NCBI GenBank assembly: GCA_019828565.1
Contig: JAHDYR010000002.1
Span: forward strand, 310,001 to 374,000
Direction: 5' to 3'
Length of the DNA stretch: 64,000 bases
Source of the DNA: Carpediemonas membranifera BICM
Taxonomy: Eukaryota > Protista > Fornicata
Position 1 is the first letter of the stretch; the number at the start of each line of letters is the position of its first letter. The notes below the pieces were generated by a model that made no database searches, had not been told where the DNA came from, and saw nothing but the letters and a program-made list of their open reading frames with translations. The translations under genes and the position numbers were made by a program. Of the stretch, positions 1 through 64,000 are shown piece after piece.

Positions 1-463
1 CGATCATTCTCGACGTTGTGGTCTCGCTGTGGCCAGAAACAACCCAGAATGTCTCGAAATTGGCGAATTCTGCAGCCAACTGTTGCAGTATGGAGCCGAG
101 GTGGGTCGTCGAGACGAAACTGACGGCAACCGTGGTGAGCCACTCGTCGCTGACGAGATCGAGGATGGCCTTCATGCGCTTGTGGTACCCCTCGGAGCCA
201 GCAAGCCCGGTGACAGTGAAGACCGGGTTCGCACAAGTAGGTGCTTCGAAGCCATGGACTGGCTCGAGCAGGATAACGATGCGGCGGTTCACAAGCTTGC
301 TCAGGGTGAAGGGGCAGTCATGCGTGTACCTGATTCCGTCATATTCCTTCAGCCCTTGGTTGCGAAGGTCAGAACGCGGCCTAGTGATTCCACAGACGCA
401 TTCATACGTGAGAGGATGGTCGCTGATGCGTCTGGTACCGAATTTGCCAAATTTCCTCTCCAT
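1..463 (-). CDS. Hypothetical protein, runs off the window edge (MERKFGKFG...FWVVSGHS)
   Basis: Manual translation: open frame from ATG 463 to base 1, divergent from the SET gene. Not in the ORF track because there is no stop in the window. Confidence 0.5.
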   Translation of the reverse strand, partial: MERKFGKFGTRRISDHPLTYECVCGITRPRSDLRNQGLKEYDGIRYTHDCPFTLSKLVNRRIVILLEPVHGFEAPTCANPVFTVTGLAGSEGYHKRMKAILDLVSDEWLTTVAVSFVSTTHLGSILQQLAAEFANFETFWVVSGHSETTTSRMI

Positions 464-649
464 TTGGCAACTACCACTTTTTTTTTCCAACACTGGTAGT
501 TGGCCGAACCAGCTATAGGGAAGGATATGGACCACAATAAGCAAGCATTCTGGTGTTACAGATAAGATATTGTATGTGTGTCCTTTACGGTGTGAGACGG
601 CCCCATCAATCCCGAGAAATACCGCGTGTCCGTTTGCAAAAAAAATCAG

Positions 650-1459
650 ATGGCGAGAAGAAAGGCGCTCCCACCAAAGCCGCAGCCTGGGGGTATCAGA
701 ATACCCATTACGTCCACTGCGGGCAAGACGCCGCCGTCTGCGCCTTCAAATGATTCTCAGGAGGATTCCTCAAGCGAAGATTCCATCATTGAATCCGTTG
801 TGCATACTCAGGCACTGCATCCGGATCTGGTCGCCGCGATCTACCCAAACACTCCCGAGGAGTCGATCAGGGAGCTTAAGGAGGCCGAGAAGGACCTTCC
901 TCCCCTCGAACCCCCGAGTTGGTTATCCACCCGGCTGACCCACCCCTCCATTGCCGTTGAGGTGCAGCCTTGTCTGGCTCCCCGACCACACGGACGTGGG
1001 TAGAGGCCTCATTGCAACTGCCGCAATTGAGCCCGGAAAGCTCCTCGGCATTTACGCCGGTAGGATTGTGTCCGACGAGGACTACCACGCGAATAACAGC
1101 AACATGGTGTTTGTTCATTGTTCATTATGCCTTTACACAGCATTTCATTCGACGCTAGCAACCTTCACGTCGACGCCGGCGAAGGTGAAGGCATTGGTGT
1201 ACACCTCATCAACCACAGTGAGAGTGACACCAACTGCCAGTTCACCAACCGTTTGCTCAAGGACCTTCCAGTCCTTGCGGTTGAGTCGACGAACGTCATT
1301 CAGGCCGAAGAGTTTCTTCGTATCAGTTACGGCGAGATCTTCTTTGATGCGGGTGAGGTCTTAACCATTGCTAGGTTCCCGAGTCTGCCCATTTCTCATC
1401 CAAACTATCTCACAAGGTTCCTGGAGCAGTATCCGGCACTCAAGAAGCGGAAGAAATGA
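650..1459 (+). CDS. SET-domain lysine methyltransferase-like protein (intron 1109-1140; +1 C frameshift near 981)
   Basis: Motifs DVGRGLIAT..IEPGKLLGIYAG, HVDA, HLINHS and EEFLRISYG. Removing the 32-nt GTTTGT...TTTACACAG intron joins the two SET halves in frame. Confidence 0.8.
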
Positions 1460-1485
1460 ATTAAAATGTCAAAACATCTCTTTTT

Positions 1486-3664
1486 TTACTCGGGAACTCC
1501 ACGCTTAACGTCCTCGGCATCAACAACTCTCTTTTCGCGATCCTTATCGACTGCCTTGCGCTTGATATAAGTCGTATGAGCCTTTCTCTTACCACCCTTT
1601 GAACGTTTGCGGACAAATAGCGTCGCATGCTCATCCTTGACGACCACAATAGCTTGCGCCGCAGCCACATCTTCATCAGATCCACGCCGGACCATGCCGG
1701 ACTCATAAACTTCCGTCAAATGCATCCGCACAATATACTTGTCATGGTACGTCAACATCTTGACCCAGATAACGACTACAGTCTTGCTTTTCAGAGCTGA
1801 CCAGGCCATGACACCAAAGTTGCTGTACCAATCAGTGGCATCGTCGAACATCAGGGTGGGCACGAACACGTTAGACGTCTCAAGCCTCAGCCTCTCGCCA
1901 GCATCGGAGAATCCCCAGGCGCGCACCTCCTCCCTCACTGCTGCCACTTCCTCTGCCGCAAACTTCTTGTCGAACTCGCCATTCTCAACCTTCTGCAGGC
2001 AGTAGCCGATGCACAATCCATCCGGGTTGACTGCAATCTTCCGCCAACTCTTACGATCTTTGAGAACTCGCTCGCCTACCTTGTCGTACTCCACGTCGAT
2101 GTACTTCTGCCTATCAACGTCGCTCCGTAAGTATATCTGCATAGGGGGAACATTGGCAGGCGTCGGAGAGTGCTGTTTGATGATAGCCTTCATCTCTGGC
2201 GACAGACCGAGGTCGAGGGGTGGGACCGTTATGAACTTCTGGCCCCCGTACCTCATCATGGTGCTATTGATCCGAGTCCATAAGGCTCCAGTCACATTGT
2301 TCCTCTGGAACAGTACCATCAAGGCAGCGAGAGGAACGTAGCGGTCAAGCTCCACTGTTGCCTCCTCGGCGCGCCTGACAAGCTCAGCCCAGTTGTCCTC
2401 GAGTTCATCGGCGAGCGCTTCAAGCCCAGCCTCACTCGCCCGTGCCAACTCTGCTTGAGTAAACTGATGGATCGCCTGATCCTCGGCCTTCTGCTGACCT
2501 AACTCAGCTTCAAGTCTCTTCTGGGACTCCTCAGACTCTCTGTTAGCCTGTTCAAGCGCCTCCCTCGCCTCCCTCTCCTCAGCAAGCCGTTTTTATCAAG
2601 GGCTCGTACTGCTCCAACAAGCGCACAGACTCAGGGACATCATCAAGGCCTGCAATGGTGTCGTCTAGCTGCTGAAGGAGAGAACCAACGGTGTCTGTGT
2701 CGTCCACATCGGACTCTACGTCGATGTCTTGATCAGTCTGGGGCAAAGGAACGCCGTCACCCCTGCATGGCGGCCGGTTCAGAGTGGTCATCAGACTCGG
2801 ACTCGTCAGTGTCGGAAAATTCATCGTGTGTCGTGGACTCTGCGTCGACAACCGGAAGCGGCTGAGGGGCAGCAACGACGGAAGAAGGCTTGGTGGCTGC
2901 TGCTGAGCGATCCTGGGCCCGGACTAACTCCTCTTGGACCTTCATCAGAGCAGCAGTCGATGAGGCGAGCTCCTTCTCAAGACGAGCGATCTTCCTCTTC
3001 AGAGGAGCTGACGGATCGAGCGAACCGATCTTAGCCAACTCCTCGGCCAGCTTCTCTGAGCCAGCGAAGGACAGCTTCTTGCTGAGCTGGGCGTGGGCGA
3101 TAAACTGGCCAAATTGGCCTGCCGGAACACGAGAATCGAGTTTCTTCGAGTCCTTGTGGCGCAACACAAGGTGGAATGCGCGGTAAATCTCAACCTGCTT
3201 CTCAACAGGGGAGCGAGTCGACGCCGACTAGAGCCTTATGAACAGATTTGGCGGTGAAGTGGTCACAAAACTTCCGTCGGAATGCCTCAATTGTGTCGGG
3301 AGAGTCAAAGTCGACCTCGCAGAGGTAGTTGCGGTTAGTTGCGTCACATATCGCGCGTAGTTTGGCAACTCCATAGTCGTGAACGTGCTGGCTTAAAGTG
3401 CGCTTCAACGGGAACCCGAAAACAACGTTGATCGTACGAATGCTGATCATACGGACGCAAACGAAGAACAGAGGGTCATCAGAGACGATGCCGTGATCTT
3501 GCAGCCAGGTTATACGGCTCTTTGTGGACGAAAGGGCGTCGTATGCACGGAATGAATCATCTGTGTAAATAGGACCGTGAAAATGAAAGTGACATACCAG
3601 AATCGTCAGGAGCAAGCATTGTCTCCTTCAGTTTGCCGAGATAGATGATGTCTTCGTTAACCAT
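1486..3664 (-). CDS. Coiled-coil protein with C-terminal OTU-like cysteine protease (intron 3561-3597; three +1 homopolymer frameshifts)
   Basis: NPDGLCIGYCL (catalytic Cys) and EHATLF (catalytic His). ORFs 3202-3615, 2757-3167, 2579-2875 and 1486-2448 join by removing one base each. The intron reads GTATGT...TTTACACAG. Confidence 0.7.
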
Positions 3665-3864
3665 TGTCAATTTGGTCCTCAGAAGACTTTCTCGAAAAAT
3701 GAAATACGTTTTATCTCAATAAATATTGCCAGCTGTCATGTAAATACCTCCGATCAGCCATAAAGACCCAAGAGCTACCCCTTGGCCGATTTTCAGCTCA
3801 TTCTGCACCTGCGCTGTTTTGGCCGTTTTTCGATGGGCATCTCCTCGCTCCATTTTTCGATTTT

Positions 3865-3929
3865 TGTCAATTTGGTCCTCAGAGGACACAGATTAAATTT
3901 TTCAGTGTCCTCTGAGGACAACATTGACA
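3865..3929. repeat. ~65-bp hairpin (GTCCTCAGAGGACAC / GTGTCCTCTGAGGAC) between divergent genes
   Basis: Read directly. The left-arm start TTGTCAATTTGGTCCTCAGA is also present at ~3664, at the OTU start codon. Confidence 0.8.
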
Positions 3930-4346
3930 GGATTTGTAGCTTATCCATGGCCAGAAACTGAAATCGCTGAAAAGCTCAGAGACGTCGTTATATCATCTAT
4001 AACGGCATCTCTGAGCTTTTGGGCGCACGGTTTCATCCCTGACGTGGAGATCGATGGTGGTGAAAATGAAGAATTGACTAGGAGAGCTCTACGCTTGCAT
4101 GCAGCCTTCTATTAGGTTGTTGATGTTGGTTATATGCTTCTTTTTCGTTCTCGATGCGTGTGGATGAGTATTCTGTTGCAAGATTCATTTTGATGGACTG
4201 ATGTTGGTTATAGAGGATAAAGGCACCAGAATGGATCATATGCATGCTATAAACCCGTTCTGTGCCGTTGGAATACCATAGCTGCGCAGCAATGTCGAGA
4301 GTCACAGTTCATTTCACATTTTCACACGCATTTTAAGGAAACAACG

Positions 4347-5109
4347 ATGGCAAGAAGTAAACAAGGCAATATACAGGCCACTGAAGCTCAAAAGGAGAGG
4401 AGAATGGCTCTTGGCAAGAAAGCGCAGCAAAAGAGCCAGAGCAAGTCCAACAAGTCCACGAAAACAGCCCGAAAAAGCTCACAAGACGCCCATCGAGATC
4501 GTTCAGACCTTTATCAGCAATTTCCTCCTTAATAATGACGATATTACCCGCGCAAACGGATGGGTTGTCGACTTCAGCCAGAAGTTTGCCGCCGAGGTCC
4601 CTAAGATGAAAGTAGCCTCCTTGAAGAAGGACAAGCTCTACGGCAATCTCCAGTCGGTCGAAGAGATCAGCCGCAAGTGGCAGGGAGGCGGTGATGAGGA
4701 CAAGCGTCACCGCTTCAAGGCTCTCCTCAGTCTTGACGCCCAGACAGATGAGCTGGACACGGACGACCCACTCATCGCGACTGTCCGCGAGATGGATGAT
4801 GCCTTTCACCGCATTCCCATCGCCTACCGGGCTAAGGTCCATGCCTTCGCTGCTTCATCGTGCGGTGTGACGGTCGATGACGTCAAGCTCGTCCTGAGCA
4901 AGCCTTGCCGTGACCGCGACGCGGATCTCATCTTCGCCAGACCCACCAGAGTTCTGAAGAAGGAGGCTAAGACACTCAGTCAGCTCACTTCTGTCATTGC
5001 GAAGCGGAATGCGGAACGTGCTGAGGCTGAATCGCGTGATGTGCTGCGTCGCAAGGTATACCAAGCCATCATGAATTACTACTTAGAGTGTTCGGCACAG
5101 GAGCTATAA
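4347..5109 (+). CDS. Hypothetical basic protein (+1 A frameshift near 4475)
   Basis: ORFs 4347-4532 and 4411-5109 join. Lys/Arg-rich N-terminus; no recognised domain. Confidence 0.55.
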
Positions 5110-5133
5110 ATTCTTGTTTTATTTTCATTTCAT

Positions 5134-6059
5134 TTACACTTCTTCGTCATCCTCAACGGAAATATTCCATTCACTGTCCCAGAAGTTGGCTTTCTTCTCC
5201 TTACGCATCTCGGTCCTCGTTTCCTTGATCTCTTTGACCAGCGTGAAAGAACGAAGGTTGTAATGGCGGATAATCATCAACTTCTGCCTGATTCGGGTGA
5301 CGTTAGGCCGTTTTGCCGCACGTTCACGGCGCACGGACACACGGGTGCGTTCCACGAACGAGTCAACACTCCTCTTGTCGGAAGCAGGCATCCCATGAGC
5401 GTGCTGATCAAGTCTATTACCATGGTTGGTCACGCGGATCAACGTAGAGCCTTGCATTATCATCCCACAGCACTCTGTCAGGCTCTTGCCGAGGTTGGTC
5501 CACTTGTTGGGACCCATCGTGCCCTCCATCGTGACAATGGCAAGTGGGTTGCCCCCCGTGTCCACCAGCTGCTCGACCTGCGACGGGTCCGATGACTCCT
5601 TGAGGCCAAAGGACGCATACATGTCCTGGAGTCGCTTGTCGCACTGCAGTCGGACGAGTTCTTCGGCAGATGCTATGCTAAGAAGCACCCTCGCGAACCC
5701 AAGACCTCTGCAGGAGACGGCTGTCCGTAAGCCGATGACAAACCGCTCCTGGTGCAGTTGTCCGCTCAGGGTCTGCCCCTCCCTGTACGACTCGCGGAAG
5801 AGAAGGCATGCAGCCTTGATGTTGTCCATCTCAACCCCACGAATTGCGATGAGACTGTGTTAACAAGAAGTGTAGTGGGTCTGACATACATGACGAATGA
5901 GTAGTTCAGACAGTCGAGGTTCGAAGTCGCCAGATCTCTGTTGAAGAAGGCCCTGACAGACGGCAAGAGCTCAGACTTGTCTGAAAGCTTGACATATTGA
6001 ATATAGGCCTTGTGTTGCGATAAATTCATCGTCAGCCATGTCGGAAGTGGCGTTTCCAT
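5134..6059 (-). CDS. GNAT-family acetyltransferase (intron 5855-5889)
   Basis: GNAT motif A LRTAVSCRGLGFARVLL and motif B LQDMYASFGL. The 35-nt intron GTATGT...TTAACACAG joins the exons in frame. Confidence 0.7.
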
Positions 6060-6182
6060 TGTTTTTCACCAAACAAGTGACGTAATGTGAAAATTGTGAA
6101 ACTACCAATGTTGAAAAAAAAATTGGTAGTTGGGGGAAACACACCAAATGGGATGTACTGACCAATAAAACTCCTTTACTCA

Positions 6183-8721
6183 CTACTCAGCGCGTGCATG
6201 ACCGCAAATGCAGCAAACAAGCTCCTCACCCATGTCTGCCAACTCGCAAACCATCACCCCAGACTCTTCGTCCCATGCCAAAGCCGTATAATCGTTGACG
6301 TACTGCCACATCTCGTCAACGAGCTCCTGGAAGAGGCGCACCACCGCCGCCGTGGCATGGAATTGGTGCCTTGCCTCCATGTGGCTGCGAATGGCGAACC
6401 ATGAGCGAGCTTGTCTGCAGCATTGGTGGACTCGGACACGACGAAGCCTGTTCAGCGGGGGGACTGAGTAGTCCTGGCGACCGAACGAGCGAATACCCGT
6501 TAAGAACGTGCAGATGAGGGTGGTCTGCTCGGTCAAACACAGCTTCTCGATCATGGCCGACCTGTGCAACTCGGCTCGGACCTCCTGGTTCTTGATGAAC
6601 TCTCTCTCAAAGAACTCCTCGAGGAGGTAAAAAAGAGGAATTCGGAGATGATCGTGAAGAAGAGGCTGGGCAGTGAGCCTGCTGTTGACATAGAGTGTCT
6701 GGGCACATGGCTTCTCCGCCTTGTCTGCTTGCCCAGGAGGGAGCAACGCCAGCTTTGTCTGGTGTGCCTGCAGACTGAGCATGACGTGGAACAGGTGGCA
6801 CATGGACGCGGCCAAGAAGTGGAATGCGACTTTGCTGTCGGTGACAGGCTCGGTTGAGTAGTAAAGAGCCTGGAGATAGCCAATGAGTCGCACAATATCT
6901 TGGACGGACTCAGGAAGAGCCTCGTAATCCTCGTTCGTGGTGTTCGCCATGCGAACTCTGGCAGCAGACTGCTCGTTGCACCCGACAGTGCGGTCAATAC
7001 TGCGGTTGGATGACATGCGCTGGAGCTTGCGCTTGTCTACGGCAGTTGCGTTCCGATCAGCGGGGAAGCTGGCGCATAGCCGTGCCACTTGCTCGAGCAG
7101 GCGGTGCGAGTTGTGCATGATCGGAGGACAAAAGACAACTCGCTCCGTGTGGATGACTCGGGGCTCTGGCCGGTTCTCGAAGATGGCCCTCTTGTCGGAG
7201 AAGTTGCCATACTCCTCTTTCGGGTCCTGCACACGGTCGGGGTCGGCCTGCACGGCGTGGAACGCTGCCTTCTGCTCGAGCAAATCATGCAAGGTGACCC
7301 GAGAGTGCGCCGGAATGGGGTGCAGCGCCTTGTGGTCTCGACGGATGCTGTTGAAGGGCTGGGGATAGTGCCCTCCATTACCCTCGATGCCGGATGACAG
7401 CTTCCTGATGGCCGCGTGATCGCCCATGACGATGACTTGGTCGAAGGTGGTGACCTGGTCAGTTCCTCTGATCGGTATGAGGGCTTGATAGATCCGCTCG
7501 ACTTCTTCCTCAACGAGTTGAAGGTTTTCCCTCCTCCGTCAGCTCCTTCTCACCGGCAAGACACTCAACGAGTCGGAAGGGGGGAGTGATGCGGTTAGGG
7601 AACGTGAAGCCTGACGGGTCGTAGATGCGGATCTTGAACGTTGCGGTATGTCCCTTCCATGCGTCGAGCCACAGGAGTAGTTTTAGTGGTTGGAACTCGA
7701 CATGGCCTGGGTCCTGAAGGGCACGAGAGCAACGCTCGAAGTTCGTCTGGTCAGACTCGAGCCACTCCGGGTGAAGCACTGCCTGCTGCAGATAGTACAC
7801 GCCATCGAACCACACCGTTTCCACCTTGTCCCAGGTCGAGCTGTTCAGTCGCTTGCCCAGATGGGCGATACCTACACTGCCTTTGAGGGACTGGTAGTGC
7901 TGGACAGCGTCGGATTCGCTGTCATAGTGGAGGGTGAGCGTCGGTCGCTCCCAAGTGTGGTCGGCGACGAGGTCGTGGTCGAAAAACGGAGTCGGCTCGG
8001 CTCCGTCGGCTACAGTCAAACGGTTCGTGAGCTCAAGTCGCGACTGCGTGCCGGACATGGTACGCCGCCATGTTGTATTGCCTGAGACCGACCTGCACGG
8101 CACGAGATGCTTGACGAAGGCGCGCTCCTCCTCAGTGAGGGCCTCTGAGACACCAGATATTCTGGTCATGTCAATGCCAAGGTCCTTAATGAGCACCTCC
8201 GCGGTCTTGTTCTTCGAGATCGGCTTTCCAAGCCGGCGGGAGATGTTGTTGATGAGCTTAAAGAGCTCTTGGGTCGAGTTGAAGCCATTGCGGACGTACA
8301 TCAGGATCGATGTGAGCTCCATGATTTCAGAAAAGTTGGCGGAGCGCTCCTCTGAGTCGTTGTAGTCCTGCACAGCACGCTCCTGGATGGCGTGGGTGCG
8401 GTAATCGTCCCGTACGAAGACAGGGTGAGGAGGGTGTTGATTTCCGTGTGCGGTTGCGGCACGTTGGAAGGGACGGGAGTCTGCTGGAGGGCGGAAGAAC
8501 CTTGCGTCGTGAATGCGCTGGGAGATCAGGTCCGCCTCCTCCATCTCGCGGACGAGCTGGCAGAATTGCTCGCGCTGAGGTCTTGTTCTGGCGGAGTTGA
8601 GGCCAATTCCGACCATGGCGAAGTAGGTACAGCCAAGAAGGTAATTCATGCGCTCAACTGAGCGTGGCTGGTCATCATATATTGTACCGATGTGGCTCTC
8701 GAACACAATATGAGCAACCAT
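6183..8721 (-). CDS. Transposase of element A (~845 aa, Chapaev/Transib-like DDE; +1 G frameshift near 7530)
   Basis: Motifs WLDAWK, MGDHAA, PPIMH, RTVGCNEQ, LEEFFEREF and terminal CCIC are collinear with the B and C proteins. Confidence 0.75.
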
Positions 8722-9386
8722 GATTTCTGTAGAGTTTAAAAAAACAAGATTTTTGTACAAAAACTAGGCAGGTACATGCGCAACGGTCTGTGAGATAAAT
8801 CAGACAATTTGGCTGTTGCTATAGCTCTATAAGAGCAGCTACAACTGCGCTGCCGGGGTTCCTTCTTCTTCTCTGGCCGTTTCAACACTATTTCACAATT
8901 TCACCAGTTTCACACAATTGGTGAAACAATGTTCAGAACTCCTTCAGTTTATGGACGTTGGCTCCGAAACTAAAGCAGTGTGTGTATGAGAGTGCCTGAT
9001 TAAGATTCATCTGATTTTCATCTGCATTACTTGCGAATTTGCTGTTGTGCTCCTTGTGCACAAAAAAAAGCAAATCTGGATTTGATCTCGAATATTGCCA
9101 TGATGAAGGCGACACAAAATGCTCATTTGCCAACCAGTGCAGCTAGAAGAAAATGGTAAAAAGTTATGGATACTGCATGGGATGAGGCCCCCGTTGATGT
9201 GTTAAACGGCCATGATCGACCGCTCAACGTCAGCGCCTCTTTGGGCACCTTCTGCGGCGGTGGATCATGCCAATTGCCGATCTCAGCTCTATGGAGCTAA
9301 GTGCACTTGAGCTCTGAGCCAAGTCTTCTGATTCCATCTTATCGCCGATAAAAAAAATGCAAATTTTGAGATACAGAAGATTGAAT

Positions 9387-9469
9387 CTGTCCCCCAGAAA
9401 ACCGAACATACTCCGATGATGTATACTGACTATATACCACCGTAGTATGGCCTGCTTTCTGGGGGACAG
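9387..9469. repeat. Subterminal hairpin, 14-bp outer stem CTGTCCCCCAGAAA / TTTCTGGGGGACAG
   Basis: Read directly; inner CATACT/AGTATG pairing is also possible. Confidence 0.8.
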
Positions 9470-9807
9470 CTTCATTCTTTTGATTGGTTGATTCAGTCAT
9501 TAGTTCCCGGCGACTGAGAAGGAGTTGACGCATAAAAACAACAGAGGATACTCTTTAGAACACACAGACTTTGCTGACAAGGCCACTTGGTCGTACGACC
9601 ACTTTTGCCTTCGACCTTAAAATGCGAGAGGCAATTTGCTCGACCACCAATCTCGCACATGTTACATCAAGCATGGATATGTCATTAATGCACTCGCATC
9701 TATCATTTCAGCTGCTTCTTAGGACTTCGAACGCCCTGAAGCACGAATAAGGAATTTGCGTTTATCCTCCGTATATCCCCGGATTAACTGGCCATTCTAA
9801 CAGTATG

Positions 9808-12800
9808 TGCCTGGTGGTGTTGGCTCGTTGGGTGATATTGGAACGAGGCGGGCTAGCTCCCATGCTGGGCCCGCATGTGCCCTTGTTTGGCGTGGTGGGT
9901 GTGTCATCAGGGCCGGAAGTCCTGCTGCCGCTCGGGCCCAGGGGGGTTTCTTCTTCGTTAGTACCCAGGGCTCCATGAGATGCCCCGTCCCGTACGGGCT
10001 CTATAACTTGGGTCTGCCCCGTTGTGAGCCAGTAGTTAGTGATGTTGCGCGTCAGAAAGGAGGCAGACACCAGTTCGCGGGCAATCCTCGCGGGTGGGGG
10101 CCAGAGACGCCTGGTCTTATCCCATGCCGACCAGAGTTCGGGGAAGCCGGGGACTGACCACCGTTGGATGAGGTCTCTGACCTCCTCCCTCAGGTCTGCC
10201 TCTGCTGCCGAAGGCTCTTCTTCCAGGGGTGGGGGTGGGAAGACTGGCCTCATCACACCCTCGGTTCTGCTGTAGATGAGGATCTCCTCGACGGGGCCCT
10301 GGGTCCAGATCTGGATGGGCGTGCCGTCTGGTCTGCGGAAACCTCCCTCCGGGGGGTGAGGGGCGTGGTAGCCTTGCCCTTTGGCTAGTTCCCGGCCTAG
10401 GTCGGCCCAGAGCTTCTTGTTTTCGCGTCCTAGTGAGGGGGAGCCCTCTGGCTGCAGCTCCCGCGGAGATGGCGTGTCCGGCGGCATGGAGGAGCCACAT
10501 TGCAGCCTCCATCCCGTACTTGGTCTGGATGCCATTGCCTGAAATCGAAGAATGTCCTGCAGCTTGCAGCGATGTTGCCACGAGCTCTAGGAGGAGCGTC
10601 CTTGCGACCTTTCCCGTTCGGGCAGTGAAGTCCGTTGCGTCATCTCTGGTGAAGACCATGGCAACGTCCCTTGTGGGAATAGCCGCATCTGCTGAGGCTC
10701 TGATGCAGTCCCATTCGTCCGGTGTGGCCAGTTGCTTGCCCAGTGGCGTTAACGACTCCTTGATCCCATTTGGGGTGGTGTTTGCGCAATCCAAGGCGTC
10801 TGGGACGCTTTGGGAGCTGTTCGAGGTCATTGTGTGGCGTGGTCTCGAAAAGTCCCGGTTATGGATTCGGCCGAGATCAAGGCCCTCCTCCACGGGGAGA
10901 AGTGATGGGGTGTGTTGCTCACTAGCTGGTGCCGTCTGGCTCGTCCGGTGGGGATGTGCTACGTACTTGGAGTAGTCCGCCTGGACTCTGGGGTAGAACA
11001 CAAATTTGGGGGACCCTGGGCGAAGCCGGCTTAGTGTCTCCGCCTGCTCTAGGTCCAGCCGGTTCCCTTCAATGAATAGCCAGTATGGCTGTTGGGCGGC
11101 TTTTGTGTACCGTCTCAGGAGGGGAAGTGATGCAAACAGCTTCTTGGCCCGGCTTTTCCGGAGCTCCCCTGGGCCTTCCTTTGCTGTAAAGCTTCCCTGT
11201 TCTGGGTCTACAATCTTGTCGTATCCTATCGCGTTGCCGAGCTGGATAATGGACGTATTTGCTTTTTCCCTTCTGGTTTTCCTGAGATCCCTTCTGGGTG
11301 CAGCCTTAAGGGCGAATAAGCCATAAATCATGCTTTCTTCCCTATCTGGCATGTCCCTGTTGGGATATTCCCCTGTTTCCATTTGGAGTGGCAAAAGGCG
11401 GGAAGTGCACTTTTGCCAGCTTCTTGGAGGGGCTTGAGGAGGTTTGGTGGAGGTTCCAAGGGGCGCCAGCCAGCGATGTCCTGGTCATGTATGGCTCCTT
11501 TCCCTTCCTCAGGGCGGATGGTTCAGGGGCGAGGTATGCGAGGTTTGTTGCGGACCTTGTTTCCACACAAAACATGTCTGGCGAAAACCCAAAAGGGAAC
11601 CTTATTGCAGGGACAGGGAGCATCGCCCCACACGGGGCTGCTGTCCCTTATTCCCCATGCGTCCGTTCCATCTCTCCTTCCACCTTCACGCCTCCTCCTG
11701 GCCATTCGGCCGGCGCCTCCGCTGCCCAGCGGTCCCCAGGGGGGGAGGTGCATTACCAGGGGTTATGCACTCCGATCCCTATCGAGTCCTTGGCCCGAGT
11801 ACGGCCTGGACTCCGATTTCGGGGGCGCCGCCTCTTTCCCGGGAAGCAGGACCCTCTTCGCACTCCGACGGGGGATCCCATATTCCCCTCCGGGCCCCAG
11901 GGTAGTCCCTTGCCTTGTGGCGGCAGGGGCTTCACCCCTCCTTCTCGGGAGTCCCCGACTCCTGGCCCGGCGACTCCTCGGGGTTGGGAGGCGCATTTCC
12001 TGCGGACCATAGCTGACGATTTTGCCCAGGTGGACGTCCTGGCCAGCCGGTGGCGGGAGCGTGCCGCTGCCTTTTCCTACCTGGCTCAGAATTACCGTGA
12101 CGAGGACCTGAGTCCTCACGAGTCTAAGTCGGCTCGGGGTTTCGACGCTGAGCTGAGGGGCCAAATGCGGGTCTATAAGCGCCTTCGTGCTCGCATAGAC
12201 GCCCGGCTGCACCAGCTGGTTGCCATTCACGCCCCTCGTCCTGTGTCTTGTGGTCGCAGCCCGGTTGTTTCCTTCCTGGGTCGCGTCACTCCCAAGAGGT
12301 TGTGAGTCCTGGTAAACACCGTGATGGTTTATGCCTTTTGGCTTCGGCCGGGCGTTTCTTGTGGGGCTGTGGACGGGGCCCTCAGCGCTCCCGGTCTGTT
12401 GTCCGGTATGGCTGGTGTACTGGGGGCCTGTTGTGGTGGCCCTGTTGCCTATGCCGGCGGAGGGCGGCGATCCCGGCTCTCGTGGCGATGACGTCCACAA
12501 GCCCGGTCTTGGGCGGCATGAGAGCACGGGCGCCGGAGTAGTGTGGCCCAGTGGCCTCCCAGTGAGAGCCTATTGGCCGCCGGTCCCGGTGCTCTCGGGT
12601 TACTTTTGCCATATGGCCCCAGTTAAGTTGTCTGAGGCAATCGTGTCGCAGTGCCTCTGGGGCCTACTGCGGGTACCGGTTACGGTAGGGGTTTCAATCA
12701 TAAAGGTGGCGCAGTACGCTTGTTCGCGTTGATTTCCCTTGTGGGTTTGTGCGAGGAGCGTTTAGTTGCGTCTGGTCCCCTTGTGGGTCCCAGGAGCATG

Positions 12801-13119
12801 GGCGGTAGGTTTTGTTTGTTGTTAGAGTACTGTGTATTCTGTCAACGCTTTCCTACCGAGGCTAACTTATTCCCTTTTGGGTGGTTTTTGCCTCTGTGCA
12901 TTTTTGGGCACACGAGGACGATCATCTGTTGCTCGACATAGCTTGGCGCACGGCGAGGTATACAGGGCAGGGGAGTGGGCTCCAGGTGAGGTGGTGCGCA
13001 CCCCACCTGGAGCAGCCAGTTGTCCTCTGCCGGCCCGCTCTGGCGCTAACCTGCTTCGCAACGGGCGATCTCCTCCGGGGAGCAATTTGCTTCCCCAATG
13101 TGCCCTATGGCTAGTGGGT
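9808..13119. other. GC-rich segment with unassigned ORFs (10117-11394 -, 9762-10535 -, 11388-12305 +), contiguous with 24968-25175 once element B is removed
   Basis: The GT TSD of element B joins it to the DNA immediately 3' of the gypsy-1 integrase. No recognisable domains. Confidence 0.4.
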
Positions 13120-13193
13120 CATACTGTCAATTCCTTGACTTCAAGTCAAGTTTTTGTGACTTAAAGTCAAGGCCAAAACTTGACTTTAAGTCA
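13120..13193 (+). repeat. Left TIR of element B (three TGACTTNAAGTCA palindromes)
   Basis: Reverse complement of 24892-24965. Confidence 0.95.
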
Positions 13194-13375
13194 AGACGTT
13201 TGAATTAATCAGAGGAACCAGGCTCTGTCAGTAAATAAGAATGGTATGGCTGGGTAGCAGTACTAGTTCTCTATTCACTGCATTGATGGCTAACTGTGGG
13301 CTAAGCTGTGACCTGAGTATGGGTGACTTCTTCTTGACGACGAGAGCCATTTTTTTCAAGTTCGACCACTTCGGC

Positions 13376-13458
13376 TCTGTCCCCTTCGCAGTTTTTTGCA
13401 GGATCTGATCTACACCAGTAGTGCTTGTGATCTAACAAAAATCTGCGAAGGGGACAGA
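13376..13458. repeat. Subterminal hairpin, 16-bp stem TCTGTCCCCTTCGCAG / CTGCGAAGGGGACAGA
   Basis: Read directly. Confidence 0.85.
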
Positions 13459-14678
13459 ACAGATCTCGAGATTTTTAGCAAAAGACTCGGGCCGAGTCGA
13501 GAGGCGTTATTGATGAGCGCACAGCTCAGGGAATTTTTCTACGCTGCAACTAAAAACCAAGAGGCCGAGTAAACACAAGTATTACTACACGATGATGCCC
13601 AGACCGTCGTGTAAGGAGAACATTCTTGGGCGGTCAACGCGAAGAAAAAGTTAAAGTTATTGAAATTAAAAAGACGGCAATGTACTCGCCCTTGGCTGAA
13701 ACCTCAGGCATAATGGTTTCAGGTGTGAACTCTTCCAATTGGGGGAGTTATTGTCATTGTTCAGGTTAAGGTCACGCCGCCTGCATGAAAAAAAATTGGT
13801 AATGACGGAAGCAATGTCGGAGATATCCAGAAATGGCTGTGATAGAGCTCATAGCAAGACAGCATTCGAGATATGTGCCCATCTGAGCATGCTTTCGATC
13901 ATTCTAGATGGCATAAGCCTCTTTTCCCACAACTAATCAATATCAAGTCGGCTTTTTACTCAGTATCGCTCGCTCAGACATCTGAAACGTCCCGATTGGC
14001 AACATAACCCTGCTGGAACAGTGAAGTGGCGAGCATAGAGTTCCATTGATGACGAAAGGTTGCGACCGGCAAGCGCCTGATTCATACGGCCATTTGGGGC
14101 GGTGCGAGAGTCAATCTCGTTAATGAAAGGTAGGATGATGCGCGTATGAGTGTTTGTAGGGTCACTAACGACCTTAATGACGAGTTAGGACGTGTGTGGC
14201 AGGGCCGTGCGCTGCCGGAATACACAGGGCAGATTCGCCCCGTTGATTCCAGAAGCTCGCCGCTCTTCCACGCACGATAGTCAATACAGGGATAGATACA
14301 CATCTGGACCTCTTTTATACAGCCAACCAGGCTCCGCATAAACTGCGCATTTCAGATGACGCCCGATGAAGAAAACACACGAGCGACGCCGGTATCGCCG
14401 GCGAAACGTATAGCATTAACGATTGAAGGGATAGAATTGGAGCTAGACGTTGTTTATGGGATTCAACGAGCGCACTTCATTGATTCTCGCATTGATGGTG
14501 AATTGGTGCAGATGAAGCGCTGCACGGCAAGGATCAAGACATTTTGTTCATACTACATAGCAAATTACAACGAGTTTTCGATGTGAATAGATCAGTAAAT
14601 AGAGAGAAAACCTGTAGCAGCCGATAAACACTGTCAGTCAACAGCCCAACCGAAGACACGCCAAAACACAAGCACAAG

Positions 14679-15851
14679 TCAGTTTTTACTCAGTTTGATT
14701 CCCGCAATTGCAGAGTAGTTCTCATGGCAGTCTTTGCAGAGCTTATATGTCACTCTTCGGGCGTCGACAACTCCGGTGATCGTTTCGCTCTCTAAACATC
14801 CCTTCAGACCGCAGTACCAGTGGCCACAGATCCGGCAGTGATAAGCTTTGGCGGCCAGGTTCATCTTGCCACACTCTGCGCACTCATCCCGAGCACACTC
14901 TGGGCAGACCTTCTTCTTCCAGGACTTGGAACACTTTGAATGGAACCAACGCTTGCATGAGTCACAGAATGGATGCATGCTGCTGCCAACGTTGGTCACC
15001 CAGTCTAGACAGTGGCACTTGCCGCAGCCGTAGCTGAGGCGACGGAGCTCCAGCTGCACAAGCTGCACGTTTTCTTCGGCGGGCTGGGCAGACCGACCCT
15101 CTGCCTCTTCAACAACATCTTCATCGCTGGAATCATACTTCGACCGCTTCATGTCAAACTTCTCATTCAGCTGGAGAAGATCTCTGTGGACCAGCTGAAG
15201 TCTATCATCGAGGTCGTCACGTTCTCTGCGGGGAACTGGATCGGGTTTCACGTTGCCAAGGATGCTGTCTGGTGCTTCGCTCTTCACATCGGCACATGCC
15301 GGAGGTGGAGTGCGAACGGCAACCATGGTTCTGACTGTCTTCTTGCTGCCTCGATACGGAACCATGTTTCTCACATCCTCACAAGGCAGACCACGCGGAA
15401 CCTGAATCGATCTGCTTTCGATATCCTTCAAACCAACAAGATCCAGAATCTCTCGAACGGCATCCGTCATGATGGAGGTGTTGCTGTGCCTTTTCAGCGC
15501 GGTAACCTGATGGAAGATGCGACTGGTGTTGTAGGCGATGGTGTAGCCGATCCTCACACCCCACTTCCGCACGTGACACTGGGCAAATCTTCCAGTCGTC
15601 ATGTTCTTGTTCTTCTCATCTTTGGAGACGATAAGAAGCTTCTCAAACATGACTGAGATCGGGACAAGGATATGCTTCACTTGGTTGTTGAAGGAGTTCA
15701 CGATTGCTTCGGCGGATAGGCCAGATTGCTCATCATCAACGTCGTTTGAGATGACGAAGAACGTATCAAGCATTGCAGCAGCAAAAATGGCACGGCATAC
15801 GGTGATCTTTCTGTCAGAAAGAGACTTTATAGCCTTACTGTCTTCTACCAT
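14679..15851 (-). CDS. PHD-finger-like protein with a second C-terminal zinc finger
   Basis: CGKC...CDSCKRWFHSKC...CPEC (C4HC3 pattern), followed by CAEC..CRIC.HWYC..CKDC. Confidence 0.7.
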   Translation of the reverse strand: MVEDSKAIKSLSDRKITVCRAIFAAAMLDTFFVISNDVDDEQSGLSAEAIVNSFNNQVKHILVPISVMFEKLLIVSKDEKNKNMTTGRFAQCHVRKWGVRIGYTIAYNTSRIFHQVTALKRHSNTSIMTDAVREILDLVGLKDIESRSIQVPRGLPCEDVRNMVPYRGSKKTVRTMVAVRTPPPACADVKSEAPDSILGNVKPDPVPRRERDDLDDRLQLVHRDLLQLNEKFDMKRSKYDSSDEDVVEEAEGRSAQPAEENVQLVQLELRRLSYGCGKCHCLDWVTNVGSSMHPFCDSCKRWFHSKCSKSWKKKVCPECARDECAECGKMNLAAKAYHCRICGHWYCGLKGCLESETITGVVDARRVTYKLCKDCHENYSAIAGIKLSKN

Positions 15852-15898
15852 ATGGATCTAAAGGAGAATTTCAGTGATTTTTGGTTTACTAAGTGAGT

Positions 15899-18474
15899 AT
15901 GTCACAAATGAGGGCTACGCTTCGCTGGGAGCTTCAAGATGCTCTTATCTTTGCTCCAAGAGACGAGGAGAACGTGAATATTATTCTTGCTAATGTGTAC
16001 CGCTCTCTTGATCCCGAGTTTGGACGTCGCGCTGTTGGAAGCGCCGAAGGAACGGGCTCCAAGGAACTGGCACGCCATACGTTCTCTCACATCGTTCATG
16101 AGCTCGTCAATTCTGCTATCATTGATCGAGAAGAGGTTGATCAGGCGTTCTTGGCTATCAACCCACGTAAGTTCGCTGGAGTCGTGAGGAGCTATACCCA
16201 ACAACGCTTTTTGGACAGAGGCTTACGTCTCACGCCACCGTGAGATAGCACGCCTTCAGGATCGCATTGCGGTCCTCGAGCGGACAGTTGCTAACACTGA
16301 ACGAGTCATGTGCTTAGTGAACGCCCTTCGGTCGGTCTCAGAGGGTGTCAATTCTGTCTCTGACAGCGTTGTCATATTTAACAACATCGCGTCCAAGCTT
16401 GGCTGTGGGGAGGAGGTGATTCGACAGTCGAACAACCAGTTGAGGTTGATGAGCGTCGATGGTGACATCAGGAGACTAAGCGGCATCGAAGCCATTCTTT
16501 CCGAAAAACAGTTCGACTTCCTCGCCCCACTAGTGCCGACAACACTCGAAACAGGTCACAATACGTTCAGGTACAAGGATGACAAGGCGTACCCCCTAGA
16601 GCAGACGCTGCGCTTCCGTGCATCAGAGGATGACATCCCCCTTGTCAGAGACTCGGCCAGATCCATTGGTATTGACGCCGACGTTTCGGTGGAGGGTGCT
16701 TTCATGACGGTTTTCTACAACTCGGTGACTGCTCGCGATGCACACATCCCGCACCTGAAAACTCTCGGTTTCACGCTGAAGAAGCTCACGAGCGCCACAT
16801 GGCAGTATGTCCAAGAGGCACATTTTGATCTTCGTGCCCACTTCGAGAAACTTGTCGCATATCCACAGGCCGCTTGTCTGACCGTCAAGGAGCGTGATGC
16901 AGTCAGTGCCGCTCTGAACCAACAGCGGTCACACGTTGACCCAGACGAACAGCCCCGGACCATTCCTCTCGTCCTCATTGTTTGGTTCGATGCCTGGAAG
17001 AGCCAGACGACAGCCCTGAAGTGCCGCTTCTACGATCCCAGTGGCTTCGTGTTTCCCTCGATTCTGACGCCCCCTTTTCGCGTGTTAGAATACCAAGGTA
17101 AGGAAAGTGACATCCGGTCACATTTCTCTGTTGTCGATCAGATCATTGACATGGCTTGCAAGGCTGTGCCAAAGGTACGAGACACACGTCACTACTGCTC
17201 GATCGAGAAGCTCATACTGATCGCTGACCACCCTGCTATGGCGAAGATGATCGGAACCACATGCGGCGGTGACTATCCCTCCCCATTCCAGCCAATCCAC
17301 GCGGCAAACAAGGGGTGGAGTCCATTCGGCGTTAGATATCGTTTGTCGCTGTACGATGTTGTGAAGGCAAAGCAGATGGTCAGTGACGCAGAGCCTGGGG
17401 TCGACCTGACTCTTGAGTGGGGATCTTTCAAGGCCAAGAAGGAGAAAGTGATTCGCCCCACGATGCTCGCATCAACAGAGATACCGCTCTCGGAAGTATA
17501 TATATCCCCGCCAATCATGCACATCAGTCACGATCTGATCGAGCAGTTCGGAAATATCTTTAAGATGTTCCCCAGCTACACCGTTGAAGGGCGCGGAGAG
17601 GAGAGAGTGGCGATAGTCCGGAGAAACAAGATGCTACAGCGCGCAAAGAATTTTGAGGCGCCCGACCGCACTACTGGGTGCAACGAGCAAGTTAAGGGCA
17701 GGAAACTCATGGCCAACCTGGCTAAGGAGCTGTATACAGCGTTCCCCCACCGCGTCCAATCTGTCATGCGTTTGGCTGGGTATCTACAGGCACACTACTA
17801 CGCCATGGATCCAGTTACGGACGAGGTCGCCATCTGGCATCGTTACGCAGCTTTAGTCATCCACATATTTCACCTCACGTTGTGCTTGAAGGTGTCTGCT
17901 ATCGACAGGGAGGACTACAGGTTCCCTATCCTCCGGCGCGCGCATGTGGGTGACAATGCACCCTGCATCCAAACAATACAAGCCAACGACCGCCTGGTTG
18001 CCTTGCCGGAACTTCAAGCTTCTCTCCGGATTCCTTTTGGTCGAGTCATTGAGGAGTATTTCGAGCGAGAGTTCATCTCTAACCAGGAATCCCGTGTTCA
18101 TCTCCGCCGGAACAAGGTGTTGGGTCGCTTGATTTTTGCTGGATCAGGTCAATCAGATCTACCGGTTTATGAGGGGCGTTGTCTCCCACGGTCGCAAGAA
18201 TGGTAATGTACCCATTCTCTCCAAACTCAAGACTATGAGAGTCCACAAGTGTTGCAAGGATGTGAAGAAATGGCTGTCGATTCCGAGGGACCTGATTGTG
18301 ACGACTATGTCTGATGCTGACTATTCTCGCTTGAAGCCGATATTCACAGTCGAGCTAGAGGGACTCTGGAAGGAGGTGAACAGGAGAGCCGGGCTGACAT
18401 TTGATGACCAGTTCCTCGTGCTGCCAGTTCACGATGATGGGGTGGAGACACTCGATATTTGCATTTGTAGATGA
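15899..18474 (+). CDS. Transposase of element B (~857 aa; +1 T frameshifts near 16210 and 18135)
   Basis: Motifs WFDAWK, IADHPA, PPIMH, RTTGCNEQ, IEEYFEREF and DICIC. Three ORFs join to a length matching the intact C copy. Confidence 0.8.
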
Positions 18475-18879
18475 GTTGGAGATAAATGTAGTCATTGACG
18501 CTAATCACCTTTTTGCAATGACACGGATGACGGAGTTCGTCATTCAATCTCGTTGCGAGCCATAAAGTGCACCAATAGTGGGAACCGACTTCCCACTATT
18601 TTCTCAGTGCCAATGAGCTATAGAGCTTTAGTGAGGATATAAGCTTGCATAATAACACATCAATAGCGTCTGACGGCCGCTATGGCCCATGATACTCAAC
18701 AACAACATCAAACGAGTCAAAGGAACCACGAAACCACACAAGGAACGAGCTAGAAGAAACGATAGGAACTTTAATTGCATAAGCAACATCAATACTGCCA
18801 CCAGCTGTCCAGTCAGCGCCCCAAAGCCAACAGAACCACGGCAGCACCACGACCCCACCGCAATTCATTTACTACTGAC

Positions 18880-20757
18880 TCATTCCACAAAATAACAGTC
18901 ATCCTCTGTGTTCTGTTGGGCAGACAGGTGCGATTCTGCCTTCCTCAGCTCAACAGGTGTTACATGGTACACTTCCGCGTGTGCTGTGACGTCGGTTGGC
19001 GTGCCGGAGATATAAATGTAGTAATTGACGCCAATCACGTTTGCAATGACACGGATGACGGACATGCTCGCATTAGTGTTTGTCAGGGTGATGTAACCCT
19101 TGTCTCTACCCTGGAAGAAGACGATTGTGCCGTCCTGGATGGATGCAATGGGCATGTTGTGAATCTGTGACCAGACCTGAATTGCGGTGTCCCGGCAGTA
19201 TGGAAGACTGTCGTTCTTGCCACCCTTGCCTGTTGAACTGGCATGGCTGTAAAAGAGCTGATAGTCTGCCGGAAGTAGGTCGCGCTTCTGCATAATCCCT
19301 GCAGCAGCTTGAAGCTGCTCACGCCAATCTGTTGTCGGTACGTCACGCTCGTTAGACACATGCCTGAGGCAGTGGCCAACACAGTCACCATCGCCTGGGG
19401 GGTTGTACGGCTTGAAGTTCGACCGGAGGTGACGTGTGAACTCGTCCAGGCAGTCCTCTCTCTCCTCGGTCTGGACATCCTTGTCATCTGTCGGGGTACG
19501 GTCGTCACCTTCGTTCACCTCAGTTCCAGTCTCGCAGGTCACAGGTCTGGCCTTCTCGGGCTCAGTCTGGATGCAGGCGTCGCATGTGTTCACCGCCTCC
19601 TCTTCTGCCTTACCCCTCTTCTCCTTCGCCTCCTCCTCTGACTCCTCCTCCGAGTCCTCAGGCCTGGCCTTCTCGGGCTCGGTGGTGATGGCCTTGCGCT
19701 TCACAGACATGGCTGCCTGCGCCTCGTCCGTATCGCGTCGGGGGCAGGAAGTCCTGGAGAGCGTGCCAGACTGTGGCGGGATGGGGCTGGCGGCGAACGA
19801 AACATCGCAGGAAGCAAGGTACCCAACGTCATGCTCATGATGGATACGCCTGCACTCAAGAAAGTGGTCTCTTCTCTCGTCGGTCACCTGCTTCGTCAGC
19901 CGCTCGACCTGCTCCTTGAGAGATTGGATCTCCGTCTTCTGAGCAGAGATCAGACTGGCTGTCACGCGACGAACGACTCGAGCTTCAGCAGGGAGTCTCG
20001 TGGTCAACGTCTTCTCGCCAGTAAGCGCCTGAGTATCGATCTGGTCGGCCCAGAGATAGCGCTGAAGCACGTGGTCGGCGTGATCCTCGCCGGGACAGGG
20101 GGCGTTATCCTTGCGGGCCCGCACACGACGAGTACCGCAGATCTCATCGTACACTCGCTCCCATACCACGTCATACTTGGACTCGCGCGTGTATTCCATC
20201 TCCTTTTCCAACTCCTTCCGGTCTTCCTCATCGGCCAGCTTCATCATCTGAACCCGAGTACAATCCCTGATGTCCTCGTCCTCCTCCTTCGCGAGTTCAC
20301 ACTCAAGCCTAGCGTTTGTCTTCATTCTAGCCTCACGAATGCTCTTCTTCACCCGAATACGCGCGCTCTCCACCTCGCCGTCGTACAGGTGCGTGAAGGT
20401 ATCCCCGCCGAGGACCTGCTTCAGTGTTTTCTTGTGTTCCCCTGTGACCCTTTCACCCTCATTCAATTTCGTCGTCGCCATAAACTGCGCCTTAAGGTCC
20501 TTCTTCATATCTTCTGTCTCCTGGCGCGTGAGGCGGAAGAACGTGGCAATACGCTTGAGATTAACACCTGTGTAAACAATTTCGCTCAGTAACGTACGTT
20601 CCTTGATCACAGTAGCGAGTAAATCGCGCCTAGGCAGCAAAAGCGCGCGAAGGACGTCGCATTTGCCTTTAGCGCTTGCAGCTGCATTGATCTTGGTCAT
20701 TAGCTCCTTCTTCTCGAACTCAGTGGCTTCTTCCAGCCAAGTGAACAAGTCTAGCAT
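18880..20757 (-). CDS. Coiled-coil protein with C-terminal OTU-like deubiquitinase domain
   Basis: PPGDGDCVGHCL ... IQVWSQ ... AHAEVY. Confidence 0.75.
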   Translation of the reverse strand: MLDLFTWLEEATEFEKKELMTKINAAASAKGKCDVLRALLLPRRDLLATVIKERTLLSEIVYTGVNLKRIATFFRLTRQETEDMKKDLKAQFMATTKLNEGERVTGEHKKTLKQVLGGDTFTHLYDGEVESARIRVKKSIREARMKTNARLECELAKEEDEDIRDCTRVQMMKLADEEDRKELEKEMEYTRESKYDVVWERVYDEICGTRRVRARKDNAPCPGEDHADHVLQRYLWADQIDTQALTGEKTLTTRLPAEARVVRRVTASLISAQKTEIQSLKEQVERLTKQVTDERRDHFLECRRIHHEHDVGYLASCDVSFAASPIPPQSGTLSRTSCPRRDTDEAQAAMSVKRKAITTEPEKARPEDSEEESEEEAKEKRGKAEEEAVNTCDACIQTEPEKARPVTCETGTEVNEGDDRTPTDDKDVQTEEREDCLDEFTRHLRSNFKPYNPPGDGDCVGHCLRHVSNERDVPTTDWREQLQAAAGIMQKRDLLPADYQLFYSHASSTGKGGKNDSLPYCRDTAIQVWSQIHNMPIASIQDGTIVFFQGRDKGYITLTNTNASMSVIRVIANVIGVNYYIYISGTPTDVTAHAEVYHVTPVELRKAESHLSAQQNTEDDCYFVE

Positions 20758-21801
20758 CGTATATCGCCAAGAGACGTTAAATGGTTACTAAAAGTTTATG
20801 TATATCGCCTGCGGCTTGTAAGCACTCACACCGTGACTACCACCAGCCGTCATCACACCCCTAGCCCTACCCACACGTCCATTCTCGCCGATGCTGATTA
20901 AATCGTCCGGCCAGCGAGCCGGGGCCTTTCGCAAATTTAATATGGCCAAGAGACGTTATCTGCGGCTGAAACGAGCCCCATATAACCCCCTATGACGTTA
21001 TACGGAGAAATCATCGCCGATTTTCACGTTTCGGCGAGCTCCGGCCAAGGGGTCCAGGAGTCAGCTTTTGGGGGAAGGTCTGTGGTGCTCTAACGTACCT
21101 CGGGACGCACTGTGGAGGCCCCTAGAGTGCTCGGTCATGGCATGTCAGACCAAGGGTCCCTCAAATCTGGCCCCATTCAGGATGCTCCCCCTAAATGTTC
21201 CGTTGCAAGCGTCTGACGGGCGTTCTCTGGATACCGACCAAGATGGAGGTCACGTGGATGAACGGACGATAATTGCGGTATTCTGGCCATGCCTGGTACT
21301 CTCAAATCATCTATACTGCTCTGTGGTTCATTTATTGTTCATATCGTATGGACGTGGTGGACTTATGGTACTTGATGTTGTTTAGGGATTATTGTTGCTT
21401 TAATGATGCTCTGCGCTCGCTTACTGATGTTTCTTAGTGTTGTGCACATGCCTACTACGTTAAAGCCGCCAGTATTCTTTCTATTCTTAAGTTCCTCATT
21501 TCAGTCTCGTTGCGAGCATAAAGTGCGAAATAGTGGCCAATTGGCCACTACGATATCGGCAATTAAGACAGTAACAGGAGCGTTTGGTGCGCAGATCAAG
21601 ACTTTTTAACAATATCAACAAACGGTTCACTCACTTTCTCGTTTAACGTAGTGAATCATCAGTTTCAGCTGTGGCGTTAGTTGTTAGCCGTGCGAAGCAC
21701 TGATGAGGCCTTATTACCATCAATAGGAGTAATAAACACCATTTAACTTCAATATAGAGAGCGAGCGGCCAAGAAACAAGCGCCGGGAGGATAACGGCGG
21801 T

Positions 21802-22290
21802 GGAGAGCGGCAGGAGAGCGCCGGGCGATGGCGCACGGGAGGGAGAGCAGCAGGAGAGCGCCGGGCGATTGCGCACGGGAGGGAGAGCAGCATGAGAGCG
21901 CCGGGGTATGGCGCACGGGAGGGAGAGCAGCATGAGAGCGCCGGGCGATGGCGCACGGGAGGGAGAGCGGCAGGAGAGCGCCGGGCGATGGCGCACGGGA
22001 GGGAGAGCAGCATGAGAGCGCCGGGGTATGGCGCACGGGAGGGAGAGCAGCAGGAGAGCGCCGGGCGATTGCGCACGGGAGGGAGAGCAGCATGAGAGCG
22101 CCGGGGTATGGCGCACGGGAGGGAGACAGCATGAGAGCCAGGGGTATGGCATGGGAGGAGCAACAGGAGAGCCTGGGGTATGGCGAGGGAGGGAGCAGCA
22201 GGAGAGCGCCGGGGGATGGCGCACGGGAGGGAGAGCAGCAGGAGAGCGCCGGGGGATGGCGCACGGGAGGGAGAGCAGCAGGAGAGCGCA
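21802..22290 (+). repeat. 40-bp G-rich minisatellite GGAGAGCGCCGGGCGATGGCGCACGGGAGGGAGAGCAGCA, ~12 units
   Basis: Direct tandem repeats with no spacers. Confidence 0.95.
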
Positions 22291-22976
22291 CGGAGGCGAT
22301 TTGGGGCCCCGAAAACGCCAGCATCAGCGCAAGTAAGCTATTCTATTACAAAATGCTTCACTTGCGCTGGTACTACAGCGTTTTCGGGGCCCTTTGCCCA
22401 TCTTTCGTCGTCTGAATATTTTCGTGCAGAATTCAAACGAGTGCCGCCTGGCAGAGGCTGAGCTGCGGAGCTTAGTCCCTGTGGCACCACTTGTCTGGCC
22501 CAGCTTCCCGCCATGCTCCCGAAAATTCAGGTGCAGATTTGGGAGCAGAGATGTCGACGAACCCCGGTAATATGGCGTTTTCGGGGCGCAAGTGCCACAC
22601 GCCCCACAGCCACGACACCAGCACCACTTACTTACTTTACTCATCGTTGCTTCGCTTTTCGCCTGGAACCTCATTTCAGTCTCGTTGCGAGCATAAAGTG
22701 CGAAATAGTGGCCAATTGGCCACTACGATATCGGCAATTAAGACAGTAACAGGAGCGTTTGGTGCGCAGATCAAGACTTTTTAACAATATCAACAAACGG
22801 TTCACTCACTTTCTCGTTTAACGTAGTGAATCATCAGTTTCAGCTGTGGCGTTAGTTGTTAGCCGTGCGAAGCACTGATGAGGCCTTATTACCATCAATA
22901 GGAGTAATAAACACCATTTAACTTCAATATAGAGAGCGAGCGGCCAAGAAACAAGCGCCGGGAGGATAACGGCGGT

Positions 22977-23196
22977 GGAGAGCGGCAGGAGAGCGCCGGG
23001 CGATGGCGCACGGGAGGGAGAGCGGCAGGAGAGCGCCGGGCGATGGCGCACGGGAGGGAGAGCAGCATGAGAGCGCCGGGCGATGGCGCACGGGAGGGAG
23101 AGCAGCAGGAGAGCGCCGGGGGATGGCGCACGGGAGGGAGAGCGGCAGGAGAGCGCCGGGGGATGGCGCACGGGAGGGAGAGCGGCAGGAGAGCGC
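22977..23196 (+). repeat. Same 40-bp minisatellite, ~5.5 units
   Basis: Direct tandem repeats. Confidence 0.95.
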
Positions 23197-23610
23197 ACGG
23201 AGGCGATTTGGGGCCCCGAAAACGCCAGCATCAGCGCAAGTAAGCTATTCTATTACAAAATGCTTCACTTGCGCTGGTACTACAGCGTTTTCGGGGCCCT
23301 TTGCCCATCTTTCGTCGTCTGAATATTTTCGTGCAGAATTCAAACGAGTGCCGCCTGGCAGAGGCTGAGCTGCGGAGCTTAGTCCCTGTGGCACCACTTG
23401 TCTGGCCCAGCTTCCCGCCATGCTCCCGAAAATTCAGGTGCAGATTTGGGAGCAGAGATGTCGAGCGCCGCTACACCACCACCGCTACGCCAGCGCCGCC
23501 GCCCCTACGCTTGCGCAACTGACACGACGTCCCACGCCGGCGCCAGCACAGCGCCAGCAACGGCAAGCATACTCACTCACTACTTCAGCTAACATCATCA
23601 ACGATTTTAT

Positions 23611-23889
23611 CTAGAGTGAAGCAGCAACGGCTGCTTCCAACTCCTCGCGTGTAGCGCTTTCCCGTATTCGTTTCATACACCTTACCTTGTACCGTCCAAA
23701 ACGGCGACAGAAGGACAGAGAGTCCAGAAACTGTTCGAATACGTCACTATTTTGTCGGATCTCTGTGCAAATAACAACATCAGCATCCTCATCGTCGCAC
23801 TCAAGGTAAACGCACAGTTTTTGATATGTCTGCTTGTATTGCTCCTTCGTAGAGCGCTTCAGTCCCTCTAGAGCGTGCTTCAGCAGCAT
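23611..23889 (-). CDS. Small protein resembling a tyrosine-recombinase N-terminal core-binding domain
   Basis: LKRSTKEQYKQTYQKLCVYL...FEQFL pattern; resemblance by eye only. Confidence 0.3.
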   Translation of the reverse strand: MLLKHALEGLKRSTKEQYKQTYQKLCVYLECDDEDADVVICTEIRQNSDVFEQFLDSLSFCRRFGRYKVRCMKRIRESATREELEAAVAASL

Positions 23890-24891
23890 TTCGATCGAGA
23901 TTAAAAATCACCCGAATTCTAGCTCTGTTCTGTGGCCGCTGCAGGCACCGCTGGGCGCAATAGAGCTCGGAGCGGCGTTGTCTGCCAAAAATACCTATTT
24001 GCTCCCGGTGAAAATTGAACCCACGATCAGGGGGCTGTGTACAAAGTCTCTTCCCACTATACTATGAATTATGGGAAATCCGCCCTTATTAAGCTTCCTA
24101 CAGGGAATATAGGCCATTTTGGAGGTATGAGCGACCGGGAGGGGGAGATTGGGGGACATTTACGGTATGGCTGGACTCTACTCGGGCAGACTATTATAAC
24201 GAGGCTCAGATCAGACCTCTACGGCCGCTATACGAGGAGAAACGAGCCAGTAAGGGCACTAGCGGCCCATGGCCGCAGCAGCGCCCAGCAAAGCTCAGCT
24301 ATAGAGTCACCTGAGGCCCCAAATGACGTGCTGATCAGGTCGACTCCCATCTATTGACTTGGTAATTGCAGAGGGCGTCTGAACGCGATGTCCTAATAAC
24401 CGACTTGGTCGGAGCGGTTCGGCGATGACTCCGTTGTATTCCACACCTTCTTTTAATGCCGAAACATGCAGTCCTTTAGAGTCAACGCGCGTCCTGTCCG
24501 TCAGGCGAAGGGCATTCAGCAGAGGCATTGCTGCGGTCTGCAGGCCGCCCCAGCGCTTCAGGATGGCCAACTGGATGATCTGGACCCATGTCTATCAAAT
24601 CCATTTTGATCACATCAAACGTGTGTCAAATCCGGCAAATCGATTTTGCGATAAAAAAAGGGGCAGAGGGGAGGAAGCGACCCATAAGTCGTACCTATGG
24701 ACCATTTCCTCCCCCCTGCCCGCTTTTTGAGTCTCAACTCTCAATTCCAATTTGTCCCTATGTTACTTTTTTCTAGCAGGATTTAAAGTTTGATACTGCG
24801 CATGCGTATTGCTTAGGTATAGCCAAGTACTACCATACCACTTTGAAGATCCAGCTCCGTCTCATCGTCGAGTTCATTTTTTCTTGCAAAA

Positions 24892-24965
24892 TGACTTAAA
24901 GTCAAGTTTTGTCCTTGACTTTAAGTCACAAAAACTTGACTTGAAGTCAAGGAATTGACAGTATG
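24892..24965 (-). repeat. Right TIR of element B
   Basis: Ends ...GGAATTGACAGTATG. Confidence 0.95.
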
Positions 24966-25172
24966 GTTAGGAGAAAACTTCCCATTTCTGCTCTCGTGCC
25001 CCAGAGCAGACGAACTCTTGGTCCTGAAATTACCATTTGGTGGATGCTGGCGCCGCGGGGCACCGTCGCTCGCTTCGAGCTCGAATAGCTTTCAATGAGA
25101 TCCGATAAATCCCGATTGCCAGCTTTTTGGCCTTTTTCCGGTTGGTTTCGTCAACTTCCCATACCGGACATT

Positions 25173-28100
25173 TCAACCTTTGAGCTTCTGAGGGGCCTCA
25201 TCTTTCCAGAGGACGTAGTCACCCGGCTTCAGTTCGGTGTTGACTATTGTCTTTTGGCCCGGGCCCACACTCTCTCTGGCAGTGGTCTCCAGGGCGTTAA
25301 GGGCCAGCTCCAGGTCCTTTTTTGAACTCTGGGAAATCTCTGATCGGAGAGTTGTTGTCGTTCGTCCACCAGCTTGTAAACATGTTGTGCTCATGGCCAA
25401 ATATCAGCTCGTGCGGGGAGAACTTCGTGGCCGTATGTGTCGTGCCGTTGATAATCATCTGGACCGTCGGTAGGAGTCCGCACCACTGGTCTTTGTAGGC
25501 TATTGCCAGGACAAGCCACCGTAGGTGTCTTCCAATCTCCGCATTCCTTCTCTCCACGAGACCATTGCTCTGTGGATGAAACGGGATGGTGAAGTGGTGT
25601 GCGACTTTCAATGACGTTGTGAGTTGTTCAACTATCGAGTTCGCGTACTCCGGGCCGCCGTCGGACAGAATCTCCGCCGGTATCCCGTGTCGCGTGAAAA
25701 CGTGGTCCCATAGGGCCCTGGTGGAGGTCTCGGCGTCGATCGATGCGACTGCGACGAGCTCGGTGTATCTTGTAAACATGTCTACAGCCACAATGATGTA
25801 GCGAGCGCCCAGCGAATCCGTTGGGAGAGGGCCAATTGTGTCGACTGCCACTGTCTCCCATGGTCTGGTGCGTCTTGTCTGGCCCTTTTGGGCGATAAAG
25901 TAGTCCTTGATGCGAGTCTTCAGACAAATGGGGCACGTCTTGATGTGCTTTTTGACGTCCAAGAGCATCCCCGGCCAAAAATGCAGACGTGGCGAGTGCT
26001 TGGAACGTTGAATTTGCTCCCGTATGAAATTGGTGAGCGGTCCGAAGGGCCTTGTCGCGTGTCTCTCCCTTGGGGATAATCGGCACTCCGTCCTTGAAGT
26101 AGATCGAGTTTTCGATGGATACTCCCTCTAGTTTCTCCCAGCCGACTCGAGTTGACTCAGGTGCCATGGCCTGGGCAGCCTGGATCAACTCAAGGGTCAG
26201 CCCTGGGCCGGCGTCCTCCGCCTCTAGCAGGTTCAGCTGCGGCCCGAGGTCCCCCTCGGGGAAGGATACGCGACAGCATGTCTGCCATCTTGTTTGTCTC
26301 TCCAGCAATATGCTCGATCGTAATGTTGTAGTCCGACAAGACAGACGTCCACCTGAGGAGTTTCTTGGAAAGCTCCTTCCTCTGCATGAGATATACCAGA
26401 TTCTGGTGGTCGGTGCGGATCTGTATGTTGTCCTTGAGGCGGAAAAGTTGAGCCATGTCAGGTCTCGTGAGACAAAAGATGATAGCATGAAGCTCTTGTT
26501 CGTAGGTCGGCCACCTAGTCTGGGTTGGCGTATGACACTTTGCGAAGAGCGAGACGATCTCTCGGTTGCCGGAGTCGTCTTCTTGGAACAGAATGCCCCC
26601 TAGTCCGTCGTTCGACGCGTCCGTCTCGAGGGTCCACTTCTTTGAGAAGTCGGGGAAATGGAGGACTGTGTCTGAGCTGAGTCTCTCCTTGAACGTTGTA
26701 AACGCCTCTTCTTGTTTGGGGTTCCAAGTTATGTTCTTTGAGTTCTCCTGTGCCGTTAGCATCTCGTTGAGAGGTTTGAGGATTCGTGATGAGTCCGGGA
26801 CGAACTGGGCGACATAGTTGAATGATCCCAGTGTCCTCTGAAGCTCCTTTGCGGTGGACGGGAGCGGTATGGCGTTTACCGCCTCTACCTTCTCTGGGGC
26901 AAGTTGTTTCCCCTTCTCCGAGACAATATACCCGACGGCCTCGACGTGGGCTGAGCCTATCGTGCACTTCGGGCCTTTAAGGCGCAGTGAATAATGTCTA
27001 CAGATCCTGAAGACGGTTTTGATCAGGGTGAGAAACTGGGCCTCGGTCTTGGCGTAAATCAAGATGTCGTCAAGATAGATGTCCACCCCTTTGTGGAGGA
27101 CCTCGGCGAACGCCTTCTGCATGGCGCGTTGGAATCTCGCCGGGGCGTTCATCAGGCCGAATGGACATCTGGTGAACTCGCAGTATGCGTCTGGAGTGAC
27201 AAAAGCGGTTTTGGGGATATCTTCCTCGTGCATCCGCATCTGGTAGTAGCCTTGTCTGAGGTCTAGGCCTGCAAAGTATTTGCAGCCTGATGCTCGGTCT
27301 ACAAACTCGCGCGTGTTAGGCAGGGGGAAGTTATCCCTCACTGTCTTGGAGTTTAACTCCTTGTAGTCAATGCAAAGACGGATCTTGGTCGATCCTTTGT
27401 GGCCCTGCCTGACTACTACGATCGGCGAGCTGTACGGCCCAGTCGAGTCCTGGATTATCCCGTCTCGCCTGAGTTGTTCTAGCTCTGTCGACACCAGGCC
27501 TTGGGTCACTGGGTCGAGTCTGCGAGCGCGGCATTGTACAATTGCCCGCTCGTCTATCAGTTCAATCGACATGGGTTCCAGTCGAGACCCTTCCTTGGGT
27601 AGTTCTTCCTCGAAGATATCGTCAAATGAGTTGATTATCTCGAGAATCTCGGGTCGGATCTTCGACTCCGGGACGTGGACACCACAGTAGTCGTCGGTTA
27701 TCGCCATGTTTGCGTCCTCCGTGAGATATTCATGGTAGAACGGCAGCCAGTCCTCGTCCTCCTCAATTGAGGAGAGCTTGTGCAGGTTAAGGTTGAGTGT
27801 GCCATCGCCAATGAGTGCGAGTGACCTCAGCAAGTCACACCCGATGAGAGCCTTGAAGAACTCACCGGGGAGTACGTAGTACTTCCATGTAACCTCCAAC
27901 TGTGTGACACCTAGTGCTGGGAATGCTGCCTTAAATGTGACTGCTTGATCTGTCACGAGGGAGCGTCCGTCTCCTAGCGTGACCTTGATCTTTTCCTCGA
28001 GAGAGGTCTGCACTGTGTCCTTGGGTAGGGTACGTAGTGCCTTCGAACTAATGAAGCTTCGGCTTGCACCAGTGTCTACAACGAACGAGTAAGTTTTGCC

Positions 28101-28958
28101 TTTTACAGTAGCGGGGGTCGTCAGTGGACCCTTCCCGCCCTTCTCGTTAGTCGACGCGCTGTCGGCGTTGTTGTTCTCGCTGTAGCGGGGGTGCTTATCG
28201 CATCTGAAGTCCATGTGGGGACCGCCACAGAAACGACAGGGGCGCGACGGCTTCTTGGGTCCGTCGGCCGGCGGGCGCTTGGCCGCGTCCGGGCGGTACT
28301 GGGCCTTCCTGGCCTGGGCCGGGGCCTTGGGTCCGCCGGCCGGGGTTTGCGAGAGGGGTTGATCATGGTCATACGCCCTAGCAGCCCTAAGAGCCACCGC
28401 TACGGTGTCCTCGAAGGTCTTGACGTTGTGGAGAGCAAGCAAGGTCTGTGCCTTCTTGCGGAATGCTGTCGGGTTCAGGGACTCCCTGAAGAGCCGTGCA
28501 GCCAGCTTATCAAAGCTTGCGAGCAGTTCGTCGGCATTGGGGTTGTCGTCGATGGGGTCCAAGAACCCTTCTGGGTCTGGCGTCTTGGAGTAGAGCTCGA
28601 TGCGCTTGCGGAATGCTGCCGCTTGTAGTCTCGTGCCAGCTTCGAAGTTGCGTGCGGTGCTCGGCACCATGGGGAAACGAAGGTCTTGGAGCTCTTCGAC
28701 GAGTGCTAGGATGGAGTGGGGAAGGAGCCGCTGGCGACACCATTCGGTGAAGTTCTTGAGAGTGTAGTTCTTGTCGGATGTGTCTATGCCTTCGGCCTTG
28801 AGTTCGAGGGCAAATGACTCCTCAATGAGGACGGACAGTGGGATGCTTGGGTTTTGTATAGTAAAAATCGTTGCTCGGCGCTCAAACTCCTCAAGAGTCT
28901 CTAGTGTTAGATTTGAAGGAGAAAGCTCAGGAATTTGAACAGTTAACGACATCAGCAC
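25173..28958 (-). mobile_element. Ty3/gypsy retrotransposon 1 gag-pol (frameshifted in the integrase)
   Basis: Zn knuckle CRFCGGPHMDFRC, protease VDTGA, RT YLDD, RNase H ETDAS/TDH, integrase HHCC + VDT/SDGG/VERRN. Domain order PR-RT-RH-IN. Matching LTRs were not found. Confidence 0.95.
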
Positions 28959-29045
28959 AGCTAATACTAGTATTGTCGGTTGAAATCATTTACAGTAAAC
29001 CGCAGCGGGGTAAAAGTGGTCAAAACTGGACGGAGCAGTTTATAG

Positions 29046-31825
29046 ACCGGTGACAGCACGCAGCCGAAGTGCTTCGCGTGCGGCCAACCGGGTCACAAAG
29101 CGACGAAGTGCAAGTCCACCAAGCTTCTCGATGGCTGGGAGAGGAAGAAGGAAGGGGAACCGCCGACACGTATCACTCGCCAGGCGAAAGCGGCAACAGA
29201 AACGAGCAACAGCTGGCACACTCAGTTAACGCTGCTCCGGAAGGACCGCACGCCGTTGATGAGCTTCGATGCATTCTGCGACAGCGGGTGCACCTCAACA
29301 CTGATCCTGCCGAGCGAATGGCAGCCCATCTTCAGAGAAGCCGGCTTCAAGACTGCCAGAAGCGCACTGAAATTTGAAGGGTTCAACCACCAGCCCCTAG
29401 AAACCGAGGCCTCCAGCGAACCCATATTCATGGAGACCCCCGCGGGCCCGACACGCACGGCCGCGCGGGCGAGGACGCACCTCCCGGTGCATTTCGCAAG
29501 CTGGGTCGACGAGCCCACCCTCGGGCTTGACGCGCTTGCGGCGCTCGGGATGATAGACCATAGCACGGGGAACGCCGCGGCGTCCACAGACATAGGAGAC
29601 CCATCGGCCGAGCCCCGGCGGCGACGTCAAGAACTCCCGCCGGAGTATCAGAAACTCGTCGAGAAGAACTGGAGACTATTTAGTGACCAGACGGCGGACG
29701 GCGACAAGACGCTCCCCGCATACCCAATCGAGCTCATCGACGGAGACACCACGCTACGAGAGAACGCGAGGCAGCTAAGCCCGCCGATGAGGGAGGTCGC
29801 CGCCGAGGAGATCAGACGGATGCTCCACGAGAAGGTGATCCGCCGCGCAAGAGGGAATGACACCTACGCATCGCCGATCGTCATCGTTAGACAGAAGGGC
29901 AAGTATCGCTTCTGCATCGATTACAGGAAGCTGAACGCCGCCACACGATCGATGAGCTTGCCGACAGAGAACATAGAGGCGATGCTGGCAGCAACCCACG
30001 GGTTCTCGCACTTCGCGACGCTTGACCTGCGTCGTGGATACAACCAAGTCCCAATTCGGGAGGAGGACATCAGCAAGACGGCCTTCACCACACCGATGGG
30101 GCTGTTCGAGGCCACGCGGCTGCCTTTTGGGCTGAAAAACGCCCCAGCGTTCTTTCAAGACGCGATGAACACGATCTTTCGCGAACTGATCGACACGGGA
30201 AAACTGCACATATACATAGACGACTTCCTCGTCAAGGCCCACAGCGATAAGGAACGCCTAGAGACACTCAAGCGCCTACTCCAGATCGCCGCCGAGTATG
30301 ACCTCCGATTCAACTTAGACAAGTGCGACCTCGCGAGCGAGGAGGTGAACTGCGTCGGATACTTGATATCCAAGGACGGGATCAGGATGGATCCAGCGAG
30401 GATCGCGGCAGTCCGCGACATGGCCAAACCGACTGACCTCGCGAGCCTGCGCCGTTTCCTCGGCCCGTGGCCATATTCTTCACGAGGTTCGTGCCCGACC
30501 TGGCCTCCATACTCGCGCCACTCACAGCACTTACGAGCAAGTCGAAGATGGTCAAGCGAGACTGGGACGACACTCACGACACCGCGTTCACACGGGCGAA
30601 GGAGGCGATCTCAGGCGCACGCATTCTGGCCGCCCCAGATTACACACAACCCCTCGTCGTCCGGACGGATGCCAGCAACATAGGCGTCGGCGGAGTCCTG
30701 CTACAGATCATCGACGGCGAGGAGCGACCCATCACATTTATGTCGAAGAAACTCACGGCAGCCGAGCAAAACTGGACCGTGGGGGAACGTGAAGCATTCG
30801 CGATAGTCCACGCCGTCCGCCTGTGGAAGCCATATCTAGCAGGGACGCAGTTCGTCATCCAGACGGACCACGCAAACCTGCGCTTCACTGAGAGATCAGC
30901 CTCTGAAAAGATCACCAGATGGAGGATGGAACTCCAGCAACACGATTTCATCATAGAATACATCCCAGGCAAGCTTAACGACGTAGCAGACTGCCTCTCG
31001 AAGGCATTCCGCCTCCAACGGGTAAGGAAGCCACCACAGCGTCTAATGGACGACGAATTCGTCTCCTTCGGGGAATCCGCGGACGCAGACGAGGAACAGG
31101 AGACAGAAGACGCATACGAGGGCACAGACGCGGAAGACGGCGACGAACAAGCGCTGGACGACGAGGCGTCGAACATCATCCAGGACGCGGCCCGTCCAAC
31201 CGCAGCGACGCTCGAGGAGACCCTGGCCCAGGCGCACGGCATCGAGACGGGGCACCAAGGAGTCAACGCGACCATACGCCTCATGAAAGACGCCGGCCAA
31301 TCATGGCCGGGGATGCGAGCCGCAGTCGTCGACTTCATCATCCGGTGCCCAGTATGCCAAAAGAACATGGCCCGAGGAAACATCAAGGTCCGGCAGGGTA
31401 AGATCCCCCGCGACACACCATTCGCACGGGTTGCGATCGATACTGTCAAGGTCACGCCGACATCCCGCTCCGGCCACAGGTACATCATGGTGATGGTGGA
31501 TCACGCCACACGCTACACCGAGATATACCCGACAACCAACAAGACAGCCGAGGACGCCGCGGCAGCCTTGCTCCATTGGATCGGACACCACGGACCCATG
31601 GAGACCCTCCACAGCGACCAGGGCACAGAGTTCAAAAACAGAGTGGTCGCAGCCCTACTGAAGCCGCTCGACGCGTCACATCACACAACCTTCAGCTATC
31701 ATCCACCGGCAAATGGGATTAACGAACGAACGAACCAGACCGTGGTGAAGCTTCTCAGAAGAGTTTGCAGCGACTGGGGCACATGGGAGGACTGGCCGAT
31801 AGCACTGCCCATCATACAACGCCAA
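29046..31825 (+). mobile_element. Ty3/gypsy (chromodomain-bearing) retrotransposon 2, 5'-truncated gag-pol, part 1
   Basis: CFACGQPGHKATKC knuckle at ~29070, protease CDSG, RT YIDD, RNase H RTDAS, integrase AIDT/SDQG/NERTN. One frameshift near 30465. Confidence 0.95.
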
Positions 31826-32338
31826 CATGCTGCGTTTTCCGGTACTCTAACCGGGACTTAAAGTCCCAGAATCAAGTCCCGGAATCCTTGATTGATTTTG
31901 ATCGATGTCGTCGGATCATCCCCAAAGTGGGTGACAGTCTTCTACTAGCCTAGTTCTACCTCTGGAAACATTATTAGCGCATGTCGATGTCACAAAAAAT
32001 ATTTATGATCGTTTTCCGTATCGTCAGTGCAGGATAAGGTCGCATGACTTGGCCAAAGTCGCTCTTCAGAACTCGATCGTCTGACACATACAAACGCTAA
32101 AAGTGGTTGGCAAAGATGCATTAGACCTTGTATATGACGTGTATAGACAAAATTTCGGGTGTTGCACTGTCACCTCTGAGGGGTATCCTCTCAAAAAGTG
32201 TTGAAACTCCTACTGTAACATCCCCTTGCTGTCCTAGCAACGGAATAGTACTTTATTTACCTCAACTTTATCCCATTCGATAAAGAAAAGTCAAATTGTG
32301 TGAGCAATCTTCAACCTTAAAGTGCACATACAGGCATC

Positions 32339-33526
32339 ATGGAAAAGACCCAAAAACGAGAAATCCTGATTGCAATTGCAAAAGAAGTATTCTACTTTCA
32401 ACGCGATTGTGCTCAAGCCATGCCTGTTGCGGTTTCAGAGGTGTGCTGGGCTATTCTGCCAGATGATATCCGAGCTCTCTACAAGAAGAAGCAAGCGATG
32501 GCTTGTTCTCTTCGTCATGCCCTTATCCACGCTCTGGATGGACTCGCCCCCTCGTCTTACCAGATCAACACCGAGGGTAAGGTCAAGGGTGTGTTCCTCA
32601 AGGACTTCGGCGAGATCAACCTATCAAGGCTGCAGGACAACCTGCAGGCAGCATCAGGTACCACTAGCACTGTGGTATGGCAGCCTCCGGTTTCGCGCTA
32701 CATCAGCATCCCCTTCCAGACCTATTCGAAGAAGAAGGACAAGAGGGCTCGGAAACAGTCTCAACCCGCCCCTCAGTCGGTCGTAACTGTTCGTGACAAT
32801 CTGGCCAGTGAACACAGACAGCGGGAAGCAGCGCACATCGACCAAGTCGCTTCCCAATTTTCCACATGTGTGGCGCAGGCAACGGCACTTATCCAGACAG
32901 GAATGAACCGGCGCCACGCACTCGACAACTTCACTTATCAGCAGCTACGAAACTCATTGCGCATGTGTTGTGGGGTCTGTCACGATCCGATGAATCTGCT
33001 GCTGAAGATTGAGGACGACAACTCCCTGCAGTGCCAACAATGCGAGAGGTACTTCCATTATAGCTGTGTCAGTGGCTACTTGGAGGAGCGAATGGCATAC
33101 CCGGCATCTAACAGGGCCGATAAGCAGAAGATATCCATCTGCGATGACTGTAAGGCAATCAATGGTAACGACGAGTGCTTTCATCGTACACCTCCAACCG
33201 AGACCACCCAAGCAGCGGACTGTGGTAGAAGTATTAAGGATGGACCCAGCATGCTCTGCTACTTTTGTTCCAACTGGTTCTGTCCGGATCATATCGCGGA
33301 CACCGTTTTTGACACTGGAACTGACATGTTGAAGCGTCCTTCTCGTCGTGTTCCGGTGTGCGTGAATTGCTTTCCTCGCATTCAGAGAGGCCAGCGACAG
33401 TTCAACGGTGAGTATACCAACGCTGCCCGCGCTATTACAGAGCCATTGACACTCGCGGATGACGAGGCTCGTGATGATGTCAGTATCCGCGAGGAGGTGA
33501 GTGATGAGGAGGATGACCAAGAGTGA
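32339..33526 (+). CDS. PHD-finger-like protein with a second zinc finger
   Basis: CGVC...CQQCERYFHYSC...CDDC, then CYFCSNWFC..H..CVNC. Same architecture as 14679-15851. Confidence 0.75.
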   Translation: MEKTQKREILIAIAKEVFYFQRDCAQAMPVAVSEVCWAILPDDIRALYKKKQAMACSLRHALIHALDGLAPSSYQINTEGKVKGVFLKDFGEINLSRLQDNLQAASGTTSTVVWQPPVSRYISIPFQTYSKKKDKRARKQSQPAPQSVVTVRDNLASEHRQREAAHIDQVASQFSTCVAQATALIQTGMNRRHALDNFTYQQLRNSLRMCCGVCHDPMNLLLKIEDDNSLQCQQCERYFHYSCVSGYLEERMAYPASNRADKQKISICDDCKAINGNDECFHRTPPTETTQAADCGRSIKDGPSMLCYFCSNWFCPDHIADTVFDTGTDMLKRPSRRVPVCVNCFPRIQRGQRQFNGEYTNAARAITEPLTLADDEARDDVSIREEVSDEEDDQE

Positions 33527-33844
33527 TAAGTGGAATAAAATGAACGAATGACTGATGCGGCACATTCTGTTTACGCTATACGACGATTTTAGAGAGCGCC
33601 AGAGAGGTGCTGCAGGGAGAGAGCTTGTGCTTGCGTATCCTGAGGGATGCGGGATGGGAGGGGCCGACGTAATTGGCCAATCCACGTTTGTGGATCACCT
33701 GGTGTCGTCCATACCGGGCGTCTCTCCGCCACAGGCTGTGTTGCTGCGCATGGAAAGCAGTGTTAACTGTGTTCTATTGCACGATAGCACGGGGTTATTG
33801 ACTGATGCGGCACCTACCTTAAATTGCTCGTCATCCACAGTTGT

Positions 33845-34854
33845 GGATGGACCGATATCGCGCTAAGCATCGCCAAGCACCTCTCAAAGGGCAATCATCC
33901 GCTCGACAAGATCATCACCTGTTCATTTCACCATGGAACGATGAGCAGCTCCGCATCCTTGGCGATAATGCGCGAGTTCTTCAGCTGCTCGCCATGATGG
34001 TCCCTTGGATGCGGAAGATCTTGGCCTCGCCTGCATTTAACCCCGGGTGCAAGCCCAATAGCACCGAGAAGGACCTCCTCGGCAAAGAGCTCGAACAGGA
34101 CGTGGATTCATCAAGAATCCTTCGTGAGATGTCCAATCGAGCGGCGTACAACAAAGCCCATGCCAAGATCATTCGTGATCTCGTTGAGTACCGGAACCGC
34201 GCAGCTCACAATGAGCTTGAGCCCGACACCCTGCCCAAGGTCCTGGAGCTGGTCGAGAGCTTGGCCCAGGCCTTCTCGGTTCCATTGCACGATAACGTCA
34301 GGGCGTTCATCGCGCTGCTTAAGTCGCCAGTGTCGCTCGTTGCGACAAGTGAACATCATGCTCTGACGAAGAAGGTCAGCATTCTTGAGGATGAGATTGA
34401 GAGGCTGCGTAGCGGCGGCCGTAAGACCATGCTCAGGCTGCCAGGTGTCAGGTCTCAGCCGGAGCCCACCACTTTGGAGCAGGCAACGATGACGACTTCG
34501 GACGTCGGAGACCTGGATGAGCCGAGGCCCAGGCCCGAAGACACGGGCAAGACGCGCGGTACGCTCATGTCCCGCACACTGACTGCTAGCCAGGTGGACC
34601 AGCTAGCTATGGCCAGAACGCATGACCCCCCGCTTGTCCTGTCAGGACGTTGCATCGTGTGCGGGGGCTCATGCGAGACCTCAGAGTGGGCTTGCCGTCG
34701 TACCTCAACGACGACACCCAAAGATCCTTGCCGAACGTTGATTCGGAAGGTTAGGACTGGGAATACTCGCGACGTCTCTGTCTACCTCACAGATGAGGCA
34801 TTTGAGTGGGTCAAACGTCGCGATCAGACAGGCAAGAGAGCGAGACAGGAATAA
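33845..34854 (+). CDS. Protein with HEPN (Swt1-like) RxxxxH motif and C-terminal Cys cluster
   Basis: Helical region with DSSRILR...LVEYRNRAAHNE; C-terminal RCIVCG. Confidence 0.6.
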
Positions 34855-34876
34855 ATGAATGTATATGTGCATGTCT

Positions 34877-35298
34877 GGGCCTCAGCGCTGTCGTTCAGGC
34901 CAATCCACGTTTGTGGATCCGTGCAGTTTATGGCTTATCGACCGGACATCTCCTGAACTGAGCGCCAGGGGGGCGGAGGTGGCGTTGGCGTGGGGCGTGG
35001 AGGCGCTGGGGGCGGGGGTGGCGTTGATATTGGGCAATTACATAAAGTGCACGGTGCTTGGAATTTCATTCCAACCTCAAAATGGCGGGAAAGCATTATT
35101 GGAAGGAACTAGTGGCAGCTATGCGGTTCTTTATACTGCAAAAGCAACCAGCTGTCGTCAAAAAGCGCGCCATCTACCATCAATAACCAACATCTGCGTT
35201 GCACTCCACTGTTCTCGGTCGTTAATGCACAAAATCACTAAACAACATCAGAAAGGAACAAAAGATAGATACTATAGACGTCCGTTTACCTATTCAGC
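34877..35298 (+). repeat. Module R copy 1; other copies ~36694-37267, 38570-39144, 40447-40908 and inverted ~47487-47960, 49523-50042
   Basis: Near-identical ~0.4-0.55 kb noncoding block with an ATCCAC/GTGGAT hairpin, a G-tract, and TAAAGTGC followed by a TTGGAAT/ATTCCAA hairpin. Confidence 0.9.
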
Positions 35299-35943
35299 CA
35301 GGCGCAGGTACTGACGCGCCGTCTCTCGGGCAGAAGATATACCATGGAGGGATGCGTTCTGGGCAAGGCGCTTGAACGACACAACGAACAGCGGAAGTCG
35401 CTCCCACTCTCCTTGGGCCCAGTAGTGATGGTCGTACTCGAGTGATAAATATTCGTAGGGGTGAATTGTTCGAACGCACACGAAGAAGAGAAGCGGGAGC
35501 AGTTTCGTCTCATCAGCAGCAACACGAACAAGAACGTGACCAATGTGGCACTGCACATTGGTCACGACCGGGTTGTCGTTGATGCGATGGACACCGATTG
35601 TTTCAGGGTTGGCGCTGACGCAAAACTGGGTTCCATCGATGAGGTAGTCGTAGTTACCATTTGACTGGCGCTCATGGATGACCTCACCGGCATAGACACC
35701 GACCAGAGAACCGACGTCGATTCGGTGCGACGAGATGACCCCTTGGCCAACATCGGTGCCCATGAGGGACTTCTGTGGCTCAAGAAGGATCCCATCTGCG
35801 GTCTTAGCGATGCCGTTCTCAAGTAGTTCTTCGCCTGCATGCTCAGAGTCCGCCTTCTTGCCACCTGCACCGAGGAACTGCTCTCTATCCTCCTTAGAGA
35901 GCTTTTTCAGAGACATCAATTTCTCGTAATCATCTAAAGACAT
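35290..35943 (-). CDS. SET-domain lysine methyltransferase-like protein
   Basis: DVGQGVIS..IDVGSLVGVYAGE, GVHRINDN and YEYLSLEY; homologous to the SET gene of element A. Start placed at MSLDDY. Confidence 0.75.
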   Translation of the reverse strand: MSLDDYEKLMSLKKLSKEDREQFLGAGGKKADSEHAGEELLENGIAKTADGILLEPQKSLMGTDVGQGVISSHRIDVGSLVGVYAGEVIHERQSNGNYDYLIDGTQFCVSANPETIGVHRINDNPVVTNVQCHIGHVLVRVAADETKLLPLLFFVCVRTIHPYEYLSLEYDHHYWAQGEWERLPLFVVSFKRLAQNASLHGISSARETARQYLRLAE

Positions 35944-36071
35944 TGTAATGTTCTCTCTTCCTCTGATCCATCTGTAGCAACATGCGGGATCATGATAGTG
36001 TGCATTCCTGTTGTCACTCACAATTGCGAAACTCGCTCTCTGTTCCATAACCTGCACATCGGATTTGAACG

Positions 36072-36674
36072 ATGACGACAGACAGCCAACAGTGGATCGC
36101 ATTTGAGCATCTTGCGGCTCTATACACCACTATAAAGCGTGGTAAGATAGAGACCGCAAGTCAATGCATCAACATGATCGAGGATTCCTGTGTGGAACGA
36201 TTTGTGATGTTCTGGCTAACTACAGAGAACGCGGCGACGATTTACAACGAGAAAACGGCTGCTCTGCAGGAGAGCTATGGAGACGGAGTTGTGCGGTGCT
36301 CGGGTACGGACAGCATCACGAGAACAATATCATCTTCCTCTCGTGGTGTCGAGCATGTATCGAGCATTGAGCGAGCATCAAGCGTCATGCAGCGTCACTT
36401 GGAGTTCCTGCATTGGGGCAAGATCGCCCTTTCCTGTAGCGGCAGGACGCTAGCTGACTTTGCGACTCAGCACTTCCCCTTCCGTGTCTCTGATATTGAA
36501 CGCAAGATTGTCTTCGTGATGGTCACCGTTCCCAATGAGTTCATGGTTTGGTATAAGGCGCTTGTTGACGAGAAGATCGATGAAGAAGAGTTTACCTACT
36601 ACATCATTTATCGTCTTAACTCCAGCGCGAAGGATCACATGGTTGTTAATGCCCTAACCTTCAAATATGAATGA
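36072..36674 (+). CDS. Hypothetical protein
   Basis: 200-aa ATG-initiated ORF, divergent from the SET gene. Confidence 0.55.
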   Translation: MTTDSQQWIAFEHLAALYTTIKRGKIETASQCINMIEDSCVERFVMFWLTTENAATIYNEKTAALQESYGDGVVRCSGTDSITRTISSSSRGVEHVSSIERASSVMQRHLEFLHWGKIALSCSGRTLADFATQHFPFRVSDIERKIVFVMVTVPNEFMVWYKALVDEKIDEEEFTYYIIYRLNSSAKDHMVVNALTFKYE

Positions 36675-37639
36675 TCAGAGAGAGTGATGTGGTTAAATGG
36701 ATTGCAAATGAGTCTTTTTAATGTCTCACCACCTGTTTGGGCCTCAGCGCTGTCGTTCAGGCCAATCCACGTTTGTGGATCCGTGCAGTTTATGGCTTAT
36801 CGACCGGACATCTCCTGAACTGAGCGCCAGGGGGCGGAGGTGGCGTTGGCGTGGGGCGTGGAGGCGCTGGGGGCGGGGGTGGCGTTGATATTGGGCAATT
36901 ACATAAAGTGCACGGTGCTTGGAATTTCATTCCAACCTCAAAATGGCGGGAAAGCATTATTGGAAGGAACTAGTGGCAGCTATGCGGTTCTTTATACTGC
37001 AAAAGCAACCAGCTGTCGTCAAAAGCGCGCCATCTACCATCAATAACCAACATCTGCGTTGCACTCCACTGTTCTCGGTCGTTAATGCACAAAATCACTA
37101 AACAACATCAGAAAGGAACAAAAGATAGATACTATAGACGTCCGTTTACCTATTCAGCCACTAAACAACATCAAAAGGACTGTTCATACGTTATTAAACA
37201 TTGCTTGCTACTTCTGTTTCATCTTATTGTCGTTTACAGCTGTGTTGTCCTCAACAAATGCCAAGACAGATCAACGAGGCGTTCGCGGCTTCCCGTTGAA
37301 GACTTGCCATTGCCAGAGAGAGTGCCATGCCTGGCACGTCTCTCTTCTTGTCTGCCGCGTGAAGGAATCGACCAGGCTGGATTCATGTGCAGCTTATGCA
37401 GCAATGGACACTCTGGAGTCAGAACTGCATTTGCAGCAGCTTATTGCTGCTATTGAGCTTACTTGTGGCCCTGTCCCATCAGAAAGAAACAACAGACAGG
37501 CCCGAAAGATCGCCGCGGTCATTTCTGGTGAGTTTGACAGAGCATTCGACCGTTTCTTGCGCGATCTCTTCGCCGACAGCCCGTCTATCATGAAGAGCTA
37601 GATCTCCTGGCGGAGATTCCCCAAGAGCCCATTGAAGAT

Positions 37640-38572
37640 GTGCCTGTCGCGGTAGGAGAAACCGCCAAGCCTGCATCCAAGCTTCAGCCCAAGACCACCA
37701 AGTCTGCGAAGAAGAAGGTGCAGACAAAGAAGCTGAGACAGCTGGCGCCGCGACGCGCTGGTACGCCTGCCCCGACACAACAGCAGGTCATCGTACCACT
37801 CAAGAACCTCAGCCGCCAGGAAGAGACAAGCCTTGAAACGTGGATTCGCAGCGTGCCGAAAAACTCTGCCATTACCATCGATATCTCTGGGATGGATGGT
37901 TTCAACGCCAGTGAGTCGACCCTTCACGAGCTGGAACACTCATTCCAGGAGAACAACGTCCGAGTTATTCGGGCCTGGATTGCTTACCAGCTTTGTCTCT
38001 ACGACTGTTTGTCAAGCCAGAAGATTAAGTATAACGAAAACGTGGCCCCCAGCGACGCCCTGCTCTCAGTGGCTCTTCAGCAGCAGAGGATCTTTGTCCA
38101 GGCGAACAAGCAAGGTGCACTTTCCACACGCCTTAACATAACGAAGACCCCCTTCTACAACAACGTTGTGGAGCGTCTGAAACTGATGGGTGAGACAGAA
38201 AGCATGATGTCAAAGTTCCACAACATCATTGGTGTCATCATCATCCACTTCGCCGACTTCACTTCCTTGCTGAAGAACCGAATGATCCCGAAGGATAACG
38301 ATACAGTCAGGGGCTTGAGCACCCTCATTGTTCACAGTCATCTGTGCATGGTTCACTCAACGGCGAAAGATATCCGTCCTGAGATCTACAATGCTCTGAC
38401 GACAAGCAGTACATTCCCGCCAGACCTTATGGCGTTTGCAAGAATGGCATTTGGTCTCGGACAAACCGCGGCGGTGACCCATGAGTCGCCCGAAAAGCAG
38501 AAGCATGCGGACAACACAATAGAGGATGATTCAGAGATCGAGACAAGTGGTAAGAGGGTGAGGACTGAGTAA
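37640..38572 (+). CDS. Hypothetical protein, copy 1 (true start uncertain)
   Basis: 310-aa ORF with a basic N-terminal region. Confidence 0.6.
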   Translation: MPVAVGETAKPASKLQPKTTKSAKKKVQTKKLRQLAPRRAGTPAPTQQQVIVPLKNLSRQEETSLETWIRSVPKNSAITIDISGMDGFNASESTLHELEHSFQENNVRVIRAWIAYQLCLYDCLSSQKIKYNENVAPSDALLSVALQQQRIFVQANKQGALSTRLNITKTPFYNNVVERLKLMGETESMMSKFHNIIGVIIIHFADFTSLLKNRMIPKDNDTVRGLSTLIVHSHLCMVHSTAKDIRPEIYNALTTSSTFPPDLMAFARMAFGLGQTAAVTHESPEKQKHADNTIEDDSEIETSGKRVRTE

Positions 38573-39516
38573 ATGGATTGCAAATGAGTCTTTTTAATGT
38601 CTCACCACCTGTTTGGGCCTCAGCGCTGTCGTTCAGGCCAATCCACGTTTGTGGATCCGTGCAGTTTATGGCTTATCGACCGGACATCTCCTGAACTGAG
38701 CGCCAGGGGGGCGGAGGTGGCGTTGGCGTGGGGCGTGGAGGCGCTGGGGGCGGGGGTGGCGTTGATATTGGGCAATTACATAAAGTGCACGGTGCTTGGA
38801 ATTTCATTCCAACCTCAAAATGGCGGGAAAGCATTATTGGAAGGAACTAGTGGCAGCTATGCGGTTCTTTATACTGCAAAAGCAACCAGCTGTCGTCAAA
38901 AGCGCGCCATCTACCATCAATAACCAACATCTGCGTTGCACTCCACTGTTCTCGGTCGTTAATGCACAAAATCACTAAACAACATCAGAAAGGAACAAAA
39001 GATAGATACTATAGACGTCCGTTTACCTATTCAGCCACTAAACAACATCAAAAGGACTGTTCATACGTTATTAAACATTGCTTGCTACTTCTGTTTCATC
39101 TTATTGTCGTTTACAGCTGTGTTGTCCTCAACAAATGCCAAGACAGATCAACGAGGCGTTCGCGGCTTCCCGTTGAAGACTTGCCATTGCCAGAGAGAGT
39201 GCCATGCCTGGCACGTCTCTCTTCTTGTCTGCCGCGTGAAGGAATCGACCAGGCTGGATTCATGTGCAGCTTATGCAGCAATGGACACTCTGGAGTCAGA
39301 ACTGCATTTGCAGCAGCTTATTGCTGCTATTGAGCTTACTTGTGGCCCTGTCCCATCAGAAAGAAACAACAGACAGGCCCGAAAGATCGCCGCGGTCATT
39401 TCTGGTGAGTTTGACAGAGCATTCGACCGTTTCTTGCGCGATCTCTTCGCCGACAGCCCGTCTATCATGAAGAGCTAGATCTCCTGGCGGAGATTCCCCA
39501 AGAGCCCATTGAAGAT

Positions 39517-40449
39517 GTGCCTGTCGCGGTAGGAGAAACCGCCAAGCCTGCATCCAAGCTTCAGCCCAAGACCACCAAGTCTGCGAAGAAGAAGGTGCAG
39601 ACAAAGAAGCTGAGACAGCTGGCGCCGCGACGCGCTGGTACGCCTGCCCCGACACAACAGCAGGTCATCGTACCACTCAAGAACCTCAGCCGCCAGGAAG
39701 AGACAAGCCTTGAAACGTGGATTCGCAGCGTGCCGAAAAACTCTGCCATTACCATCGATATCTCTGGGATGGATGGTTTCAACGCCAGTGAGTCGACCCT
39801 TCACGAGCTGGAACACTCATTCCAGGAGAACAACGTCCGAGTTATTCGGGCCTGGATTGCTTACCAGCTTTGTCTCTACGACTGTTTGTCAAGCCAGAAG
39901 ATTAAGTATAACGAAAACGTGGCCCCCAGCGACGCCCTGCTCTCAGTGGCTCTTCAGCAGCAGAGGATCTTTGTCCAGGCGAACAAGCAAGGTGCACTTT
40001 CCACACGCCTTAACATAACGAAGACCCCCTTCTACAACAACGTTGTGGAGCGTCTGAAACTGATGGGTGAGACAGAAAGCATGATGTCAAAGTTCCACAA
40101 CATCATTGGTGTCATCATCATCCACTTCGCCGACTTCACTTCCTTGCTGAAGAACCGAATGATCCCGAAGGATAACGATACAGTCAGGGGCTTGAGCACC
40201 CTCATTGTTCACAGTCATCTGTGCATGGTTCACTCAACGGCGAAAGATATCCGTCCTGAGATCTACAATGCTCTGACGACAAGCAGTACATTCCCGCCAG
40301 ACCTTATGGCGTTTGCAAGAATGGCATTTGGTCTCGGACAAACCGCGGCGGTGACCCATGAGTCGCCCGAAAAGCAGAAGCATGCGGACAACACAATAGA
40401 GGATGATTCAGAGATCGAGACAAGTGGTAAGAGGGTGAGGACTGAGTAA
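39517..40449 (+). CDS. Hypothetical protein, copy 2
   Basis: Identical to copy 1. Confidence 0.6.
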   Translation: MPVAVGETAKPASKLQPKTTKSAKKKVQTKKLRQLAPRRAGTPAPTQQQVIVPLKNLSRQEETSLETWIRSVPKNSAITIDISGMDGFNASESTLHELEHSFQENNVRVIRAWIAYQLCLYDCLSSQKIKYNENVAPSDALLSVALQQQRIFVQANKQGALSTRLNITKTPFYNNVVERLKLMGETESMMSKFHNIIGVIIIHFADFTSLLKNRMIPKDNDTVRGLSTLIVHSHLCMVHSTAKDIRPEIYNALTTSSTFPPDLMAFARMAFGLGQTAAVTHESPEKQKHADNTIEDDSEIETSGKRVRTE

Positions 40450-41022
40450 ATGGATTGCAAATGAGTCTTTTTAATGTCTCACCACCTGTTTGGGCCTCAG
40501 CGCTGTCGTTCAGGCCAATCCACGTTTGTGGATCCGTGCAGTTTATGGCTTATCGACCGGACATCTCCTGAACTGAGCGCCAGGGGGCGGAGGTGGCGTT
40601 GGCGTGGGGCGTGGAGGCGCTGGGGGCGGGGGTGGCGTTGATATTGGGCAATTACATAAAGTGCACGGTGCTTGGAATTTCATTCCAACCTCAAAATGGC
40701 GGGAAAGCATTATTGGAAGGAACTAGTGGCAGCTATGCGGTTCTTTATACTGCAAAAGCAACCAGCTGTCGTCAAAAGCGCGCCATCTACCATCAATAAC
40801 CAACATCTGCGTTGCACTCCACTGTTCTCGGTCGTTAATGCACAAAATCACTAAACAACATCAAAAGGACTGTTCATACGTTATTAAACATTGCTTGCTA
40901 CTTCTGTTACATCTCCTTAGGACATTTACTTCTGATTCTGTTTCTGCTCTCTCTTCTCCAGCACCTCTGCCATCTCGAGACCTGTCAGCAGCATTGATCT
41001 CATTCCTGCATCACAGAAAGTA

Positions 41023-42327
41023 TCAATCTCTTTTCGTCCGCTCAATCATTGCAATAAACTGCCTGTGCAGTCTTCCGCGCACACCTTTTGCGCACTTATT
41101 GGTGCTCACCTGCCTGTATCCCTTGTGGCATGTGTCACAGCTGACGTTCTCGCGTCCATGAAGGTCTCTACCACACACTATGCAGCGCCGATAGAAGACT
41201 TGACCCTCAAACCCTCGCTGACAGCAGTCGGTCAGTCTCTTTCGCTGAGCTGCAGACAGGGTGACCTCTTCTGTATCATCTAACAGAAGCGGACTCGGCT
41301 TGGCGACGCATTCATGCACGCGCATGATGACCTTGAGCTTGTCAAGACATTCGGCAGCAGTGGGACGCTTCGCAGGGTCGAAGTGGAGCATCTGCATTGC
41401 CAGGTCGTACAGGCTGAGACAAGTAGGTGGCGTGGTGCCGCGAATCGGGAGCTCAGAGTTCACGTTGACACACTCGAGGCAATCTTTGAAATGTGTCTGT
41501 GCCTGAGGTGACAACTGCAACTGCCCACCATAGAATTGGCACCAGTTCAGCAAGCTACCAAGCTTCAGCATCTTTTTCTTCTTCTTGTTGTCGATCTGCG
41601 CCATGTTTGCACCCATGTCAGTCACCTTCGCGGCAAAGGGGGACTTAGAGAGACCGTTAACGAGCATCATAATGACAATACCGCAAGAGTAAATGTCCGA
41701 TGCAGGTGTCACGACATAAGAAGTGACGGAAAGAGCCCCTGCCGTCATGCGCGCGAGCTTGGAGGTGTCGCGTGCAGCAGTAATCACTGAGCGCGAGACA
41801 AGGTACTCGTAGAACAGCTCTGGGGGCAAATATCCATGGGTGCCGCGATACTCGGATGCGAATCTCAGTTGTATGGCCCACCTGTCGTCGCCATTAGCCG
41901 GCTTCCTCATTGCAGACCCAAAATCAATGAGGTATCCCTTCTGACTCTTGCTGAAGAGGAAGTTGTCTGGCTTAATATCGCAATGGACAACCCCGTGGTC
42001 ATGCATGTAGCATACTGCCTGCAGCAGATGCGAAACATAGCGGAACTGCACGCTGGAGTGAGCCTTGCAGATGCCAGCGAAGGGGGTACAGTTGACCAAA
42101 GGAGCCATGAAGGCTGGATCACGGTCGACAAAACCTGTATCGACGACAGGGAGGACATGCGGACTGTCCTTGAGCGCTAGCAGGGTGGGAACCTCCATAC
42201 CATAATGCTCATCAACTTTGATCACGACCTGCAGCTTTTCAGGTTCAAAGTCGTGCAGATATTGTCTACTATTACCAGGTAAGGAAGTAAGTCGCTCCAG
42301 CTTGTCGCTATCTAGCTCGAACACCAT
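41023..42327 (-). CDS. Ser/Thr protein kinase with C-terminal Cys cluster
   Basis: VVIK, HCDIKPDNFL, DFG, GTHGYLPPE, DIYSCG and RPTAAECL. Confidence 0.9.
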   Translation of the reverse strand: MVFELDSDKLERLTSLPGNSRQYLHDFEPEKLQVVIKVDEHYGMEVPTLLALKDSPHVLPVVDTGFVDRDPAFMAPLVNCTPFAGICKAHSSVQFRYVSHLLQAVCYMHDHGVVHCDIKPDNFLFSKSQKGYLIDFGSAMRKPANGDDRWAIQLRFASEYRGTHGYLPPELFYEYLVSRSVITAARDTSKLARMTAGALSVTSYVVTPASDIYSCGIVIMMLVNGLSKSPFAAKVTDMGANMAQIDNKKKKKMLKLGSLLNWCQFYGGQLQLSPQAQTHFKDCLECVNVNSELPIRGTTPPTCLSLYDLAMQMLHFDPAKRPTAAECLDKLKVIMRVHECVAKPSPLLLDDTEEVTLSAAQRKRLTDCCQRGFEGQVFYRRCIVCGRDLHGRENVSCDTCHKGYRQVSTNKCAKGVRGRLHRQFIAMIERTKRD

Positions 42328-42491
42328 GCACAGGTAGCTGTGTGAAATTCGGTCTTAAAGTGCATTTCGCGACAGCTAGCTGTGCGTCGCAACGAGAGAA
42401 GTAGCAGTGGAAAACAAGCCAGGACTGGCTTATGAATGGTGTTTATGGACATCAGCTATGCTCCAATCATAAACTCTTCCTCTTTACAATG

Positions 42492-43689
42492 TCAGATGAA
42501 GGAAAAGACGATACTGTCGGCAGTATCGCTCTCTGAGCGCTCCTCATCAATCACATTCTCTTGAATCTCCCCATCACCATCTCTGCCCGCCACCTCCCCG
42601 CCATGCTCGTCGTGGTCGATCTTTGGTTCCTCATCGGCACTCTTGCATAAGTCCACCTCCTCACCAAAGGCGCCCTCCTCGCTCTCCTCGCGAGCTGGCA
42701 CCTCGTAGTGCATCCACTCTGCCTGGTAAGCTGGCTCGTCGGACACCGCCTCCTCGTCAGTATCGCCCTCTCTCTCGCCCTCTGGCATCTCTGTCTCGCG
42801 AGTCAGCGAGCCGAACTCCGCCTCCTTGTCAGCCTCGCTCTGCCTCTCTTTCTTCTTAGTATCGTGAAGCTCGATCATTCTGGCCTTGAGCCTGTTGTAA
42901 AGCCAGCCATCGAGCATCGGCGGCACCAGGTCGGCAGAGCTTGTGATCTCCGGGTTGAGATCAAAGATCGTCGGGCGCCGCGTGGTCGTTAAGTGACTGG
43001 ACGCCAACTGGTGCCTGAACTGCTCATCGGTCAGGCTGATGCGCTTGTCCTTAATGACCTTCTGAGGCTTCTCCTGCGGTCTGCCGCGGCGCTCTAGCGT
43101 GCCGATAGACTGCATCCTATCGGTGGACACGTCGATCCGCTGCGCAAAGCGAAGCATGCGAACCGTCAACCCCTGAACCTTGAGCGCCTCCGATACAGCA
43201 CTGGCCTGCGGGAATCCCGATTTGAGCGTGCCAAAGCCCATCCAGCTCGGGCACGAGGTAAGGTCTATCGCATCGGGGAGATTACCTTGGAGATACGAAT
43301 ACTCCCAGCCCGTCTGGTTGAGCAGAATGGCAATGGCGCCATACGGGCTGGGGAGACTCTCAACTGATGCAGGGGACACCTCTTCCTCCTCTTTCCAGGA
43401 CAACGGCTTCGCAGGGTGTGGCAAGTCGAAGTTCCGGAAAGACTGAACAGCCGAAACGATCCTCTTAGCCATAGCAGGCGTCTTTGTAGCGAAATAATGC
43501 GCCAAATAAGTCGTAACGTTGTCGCTTCGGACAATCTCGATGCCCTTCTGCATTTCAGCGCCTGTTTCCTGGCAAATGCTGGCCAAAAACGTCCTCCAGG
43601 TGCTTCTTGTACACACTACGCGTCTTCACTGAAACTCTATCAGACCAGCGCTTAACAATATCGTCGTTATTTGCAGCTAGAACCTCCAT
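42492..43689 (-). CDS. Degenerate tyrosine-recombinase-fold protein with acidic tail (+1 T frameshift near 43587)
   Basis: SVKTRSVYKKHL...VTTYL...IVSAVQSF (core-binding-like), AILLNQTGWEYSYL (box I-like without Arg), EQFRHQLAS (box II-like). Confidence 0.4.
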
Positions 43690-43702
43690 AACACGAGTTT
43701 TC

Positions 43703-43899
43703 TGTTGGTATTGCAATTTCAGAATTTCGTACATACAAAATTATCAAATACTTGGATTCGACCTAAACTTGGCTCAGATCCGCAATCCTGAGCTGGAGTG
43801 GGTTCATGGGAACTTTTTAAATTTTAAAGTAGTCATGAACATCCAAATTCTAAGACAATCTCCGGTACTGGAAGTAATTCTGAAATTGCAATACCAACA
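43703..43899. repeat. Perfect 24-bp inverted repeat TGTTGGTATTGCAATTTCAGAATT with 149-bp spacer
   Basis: Arms at 43703-43726 and 43876-43899; a partial third copy near 44016. Confidence 0.9.
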
Positions 43900-44921
43900 C
43901 AAGTTATATTTCTGAAAACCGAATACACGGTGATACTGTTATCTATTAGCTCCAGTAGGGACCCAGGCCAGGTTTTGTACACCCTACCCGCTTGCCTCGG
44001 AATTCGGACATGCCGAAATTCTGAAATTCGAATACCACCGCCCATTTTTTGACGTATGAGATCAGTATCCCATGCCAAACCTCAGGACCGCATTCGTGTA
44101 CCTTTTCCTGCCCTGTATCCATTATATAACCACCCAATTTCCTTTCACAATGTGCACTTTATGCTCGCAACGAGACTGAAATGGCGAACTTAAGAATAGA
44201 AAGAATACTGGCAGCTTTAACGTAGTAGGCATGCACATATCACTAAGAAACATCAGTAAGCGAGCGCAGAGCATCATTAAAGCAACAATAATCCCTAAAC
44301 AACATCAAGTACCATAAGTCCACCACGTCCATACGATATGAACTATAAATGGAGCATAGATCAGTACAGATGATTTGAAAGTACCAGGCATGGCCAGAAT
44401 ACCGCAATTATCGTCCGTTGATCCACGTGACCTCCATCTTGGTCGGTATCCAGAGAACCTCCGTCAGACGCTTGCAACGGAACATTTAGGGGAGCATCCT
44501 GAATGGGGCCAGATTTGAGGGACCCTTGGTCTGACATGCCATGACCGAGTACTCTAGGGGCCTCCACAGTGCGTCCCGAGGTACGTTATAGCACCACAGA
44601 CCTTCCCCCAAAAGCTGACTCCTGGACCCCTTGGCCGGAGCTCGCCAAAACGTGAAAATCGGCGATGATTTCTCCGTATAACGTCATAGGGGGTTATATG
44701 GGGCTCTTTTCAGCCGCAGATAACGTCTCTTGGCCATATTAAATTTGCGAAAGGCCCCGGCTCGCTGGCCGGACGATTTAATCAGCATCGGCGAGAATGG
44801 ACGTGTGGGTAGGGCTAGGGGTGTGATGACGGCTGGTGGTAGTCACGGTGTGAGTGCTTACAAGCCGCAGGCGATATACATAAACTTTTAGTAACCATTT
44901 AACGTCTCTTGGCGATATACG

Positions 44922-46641
44922 ATGCTAGACTTGTTCACTTGGCTGGAAGAAGCCACTGAGTTCGAGAAGAAGGAGCTAATGACCAAGATCAATGCAGCTG
45001 CAAGCGCTAAAGGCAAATGCGACGTCCTTCGCGCGCTTTTGCTGCCTAGGCGCGATTTACTCGCTACTGTGATCAAGGAACGTACGTTACTGAGCGAAAT
45101 TGTTTACACAGGTGTTAATCTCAAGCGTATTGCCACGTTCTTCCGCCTCACGCGCCAGGAGACAGAAGATATGAAGAAGGACCTTAAGGCGCAGTTTATG
45201 GCGACGATGAAATTGAATGAGGGTGAAAGGGTCACAGGGGAACACAAGAAAACACTGAAGCAGGTCCTCGGCGGGGATACCTTCACGCACCTGTACGACG
45301 GCGAGGTGGAGAGCGCGCGTATTCGGGTGAAGAAGAGCATTCGTGAGGCTAGAATGAAGACAAACGCTAGGCTTGAGTGTGAACTCGCGAAGGAGGAGGA
45401 CGAGGACATCAGGGATTGTACTCGGGTTCAGATGATGAAGCTGGCCGATGAGGAAGACCGAAAGGAGTTGGAAAAGGAGATGGAATACACGCGCGAGTCC
45501 AAGTATGACGTGGTATGGGAGCGAGTGTACGATGAGATCTGCGGTACTCGTCGTGTGCGGGCCCGCAGGGATAACGCCCCCTGTCCCGGCGAGGATCACG
45601 CCGACCACGTGCTTCAGCGCTATCTCTGGGCCGACCAGATCGATACTCAGGCGCTTACTGGCGAGAAGACGTTGACCACGAGACTCCCTGCTGAAGCTCG
45701 AGTCGTACGTCGCGTGACAGCCAGTCTGATCTCTGCTCAGAAGACGGAGATCCAATCTCTCAAGGAGCAGGTCGAGCGGCTGAAGAAGCAGGTGACTGAC
45801 GAGAGAAGAGACCACTTTCTTGAGTGCAGGCGTATCCATCATGAGCATGACGTTGGGTACCTTGCTTCCTGCGATGTTTCGTTCGCCGCCAGCCCCATGC
45901 CGCCACAGTCTGGCACGCTCTCCAGGACTTCCTGCCCCCGACGCGCTACGAACGAGCCCGAGGCCTCCATGTCTGTGAAGCGCAAGGCCCTCTTCATCAC
46001 GCCCGAGAAGGCCAGGCCTGAGGACTCAGAGGAGGAGACAGAGGAGGAGCAGGAGGAGGCGAAGGAGAAGAGGGGTGAGGCAGAAGAGGAGACGGTGAAC
46101 ACATGCGACGCCTGCATCCAGACTGAGCCGGAGACTCAGACTCGCATCACCTCTGAGGCCGCGGTGCAGACGTGCATCAACGTGGAGGCTCTCACGACTA
46201 ACTGTACCGCGATTCATGTCAAGAGTGACGGCAACTGCGTTGCATATTGTCTCCAAGCCATTGAGTTGGGTGGCCGAGTTGATGGCGACTTCGAAAAAGT
46301 GGCAGCGTGGCCTCTGCCAGTCAGTGAAGGCCAAGTACTGGTCTAAGAAGAATGTCACGGAGCGTAGCCTGACAGATCCGGACTCCGGCTACTATAACTC
46401 GAACGCCATCCGAGTCTGGGCAAGGAAGCAGAAGCGGAACATCCTTGTTGTCCAGTCATACGACGGATACAACGGCATGCAAGGCATCTCCGCCATCTTA
46501 TACCTGTTTGATGGCACCACCATGCTTGCACCCGATACAGACTTGTGGGGGTTGACAGATAATTTCGCTATTGTCATCGAAGGCGATCCGGCTCACGCCA
46601 CGCTGTACCAGAAGAAGTGCGAGGTCGTTGAGATTGAATAA
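44922..46641 (+). CDS. Coiled-coil + OTU-like protein (+1 A frameshift near 46296)
   Basis: First ~400 aa nearly identical to 18880-20757. OTU domain VKSDGNCVAYCL...AHATLY. Confidence 0.75.
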
Positions 46642-46684
46642 AGATTTGGATATGCCTTTGTAGTGCGTTCGACTGTGTACGTTT

Positions 46685-47402
46685 AGGAGAAGGCTGAGAC
46701 GGAGAAGAAGGAGGACAAGGAGGTGGAGACAGAGGAGAAGAAGGGTAAGTAGGCAGACGAGGAGGAGCCTGACACGGTGGTGCGTGGGCCGGAAGATGAC
46801 GACAATATGTCAGTCGTGTCGATCAGTGACAACGAGCATGAGCCTGAGCTGGTCTTCGACGTACAAACCGCGATCGACAGGATCCTGACCTGCCCTGCCA
46901 AGGAGATTCACCGTGACGGAGCCTGCATCGCTCATTCGCTCAACGACATTAAGCACGGCCAAGTACTGGGTAAGAATCGAATCAAACATTTCAAAAAAAT
47001 CATCTGAGAGAACACACCGAGGAATCCATGGCCAAAAAGGCCGAGGGCCAGGTCAGGGGCACATGGTGGGACCCTTCCGAGCTGTTCAACGGCCAGGGCT
47101 GGCTGACAAGCACTGCTATCTCGGCTTGGACGCATCTTGAGAAGGAGAAGGTCATGGTCCTGCAGCGCAGAGAAGAGGAAGATGGTCGCATAGTCAACTC
47201 AGCGACTGTTTACGACAACGGAAGGGTCTACCCTCAGGATTTCAGAAGTCTGACTCAACTCAGTGATGCCATCAGGGAGACGGGCCACGAGAAGGTCATT
47301 GTCATTACGGGTAATCATGCCACGGTGTATCTCGTGGCGGAGCTTCTGTCAGATGGCACTGGTGAAGAGAGTGTGCCGAAGACAAGGAAGGGGAGGAAGT
47401 AA
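46685..47402 (+). pseudogene. Orphan OTU-like C-terminal domain with an acidic linker remnant
   Basis: IHRDGACIAHSL ... ISAWTHL ... NHATVY. In-frame stop in the linker and an indel in the A-run near 46995. Confidence 0.6.
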
Positions 47403-47587
47403 ATGGTTTGATGTGTTCGGTTGTCTTTCATCTGTGAAATGAGAACAGGCGTGAGTGTCATGGACACAGATGGCCCGGACAGCGTTGCCTCCGTCTTGGC
47501 ATTTGTTGAGGACAACACAGCTGTAAACGACAATAAGATGAAACAGAAGTAGCAAGCAATGTTTAATAACGTATGAACAGTCCTTTT

Positions 47588-49522
47588 GATGTTGTTTAGT
47601 GATTTTTGTGCATTAACGACCGAGAACAGTGGAGTGCAACGCAGATGTTGGTTATTGATGGTAGATGGCGCGCTTTTGACGACAGCTGGTTGCTTTTGCA
47701 GTATAAAGAACCGCATAGCTGCCACTAGTTCCTTCCAATAATGCTTTCCCGCCATTTTGAGGTTGGAATGAAATTCCAAGCACCGTGCACTTTATGTAAT
47801 TGCCCAATATCAACGCCACCCCCGCCCCCAGCGCCTCCACGCCCCACGCCAACGCCACCTCCGCCCCCTGGCGCTCAGTTCAGGAGATGTCCGGTCGATA
47901 AGCCATAAACTGCACGGATCCACAAACGTGGATTGGCCTGAACGACAGCGCTGAGGCCCAGACATGCACATATACATTCATTTATTCCTGTCTCGCTCTC
48001 TTGCCTGTCTGATCGCGACGTTTGACCCACTCAAATGCCTCATCTGTGAGGGTAGACAGAGACGTCGCGAGTATTCCCAGTCCTAACCTTCCGAATCAAC
48101 GTTCGGCAAGGATCTTTGGGTGTCGTCGTTGAGGTACGACGGCAAGCCCACTCTGAGGTCTCGCATGAGCCCCCGCACACGATGCAACGTCCTGACAGGA
48201 CAAGCGGGGGGTCATGCGTTCTGGCCATAGCTAGCTGGTCCACCTGGCTAGCAGTCAGTGTGCGGGACATGAGCGTACCGCGCGTCTTGCCCGTGTCTTC
48301 GGGCCTGGGCCTCGGCTCATCCAGGTCTCCGACGTCCGAAGTCGTCATCGTTGCCTGCTCCAAAGTGGTGGGCTCCGGCTGAGACCTGACACCTGGCAGC
48401 CTGAGCATGGTCTTACGGCCGCCGCTACGCAGCCTCTCAATCTCATCCTCAAGAATGCTGACCTTCTTCGTCAGAGCATGATGTTCACTTGTCGCAACGA
48501 GCGACACTGGCGACTTAAGCAGCGCGATGAACGCCCTGACGTTATCGTGCAATGGAACCGAGAAGGCCTGGGCCAAGCTCTCGACCAGCTCCAGGACCTT
48601 GGGCAGGGTGTCGGGCTCAAGCTCATTGTGAGCTGCGCGGTTCCGGTACTCAACGAGATCACGAATGATCTTGGCATGGGCTTTGTTGTACGCCGCTCGA
48701 TTGGACATCTCACGAAGGATTCTTGATGAATCCACGTCCTGTTCGAGCTCTTTGCCGAGGAGGTCCTTCTCGGTGCTATTGGGCTTGCACCCGGGGTTAA
48801 ATGCAGGCGAGGCCAAGATCTTCCGCATCCAAGGGACCATCATGGCGAGCAGCTGAAGAACTCGCGCATTATCGCCAAGGATGCGGAGCTGCTCATCGTT
48901 CCATGGTGAAATGAACAGGTGATGATCTTGTCGAGCGGATGATTGCCCTTTGAGAGGTGCTTGGCGATGCTTAGCGCGATATCGGTCCATCCACAACTGT
49001 GGATGACGAGCAATTTAAGGTAGGTGCCGCATCAGTCAATAACCCCGTGCTATCGTGCAATAGAACACAGTTAACACTGCTTTCCATGCGCAGCAACACA
49101 GCCTGTGGCGGAGAGACGCCCGGTATGGACGACACCAGGTGATCCACAAACGTGGATTGGCCAATTACGTCGGCCCCTCCCATCCCGCATCCCTCAGGAT
49201 ACGCAAGCACAAGCTCTCTCCCTGCAGCACCTCTCTGGCGCTCTCTAAAATCGTCGTATAGCGTAAACAGAATGTGCCGCATCAGTCATTCGTTCATTTT
49301 ATTCCACTTATCACTCTTGGTCATCCTCCTCATCACTCACCTCCTCGCGGATACTGACATCATCACGAGCCTCGTCATCCGCGAGTGTCAATGGCTCTGT
49401 AATAGCGCGGGCAGCGTTGGTATACTCACCGTTGAACTGTCGCTGGCCTCTCTGAATGCGAGGAAAGCAATTCACGCACACCGGAACACGACGAGAAGGA
49501 CGCTTCAACATGTCAGTTCCAG
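47588..49522 (-). repeat. Inverted duplication of 33315-35250 (PHD gene 3' fragment, HEPN gene, module R)
   Basis: Identical translations on the opposite strand; the HEPN copy has a +1 G near 48050. Confidence 0.92.
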
Positions 49523-50275
49523 CCTCCGTCTTGGCATTTGTTGAGGACAACACAGCTGTAAACGACAATAAGATGAAACAGAAGTAGCAAGCAATGTTTA
49601 ATAACGTATGAACAGTCCTTTTTGATGTTGTTTAGTGATTTTTGTGCATTAACGACCGAGAACAGTGGAGTGCAACGCAGATGTTGGTTATTGATGGTAG
49701 ATGGCGCGCTTTTGACGACAGCTGGTTGCTTTTGCAGTATAAAGAACCGCATAGCTGCCACTAGTTCCTTCCAATAATGCTTTCCCGCCATTTTGAGGTT
49801 GGAATGAAATTCCAAGCACCGTGCACTTTATGTAATTGCCCAATATCAACGCCACCCCCGCCCCCCAGCGCCTCCACGCCCCACGCCAACGCCACCTCCG
49901 CCCCCCTGGCGCTCAGTTCAGGAGATGTCCGGTCGATAAGCCATAAACTGCACGGATCCACAAACGTGGATTGGCCTGAACGACAGCGCTGAGGCCCAAA
50001 CAGGTGGTGAGACATTAAAAAGACTCATTTGCAATCCATTTACTCAGTCCTCACCCTCTTACCACTTGTCTCGATCTCTGAATCATCCTCTATTGTGTTG
50101 TCCGCATGCTTCTGCTTTTCGGGCGACTCTACATGAGTCACCCTTGCAGTGGACGTGGTTGTGGAGCACCCCCAGTGTCTCCACGTCCGCCACCAGCGCC
50201 AGATCCGCCACCATGCCCTACATCAGCACATTTGTGTATTTACTTTTGTAAATTTGTCCTATTGCTATTGAAGCA

Positions 50276-52843
50276 ATGCGTTTCGAGAACTGGGAAGTCG
50301 TCATCACCTATGGGGCGGACAGTTCTCTTGGATCTATCATCACCGCTGTCTTAGACGAGTTTCTGCTCCGAAACCGCGACAAATCGTTTCGTTTAGACAG
50401 CAAGGAGCAGTGCTTGCGCATTCTCCGAGATTTCCTGACGTCATGTCCACTGAGGGTGACACATAGTGATGCTACGTTACGTAGTGCAGTCGTTAATGCT
50501 GATTGGAGCGCATTGATGAGGAATCACAGCACTGCTCATGTGACTGTTACGCGAGTCGACAACGAGGCGAAGACGAAGAGCCTATACACGGCCATGGCAA
50601 TTATCTGTGCCGTCGAGTTAGGGAAGAATCGCTACGACCGACTCCGCCATGCATTTGTTTCAATGGCCTCCGACATGGGAGTTCGCCTTGGAATTCACAC
50701 TCCACCGGTGGTAGACAGTCTCCAGAATCTTGGGTATGACCTGCTGTCCATCCCAGCCATACGATCTGTTATATCAGACCCAACACTGATCGAGGACGTC
50801 AACGCGTTCACTCCTGAGCAGCCCGATGTCTCTGGGCGTGATGGGGTGTCTAACCAAGAGCTTCAATGTCAAGCAGGAGCCGGTTTCACGCGTAGCGTGG
50901 AAGTCGCGGAGGCTTTTTACGTCCTATATGACCCAACCACCCACACCGACCTGCAAGAGACTCTCGATGAACACGACTGCCTCTTCGCTCACCACTTCGA
51001 GAAGATATCGGGGGAGTCACGGCTATACATTTCGCATGATGATCCATCCAAGCTGCCGGAGATTCAGAGATTATGCCGGAACATGGGCATCATTCCGCGT
51101 GGAACAAAGAAATCTCACCGGATGGTGATCAGCGCTCTGTCCTATGACCCTGTCGCCCAGATTAAGTTCATGCTGAAGTTCCCCGACCGAGTTCAGCGCG
51201 ATATCAAGTCAAGCAAGTTCGTTCAATCCGTCACTATTAACCCGGAGAGCCGACAGGAGGCTTATGGTCTTGAGATGCTCCTATGGTTTGATGGATATCG
51301 GGCCGACTGTACGGCGGTCAAATATCGCATAATTGATCGCGAGGGAGCAGCCCTACCACAGAAGATTACCCCACCCATGACGCTTCTTACATTTCAGGGC
51401 ACAGAGAAGCTCATTCCTTCGTTCTTTGATGATGTACAGCGGCTAATGAACAAGCTCATTGGTATCCCCTTCGCATGTGGTGACAGTTCGTTGCTCCCAC
51501 GCAGCCGTGTTGTCATCAGCCTGCTCGGGATCTGCGGCGATCACAAAGCGTTGCAGATTGTTAGTGGCGTCAAGCGGGGACGATACTACCGCTCTCCATT
51601 CTCCTCCCTACACATGGGAAAGGTCGCAAGCGACCCGTTTGCCAATCGTTGCGATCGCTGGACAATCGCAGATAGCATCCGTCTTCGTGACGCTGGTGGC
51701 GTGAAAGACATGACACGGTTTGGGTCCCGCGATGGTCACCGAGATGTCTGCTGTCTGACCTATGCCAACGAGATAGATGGCCCACTTCACGTGCTCACAA
51801 AGTACGCTGATGTCACGTTCATTCCACCTGTCATGCATGTGAGTCACTATCTTATGAAGGACTTCTGGACGCTGCTTGGCCTTGTCAAGGTTCAACACGC
51901 TGGTCAGAACGTGCACACACTTGAGCAGATTGAAAAGCTGTTCACGCGGACAACTGGCTGCAACGAGCAGAGCTGGAACAGACGAAAGCTCGCGACACTA
52001 GTCAACGAGCACCTTGAGGAGTTTGACCAGTCACTCCAGCCCTTCATACTCCTTACAGCCAAGTTACAGGCGTTGTATTACTCCTCTGACCACGTGACAC
52101 ACCAGACAATCGCTTTCCATCACGCGGCGTCCTTTTCTACGTTCATTATGTTCCATGTCTTGACGTTGTTCTATGACCTTCCATCGAGTCGCTCCTCGGT
52201 TGCTACGACGCTCAATGATGGTCTCAGACTGACTTACTCTCCCAAGTTTACCGGCTCGCTATATCTGAATGCAGTGGTGTCAGTTCTGCCCAAGGTTCAC
52301 TCGAAACTGCGGCTTCCGATGTTCTATTTGCTTGAGGAGTACTTCGAACGTGATTTCCTCATCATCAATGCCCAGTTGCGAGTGGACAAGCATCGATCTT
52401 GGGTTCTCGGCTTCCTGGCTCAGAAGACAATGGTCGGTCGTGTCCTTGCTCACTACACCCGCCGTGGCTCATCGAGAAAGCATGGTATGGTGTTGCCGAT
52501 TGCAAGGCAGTGTAAGTCTGTCACATTCTGCTCGTGTCTATTTGATGCCGACCGGTGTGCCGCCTGGAGAAATCGTCTATTAACTAAGGTACCCAACTGG
52601 GATAGGGAGGCGAGCCAACAGTCGCTGAATGCGCTGTTTAGTGGATGGGTCAAGGGTATCTGTGAGGAGCCGGAGGAGATCCGGGAACTCATCACTGTTG
52701 ACGAGACAGCCAAGACGATTTGTGTAAGGACGGCGGACAGTGGTCTGGATGAGACTCTCTGCATCTGCAATCTGTGCAACAGTGAGCAGCGAGCGGAGGA
52801 GCTGATGAGGAGGACTGGGCACAATCTTCGCCCGAGAAGATAG
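50276..52843 (+). CDS. Transposase of element C (855 aa, intact)
   Basis: Motifs WFDG, ICGDHKAL, PPVMH, RTTGCNEQ, LEEYFERDF and LCICNLC. Confidence 0.8.
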   Translation: MRFENWEVVITYGADSSLGSIITAVLDEFLLRNRDKSFRLDSKEQCLRILRDFLTSCPLRVTHSDATLRSAVVNADWSALMRNHSTAHVTVTRVDNEAKTKSLYTAMAIICAVELGKNRYDRLRHAFVSMASDMGVRLGIHTPPVVDSLQNLGYDLLSIPAIRSVISDPTLIEDVNAFTPEQPDVSGRDGVSNQELQCQAGAGFTRSVEVAEAFYVLYDPTTHTDLQETLDEHDCLFAHHFEKISGESRLYISHDDPSKLPEIQRLCRNMGIIPRGTKKSHRMVISALSYDPVAQIKFMLKFPDRVQRDIKSSKFVQSVTINPESRQEAYGLEMLLWFDGYRADCTAVKYRIIDREGAALPQKITPPMTLLTFQGTEKLIPSFFDDVQRLMNKLIGIPFACGDSSLLPRSRVVISLLGICGDHKALQIVSGVKRGRYYRSPFSSLHMGKVASDPFANRCDRWTIADSIRLRDAGGVKDMTRFGSRDGHRDVCCLTYANEIDGPLHVLTKYADVTFIPPVMHVSHYLMKDFWTLLGLVKVQHAGQNVHTLEQIEKLFTRTTGCNEQSWNRRKLATLVNEHLEEFDQSLQPFILLTAKLQALYYSSDHVTHQTIAFHHAASFSTFIMFHVLTLFYDLPSSRSSVATTLNDGLRLTYSPKFTGSLYLNAVVSVLPKVHSKLRLPMFYLLEEYFERDFLIINAQLRVDKHRSWVLGFLAQKTMVGRVLAHYTRRGSSRKHGMVLPIARQCKSVTFCSCLFDADRCAAWRNRLLTKVPNWDREASQQSLNALFSGWVKGICEEPEEIRELITVDETAKTICVRTADSGLDETLCICNLCNSEQRAEELMRRTGHNLRPRR

Positions 52844-53864
52844 ATAGATGGATAATCGGAGTATGTATATAAAGGGTTCTTTATGTTTACACTATCTTCA
52901 CCAATCTACAGTCAATTACGTCTATTGCGAGCGAAGAACAGCTTTCAGTAAGAAATTTGAGGCAACTGTCAGGTAATTCTTAGTAACGTCGTCGGCAATG
53001 GCGTAATAGTCATCCATTTCAGTCAAGTGACTCAGCTTAACGCGCATTTGCTTGATTTCGGCGATAAACTCGGCCCGCTTCATTCGTTTGTCATAAAGTG
53101 CATTCCGGCCATATCACAAGTTTTCTTCATCACAAGGCACGCACGGGGGTGTAAGCGGGACCGAGGCTACCACCACAGCCTCTTCTGAGCCGATGGATAC
53201 CTTTTGTTGATTTGCCAGAATTGACCAAACGACGAGGAATGCTTGATATGCCGCGTATGGATGATTTGAAGAAGAACTGAAGGTGAAAGACAAAGATCAT
53301 AGAAATATACATCATGCGGCTCACTTTTTGGAGACATTGGAGGTAAATTAGCTTTTAGGATCGTTTTTCGTTTGCCAGGCAAAGTTTTGAGTGTTTTCTC
53401 GAGAATACTCGATGCCGTATGCAATCTTGCTGCTATTTGATGCAGAACAAAGGTTGTTATGTGACACAGATGTTCTCACTTGCTTTCGGCCTTCTTTGTT
53501 GGCGAGCAAAAGCAAACTTCTTTGGGAGCAATTCCCAAAAATCGCATCTTTACGCACCCAGGAAATTTTATCTCGGCATACTGGACCAGTGGGGGAGGCA
53601 CGGCAGTCTATCCCGACCCTAGATGAACCATGAGACAGTTTTTCGACGAGAGTTTGTGCGATGCCACTGACTTCGCGAGTGAGGGTCTTCAGCATGTTGT
53701 ACGGATGTCTAAACGATGCCTTGTGCAAGTGCAAGGCGTAATACGCTGTAGTTTAATTGTTTGAGCGCGTTCATTTTTTCTTGCAATCGTCCTTTTTTCA
53801 TGTATTCCGGGACTTATTCCGGGACTTAAAGTCCCGGTTAAAGTACCAGAAAAAACAGCATGAA

Positions 53865-54596
53865 ATCAACACAAGCTACCACAGGTCCATAGGAACGACC
53901 CCGGACCAGGCGGCGCACGGCATAACGTGGAGACCGACGAACGCACTCCAGCTCATCGGTATACCGACGACGCTCGAGACGGAAGACCTCGACTCACTCA
54001 ACGAAGAGATCCGACAGCTGATGCTGAAGAAGACCGCGATGATCGCCGAGAGAGAGAGGAAGGAAGAGGACGAGACCGAGGACGCTGAAACGATCGAGAC
54101 AGGCGACTATGTGCTCCTGCTTCCGCCCCACGGCGACGGAAAGATTCGGAACATCTGGAAGGGACCTTTCCAAGTCAAGGAGCCACACGGGCCCTTCGGA
54201 TTCACCATATCCGACTTGACAGACCCGCAGAGAGAGCTGACCGTCCACCGCGAGCGAATCCGCAAGTTCCACGCTGGACCGCTTTCAGTCGAAGACCTGG
54301 TGCAGCTCGCAGCCACCGACGGCAACGAACGGCTGATTGACTCCATCCAAGACCACCGCACGACTCCCGAGGGACGTCGCGAGTTCCAGGTACGCTGGTT
54401 CGGACTCGCCGACGGTGAGGAGACCTGGGAGGACTTCGACACCCTCCGGGACACCCAGCCACTCGCGGACTACCTTGAGGCTCATCCTGAGTCGGTCGTG
54501 GGGAGGGCATCTGTCGCAGGCGCAGCCGGCGCAGCCCGACTCATGACGACCTTAGACTGCGCGAGTCGTGGAGTCACGCAGGGTGACTCCACGTGA
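53865..54596 (+). mobile_element. Gypsy-2 part 2: integrase C-terminus, GPF motif and chromodomain
   Basis: WKGPF; IDSIQDHR...FQVRWFG...TWE. Confidence 0.9.
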
Positions 54597-54658
54597 GTCA
54601 CTTCATCAGGGAATAAACCTTTATGCACTCAGAGCTCACACCACACCGCTTGACAACA
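54512..54658 (+). repeat. Probable 3' LTR of gypsy-2 (~145 bp)
   Basis: PPT GGGGAGGG precedes TGTCG; AATAAA at ~54612; ends ACA at 54655 or 54658. No 5' LTR is available to confirm it. Confidence 0.55.
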
Positions 54659-56335
54659 GGGGTCAAGTGGTGCCGACCGCCTCAGAAAGAAAATGAAAAG
54701 GCAAGGTGCCAAGAGGGCCCACTCCCAGGGCGCTGGGTGGAATGTTCCTCGTTCCCCGACGAGTGCACGGCACCGCATCCCAAGCGAGCGTCACGAGTTT
54801 ATCGAGCAATGGCACACCCTCACGCCAGCTTGAACACGCCGTCCGCCCCCACCAGCAGCCCCTGCCCCACGGCATCCGCAGCAGCATTGACTCGCAGTCG
54901 CCGCAAAGTACTGTATGTACCGCACCAGTGTGGTCTCCAAGAGTATTTATAAGTCGACACAAGGGTGTCGTCCTTTCTTTCAGACTAAAGTTTACCTTCT
55001 GACTACACCAGCCCCACAGCATCTATGTATCGGGCGAGCTGAATCGACACATATTGCCAACTTTTGGCTCACGAATCGCATGTGGACATCTCGCCTTGTT
55101 GAGCAGACACACTGCGGGTTCGGGAAGAAGAGCTTCGTGACACTGCCCATGGCTACGCTACTGGTAGAGATGACATAATGGGACCGGCGGGAGATATGCT
55201 CGGAGTCCCGGAGGCAGGTCAGCGACGGCTCTTTACGAATTTATCCGTGTCTGTTTACGATTTTCCATTTATCTCACGTAAATTGCTGGCTTATGCCGAC
55301 AGCCCTGCCGGAAGAAGCTCCAGCGGGTTGAACAGTCCCAGCTTGACGCACCACTTGTCATTTACTTTACGTGCGGAGTGAGGTTCGGTTCGCGGGCCAG
55401 CTTCCCCATCTTTTGCTCCAGACTATTCAGAGGTCGTTCGGAATAGTTCAACAGGACGAATATCTCCTGTGCAATCGTGCATCGCTCCCTGATGGTTCTT
55501 GTTTCGTGTGCACGGTTAACCAAACCAAGCAGGGTTGTCTCGTCCGCTGTAAAACGCTTCTTTGATTGAGATGATCTCGCCACAGGTGTTGTTTGCTGAG
55601 CAATCGTTGGCGTCTGCTCGGCTTCTTGATCACTCGGCGCCCGGGGTCCACGCGTCGACGTCGACTCGAACGATCTCTTCCTATAGTGAGGCCGACGGAG
55701 GTGCCTCGCACGCCATCATCAATGCCACTCCATCCGACATGCACCTCAAGCCACCGGTCAACCCTGCGAAATAACTTGAAGTCCCGACTCACAGCAGAAG
55801 CCTCGAATGGAACTGGAAACCTACTGTGGCCGGTGAAAACGTTTGTGACACCGGTGCACACCAAGCACAGTGCTTCAAAGGCGCAGAAGACTCCCTTCAC
55901 CTCTGGAGCGGGATGGCTGAGAAAACAACACTCGTTCGCTCTCAGACCCGGCAATAACCCCGACTGGGCGATCGCTCGAGTCACCCTGCCCGCGAAAAGA
56001 ACTCGGTGATGACTCAGGTACAAGTTGAATGCACGCCGGAGGAGAAGGATGCGCTTGTGGCACGGTCGACCCGATGGGGAATGACCTCGAAGCATGTCAT
56101 GCCTCTTGAATAACCAAGACCCACCCGACCGTGTTTGTTGAAGCCGCTGATCAGCAGCCGATCGCCCATGGAGAGGATCACTGCGCTGAACTCAATGTCG
56201 ATGTGATCTGGAACAAAGTCAGCGGGCAGTGGAACGGGCTGGAATCGAGGGCCGCACTACGCATCGGGTACGGGATCGACCTGAATCGCCACATGGAAAA
56301 CGAGGTCATGATTCGCATGGATAGCATCTCGCATT

Positions 56336-58150
56336 TTGGTGCGGACAAATACTGCAAGTCTGAGAAAAGGTTTACGACTCTGTCCACGCCTACTAGGCCG
56401 GGTGAGCATACATAATCGAACCAACGAGAGTGATATATCGTCGGCCAGGTATACTCGTAAATGGACCAACCTGAAGAAGAACGAAGGCTTAATGGGCAAA
56501 TCAGGCAAGCCAGCAAAAGCCGAGGCAAAGAAGAAAGCCGCTATCCGTCAAAAAGCTGCAGAAATGAAGTCAATGAGCAGCGAAACACAGAGCGAGCTCC
56601 GTGAACTCAAGCAGATGGTTCAAAAGGCCATGAACAACCCCACAACGCCTGCTCCGAAGCAGAGACAAGACAAAAGCAAGCAATGGAAGAGCAAGCACGA
56701 TGATCGCCAGTTCTCTGCGCCTGCGAGGCAACAAGGTCGCCACGGGCCTCAGATCCGGGACGCCACGTCATTCCAGACGCCCATCATAACAGAACCATAC
56801 AACCCACTCGAGGAGAAGTCCATGACTCTCATGCAACAGCTTTCACTCACTTCCAACGCCAATGGCTCTGCTCCTGCTGCGTTTAATACGCTGACTTCCC
56901 TCGCCGACGTAGACATCAAATCCTTCGTAGCATCCAAGACATATACTTCCAAGCAGCGCCTTCTAGTGAACGAGCGGCCCGACCAGCCCGGATCTGAGGG
57001 CTTCGGCTTCCTCGGAATCCAGGGAGGTGACGAGATCTGGCTCGCCTCAGGCCAACCGTTCACTGCTGTCCTCACGGGCGTCCAGGGCTCGGGCAAGTCA
57101 TACTCTTCTCTCGTCTTCCTCGAGAACATTCTCCTCAACGCACCGCCCATTTCTCATGGCAGATCGAGTGGCAGACCAACACTTGTTCTTCACTTTGATC
57201 GGGCAAAATCTACGTATTGCGAGGCTATCTCTCTGGCTCTGGAGACCCAGTTCGGTGCTGAGGTCGAGATTCCACGCGTTACAGTTCTCGTGTCACCCGA
57301 CAACTTCCTCGAGCGGTCACAACACCATTACAAGAGCATCCCAAACGTCAACGTCGAACCTCTTCTCTTCTCATTCGACGATATCGACGCACGCGACCTC
57401 AACACTCTGATGGGCCTTGAAGACGGAGCCCATAAGCCACTCTACGCCGGCGCCGTCATGACGGTCCTACGCCGTTTCCAGCGCACAGGCCAGCATCCCA
57501 AATGGCAAGACTTCCTCGGCCTTATTGAGCACATAGACCTCAACTTTTCCCAATCTCAGATGCTTCAGCAGAGAATTGATATGGTCAGTTCCATCATGAG
57601 GGAAAGCACGAGCAATGAGCAGTATTCCGACTACAGGACGCTAGACGCTGTCTTTGACGAGAGCGACGTGATTATTGTGGACCTCACGGATAGCCTGATA
57701 GACCCATCTTTCGCAGGCACGCTTTTCTCGATCATGATGCAACATTTCATCTCGATTCCCGGGCCTGGAAAGACTATTTTCCTTGATGAAGCGCACAAAT
57801 ACCTCACTTCTGCTCCTCTGTGCGAAGTGATGACCACAACAATCAGACAACAAAGGCATCTTGGGACAAGAATGCTCGTAAGCACGCAGTCGCCAGAAAC
57901 TGTACCAGCTGAGGTGCTCGAGCTCGCCAACATTGTTATCCTGCACGCGTTCCATTCCCCCGCTTGGGCCAGATATATATGTGAGCATGTTAATCTCAAC
58001 ATGACACCTCAGCAGCTTTTGAACGCCCTCGAGCTGCTACCACCAGGTAATGGGGTCTTCTTTGAGAGCACGGGTAGGATGTGCGGTGAAATCATGCAGT
58101 TTAGGCGCAGGTTGACGAGAGATTGCGGCAGTAGCAAGGTAAGCACTTGA
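56336..58150 (+). CDS. HerA/FtsK/VirB4-like P-loop ATPase (probable start ~56492)
   Basis: Walker A GVQGSGKS, Walker B IFLDEAH, RQQRHLG and STQSP. Confidence 0.85.
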   Translation: MVRTNTASLRKGLRLCPRLLGRVSIHNRTNESDISSARYTRKWTNLKKNEGLMGKSGKPAKAEAKKKAAIRQKAAEMKSMSSETQSELRELKQMVQKAMNNPTTPAPKQRQDKSKQWKSKHDDRQFSAPARQQGRHGPQIRDATSFQTPIITEPYNPLEEKSMTLMQQLSLTSNANGSAPAAFNTLTSLADVDIKSFVASKTYTSKQRLLVNERPDQPGSEGFGFLGIQGGDEIWLASGQPFTAVLTGVQGSGKSYSSLVFLENILLNAPPISHGRSSGRPTLVLHFDRAKSTYCEAISLALETQFGAEVEIPRVTVLVSPDNFLERSQHHYKSIPNVNVEPLLFSFDDIDARDLNTLMGLEDGAHKPLYAGAVMTVLRRFQRTGQHPKWQDFLGLIEHIDLNFSQSQMLQQRIDMVSSIMRESTSNEQYSDYRTLDAVFDESDVIIVDLTDSLIDPSFAGTLFSIMMQHFISIPGPGKTIFLDEAHKYLTSAPLCEVMTTTIRQQRHLGTRMLVSTQSPETVPAEVLELANIVILHAFHSPAWARYICEHVNLNMTPQQLLNALELLPPGNGVFFESTGRMCGEIMQFRRRLTRDCGSSKVST

Positions 58151-58279
58151 TTGGGGTGGGGTGAAGCTGGACGGATAAATTACGGTTACTATGGTGTTGC
58201 TGCTTGAATAGGCAATGCTATACCAATTCCACGTTGATTTATACACACTAAACTTACATACACACAACGCGTCCATAAA

Positions 58280-61200
58280 TCATGACACGTAAATCTGAAC
58301 ATCCGGAGGGGCGGGTAAGTAGCCCATCAAAACACCACCATGGCTATCAACAAACTCCATCGTAATGCTTCTAACCGCCTGCAGAGCAGACCGACCGATG
58401 TCACCCAGGAAACCAACCTTCGTTAAACTGTACTGGAGCCGAGTCCCAGATTGGACCATCGGCAGGATAACATCGCCGTGGTTGCGTGGGTTGTCGTTCA
58501 CTGAAACACGCGCGGTTCTTGCTTGGGCGCCGTCAAACTTGGCATCAGTGGGTATGAAAGTAAACCCGTGGAGCCTGACTGGGCTGGGGAATGAGTACCG
58601 TACTTTGCGGCCCTCCGCGGCAGTCTCGACCGCAGAGGCTGGGAACCTGTGTGGTTTCATTGTAAACGCTGGTCCGTTGGAAACATTAAGAGACTTTCCC
58701 TCAAGAACCATCATATCATGGAACTGGTGGATCGCTCCAACATCAGCCGGCTGGGCTACACCGTAGACTTGGAGTCGACCTATACGGAGGCAGCAGTCGG
58801 CCGGGCAGTCCTCGGGAAGTTGGGCAACTACTGATAAAAGTTGGCCCCGGACCGGTTTCATGGGGAGTGAGAGGCGGGAGCCGGGGGTCGTGTCGGTGGG
58901 CAGGCTGAAGCGGCCGACTGGAGTGAGGTTGGAGACGTCAACGCCTGCGAATACAGAGAAAGAGGGGACGCATTGGGACTCGAACCCACGACCATCGACA
59001 ATAAGATGGATCCCGGTAATCGTAGCCATCGAGCAAAGGCAGATACAGAACTCGACAACCCTAAGCCCTGGCGGCGCATCCCAACCACATGAAACAGGCA
59101 CCTGATCCGGCGTACAAAGGACAACTTCAGGTGGGAACACAGCTTCAGCTCTGGTCGGCACAGCGTGTAGCAGGTCGGCTTCAGGGAATAGCGAGAGAAG
59201 GGTGAGGCCACGTGTCTTGCTAATGTCCGATGGAAGCATGGTGCGTACAGAGCAAAGGAGTGAGCGAATGGCACGAGCTGCTTTCATGGTCAGATCAGAG
59301 CTGTTGCTCTCAGCAGCCGAGAGCATTCTGATCTCGTCGATGAGGTGGCACTGCTCGTCAATCACCGGCTTGCACTGCAAACAGACATGGACCCTAGTCT
59401 CGAAAAGTCCACGCTCGGGTACTGGGACAGGAGATCTGCTCATGCAGCTGGAGCATACCGGTTGGTGGCATCTGGCACAGCAGGCGAGCTTGGCCTTATT
59501 CCCACAAAGGGCACAGATCTTGGTTGAGACTGCTGGCGGGGCTTCATGAGTGAGTGGGATCTTCTTATTGGGAGAAACAGTGGCTGGGTCGATATGAATC
59601 AATGCAAGGACAGTGTCTCTGTCCGTTGGAGTGATTCCTGCCCTGAGTCTCTCGTGTTCCAGCCTCAACGCCTCAGTCATGCTGAGTACCGACTCGGCGT
59701 CGTCCCAAATGGAGTCGGGGTCTGGATGGGTGGCAGTCACACCGGATCCAAGGAGGAGGGCTAGCTTCTCATTGACAGAGTCGGTCGAGTGGGTTGGGTC
59801 GAGTTCGAGGCAACGTCTAGGGTTGTAAAGGCGCTTAGTAAGCGTGTCGACGTATGCTTGCACAAGCTTGGGCGCTACTCGAGCTTTTTCTACTGGCGGT
59901 GAGTCTACCCTAGGTGCGGGAGGGGCTGGCCTCGCGGTTGACTCCAGAGGGTCTTCACACGGAGTGGCCTCGAGGAACGGGACGGTGTGGTCGAGTGTGG
60001 GACGTTGGCCAGGGTTGACTGTCTGCTGCTTCGACCGTCGGAGGAAGCTGAGTACATCGCGTGTGAGTGCTTGAGAATTTGCTCTGGATTCGGCGGTGAC
60101 CTTGGGAACAGACCCAAAGACGGTGATAGGGCCGAGCACCATGGTTGTAAATCCCGTAGAAGAGAGCGAGAGCCTGACCACACGTGTCAATACGTCGGAC
60201 CTGACCGGTGCCTCAGGGAAAATGAGGTCTGGTGAGGCTCGAGTCAGTGGGAACGTGAGGACAGTGCCTGGGGCGACAGAAGGGAGAAGCACGCCCTCAT
60301 GGGTGACCTTCATGCTATCAATAGTCGGCCCGAGACATATATCCATGACCGACGGCTGAGCGTCTGTCGGGCCGAGCACAGTGAGTGTCAGATGAGTTGG
60401 GACACATGGGGCAGAGAGGTAAGCGATGACCTCGACCACGTCATGGCCGTGGGAGACGACGAAGGGGGTGTCACCCATGCCTGAAGAGGGGTCGAGGAGG
60501 AAAGCGGTGCATACGGCGGCGTCTGCCTCGCCTCGGTGGGGTGGGATGGCTTTGAGGACGCAGCCTGGGGCTCTAGAGACTGTGATGAACTCCGTATCCC
60601 CCACGAGTGAGGGGAAGTGACGTAGGAGTCGGTTTCCCGTGAAACACTCAACACTAACCTGCCGCTCGCCGTCCTTGAGAATGTTCTGGTACTTTCTCTT
60701 GGCACTGATGAGGTATCTGTGCCTGGCAGCCCCGGCCTTGTCTGAATAACCCCGTATATCACTACTGTAAACAGCAGGAGAGTTTGTATAAATCTCACTG
60801 AAAGTGTCCCCGTTTTCGACGAAACCAGACGCCAGGGCGGACAGCAGAGCCTTGGGCAGACTCTTCTCGACCTGATCCAGGGTCGACCCGAGCATCGGCC
60901 AGCCGTTGGGGTGGGCCTGCGTGTTCGTGGGCGTCGTGTTGAGCGGCAGACCCAGCACGCGACACTGCTCGGCTAGAATCTGCATGCTGATGTAAAAAGT
61001 GCAGAGGTTGGTCCGATCGAGCGAGTCCTGGCAGTTGAAGCGTTGGACAGTGTTCTGTGTCGAGTCTGCGCGGACATCGAGGGTGGTACCGTCGGGCGCG
61101 TACATAAATGCGGGGGTGCGTGCGTCAGGTTTGTTAGACTTGAACGTGACGATGCCTGTGGTGACAGAATCACACAGGGCGCCGAACTTAGCCCAGAGCC

Positions 61201-62353
61201 CTTCCACTGCGACGTTCCGGTCCAAATCCTTGGTAATCTGGTGCCAATCAAAGAAGGCGAGGTTGACACTCAACCCACTCTGTTTCTGGACATGTTGCAG
61301 CGAGGCGGTGTATCCCTCGTTGAGCAGGGTTTCCATCTTGTCACTCTTACTTATATTGAGTTTGAGCAGGCTGAGACCGCTGAGAGTGACGTTGTGACCA
61401 TACTTTGTCAGGTAGTCGCCCCAATACTCGCACGTCCCAGCAAAGGGTTCGTCGGACCTGATCTTGATTCTGGGAACCTTGACGCCGTCTGTGACCTTGG
61501 GCGGTGGTTGGGTCCACCATAAAGGGACAGTGCCCCTGCGCCAAAAGTAGGAAGAGAACCTGACTGCACTGGCGCTAGAAGTCTTGGTAAGAAGGATGAG
61601 CTCGCATTCGATCTCGTTACCTGGGATGTGGCGGTCGTTGAGGCCTCGAGAGTGGAAACGGAGGCCGGGGTTGGAGCTGAATCGCTTGGACAGCATGAGG
61701 AGCGTGGCGTCTGCGTCGCCAATGGGTACGTCCTCAGTGTACACTAGACCTTGCATGAGAAGAACGGGCCATAGCCTCACCCCAGCCCGAGCGAAGGACT
61801 GGCACAGAAACTCGTTCCACACAAGATTATGGTCGTATTCCGATAAATCCCGGGAAGAAGGGAAGGGGTGGGTCAGGTCGGCCGTCTCGCAAAAGAAGTG
61901 GTGTCTGTTGAGGTCAAAGGCCTTGAGGTGCTCGATAGAGAGCATGTCTTGGTGGGACTTGCTCAGCGGAGAGGAAAGCTCGATCGTAAGCCACTGGACG
62001 TTGTTCACAGAGTAGATGGAGTGGCCGCCAGGGAGCATGGCGGCTGTGGAGACGTCGTCGGCGTAGCATAGGAGGCCTACGTCTGCGATGGGGAGGTAGC
62101 CGATGATTGCAGGGGTAACAATCTTGCGGATGATGCCCTTCTTGCCCTTCTTGTCCATGGCGTACTTCTCTCTGATGAAAGTAAGTGCCTCGTCCTCGTT
62201 ATTGAACGTATCAATGCCCCGCTTGCCAGAAAACAAGAGCTCGCCGGTTGACGGGTCAATCGAAAAGACCTGAGTATCACTGCGCCAGCATAGCGTACTG
62301 ATTATAAAATAGGACTTGTTGTATAGTTGAACGATGCAGTGGCGCGAACGCAT
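58280..62353 (-). CDS. SAC-domain phosphoinositide phosphatase (SAC9-like architecture, FYVE-like Cys finger)
   Basis: Catalytic RFNCQDSLDRTN (CX5RT), RFHSRG..GNEIECE and RRGTVPLWW. Confidence 0.9.
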   Translation of the reverse strand: MRSRHCIVQLYNKSYFIISTLCWRSDTQVFSIDPSTGELLFSGKRGIDTFNNEDEALTFIREKYAMDKKGKKGIIRKIVTPAIIGYLPIADVGLLCYADDVSTAAMLPGGHSIYSVNNVQWLTIELSSPLSKSHQDMLSIEHLKAFDLNRHHFFCETADLTHPFPSSRDLSEYDHNLVWNEFLCQSFARAGVRLWPVLLMQGLVYTEDVPIGDADATLLMLSKRFSSNPGLRFHSRGLNDRHIPGNEIECELILLTKTSSASAVRFSSYFWRRGTVPLWWTQPPPKVTDGVKVPRIKIRSDEPFAGTCEYWGDYLTKYGHNVTLSGLSLLKLNISKSDKMETLLNEGYTASLQHVQKQSGLSVNLAFFDWHQITKDLDRNVAVEGLWAKFGALCDSVTTGIVTFKSNKPDARTPAFMYAPDGTTLDVRADSTQNTVQRFNCQDSLDRTNLCTFYISMQILAEQCRVLGLPLNTTPTNTQAHPNGWPMLGSTLDQVEKSLPKALLSALASGFVENGDTFSEIYTNSPAVYSSDIRGYSDKAGAARHRYLISAKRKYQNILKDGERQVSVECFTGNRLLRHFPSLVGDTEFITVSRAPGCVLKAIPPHRGEADAAVCTAFLLDPSSGMGDTPFVVSHGHDVVEVIAYLSAPCVPTHLTLTVLGPTDAQPSVMDICLGPTIDSMKVTHEGVLLPSVAPGTVLTFPLTRASPDLIFPEAPVRSDVLTRVVRLSLSSTGFTTMVLGPITVFGSVPKVTAESRANSQALTRDVLSFLRRSKQQTVNPGQRPTLDHTVPFLEATPCEDPLESTARPAPPAPRVDSPPVEKARVAPKLVQAYVDTLTKRLYNPRRCLELDPTHSTDSVNEKLALLLGSGVTATHPDPDSIWDDAESVLSMTEALRLEHERLRAGITPTDRDTVLALIHIDPATVSPNKKIPLTHEAPPAVSTKICALCGNKAKLACCARCHQPVCSSCMSRSPVPVPERGLFETRVHVCLQCKPVIDEQCHLIDEIRMLSAAESNSSDLTMKAARAIRSLLCSVRTMLPSDISKTRGLTLLSLFPEADLLHAVPTRAEAVFPPEVVLCTPDQVPVSCGWDAPPGLRVVEFCICLCSMATITGIHLIVDGRGFESQCVPSFSVFAGVDVSNLTPVGRFSLPTDTTPGSRLSLPMKPVRGQLLSVVAQLPEDCPADCCLRIGRLQVYGVAQPADVGAIHQFHDMMVLEGKSLNVSNGPAFTMKPHRFPASAVETAAEGRKVRYSFPSPVRLHGFTFIPTDAKFDGAQARTARVSVNDNPRNHGDVILPMVQSGTRLQYSLTKVGFLGDIGRSALQAVRSITMEFVDSHGGVLMGYLPAPPDVQIYVS

Positions 62354-62510
62354 TCAGTTCTGCCACCCGTTCTTTCGTCGTAATCTTTTTTCCAAAACTT
62401 TCCAAGACTCTGAACGGGACGGTGCAAGCTAGCTGGGGCTTGCCCACTCGAATGGCGCTGCCCCACACATACCTGGGTTGGCCGTTGAACTCGTCAAAAA
62501 TCGGAGCAAG

Positions 62511-64000
62511 ATGACTGTCACGAGCTATGCGAGCTTGTTGGAGCACTTGCAGCAATGTGCTGATAACAACAACCTTATAGAAATACTAGAACGTCGATCT
62601 CAGACGGATTTACTCTCGTGGGCGCTCCAGCGGACGAGTAGTACTGAAGATGCCACGATGCTGCAAGTGAGCCTCTCTATCCAGCTCACAAAGAACATGA
62701 AGGCGTTCGAGTTCCTCTGTAGTACGTTATGCGAGTTTCTCCTCGCCGAACTCCGTCTTATGACCATCAACTTCATCAAAACCATCGACGATGAGAATGA
62801 AGAGACGATCGAGCTTCTAACTGAGTTTGCAGAGACACTTCCGACCGCTATGGTCCCACAAGACGGCATAGCAGCCCTCATTTCTCTCGGGATCCCCGCG
62901 CTCTGCAGTGAGGCCATCTCTATGGCGGCCACCACATCCTTCCACCACCTTGTCACGAAACCACCGGATTGCCCGTTCTATGACACCCTCAAGCGCCTCA
63001 TTAGCCAGGTAATCACCCCACTTCTCCAAAAATGGGGTGTTCAAGCAATATCAGTCGAGAAATCGTCGCGCGACGGCCTCGCAATCGCAAGAGCGGCAGG
63101 CATATTCGACTTGGCCAAAGAGTGGCCGGATAGCGCTCAAACCGTGGCTGACATCACAAAGGCCATGACCGACGGAATGCCAAGAGACGTCATCCTGAAT
63201 ACATTGTCGGAAGCTCTCGCTACTGCTGTCAATACACGCCTGCTGCTGCCATCGGTCACACCCTCGGTCATTATGACAATGCTGTCTTGTCTCCATGGCA
63301 CACTGACTGCGGTCGGGGCTGGATCTATTATTTCTACCGTATCTTCCCTAATCTCGTCATATATCTCCAGAGCGGATTTGAAATCTATAGATCTCATTCC
63401 TGCTGTTCTTGAGAACATAGACGAGCTTCGTGTGGACGGCGCTGAGGCTGCTGTCTTCGACCCTCAACCCATGTGCGTGGGTCATTCTAAGGAGCTTTCA
63501 CTCGCCTCCATTTTCGTCCAAATCTTTGGCGGAGAGACGAAATTTGTGAACGCGCTTCATGCTAAGATGTGTCTGGATCTTATCGGTCCCTCTGTGAAAG
63601 AAGTGGCGCTCGAATGGACTGGCACTGTGGAAAAGCTCAAGCGTGTGATCGCCGCGGACAAGCTCGTGCCCATGGATGTCGTGTTGCACGATATTGCTGA
63701 AACTAGGCGTACAATTGCTACTGCGAAGACTTCCATGGCCCCAGCAAGACTCCAAGCACTCCAAGCACAATCAGTCACAATCATTTCACACGAATATTGG
63801 GCTGAAGTGGAAGATCAAGACTATATGAGCTACGCAGCTTATCCCCGTAATATCGCTTGGGCGATCAAGGTAGTGGCCGACGAGTTCCACACCCTCAAGG
63901 CACCGAGGCACCTGGTACCCACTGATTACGGCATTGTGACACTCGCGATTGAAGGAAAGGACGTGACCTGCTCCCCACTCGAAGCTGTGGTCATATCTCA
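62511..64000 (+). CDS. APC2: Anaphase-promoting complex subunit 2-like cullin-homology protein, runs off the window
   Basis: Manual translation is open to the window end: TRLLLPSV, FDPQP, IFGGETKFV, DVVLHDIAETRR, IISHEYW, LKAPRHL and CSPLEAVVI match APC2/cullin motifs. Confidence 0.75.
   Translation, partial: MTVTSYASLLEHLQQCADNNNLIEILERRSQTDLLSWALQRTSSTEDATMLQVSLSIQLTKNMKAFEFLCSTLCEFLLAELRLMTINFIKTIDDENEETIELLTEFAETLPTAMVPQDGIAALISLGIPALCSEAISMAATTSFHHLVTKPPDCPFYDTLKRLISQVITPLLQKWGVQAISVEKSSRDGLAIARAAGIFDLAKEWPDSAQTVADITKAMTDGMPRDVILNTLSEALATAVNTRLLLPSVTPSVIMTMLSCLHGTLTAVGAGSIISTVSSLISSYISRADLKSIDLIPAVLENIDELRVDGAEAAVFDPQPMCVGHSKELSLASIFVQIFGGETKFVNALHAKMCLDLIGPSVKEVALEWTGTVEKLKRVIAADKLVPMDVVLHDIAETRRTIATAKTSMAPARLQALQAQSVTIISHEYWAEVEDQDYMSYAAYPRNIAWAIKVVADEFHTLKAPRHLVPTDYGIVTLAIEGKDVTCSPLEAVVIS

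Follow-up and report, generated by a model that had tools for sequence, protein, structure and literature searches.

Large cut-and-paste DNA transposons of Carpediemonas membranifera with candidate chromatin- and ubiquitin-directed accessory genes

We analysed a 64,000-nucleotide stretch of the Carpediemonas membranifera genome (the window), in which an earlier note had described three transposons, here A, B and C. Their extents and ends are as follows:

1..9807, minus strand: element A, the part within the window, with its right terminus CATACTGT ending at 9807
13120..24965, plus strand: element B, 11,846 bp, target-site duplication (TSD) GT
13120..13193, plus strand: left terminal inverted repeat (TIR) of B, 74 nt, three GACTTNAAGTC palindromes
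24892..24965, minus strand: right TIR of B, 74 nt, 99% complementary to the left, three GACTTNAAGTC palindromes
31826..53862, plus strand: element C, 22,037 bp, TSD AA
31826..31867, plus strand: left TIR of C, CATGCTGC..., one GACTTAAAGTC palindrome
53821..53862, minus strand: right TIR of C, CATGCTGT..., one GACTTAAAGTC palindrome

Element A starts 2,329 bases before the window; as a whole it occupies G000:C3:307672-319807 (12,136 bp), has the TSD TG, and is matched by a near-copy on contig C42 (99.5% identity across 11.6 kb). Element C, whose TIRs are imperfect and ~42 nt long, sits within a Ty3/gypsy chromovirus, the integrase of which it interrupts. In all three elements the inverted ends read CATRCTG and the target duplications measure 2 bp, and matching 2-bp TSDs were found in five of the six copies examined. 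Uninterrupted paralogous targets exist for C on contigs C33 and C1, and for B on C39 and at least 15 others, the flanks overlapping by exactly 2 bp in both cases. These empty sites show B and C to be precise insertions and, together with the TIRs and TSDs, bear out the description of three elements.

Whole copies of 20-22 kb are found at other loci with 99.5-99.9% identity and unchanged gene order, and the cargo is therefore part of the mobile unit. Copies sit at independent loci with differing flanks. A, B and C are cut-and-paste DNA transposons, as had been claimed; they are 12-22 kb long and recently mobile, as the TIRs, TSDs, empty sites and near-identical full copies support. Element B is a mosaic, shortened from a larger B-type element; one such element on C62 was traced over ~21.9 kb, its right TIR not being found. 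Shorter B-type forms include one of 6.8 kb that has a TIR at either end and AG TSDs that match, and internally deleted copies of about 3 kb that retain the left end.

Each element contains one transposase gene:

6183..8760, minus strand: transposase of A, frameshifted near 7513-7538, with intact 860-aa versions on C7 and C42
15893..18474, plus strand: transposase of B, with 1-bp insertions near 16208 and 18133
50276..52843, plus strand: intact 855-aa DDE transposase of C, with D339, D422 and LEEYFERDF at 686-694

Within the window the transposase is intact only in C; B-type versions with an unbroken open frame are present on C62 (859 aa) and C6 (870 aa). The protein of C shares 28% identity with that of B (E 6e-40) and 22-28% with that of A (E 3e-34). 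One homologous transposase of ~850 aa per element, as the earlier note had it, is thus confirmed, the A, B and C subfamilies being 22-30% identical. Across the genome, transposase ORFs comprise at least six identical ones plus tiers at 50, 35 and 27% identity. Four motifs are conserved (W-D, DH-A, PPxMHxxH and LEE-FER) and retained in remote homologues; D339 and D422 are likewise conserved.

The predicted order of secondary structure elements is beta1-beta2-beta3-alpha-beta4-alpha...beta5-alpha. The fold matches are indicative only, both AlphaFold models being poor (mean pLDDT 50 and 54): with VIA-align, residues 231-694 of the transposase model matched RAG1 531-962 (Z 10.5, 343 residues aligned, rmsd 4.8), followed by the P element (Z 8.7), BbRAGL (8.7) and Transib (8.3), Foldseek matched RAG1 with E 1.6e-4, and the Atlas shape match was a Plavaka-containing cluster (TM 0.53). 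The structural matches at the top of the list were exclusively DDE transposases or recombinases. We therefore regard the ~855-aa protein as a probable RNase-H-fold DDE transposase, in which D339 would lie on strand beta-1, D422 directly after beta-4, and the catalytic Glu would be one of E687, E688 and E691 in the invariant LEE..FER, after a helical insertion domain.

The CMCT clade comprises EnSpm/CACTA, Mirage, Chapaev and Transib along with Plavaka, ESTA and Lanisha, and its hallmarks are CA..TG ends and TSDs of 2-5 bp (PMC12730594). The Carpediemonas elements resemble it in their 5'-CA..TG-3' termini, in a 2-bp TSD that falls within this range, as in Mirage, and, as far as the models indicate, in a DDE core with an insertion domain and in structural similarity to RAG1/Transib and the Plavaka-containing cluster. 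They differ in that the terminus is CATRCTG, not CACTA, and that the transposases gave no sequence match to Pfam (including Transposase_21), the Plavaka model or RAG1/Transib chains. Further, the C(2)C and H(3-4)H motifs by which CMCT is defined are missing from these transposases, which have the invariant PPxMHxxH and a single invariant Cys; their remote metagenomic homologues P0024, P0027 and P0040 do bear C(2)C and H(3)H. The transposases are best placed as a divergent, hitherto undescribed lineage within the CMCT clade (CACTA/Mirage/Chapaev/Transib) or close to it.

The remaining genes and repeats are the following:

939..1456, plus strand: A, SET-domain gene, in two frames in this copy (hmmsearch with SET profile A3)
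1486..2448, minus strand: A, OTU-like cysteine protease, DGxC motif followed by HATLF motif
5134..5829, minus strand: A, GNAT-like ORF with RGLGFARVLL motif, taken as a lead
14679..15851, minus strand: B, Cys-rich protein with a PHD-like C4HC3 pattern, no Pfam match
18880..20757, minus strand: B, 625-aa protein with an OTU-like domain at its C-terminus, a module shared with C
21722..23276, no strand: B, two arrays of a 40-bp tandem repeat
23614..23907, minus strand: B, remnant of a SET gene, C-terminal end (E 6e-4)
32339..33526, plus strand: C, PHD-like zinc-finger protein, C4HC3 pattern, Pfam PHD E 9e-4 (under the curated cut-off)
33841..34854, plus strand: C, HEPN-like protein with RNRAAH motif
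34810..40914, plus strand: C, ~1.88-kb unit repeated in tandem, with four repeat starts and about three complete units
35290..36102, minus strand: C, SET-domain methyltransferase, closest to G9a/GLP and SUV39
41023..42327, minus strand: C, protein kinase of Ser/Thr type; motifs VIK, HCDIKPDN and DFG; zinc ribbon at the C-terminus
42492..43616, minus strand: C, 374-aa ORF of no assigned function, without matches in Pfam and further searches
44922..46638, plus strand: C, first OTU-like gene, with a frameshift in this copy at about 46327-46343
46807..47399, plus strand: C, second OTU-like gene, in a Cys-motif piece and a His-motif piece
48040..48996, minus strand: C, inverted duplicate of the HEPN-like gene, 100% identical to the 33841-34854 copy

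SET genes had been claimed for A and C. That of C is confirmed, an identical UniRef entry being named SET domain-containing; that of A is frameshifted in this copy and matches profile A3 in two parts (E 1e-7 at profile positions 90-125, 8e-7 at 129-205); and the remnant in B, absent from the earlier list, adds to the claim. Against PDB, the SET profile matched EHMT2 (G9a; 1e-7), EHMT1 (5e-7) and SUV39H2 (4e-3). As for the PHD proteins proposed for B and C, the C4HC3 pattern is present in both, but the Pfam match is below cut-off and limited to C. A homologue of the PHD-like protein of B is present in element A, before the window. SET and PHD-like genes are hence found in A-, B- and C-type elements, even though the subfamily transposases share only 22-30% identity; co-location of SET genes with transposase tiers of 35-58% identity was read from coordinates alone.

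The OTU-like proteases proposed for all three elements are supported by motif and fold, with two genes in C. The gene of A has at least 15 identical genomic copies, the intact ones with open frames of up to 712 aa, and the first gene of C has an uninterrupted 581-aa frame in its copy on C67. The best four rows of the profile search against PDB were viral OTU-fold proteases, and in the fold search more than 20 of the top 25 matches were OTUs, which suggests this fold for the model (best Z 6.0, Foldseek E 0.019). The kinase of C is confirmed by Pfam (E 2e-23), with catalytic loop and DFG intact. The HEPN assignment stands on the RNRAAH motif, where three Pfam HEPN matches fall, all of them weak (E 0.013-0.087). 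For the GNAT-like ORF the ten best named clusters were all acetyltransferases (score 0.89), while searches of Pfam and PDB gave no match. A YR-fold protein, also claimed for C, found no support. The tandem array of C encodes a 310-aa ORF without assigned function (37640-38572, 39517-40449), and in the full C copy on C67 this array is reduced by about 1.96 kb, or about one unit.

That the cargo belongs to ordinary host families outside the elements, a possibility raised beforehand, is not borne out: SET, kinase and OTU genes are multi-copy, on the same contigs as transposase copies, and no ordinary single-copy host gene was recognised among their copies in the genome. Homologues of the SET and OTU proteins outside Carpediemonas were not found, so these are not recent copies of conserved host genes. 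Frameshifts within the window affect two of the three transposases and several cargo genes, and could reflect decay or long-read indel errors. Judged from the sequences, the cargo appears to be retained under constraint: SET paralogues that have diverged to 25-56% identity still have open frames and share 23 invariant residues, and the kinase keeps its catalytic motifs with dN/dS of 0.31-0.62, where a value of about 0.35 means moderate constraint only and may be blurred by recombination between subfamilies.

The explanation we consider quite probable is a single DDE transposon family with its own accessory genes acting on host chromatin or ubiquitin-type signalling. A, B and C would be three subfamilies of this family, whose transposase would bind the CATRCTG-ended inverted repeats (which in B and C carry GACTTNAAGTC palindromes), excise the element and reinsert it via a 2-bp staggered cut. 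The accessory genes would be long-standing element genes rather than random captured fragments, with the PHD-like zinc-finger protein and an H3K9-type SET methyltransferase common to all three subfamilies, and the OTU-like, kinase, HEPN-like and GNAT-like genes added modularly and exchangeable. From this content we infer enzymatic activities, substrates and a direction of effect: the proteins may act on host chromatin or ubiquitin-type signalling to the benefit of the element, by influencing the chromatin of its own copies or of its targets, or by modulating host responses. Because the SET proteins are closest to H3K9 methyltransferases, which set a repressive mark, a simple anti-silencing role, the one proposed in the earlier note, is not the obvious reading.

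It is unlikely that the cargo is instead passenger DNA, host genes captured by chance as in Pack-MULE or CACTA elements, functionless for the element and a toolkit in appearance only. Modules do cross subfamilies, as seen in the OTU module (97-98% identical between B and C) and in a 97%-identical, frameshifted kinase situated ~8 kb away from a transposase that has just 50% identity with that of C, and the frameshifts in several cargo genes of the window would fit; but full-length SET frames persist in many diverged tiers, the kinase remains under the constraint described above, the same kinds of gene recur across A, B and C, and SET and OTU proteins have no homologue found outside Carpediemonas. 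Biological conflict systems often employ HEPN, OTU and kinase domains. The cargo might be a conflict or addiction module without a chromatin role, acting as toxin and antidote or in competition between elements, penalising element loss or attacking rival elements or viruses, with SET and PHD secondary. The duplicated HEPN gene in C and the modular, quickly shuffled gene content agree with this, but the HEPN matches are weak, no paired antidote gene was recognised, and neither a kinase nor a HEPN-like gene was found in A, while every one of the three subfamilies has SET and PHD-like genes; we hold it to be improbable, somewhat more so than chance capture. That the elements arose by segmental duplication or misassembly, or are integrated virus-like elements mobilised by a different enzyme, is very improbable, for although the transposase has no Pfam match, its models are poor and the 100% identical inverted and tandem repeats inside C may signal assembly problems, the TIRs are exact, TSDs and empty sites agree on 2 bp, the loci are independent, the top structural matches are of DDE type, and no capsid, polymerase or integrase gene occurs among the ORFs scanned.

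The combination of SET, OTU, kinase and zinc-finger genes beside a RAG1/Transib-like transposase has not been described previously. The novelty claimed earlier holds for this combination but was otherwise overstated, since captured genes of each kind occur singly in other transposons, and captures of SET, OTU, TET and kinase genes and CACTA elements of 16-20 kb are known (PMC12730594, PMC6431247). In Phytophthora, HarbingerS and MuDR families come with a gene for a SET histone methyltransferase (Kojima and Jurka 2014, cited in PMC12730594). As the citing review presents them, they share with our elements a SET-domain lysine methyltransferase of their own, but belong to other superfamilies (PIF/Harbinger, Mutator) and have this single accessory gene, while in Carpediemonas SET is joined by PHD-like, OTU, kinase and other genes. 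Fungal KDZ, Plavaka, EnSpm and ESTA transposons carry TET/JBP, to which IS3EU adds an alpha-kinase (PMC12730594). There too, genes for epigenetic modifiers (with a kinase in the case of IS3EU) persist as accessory genes and move from one transposon family to another without having termini of their own; the TET/JBP modifier acts on DNA (5mC oxidation), whereas the Carpediemonas candidates would act on histones and ubiquitin-like tags, and no TET/JBP gene was seen in these elements. MULE and CACTA elements encode ULP1 proteases. Helentrons encode an OTU-like cysteine protease (PMC6431247). Both are, like the OTU genes here, cases in which a DNA transposon codes for a ubiquitin-like-specific cysteine protease, but in Helentrons, which are rolling-circle elements, the OTU forms one domain of the Rep/Hel protein, and that of Carpediemonas is a separate gene, sometimes two, in a DDE element. 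Finally, the red alga Chondrus crispus has enlarged En/Spm families, 16-20 kb in size and bearing 4-5 ORFs (Kojima et al. 2013, cited in PMC6431247). In that review's account they are, similarly, CACTA-type DNA transposons grown to about 20 kb through extra ORFs, and it does not report SET, OTU, kinase or PHD content; the host lineage is another one, and the Carpediemonas elements carry 8-12 genes, with a set common to the subfamilies.

Three gene-carrying DNA transposons, A, B and C, three subfamilies of one family, can be delimited in the window, which is G000:C3:310001-374000 of an assembly of 24.2 Mb in 69 contigs; database proteins identical to its products carry the label Carpediemonas membranifera. 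The earlier note had described A as longer than 9.8 kb, B as 11.8 kb and C as 22.0 kb, and all three are borne out by terminal inverted repeats (TIRs) and 2-bp target site duplications (TSDs), A measuring 12,136 bp when followed to its left end.

Limits of the three elements, with the empty sites of B and C (window coordinates unless a contig is named)
right end 9807, with CATACTGT; left end C3:307672, 2,329 bp before the window: element A
13120-24965: element B, 11,846 bp, 74-nt inverted repeats, 99% complementary, beginning CATACTGT
31826-53862: element C, 22,037 bp, ~42-nt imperfect inverted repeats beginning CATGCTG
contig C39:14063/14064, plus at least 15 further sites: empty sites of B
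contigs C33:108081/108082 and C1:1722571/1722572: empty sites of C

The flanks of B and of C are repeated, on both sides, elsewhere in the genome; where such a copy is uninterrupted, the match to the left flank and the match to the right flank have an overlap of exactly 2 bp. These copies are empty sites, and the exact overlap at them demonstrates precise insertion with a 2-bp duplication. Matching TSDs were found in five of the six copies examined (TG/TG for A, GT/GT for B, AA/AA for C, CA/CA for a C-type copy on contig C47 and AG/AG for a B-type copy on contig C6), the sixth being a C-type copy on contig C67 with the mismatched pair AA/TA; at a chance of 1/16 per copy this is, by our own calculation, far beyond chance. 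The elements have the ends expected of DDE cut-and-paste transposons, TIRs (ended here by CATRCTG) and a TSD of fixed length (2 bp), together with empty sites. For the palindrome GACTTNAAGTC, 0.1 occurrences are expected in the window and eight are present, all of them within TIRs, three per end in B and one per end in C; it is a likely transposase-binding site.

Mobile elements nested in one another fill most of the window, and the sole clearly non-mobile gene that we recognised in it is a host-like phosphatase gene. Element C splits the pol gene of a chromovirus at a point in the integrase (pieces 29256-31825 and 53863-54596), and the two intact copies of this chromovirus, on contigs C33 and C1, are the empty sites of C.

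Other features of the window
26190-28958, minus strand: Ty3/gypsy-type pol ORF between B and C, encoding protease, RT and RNase H in 922 aa
29256-31861: chromovirus (Ty3/gypsy) RT, RNase H and integrase, preceding C
53757-54596: chromodomain tail of the chromovirus, beyond C
58280-62353, minus strand: SAC9-type phosphoinositide phosphatase gene; domains: one SacI, two SAC9 GBDL

The sequence into which B inserted (12520-13119 and 24966-25177) has at least 20 near-identical copies in the genome, and from ~25183 there follows another repeat, different from the B target, with more than 20 copies. The interval between A and B (9808-13119) has a G+C of 0.60 and a strong AT skew (-0.24); each strand carries a long ORF (minus, 10117-11394; plus, 11388-12305), neither of which gave a match in a Pfam search.

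The A/B/C family has amplified recently. Full copies of the C type lie at C67:433346-453424 (20,079 bp, 99.6-99.9% identical to C) and, inverted, at C47:26119-47945 (21,827 bp); an A-type copy on contig C42 is 99.5% identical across 11.6 kb, and the left 4.2 kb of C, with its PHD-like, HEPN-like and SET genes, is found in full, 99-100% identical, at least seven times. The copy on C67 is ~1.96 kb shorter than C over a 1.88-kb tandem array, approximately one unit, and repeats inside C may drive internal rearrangement. A large B-type element on contig C62 could be traced over ~21.9 kb, its right TIR not being found; by comparison with it, the B of the window reads as a shortened mosaic, whose left 5.7 kb and right subterminal 1.2 kb match the C62 element, and the OTU module of B is 97-98% identical to the module in C-type elements. 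A 6.8-kb B-type derivative on C6 has both TIRs and matching AG TSDs. Internally deleted B-type derivatives of ~3 kb, in which element positions 1-1625 are joined to 5314-6670 and the left end is retained, were found at at least four loci (G000:C3:38838-41844, C67:884032-887041, C1:564876-567880 and C39:874778-877781). These last, known here by their left ends, are candidate non-autonomous copies moved in trans. The family also bears on the annotation of this genome, in which many of the predicted SET, kinase and hypothetical genes belong to transposons and not to the host.

Other repeats occur within the elements. In B a 40-bp tandem repeat forms two arrays (21722-22329 and 22897-23276), and related arrays are present in B-type elements on contigs C10, C50 and C6. 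In C, the 1.88-kb tandem array and repeats occupy regions 34810-40914 and 47487-50129, a 1.47-kb HEPN segment is found in 100% identical inverted copies (33315-34786 and 48051-49522), and there are several shared junction repeats of 0.2-0.5 kb. The full copies of the C type vary in length over the tandem array.

That A, B and C share one homologous transposase of ~850 aa was confirmed by identities of 22-28% between the C protein and the other two (E 5e-9 or better).

Transposase and accessory genes of the elements (window coordinates)
50276-52843: C, transposase ORF, 855 aa, the only intact transposase copy in the window
35290-36102, minus strand: C, SET ORF, 270 aa; UniRef lists the identical protein under the name SET domain-containing
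41023-42327: C, kinase ORF, Pfam Pkinase 2e-23, with VIK, HCDIKPDN and DFG
1486-2448: A, OTU-like gene
18880-20757: B, ORF whose C-terminus is OTU-like

The transposase of C is 28% identical to that of B (E 6e-40) and 22-28% identical to that of A (E 3e-34 and 5e-9); frameshifted genes were searched piece by piece. The A copy in the window is frameshifted and the B copy has two 1-bp insertions; the B-type copies on C62 and C6 are open over 859 and 870 aa. The frameshifts in the window genes may be assembly errors. Elsewhere in the genome there are at least six identical full copies of the C transposase and further tiers at ~50, 35 and 27% identity, whose open frames are 800-900 aa long. Invariant in nine paralogues are W337-D339, D422-H423-A425, PPxMHxxH (517-524), RTxGCNE (558-564) and EExFERxF (687-694).

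An HMM search, exhaustive over 1.84 billion representatives, returned 43 proteins, 17 strong and ~25 remote, the latter mostly metagenomic hypothetical proteins matching the core at E 1e-9 to 5e-4. The W-D, D, DH, PP-H and LEE-FE motifs remain conserved when these are aligned. In three of them (P0024, P0027 and P0040) a C(2)C motif stands ~20 residues past the second Asp, and P0024 additionally has H(3)H ahead of the Glu motif. Remote relatives of the core occur in a very fragmented NCBI assembly (locus L062, GCA_024449875.1) and in metagenome loci (L059-L061), and no SET or OTU neighbours were found on their short contigs. Pfam holds no family for the Carpediemonas transposases, and no domain was detected in the 20 remote homologues that we searched; Transposase_21 has no sequence-level match to the Carpediemonas proteins, the Plavaka model matches nowhere in the genome, and two transposase profiles (A1 and A4) matched neither RAG1/Transib nor any other transposase chain in the PDB. 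A word-based protein search with the transposase, SET and OTU queries returned Carpediemonas proteins only.

The AlphaFold model of the transposase is of low confidence (mean pLDDT 50), with the RNase-H strand order visible in it, and DDE recombinases head its fold-search results. By VIA-align it superposes best on the RAG1 core (Z 10.5, 343 residues, rmsd 4.8), followed by the P element and BbRAGL (Z 8.7 each) and Transib (Z 8.3); Foldseek matches it to RAG1 at E 1.6e-4, and an Atlas shape search found a cluster partly annotated as Plavaka (TM 0.53, residues 325-614). In this model (pLDDT 50) D339 lies on beta-1 and D422 immediately past beta-4, and a putative triad of D339, D422 and an acidic residue within LEE-FER is conserved as far as the remote homologues. 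Model residues 231-694 align with RAG1 531-962, so that the match ends at residue 962 of RAG1, its catalytic Glu.

Hallmarks of the CACTA/Mirage/Chapaev/Transib (CMCT) clade are CA..TG termini and TSDs of 2-5 bp (PMC12730594). By this criterion A, B and C resemble the clade, having 5'-CA..TG-3' termini and a TSD within that range, but the C(2)C and H(3-4)H motifs are absent from all nine Carpediemonas paralogues, and the searches above found no sequence similarity of these transposases to a CMCT member family, the leads being structural and feature-based. Given CMCT-type termini and TSDs without the zinc motifs or a sequence match, we assign the family to no named superfamily and regard it as a divergent, undescribed lineage that falls within CMCT or next to it. 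The RAG1/Transib-CACTA group would thereby gain a very divergent branch without the usual zinc motifs.

Among the accessory genes (cargo), the SET and kinase genes that had been proposed for C are both confirmed. Seven transposon-borne SET paralogues, 25-56% identical, share 23 invariant residues, among them those of GxG, (H/R)(I/V)ND and (F/Y)LS..Y..YW. Their profile (A3) finds EHMT2/G9a as its best PDB match (E 1e-7 across 134 residues), followed by EHMT1/GLP, a Legionella SET effector, SUV39H2 and EZH2. The proteins have Asp in place of the NH His and lack the post-SET Cys cluster; in fold and motifs they are putative SET-domain lysine methyltransferases. The SET gene proposed for A is recovered by the same profile (E 1e-7 and 8e-7) but is divided between two frames in the window copy; in B the profile finds a SET remnant, and in the large element on C62 two SET genes. 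The kinase of C has the catalytic loop, DFG and beta-3 Lys of a predicted eukaryotic protein kinase; a Gly-rich loop was looked for in this ORF and none was seen. Its matches in the genome number more than 100, in tiers from 100% to 34% identity.

The other cargo assignments of the earlier note stood in part. OTU-like genes, of which C has two, carry D-G-x-C, A-W and H-A-T/E-(L/V)-(Y/F), the Cys motif and the C-terminal His motif being present in all copies in A, B and C. The first OTU gene of C is frameshifted in the window and has an uninterrupted 581-aa frame in the C67 copy. A fold search with the OTU model (pLDDT 54) returns OTU deubiquitinases almost exclusively: they make up more than 20 of the best 25 VIA rows, and the best matches of this low-confidence model include a Wolbachia OTU (Foldseek E 0.019; VIA Z 6.0, 120 residues, rmsd 4.2). 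Pfam gave no match to these proteins, and in the PDB search with the OTU profile the top four rows, nairovirus OTU domains and an arterivirus PLP2, have E 0.35 or worse. The PHD-like proteins of B and C have the C4HC3 pattern, but Pfam PHD matches only that of C, below the cut-off (E 9e-4, 19.6 bits against 24); a homologue of the B protein is encoded in the part of A that precedes the window. The HEPN-like gene, of which C has two copies, 100% identical and in inverted orientation, has an RNRAAH motif and three HEPN Pfam matches, all below their cut-offs (E 0.013-0.087). For the GNAT-like ORF of A, which seems too short N-terminally, an RGLGFA motif and the ten best named Atlas clusters, all acetyltransferases at 0.89, are leads towards this assignment, and Pfam and PDB searches gave no match. 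The YR-fold protein claimed for C found no support: in Pfam and PDB searches no ORF of C, those of 310 and 374 aa included, matched an R-H-R-Y core or a protein of the phage-integrase type.

Taken with the copy data, several observations argue for long-term retention of cargo within element lineages, with modules apparently exchanged between them. The OTU gene of A has at least 15 identical genomic copies. On several contigs (for example C14, C15, C54, C11, C1, C18, C13 and C42) a diverged SET tier and a diverged transposase tier are 4-18 kb apart, as read from coordinates, on which, and not on delimited elements, the subfamily-wide cargo tables are based. No homologue of the SET and OTU proteins was detected outside Carpediemonas by word-based search, and pairwise dN/dS among six kinase variants is 0.31-0.62, mostly ~0.35. 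The family offers a clear natural case of one transposon maintaining several predicted chromatin- and ubiquitin-type enzymes under selection, which makes the role of transposon-encoded histone writers and deubiquitinases, be it silencing evasion, self-restraint or targeting, directly testable.

In the mechanism that we envisage, the transposase would bind the TIR palindromes and carry out cut-and-paste transposition in the manner of RAG1/Transib-CACTA, and the products of the SET, PHD-like, OTU and kinase genes would benefit the element by acting on chromatin or on signalling of the ubiquitin type. The earlier note had proposed an anti-silencing role; because the SET proteins resemble H3K9 methyltransferases, self-marking, targeting or restraint would be at least as plausible. 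A fuller and rather doubtful reading is that the family is a new superfamily-level DDE lineage akin to RAG1/Transib-CACTA, with a stable core of transposase, PHD-like reader and H3K9-type SET writer plus OTU and kinase modules, through which the element would install or edit chromatin or ubiquitin marks, for example on its own copies or targets. If true, the transposon would have an epigenetic programme of its own, and this in a protist whose DNA-processing machinery is already known to be unusual.

Captures of such genes are known: SET in HarbingerS and MuDR of Phytophthora, TET/JBP in KDZ, Plavaka, EnSpm, ESTA and IS3EU elements and alpha-kinase in IS3EU (PMC12730594), and OTU in Helentrons (PMC6431247); En/Spm elements of Chondrus reach 16-20 kb with 4-5 ORFs (PMC6431247). 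The novelty claimed for the family is thus overstated. In the literature searched we found no DDE element in which SET, PHD-like, OTU and kinase genes come together with others, and do so across subfamilies, no description of this transposase lineage and no account of such transposons in Carpediemonas. The family adds well-delimited, apparently recently active large DNA transposons to the little-studied metamonads.

Finally, the C-terminal tails of the kinase (41026-41340, minus strand) and of the HEPN-like protein (34492-34851, plus strand) have in common an RCIVCG zinc-finger-like motif (E 0.002, a single comparison), which may be a common targeting module. A weak match of the HEPN tail to uS12 (E 0.03) was judged to be due to chance. 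Relatives of this tail at 35% identity are found in ORFs of B-type (loci L035-L037, contig C62) and A-type (loci L038-L039, contig C42) elements.

Follow-up and report, generated by a model that had tools for sequence, protein, structure and literature searches.

The window analysed here is a stretch of 64,000 nucleotides of the Carpediemonas membranifera BICM genome (contig JAHDYR010000002.1, positions 310,001 to 374,000 of the forward strand). Two of its genes, B and C, begin almost identically and end in very different OTU-type domains, and a further such domain lies directly downstream of gene C; the question is how one front could have come to stand before unrelated tips. The explanation we favour, with a probability of about 0.72 for the whole account, is a transposon-linked, cassette-exchanging OTU gene family, which appears to be found almost only in Carpediemonas (C. 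membranifera is a free-living protist). Each gene would consist of a 5' block, an N cassette (N1, N2 or N3), an acidic linker and an OTU-fold C-terminal cassette, and would form part of, or move together with, DNA transposons of several genes, which encode a transposase of the DDE type, a Cys-rich protein, ORF-U and in many cases a kinase. Cassettes would be traded as patches between dispersed copies, likely by homologous recombination or gene conversion, or by template switching at excision-gap repair, with two conserved blocks, in particular a ~30-nt repeated motif (EPEKARPEDSEEE), as homology arms. Exchange through such arms would explain why, in the window, two unrelated tips stand behind N1 fronts that are 97-99% identical. 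The survey covered annotated genes and 11 fetched loci (beyond the window, 10 C. membranifera loci and 15 proteins), and the features of the window are collected in Table 1.

Table 1. Positions of the OTU gene parts, transposase-like genes and neighbouring genes in the window
Feature	Position	Strand	Basis or remark
T_A gene, own N-terminus and OTU-like tip, PDGLC...EHATLF	1486..2448	-	ORF; tip-profile match
TpA, transposase-like, in two ORFs	6186..8763	-	paralogue comparison
Cys-rich ORF, 390 aa, travels with transposase	14679..15851	-	homologues adjoin the transposase in L004, L009, L011, L012
TpB, transposase-like, convergent with gene B, C-terminal part in second frame	16188..18471	+	paralogue of TpA, TpC
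T_B scrap, 53 nt, copy of 19012-19062	18482..18534	-	90.6% identity, E 3e-13
T_B tip and pre-tip region, GDGDC...AHAEVY	18880..19553	-	ORF list
Inverted copy of 5' block, N1 and linker (front of gene B)	19554..21526	-	inverted-repeat and blastn comparison
Protein kinase gene, part of repeated unit	41023..42327	-	Pfam Pkinase, E 2e-23
ORF-U, divergent upstream neighbour of OTU gene	42492..43616	-	homologues upstream of OTU gene elsewhere
Conserved 5' block (promoter or 5' UTR region)	44154..44601	+	common to N1, N2, N3 loci
N1 cassette, ~320 nt 5' flank and N-terminal coding region, ATG 44922	44602..45889	+	98-100% identical among N1 loci
Conserved acidic linker, SPIPPQSGT...PEKARPEDSEEE...CDACIQTEPE	45890..46134	+	common to N2 loci from 45890
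T_C tip, OTU-fold, SDGNC...AHATLY	46135..46641	+	three-frame read; stop 46639-46641
Linker remnant, EKAETEKKEDKEVETEEKKGK, TAG 46750-46752, then ADEEEPDT	46687..46776	+	three-frame read
T_S tip, coding piece 1, RDGAC Cys motif	46777..46969	+	tip HMM profile match
Candidate intron, 41 nt, GTAAGA...GAGAG, inside T_S	46970..47010	+	phase-compatible; restores continuous OTU domain as in P0006
T_S tip, coding piece 2, ...NHATVY, stop 47400-47402	47011..47402	+	three-frame read; profile match
TpC, transposase-like, 2.85 kb downstream of T_S	50252..52843	+	paralogue comparison

Genes B and C and the fold of their tips

The first-pass annotation, made from the sequence alone, had described the front of gene C as a near-identical inverted copy of that of gene B, and the results showed that 44154-46134 and 21526-19554 form one inverted blastn alignment of 1982 nt at 97.2% identity, which comprises 768 nt of upstream sequence and 404 codons. 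The inverted-repeat arms 19609-21190 and 44489-46070 are 98% identical, and the arms 21188-21526 and 44154-44492 are 95% identical. Along the block, identity between the two genes is 98-100% to ~45950, 84-89% in the linker and at random level past 46134, so the homology stops right after CDACIQTEPE and the tips beyond are unrelated, as had also been claimed. The scrap of about 55 bp of the gene B domain and the fourth OTU domain (PDGLC) reported for element A were likewise recovered (Table 1), and longer database models of the T_A gene exist (P0022, P0021 and P0023).

Gene B (18880-20757) is an intact ORF of 625 aa, and its T_B tip also stands behind N2 in L007 at 98% identity. Comparison with five other copies, which read A4 or, in L005, AAAG, shows one surplus A in gene C at 46294 (A5); it breaks the reading frame inside the T_C tip. 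Because the assembly combines Nanopore R9.4 and Illumina data, the single-base frameshifts at 46294 and in L007, TpA and TpB may be errors. Rfam and tRNA scans of the whole window were empty.

At least eight tip types (T_A to T_G and T_S) were distinguished, mutually 19-33% identical, and all eight match one OTU-like profile (tip HMM). Their identity as OTU domains is supported by structure and not by Pfam, in which the OTU family (PF02338) gave no match at E <= 10 for the tip pieces of the window and none at E <= 0.1 for full-length B, A-type proteins and other relatives. Continuous tip sequences were those of database proteins P0002 and P0006, and the two T_S coding pieces were handled separately. 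The AlphaFold model of an intact T_C copy (P0002:400-572; pLDDT 73, pTM 0.74, underlying alignment of 8 rows) was compared with PDB structures, and all the matches listed were OTU deubiquitinases (TM 0.45-0.58), with OTUD3 as the best (E 3.9e-4), together with nairovirus vOTUs, a Wolbachia OTU (TM 0.55) and A20; among the viral matches of the model are tegument proteins of alloherpesviruses, L proteins of nairoviruses and several proteins with OTU domain-containing in their name. The PDB profile search with the tips gave sub-threshold matches only, at E 0.4-0.6, to three RNA-directed RNA polymerase L chains of ~170-196 residues, which are probably viral OTU domains.

The DGxC motif is present in T_A, T_B, T_C, T_S, T_F and T_G, its Cys forming the N-terminus of helix 40-49 in the T_C model, while T_D and T_E keep the Cys and lack the Asp (YGNC and HGNC). 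The His of HA(T/E)(L/V)(Y/F) is invariant in all aligned tips, and His159 opens strand 159-165 of the model. Judged by predicted fold, the tips are very divergent OTU-type cysteine proteases, presumably deubiquitinases or UBL proteases. Two relatives, P0014 and P0024, are named OTU domain-containing by UniRef. A full HMM search over 1.84 billion representatives returned 13 matches, including a Galleria protein that was set aside as a chitin-binding false positive, and word-based protein searches returned C. membranifera proteins only, 10 for gene B and 2 for TpC.

The downstream tip T_S

The domain downstream of T_C had been described as an orphan spare with a linker remnant. Its first part holds, as RDGAC...NHATVY lies behind an acidic remnant that by eye resembles the KKGES-EED-T part of intact linkers, and it has no owner gene: no full-length gene with T_S as its own tip was found, and the word-based protein search returned T_S itself only. 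Its status as an orphan is less settled, in view of the intact short intron within it and of the database model P0006, which splices T_S onto the preceding tip. Among the fetched loci T_S is present only in the window, L002, L003 and L006, and together with the remnant it follows T_C in four of the six fetched T_C loci; the second coding piece is 99-100% identical in the four copies. An A7 homopolymer frameshift had been entertained for the frame change within T_S and was dropped, since the phase-correct GTAAGA..AG intron accounts for it; an A6/A7 length difference between copies falls in this candidate intron and leaves the product unaffected.

T_S might therefore belong to gene C itself, as its second OTU domain or as an alternative set of 3' exons reached through very short introns, and gene C would then be a di-OTU gene; we put this at somewhat below even odds. 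P0006 joins T_C to T_S through three GT..AG introns of ~70, ~30 and ~40 nt (inferred from the protein against the L006 sequence), but the first of them keeps the frame in L006 alone, with one additional G, and the models P0002 and P0003 stop at the end of T_C although T_S follows at their loci too. Introns of 28-29 nt are known in the N2 and N3 cassettes, and T_S holds its own phase-correct one, yet short GT..AG introns are readily invented by gene finders to skip stop codons. A TAA terminates T_C in all copies and a TAG lies at 46750 within the remnant, and both speak against splicing. The 1-nt indels of the T_S stretch in the four copies occur only in candidate introns (46685 and 46993), the sole coding indel being of 6 nt, and a single ORF encodes two OTU-like domains in P0016, a distant relative from another organism; both points, like the lack of a full-length gene with this tip, agree with a di-OTU gene. 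Against it, the T_C loci L005 and L008 keep the remnant downstream of T_C and lack T_S, their homology to the window stopping at 46777.

A stronger form of the cassette account would make this arrangement a two-slot transposon cassette system, with silent spare tips downstream and a dedicated linker motif of ~30 nt as crossover site. Elements resident in one genome would keep reassorting a deubiquitinase in an arms race with a host that controls transposition through ubiquitin. We consider it unlikely; if true, transposons would have an equivalent of the tip switching of polymorphic toxins or of antigenic-variation cassettes.

Transposase-like genes and their linkage to the OTU genes

The transposase-like genes beside OTU genes are mutually 24-38% identical, and the two that stand beside N1 fronts in the window are 28% identical. 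The three paralogues of the window gave nothing relevant against Pfam even at E <= 10, and the PDB sequence profile search gave no match. In their alignment D228, D307 and E460 are invariant, and a long insertion separates D307 from E460. The model (pLDDT 52) has an RNase H-like strand/helix order in its core, with D228 and D307 on or after strands 218-230 and 296-306 and E460 at the start of helix 458-478. The top Foldseek matches were RAG1, Transib and P element transposases (E 1.6e-5 to 6e-3; TM to RAG1 ~0.3), a likeness that comes from a low-confidence model and has no counterpart in a sequence-level match to any Pfam or PDB family. Because the model is poor, the call is based on the consistent matches and the motif positions, by which the neighbour genes are putative DDE-type transposases.

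Seven of the 11 loci have a transposase paralogue at most 6 kb from the OTU gene. The TpC arrangement is shared by L003, while in L002 TpC is nearer and interrupted. L004, L005 and L007-L010 have homologues of ORF-U, 44-93% identical, on the upstream side of their OTU genes, and the kinase gene recurs in L008 (99% identical), L010 (83%) and L002 (68%), with a kinase also adjoining the OTU gene of L012. The near-identical N1 block adjoining transposases of 24-38% identity supports recent transfer of cargo between elements with diverged transposases, as the first-pass annotation had supposed.

It is improbable, in our estimate, that the OTU genes form an ordinary host multigene family in repeat-rich DNA to which the transposases are neighbours and not partners. 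Such a family would fit the four C. membranifera loci without a transposase within 10 kb, as well as the varying orientation (convergent, tandem or divergent) and distance (0.4-5.8 kb) of the transposase relative to the OTU gene. It would also fit the failure to find element ends, TIRs or target-site duplications among the copies compared; for element C, the left (44154) and right (~53839-53862) homology limits are not inverted repeats of each other. The pooled dN/dS among copies of ~0.2-0.3 for N1 and T_C suggests maintained function, although it comes from few differences and is no more than a hint. However, the set of transposase, OTU gene and Cys-rich ORF recurs on two contigs of a different organism (L011 and L012) with transposases only 24-31% identical, and a tip type of its own tends to accompany each transposase lineage (TpA with T_A, TpB with T_B, TpB-like with T_D, and TpC with T_C and T_S). 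In addition, whole units are dispersed over contigs at 99% identity, and L007 is a derivative of the B element in which the transposase segment (16188..18471) is deleted and the OTU gene retained.

Ubiquitin-system proteases recur in transposons and viruses. Ginger1 transposases, Helitron/Helentron proteins and Mutator-like elements carry OTU or Ulp1 protease domains, which are thought to aid transposition or to protect element proteins (PMC2836005; PMC9741609), and the literature on transposon-borne OTU domains is without tests of catalytic activity (PMC9741609). As in those elements, a predicted ubiquitin/UBL-type cysteine protease here travels with a DNA transposon, and it may act in transposition or in a conflict with the host ubiquitin system. 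In those elements, however, the protease forms one protein with the transposase or RepHel and is detected by the Pfam profile PF02338, whereas in Carpediemonas it is encoded by a gene of its own that also supplies an N-terminal domain, no Pfam threshold is reached by its tips, the associated transposase is of a different and unclassified type, and there are at least eight exchangeable protease versions. The loci document a putative DDE transposon family of metamonads that has several genes and is unclassified, and offer a natural experiment in which one small genome, of an organism kept in laboratory culture, combines eight highly divergent OTU tips with three front modules in no fewer than ten ways, with cassette junctions mapped to the base. 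Whether the tips differ in ubiquitin or UBL specificity, and whether the choice of cassette matters for each transposase lineage, are testable questions.

Cassette borders and exchange among loci

The 5' block is 93-98% identical in W_B, L003, L004, L005 and L007-L010, and its left edge is sharp at GCACTTTATGC, where at least three different sequences abut the same base. N1 is 98-100% identical among all N1 loci independent of the tip, and N2 and N3 substitute for it between identical borders. The N-terminus, which had been taken as constant, is therefore a second cassette slot with three types (mutually 21-30% identical) that are swapped as cleanly as the tips. Breakpoints lie at 44154, ~44601, 45890, 46097 and 46134 and form three clusters, in the 5' block (44154-44601), at the border of N cassette and linker (45890) and in the repeated linker motif (46097-46134); T_D loci share the linker up to 46097 and T_B loci up to 46134. 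The repeated motif CCCGAGAAGGCCAGGCC sits at the crossover points, and judged from these alignments the 245-bp linker is a recombination zone.

At least ten combinations of N cassette and tip were found among annotated genes and fetched loci: N1 with T_B, T_C and T_D; N2 with T_B, T_C, T_D and T_E; and N3 with T_C, T_E and T_G. All four combinations of N1 or N2 with T_B or T_C exist, and any one cassette is 97-100% identical across its contexts. Between L004 and L009 a stretch of more than 20 kb is 99.5% identical, and only the N cassette differs, N1 in one and N2 in the other. The survey of genomic copies of the N-terminus, which might have returned only two combinations and scattered breakpoints, thus bears out the proposed exchange of C-terminal domains, with breakpoints clustered in the linker at the repeated motif, and as far as comparison of sequences can tell, cassette exchange among the copies is real and recent.

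That the mosaics are assembly chimeras between near-identical repeats is very improbable. The assembly is Nanopore-based and repeat-rich and contains homopolymer frameshifts, but the cassettes are 1-2 kb in size, far below read length, and an assembler cannot confuse them because they differ by 70-80% at the protein level. Moreover, the same junctions recur base for base on different contigs with different unique flanks, and the frameshifted T_C is paired with N1 in the window and with N2 in P0015. A reading without any exchange, in which tips and N-termini evolve fast while selection conserves the linker and the 5' block, is compatible with the alternation of conserved and divergent blocks taken alone, but has a negligible chance given that upstream non-coding DNA is as similar (93-100%) as coding N1, that N1 copies differ at few sites, some of them synonymous, that intermediates between cassette types were absent from the comparison, and that all four N1/N2 and T_B/T_C pairings and the single differing patch between L004 and L009 exist.

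The exchange of cassettes had been likened to tip replacement in polymorphic toxins. Bacterial polymorphic toxins such as Rhs and CDI/CdiA replace their tips and leave orphan tips behind; those tips differ in fold and in toxic activity, each is paired with its own immunity gene, and the N-terminus serves secretion or delivery. The likeness holds for the architecture, with a conserved front, a short demarcation motif at the junction, unrelated-looking C-terminal tips reassorted by recombination and possibly, in T_S, a displaced downstream tip with a fragment of the conserved region. It does not extend to the content, since the Carpediemonas tips are all of one fold, the front itself is swappable, and the genes sit in a eukaryote and in a transposon setting; no immunity-like ORF downstream of the tips was noticed in the ORF and gene lists, and no signal peptide was obvious by eye.

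The Crinkler (CRN) effectors of oomycetes combine one conserved N-terminus with C-termini of many kinds, with HVLVxxP as the recombination motif, and are thus, like the family described here, a eukaryotic modular family in which N and C modules are reassorted by recombination at a conserved junction motif. CRNs differ from it as secreted, host-targeting effectors with many C-terminal folds that are not transposon genes. The Carpediemonas genes provide a clean eukaryotic case of patch-wise cassette exchange between dispersed repeats.

The protein part of N1 is charged and helical without a family match, the N1 region having no match in Pfam, and the starts of N1, N2 and N3 are by eye charged, helical and not hydrophobic. 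Across organisms, the N-terminal regions align too weakly for fold assignment. The crossover motif is present in one, two or three copies, and L007 carries a 135-bp tandem duplication.

Inverted repeat and identity of the tips

The first-pass annotation had read the OTU genes of elements B and C as inverted, near-identical copies carrying very different C-terminal domains (tips), and both observations were borne out. The stretch 44154-46134 aligns with 21526-19554 over 1982 nt with 97.2% identity, a repeat which takes in 404 codons and 768 nt 5' of the ATG (44922); identity between the arms was 98-100% up to ~45950 and 84-89% in the acidic linker, and was at the random level from 46135, right behind CDACIQTEPE. 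The third and fourth tips and the scrap of the gene B OTU domain (53 nt, a copy of 19012-19062 at 90.6%) were also located as had been claimed. The tip frame of gene C is broken by one additional A at 46294, where five other copies have A4 (or AAAG) and are in frame, and the same broken tip reading was found in P0015, a database protein from a different locus with a different N-terminus.

Features in the window and their coordinates
Feature	Position	Remark
Fourth tip (T_A gene, N_A)	1486-2448, minus strand	PDGLC...EHATLF, within ORF
TpA	6186-8763	large ORF paralogue
Cys-rich ORF	14679-15851	390 aa
TpB	16188-18471	large ORF paralogue
Scrap of gene B OTU	18482-18534
Gene B tip		GDGDC...AHAEVY
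40-bp-period array	21527-23400
Ty3/gypsy-like pol remnants	26190-28958, 29256-31861	protease, RT, RNase H; opposite orientations
PHD-finger ORF	32339-33526
Array of period ~1876 bp, with inverted copy of a related unit	34800-41000, 47487-50142, 33315-34786 regions
ORF-U (divergent upstream neighbour)	42492-43616
Block 1, conserved 5' block	44154-44601
Block 2, N cassette
Block 3, conserved linker	45890-46134
Block 4, tip cassette
Gene C tip		SDGNC...AHATLY
Third tip (T_S)	46777-47402	RDGAC...NHATVY
TpC	50252-52843	large ORF paralogue

A Pfam search of the tips gave no match, even at E <= 10, and a profile of eight tips against the PDB sequences gave six matches, all sub-threshold, three of which were ~170-196-residue chains named RNA-directed RNA polymerase L (E 0.4-0.6), in our reading viral OTU domains. 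The intact T_C tip (P0002:400-572) was modelled by AlphaFold with the eight-row alignment A2 (pLDDT 73, pTM 0.74), and the PDB matches listed by Foldseek were exclusively OTU deubiquitinases, including OTUD3 at E 3.9e-4, nairovirus OTUs, a Wolbachia OTU with TM up to 0.55, OTUD1, OTUD2, A20 and DUBA. Among the structure matches in the viral library are tegument proteins of alloherpesviruses, L proteins of nairoviruses and several entries named as OTU domain-containing. In the model and the tip alignment, the Cys of DGxC lies at a helix N-terminus and the invariant His opens a late strand; the Asp of DGxC is absent from T_D and T_E. Because of the structure matches and the placement of Cys and His, we accept on the model that the tips have a very divergent OTU fold, so that the earlier assignment holds by AlphaFold and Foldseek and not by Pfam.

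Gene B, a 625-aa ORF at 18880-20757, had its exact match solely on contig JAHDYR010000002.1 of assembly GCA_019828565.1, whose accession prefix is that of the Carpediemonas membranifera genome paper. C. membranifera is a free-living metamonad with predicted haploidy, and its genome was sequenced by Nanopore R9.4 and Illumina. Ten further proteins, every one from C. membranifera, turned up in a word search with gene B, and the full HMM search, which covered 1.84 billion representatives, gave 13 matches, nearly all from C. membranifera and four from other sources, at least two of these from assembly GCA_002919055.1. One of the 13 was a false positive. Ten C. membranifera loci were fetched with 10-kb flanks and their modules mapped by tblastn and HMM.

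Cassette combinations and breakpoints

Earlier the N-terminus had been regarded as constant and the tips as swapped; the tips are indeed exchanged, but the N-terminus itself has three swappable types. These are homologous with a mutual identity of just 21-30%, and at least eight tip types share 19-33%. Each cassette is 97-100% identical across all its occurrences, and no intermediates between cassette types were seen among the compared sequences. All four combinations of N1/N2 with T_B/T_C are present, and therefore a recombination-free tree cannot explain the data.

Combinations of N cassette and tip in the window, fetched loci (L) and database proteins (P)
N cassette	Tip	Found in
N1	T_B	window B
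N1	T_C	window C, L002, L003, L005, L006
N1	T_D	L004
N2	T_B	L007
N2	T_C	L008, P0015
N2	T_D	L009
N2	T_E	P0009
N3	T_C	P0013
N3	T_E	L010
N3	T_G	P0014/P0024
own N-terminus	T_A	window A gene

L004 and L009 give the cleanest case: on different contigs, they share 99.5% identity over >20 kb and differ solely in the patch bounded by the 5' block and the linker, which is N1 in one locus and N2 in the other. Homology of N1 with N2 loci begins at 45890, at SPIPPQSGT; it stops at 46097 in T_D loci and at 46134 when T_B is compared with T_C. At 44154, the left edge, the 5' block is abutted at the identical base by at least three unrelated sequences. A repeated motif, CCCGAGAAGGCCAGGCC[TA]GAGGACTC (EPEKARPEDS), lies at the crossover points; most copies have it once, B has it twice and L007 has it three times, bordering a 135-bp tandem duplication there. 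A single motif stands behind CDACIQAEPE in L010 and is followed by the T_E pre-tip, joined exactly as it joins the first motif in P0009. Linker variants segregate in part with the tip and in part with the N type, a pattern which, judged from the alignments, fits repeated conversion tracts. With many combinations and clustered breakpoints, the alternative of two combinations only and scattered breakpoints is rejected.

The motif PEMKxIIxQHSP is common to the T_A gene and the T_D pre-tip (P0005/P0010), and therefore the tip cassette may start further upstream in some types. Another tip type, T_F (HRDGSC ... DHAELV), stands alone in a 265-codon open frame at L002:6525-7319, upstream of the N1+T_C gene and without linker or N cassette. 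In the window, the 40-bp-period array lies directly against the 5' block of gene B and makes long Pro/Ala/Ser-rich ORFs in several frames; the junction (21494-21793) is duplicated at 22669-22968 with 100% identity.

The third tip and short introns

The third tip, T_S, may be an orphan spare tip, as the first-pass annotation proposed: it is preceded by an E/K-rich linker remnant with a TAG, like the KKGES-EED-T part of intact linkers, L005 and L008 retain the remnant without T_S, and none of the annotated full-length genes has T_S as its end. This reading is opposed by an intact, phase-correct 41-nt candidate intron (GTAAGA...AG, 46970-47010) with which the change of frame in T_S coincides, introns of 28-29 nt being normal in the N2 and N3 cassettes. 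Among the four T_S copies, single-base indels are confined to candidate introns (46685, 46993) and the sole coding indel is 6 nt. Furthermore, database model P0006 joins T_C to T_S by splicing, and in P0016, a protein from another organism, a single ORF encodes two OTU-like domains. T_S may as well be a second domain joined by splicing.

The second OTU-like domain of P0016 has Ser at the catalytic Cys position. The N2/N3 introns (GTACGT/GTTTGT ... TTATATAG; L009:10165-10193, equivalents in L007 and L008, L010:~9885-9912) lie immediately 5' of the conserved YIGINLNH motif. Their N1 counterpart (window ~45083-45112) is 30 nt, in frame (GTACGT...ACAG) and read as coding, and may represent a mini-intron that has been exonised or is spliced optionally.

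Transposon context and proposed exchange

TpA, TpB and TpC share 28-34% identity and gave no match in a Pfam search. A six-sequence alignment showed invariant D, D and E together with a PPxMHxSH motif. The AlphaFold model was poor overall (pLDDT 52), and its best-predicted core (residues 170-310) has an RNase H-like strand/helix order with two Asp in canonical places; Foldseek matched RAG1 core, Transib, RAG-like and P element transposases (E 1.6e-5 to 6e-3, TM ~0.3). On the motif positions and the structure matches, we read Tp as a probable DDE transposase of unclassified superfamily. Terminal inverted repeats and target-site duplications were sought for the elements and not found.

In 7 of the 11 loci the OTU gene has a Tp paralogue no more than 6 kb away, in varying orientation, and the units repeatedly contain the Cys-rich ORF, ORF-U and a kinase. 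L007 derives from a B-type element by internal deletion and is missing exactly 14745-18432 (3.7 kb), which carries the transposase and most of the Cys-rich ORF; 13120-14744 and 18433-19683 match L007:12020-13639 and 10742-12014. On contigs PPCM01000946.1 (L011) and PPCM01001064.1 (L012) of GCA_002919055.1, from another organism, an OTU-like gene again sits with the Cys-rich ORF and with a Tp homologue of 24-31% identity. L012 additionally carries a kinase, and L013 (SRR4018424) is listed with them as a second-organism source of the trio. The tip type tends to follow the Tp lineage, whereas the near-identical N1 block adjoins TpB, TpB-like, TpC and TpC-like genes, which supports the proposed recent cargo transfer between elements with diverged transposases.

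The family is a new, strongly divergent OTU clade within an unclassified, probably DDE-type, multi-gene transposon family, and its cassettes are shuffled in two slots. In the proposed mechanism, dispersed copies swap N and tip cassettes patch-wise, with homology arms supplied by the linker motif and the conserved 5' block, and the route would be ectopic gene conversion, crossing-over or template switching in excision-gap repair; the T_B scrap next to the TpB end and the deletion derivative L007 would be the type of debris left by such repair. The encoded protein would serve the transposon as an accessory factor, its OTU tip removing ubiquitin or a ubiquitin-like protein from some target, as suggested for OTU and Ulp1 domains carried by Ginger1, Helitrons and MULEs (PMC2836005, PMC9741609). 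The comparison with tip replacement in polymorphic toxins holds for architecture and for nothing beyond it, and the likeness to Crinkler effectors is also architectural only.

The window is eukaryotic and rich in repeats, with Ty3/gypsy-type pol genes, a SAC9-like gene, a kinase and 40-bp and 1.9-kb tandem arrays; tRNA and Rfam scans of it gave zero matches. The PHD-finger ORF lies near the pol remnants. Between T_S and TpC there is an inverted copy of a unit related to the ~1876-bp array, with 480-bp direct repeats around a 318-aa ORF that has weak HEPN-like Pfam matches, and L002 has a collapsed, single-repeat form at the same site.

Follow-up and report, generated by a model that had tools for sequence, protein, structure and literature searches.

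Within the window analysed here, a 64,000-nucleotide stretch of the genome of the free-living protist Carpediemonas membranifera, an uninterrupted open reading frame encodes a protein whose family members are annotated as hypothetical. A preliminary description, made from the DNA sequence, had read it and two further copies as divergent transposases resembling those of Chapaev and of Transib and RAG1, in elements with unusual CAT termini and 2-bp target site duplications (TSDs). Is this protein the enzyme that moves the elements in which it lies and, if so, where does it belong among the known lineages of cut-and-paste transposons?

The open reading frame sits 1,019 bp inward from the right end of an element that we call B (Table 1), the 66-bp terminal inverted repeats (TIRs) of which are 86% identical and have AA on either side. 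Element B interrupts a gypsy pol gene: the sequence to its left encodes RNase H and integrase domains and that to its right a chromodomain, and the pol frame continues across the insertion site provided that 2 (or 5) bases are left out of the count, and not otherwise. The right end of B recurs with another flank at locus L003. A second complete element in the window, A, has 74-bp TIRs of 99% identity with GT on both sides. Two further complete elements were found outside the window: an 8,568-bp element with the TSD TC (L002) and, in an unrelated assembly, an 11,629-bp element with the TSD GC (L004), which lies within another gypsy pol gene and gives the same result for the frame across the site, again with 2 (or 5) bases discounted. 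One end of a third element in the window, C, lies at position 9807: L002 has the flanking repeat without an insertion, and identity to that copy stops at precisely this base. The same end was found with other flanks in L014.

Table 1. Positions of the elements, transposase residues and cargo genes, counted from the first nucleotide of the window.
Feature	Position	Strand	Remarks
Probable cargo of C, SET-like ORF	951-1459	+	two frames
Probable cargo of C, OTU-like ORF	1486-2448	-	
Transposase of element C	6183..8900 (start approximate)	-	by comparison with open copy in L014
5' terminus of element C	9801..9807	-	CATACTG; second end beyond window
Element A	13120..24965	+	11,846 bp; TIRs 13120-13193 and 24892-24965; TSD GT
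PHD-finger-like cargo of A	14679..15851	-	profile similarity
Transposase of element A	15899..18474 (about)	+	by comparison with intact 857-aa copy P0011
OTU-like cargo of A	18880..20757	-	PGDGDC...H; weak profile similarity
Element B	31826..53862	+	22,037 bp; within gypsy integrase gene
Left TIR of B	31826..31891	+	starts CATGCTG; TSD AA = 31824-31825
PHD-finger-like cargo of B	32339..33526	+	family also in A, L002, L004, L006, L012
Weak HEPN-like cargo of B	33841..34854	+	E 0.013, below Pfam cut-off; inverted duplicate 48040-48996
SET-domain-like cargo of B	35290..36102	-	family also in C, L004, L005, L006, L011
Two identical 310-aa ORFs, cargo of B	37640..40449	+	1,877-bp tandem units
Protein kinase cargo of B	41023..42327	-	Pfam Pkinase, E 2e-23
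OTU-like cargo of B	44922..46641	+	two frames; weak profile match, E 0.009
Transposase ORF of element B	50276..52843	+	855 aa, intact
D339, predicted first catalytic Asp (WFDG)	51290..51292	+	18 of 18 covering rows; strand 329-341 (DSSP)
D422, predicted second catalytic Asp (GDHK)	51539..51541	+	18 of 18 rows; end of strand 411-421 (DSSP)
H521 of PPxMH	51836..51838	+	19 of 19 rows
RTxGCNEQ motif, family-specific	51947..51970	+	loop entering helix 562-582 (DSSP)
E691 of EExFER, predicted catalytic Glu	52346..52348	+	19 of 19 rows; helix 688-703
Right TIR of B	53798..53862	-	TSD AA = 53863-53864

In all four complete elements the TSD is an exact 2-bp match (AA in B, GT in A, TC in L002, GC in L004), without sequence preference, and in each the flank match stops at 2 bp and never extends to 3, for which the chance expectation is about 1.5e-5. 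Thirteen of the 14 termini listed, a count that includes two single candidate ends on short contigs, start with CATRCTG, and the remaining one reads CATGCAG. The heptamer by itself occurs near chance (29 found vs 18.4 expected), hence we rejected its enrichment as evidence and the case for the elements rests on the TIR pairs. A separate element bounded by a 34-bp inverted repeat (468-501/6100-6132) was also rejected, since another copy of the C family has the motif in the corresponding internal position. Targeting of retroelements was considered as well; insertions do lie in gypsy and in other repeats, but with so small a sample, from repeat-rich loci, we rejected the idea.

The CATRCTG termini and 2-bp TSDs of the preliminary description were thus borne out by the TIR pairs. 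Their description as unusual was not. Lineages of the CACTA/EnSpm, Mirage, Chapaev and Transib (CMCT) clade have CA..TG termini and TSDs of 2-5 bp, and PlavakaB has CATCA..TGATG termini with TSDs of 2-3 bp (PMC12730594); TSD length varies even inside Transib, where 2-3 bp occurs (bioRxiv 10.64898/2026.08.26.747230). The contrast that had been drawn with CAC..GTG ends and 3-5 bp TSDs therefore holds for canonical Transib, Chapaev and EnSpm and not for the wider clade. With their CA..TG termini, TIRs and 2-bp TSDs the elements here fall within the range of the CMCT clade, and their TSD length within that of PlavakaB.

The three transposase copies of the window are far apart in sequence, as the preliminary description had noted, those of A and C being 26-30% identical to that of B (tblastn E about 1e-37). 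All three nevertheless conserve the motifs listed there, namely WFD or WLD, GDH or ADH, PPxMH, RTxGCNEQ, EExFER and a C-terminal CIC or CCIC. Against P0011, the A copy has one inserted base near 16212 and another near 18133; against the open copy in L014, the C copy differs by a single-base indel near 7525 and one near 8745. These two changes in each copy, which the preliminary description did not mention, may be real or may be residual long-read errors. Both copies were searched as separate pieces rather than as spliced models. Near 52360 the B transposase is longer by one in-frame codon than two other genomic copies.

To find further relatives we searched 1.84 billion representative proteins with phmmer, which returned only 17, all from C. 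membranifera or from environmental contigs, and no named relative from fungi, plants or animals. Collections of viral and prokaryotic genomes gave no relatives, and profile searches with a word index gave fewer matches than phmmer and none more distant. Pfam scans of the three window copies and the 17 members found no transposase family at E≤1, while single-sequence and profile searches of the PDB gave chance matches only. Our literature searches found no description of RAG1-fold transposases in Carpediemonas. The family is deeply split, with 23-60% core identity in an alignment of 19 rows, and its tree mixes environmental members with those of Carpediemonas, which indicates that its age exceeds that of a single species. 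No fewer than seven other annotated proteins of the B family are 98.7-99.8% identical; multiple 99%-identical copies lie at different sites, identical ends occur with different flanks, and elements are nested in one another (L006, L014). It is thus highly probable that the family has been active recently in C. membranifera; it is also present in metagenomes, on contigs of PPCM01, ERZ23495434, SRR4018426 and SRR5112542.

We then turned to predicted structure. AlphaFold models were obtained for the window protein (pLDDT 72) and, in the case of a member 28% identical to it, for the core (pLDDT 84.5, pTM 0.87). Foldseek searches of the PDB gave 48 matches at E≤0.001 for each model, all of them RAG1, amphioxus RAG1L or HzTransib, with best E values of 6.5e-8 for the window protein and 9.8e-9 for the member core (TM up to 0.48). 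The next fold match after this block was P-element transposase (E 5e-3 and 1.5e-2), and a search of viral structures returned nothing at E≤0.001. Identity to RAG1 is 9-15%, with TM-scores of 0.3-0.5 and rmsd of 8-16 Å, and TM-scores in this range indicate a distant relationship to RAG1 and Transib. RAG1, RAG1L and Transib were the sole members of the clade among the PDB matches, with no EnSpm, Chapaev or Plavaka structure present; hence the matches place the protein in the clade and do not rank the lineages within it.

The models also place the candidate catalytic residues. By DSSP, the long strand that opens the RNase H core carries D339, and with D422 also on a strand and the helix of E691 following the insertion, the arrangement judged from secondary-structure position is that of an RNase H fold. 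E687, E688 and R692 are invariant like E691 in the 19-row alignment. The distance from the second Asp to the Glu is 269 residues in the B transposase and 261-299 across the family, near the 253 residues of RAG1 and longer than the 206-214 of Transib (PMC1131882). From its spacing H521 would be the equivalent of H795, an active-site residue of RAG1 (PMC7204232). The D-D-E layout of RAG1 and Transib that had been proposed from the DNA sequence is thus supported by the models. By the same spacing argument E688 and E691 would correspond to E959 and E962 of RAG1; the RAG1 numbers H795, R848, E962 and S963 come from papers.

These predictions support the identification of the protein as a DDE transposase with a fold of the RAG1/Transib type. 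Taken together, elements with CATRCTG ends and 2-bp TSDs, the fold matches and the invariant D339, D422 and E691 at RNase H positions point to a DDE transposase of the CMCT clade. It is therefore very likely that the protein is the transposase of large (8.6-22 kb) autonomous CMCT transposons with TIRs, whose cut-and-paste chemistry would be of the RAG1 type.

The family departs from the rest of the clade in its metal-binding motifs, a feature that the preliminary description had not noted. In Kojima's definition the CMCT clade is marked by D, D and E together with two Cys and three His residues, including a C(2)C and an H(3-4)H motif (PMC12730594), and in RAG1L four such Cys and His residues bind the ZnC2/ZnH2 zinc (PMC7204232). 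The conserved His after the second Asp, the third of the five Cys/His residues, is present (H521, all 19 rows). In contrast, a CxxC between the second Asp and this His was found in none of the 12 full-length members, and neither was an H(3-4)H before the last Glu (0/12). The place of C(2)C reads [SC]PF[ST], with the first Cys in 6/18 rows, the second in 2/18 and never both; the place of H(3-4)H reads YxHxxxxVxP, with the first His in about half of the rows and the second in none. The window protein lacks all four zinc-ligand residues. With the register set by spacing, it looks as though an ancestral zinc site has been lost. Conversely, the family has a motif of its own, as had been supposed: in RTxxCxE the residues R558, C562 and E564 are invariant in 19 of 19 rows, and, judged by its placement with respect to the conserved His, this loop may answer to the R848 region of RAG1. 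A cluster of the form HxC...CxC lies at the C terminus.

Given that two motifs defining the clade are missing and that the comparisons with Transib, Chapaev, ESTA and PlavakaB came out negative, we regard the family as probably a new lineage allied to CMCT and belonging to no named family, set apart by motifs, published descriptions and Pfam. This part of the preliminary description stands, helped by the lack of Pfam and PDB sequence matches, the mere 17 relatives and the RTxxCxE motif; an assignment specifically to Chapaev or Transib is not supported.

It is unlikely that the family is instead a diverged member of a described CMCT lineage with 2-bp TSDs, such as PlavakaB, Mirage, ESTA, an EnSpm subgroup or Lanisha. 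The ends and TSD length of PlavakaB fit this reading, as do lone Cys or His residues left from the zinc motifs in some members, and the fast evolution of metamonad proteins (PMC8516963) could have erased motifs. However, the TSD is not the TA of ESTA, complete zinc motifs are missing in 12/12 full-length members, and the phmmer search gave no named fungal, plant or animal relative. The Pfam library holds models for Plavaka, CACTA and RAG1, and no transposase model matched any of 17 members at E≤1.

Membership of Chapaev/Chapaev3 or of Transib proper appears improbable. RAG1, RAG1L and Transib are the best fold matches, GDHK and PPxMH may resemble Chapaev and Chapaev3 motifs, and TSD length is labile within Transib. 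The rank of the fold matches, however, arises by default, no EnSpm, Chapaev or Plavaka structure being among them, and the distance from second Asp to Glu, though near that of RAG1, exceeds that in Transib. Transib and RAG1L have TIRs with a CACAATG-like heptamer and a nonamer (PMC1131882), whereas this heptamer is absent from the 14 termini listed here and the TSD is not of 5 bp. The Chapa zinc finger has the form CRxCG, HPxxFCxxC, with or without a RING (PMC4411706). No N-terminal Chapa or RING finger was found, and neither CRxC nor HPxxF occurs in any of the 12 full-length members, so that a specific tie to Chapaev finds no support.

That the protein belongs to the P-element superfamily is very improbable: P transposase follows the RAG1/Transib block among the fold matches and the Drosophila P terminus, CATGATG, is one base from CATGCTG, but RAG1 scores better by five to six orders of magnitude, the P superfamily has TSDs of 7-8 bp and a THAP domain, and the N-terminal CxxC of a THAP finger is missing in 11 of the 12 full-length members. 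Equally hard to credit is that the ORF is a passenger in elements moved by something else, or in segmental duplications or assembly artefacts; stretches within element B are indeed duplicated, in tandem and in inverted orientation, and nested repeats abound in the region, but the ORF is present in every TIR-bounded element found, in two unrelated assemblies, no other recombinase was seen inside these elements, and the junctions are base-exact with TSDs.

The elements of this probable new lineage are large and share cargo genes, which the preliminary description had not recorded. Gene families with SET-, PHD- and OTU-like domains and one further family are common to distantly related elements across genomes, and kinase, GNAT, RCC1 and weak HEPN-like genes are present in some elements. 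Element sizes range over 8.6-22 kb. The SET-like family gave a profile match to EHMT1 (E 3.5e-10) and the PHD-like family to the PHD of KAT6A (E 3.7e-8). All these functions are putative, being drawn from profile similarity, with the OTU and HEPN assignments weak. A relationship of the PHD cargo to RAG2 was rejected, as the RAG2 PHD was absent among the 60 best matches. A 1.98-kb OTU-bearing segment of B is 97% identical to an inverted copy in element A, yet the transposases of A and B are only 26-28% identical, which indicates that cargo has been exchanged between subfamilies. We hypothesise that the cargo might have an anti-silencing role, by analogy with that proposed for the TET/JBP cargo of fungal transposons.

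By analogy with RAG1 and Transib, a dimer of the transposase would pair two TIRs, and its D-D-E metal centre would nick the element and cut it out, with the donor flanks probably left as hairpins. Joining of the 3' ends to the target at a 2-nt stagger would follow, and fill-in of the stagger would give the TSD. More speculatively, the insertion domain may fold without the ZnC2/ZnH2 zinc ion, and the RTxxCxE loop may take the place of the RAG1 R848 loop, helping to position target DNA. The SET, PHD, OTU, kinase and GNAT cargo might act on chromatin such that the element stays expressed or mobile. Carpediemonas is reported to be without Ku70/Ku80 and DNA-PKcs (PMC8516963), hence donor sites would need another repair route.

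Going further, it is possible, and we put it forward tentatively, that these transposases form a RAG1-fold lineage that branches deeply, does without zinc, has the rank of a superfamily and is found only in anaerobic protists. Its elements would carry and swap a chromatin kit of their own, made up of a SET methyltransferase and a PHD reader together with an OTU deubiquitinase, a GNAT acetyltransferase and a kinase, and would transpose in a host without Ku-dependent end joining. If true, it would provide an outgroup for the evolution of RAG and Transib and a natural test of the roles of the ZnC2/ZnH2 site and of the target loop.

Cut-and-paste transposons of the CMCT clade, with CA..TG ends and short TSDs, are as a general kind already known. 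RAG1 is the enzyme that shuffles antibody genes, and the family would add a branch to the clade that gave rise to the antibody-gene recombinase. This branch seems to work without a zinc site regarded as universal in the CMCT clade. Its stagger would be 2 bp instead of 5, and a structure would reveal how the spacing at the target is set. Its elements, invisible to Pfam, carry a conserved set of genes related to chromatin as they move 9-22 kb of DNA.

Compared with known systems, the family shares with the RAG1 core, the RAG1L of ProtoRAG and HzTransib the predicted fold, the order D-D-E, the long insertion between the second Asp and the Glu, the active-site His, an ExxE at the last catalytic residue and CA..TG ends. 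It differs from these in its 9-15% identity and in the missing ZnC2/ZnH2 ligands. Transib and RAG1L have a CAC heptamer and a canonical TSD of 5 bp, in contrast to CATRCTG and 2 bp here; Transib elements measure 3-4 kb as against 8.6-22 kb, and no RAG2-like kelch gene was seen in the elements here.

The fungal PlavakaB elements are alike in their termini starting with CAT, in 2-bp TSDs of free sequence, in a size of several kb and in that they can carry an epigenetic cargo gene (TET/JBP). Their terminus is CATCA, differing from CATRCTG at positions 4-5, their transposases have the C(2)C and H(3-4)H motifs that are absent here, and the metamonad elements carry SET, PHD and OTU-like genes rather than TET/JBP; with HMMER, Pfam gave no similarity to Plavaka transposase at E≤1. 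Chapaev and Chapaev3 share the catalytic layout of the clade, whereas the present family has no Chapa or RING finger, other termini and TSD length, and multi-gene cargo. EnSpm/CACTA, Mirage, ESTA and Lanisha likewise have CA..TG ends and TSDs within 2-5 bp, and the ER after the catalytic Glu is reminiscent of EnSpm. The family gave no Pfam transposase match and lacks the zinc motifs, and its AA, GT, TC and GC duplications are unlike the TA of ESTA. Finally, although their ends are unrelated (Kyakuja has a 7-bp TSD and no TIR) and their cargo set is different, the KDZ and TET+ transposons of fungi are, like the elements of Carpediemonas, large DNA transposons with chromatin- or DNA-modifying genes, which in those systems are read as anti-silencing.

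Element B, one of the terminal inverted repeat (TIR) transposons in the window, splits the second of two back-to-back gypsy-type LTR retrotransposons, which carries a chromodomain integrase. Element C interrupts a 3.2-kb repeat that is 99.5% identical to positions 1740-4975 of L002, a locus outside the window. The three ORFs of this repeat gave no Pfam match and its L002 counterpart borders an RT/integrase ORF, hence the repeat possibly represents the gag portion of a retroelement. Flanks of two insertions of one environmental family (L007 3415-3420 and L010 3415-3420) agree at five of six bases, a hint of target preference in that subfamily.

Element B is itself rearranged internally (33315-35257, 36679-40914 and 47581-50142), the affected parts comprising tandem units of 1,877 bp as well as inverted segments that are nearly identical, and the region upstream of the transposase is arranged differently in L003, a locus with a B-type end. 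Compared with both full-length database copies, the B transposase has one additional Ile codon (52359-52361) directly after the EExFERDF motif, which reflects either genuine variation or an error in the assembly.

The TIRs of A (13130-13195) and B (31846-31891) contain internal palindromes and short repeats, which are candidate transposase binding sites; GACTT..AAGTC is common to both. The 40-bp tandem arrays of element A also occur in the related locus L006. Short, partly palindromic motifs recur in inverted copies at the boundaries of genes within the elements, and are possibly element-specific promoter or 3'-end signals.

Coordinates of features in the window and at related loci outside it
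Feature	Locus	Position	Strand	Remark
Conserved cargo family	window	2-700	-	
Same family	L004	8643-9647		
Same family	L005	7977-8957		
Same family	L011	2091-3149		
Inverted motif copies	window	468-501, 6100-6132		
Inverted motif copies	L004	5274-5329, 9651-9695, 11707-11762		
Inverted motif copies	L005	3962-4000, 9943-9981		
3.2-kb repeat	window	9808-13043		
40-bp tandem arrays	window	21802-22289, 22977-23196		element A
Gypsy-type LTR retrotransposon, first	window	25297-28958	-	back to back
Gypsy-type LTR retrotransposon, second	window	29069-31825/53863-54596	+	
P-loop ATPase	window	56336-58150	+	604 aa; outside elements
SAC9-type phosphoinositide phosphatase	window	58280-62353	-	host gene; intronless
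RCC1-type beta-propeller gene	L005	1-2371		

The conserved cargo family combines an N-terminal CVCG...RH...C cluster with FSGHG...FAFC motifs, which resemble a caspase-like His-Cys dyad; a comparison with PDB sequences gave no match. Beyond the elements, the P-loop ATPase has weak HerA/VirB4-like matches (E 0.03), and the SAC9-type gene marks where ordinary genes resume.

At L005, the RCC1-type gene adjoins PHD-like cargo upstream of the transposase, an arrangement found in this one element only. The gene pair echoes the propeller-plus-PHD layout of RAG2; however, the RAG2 propeller is of the kelch type, whereas that in L005 is RCC1-type.
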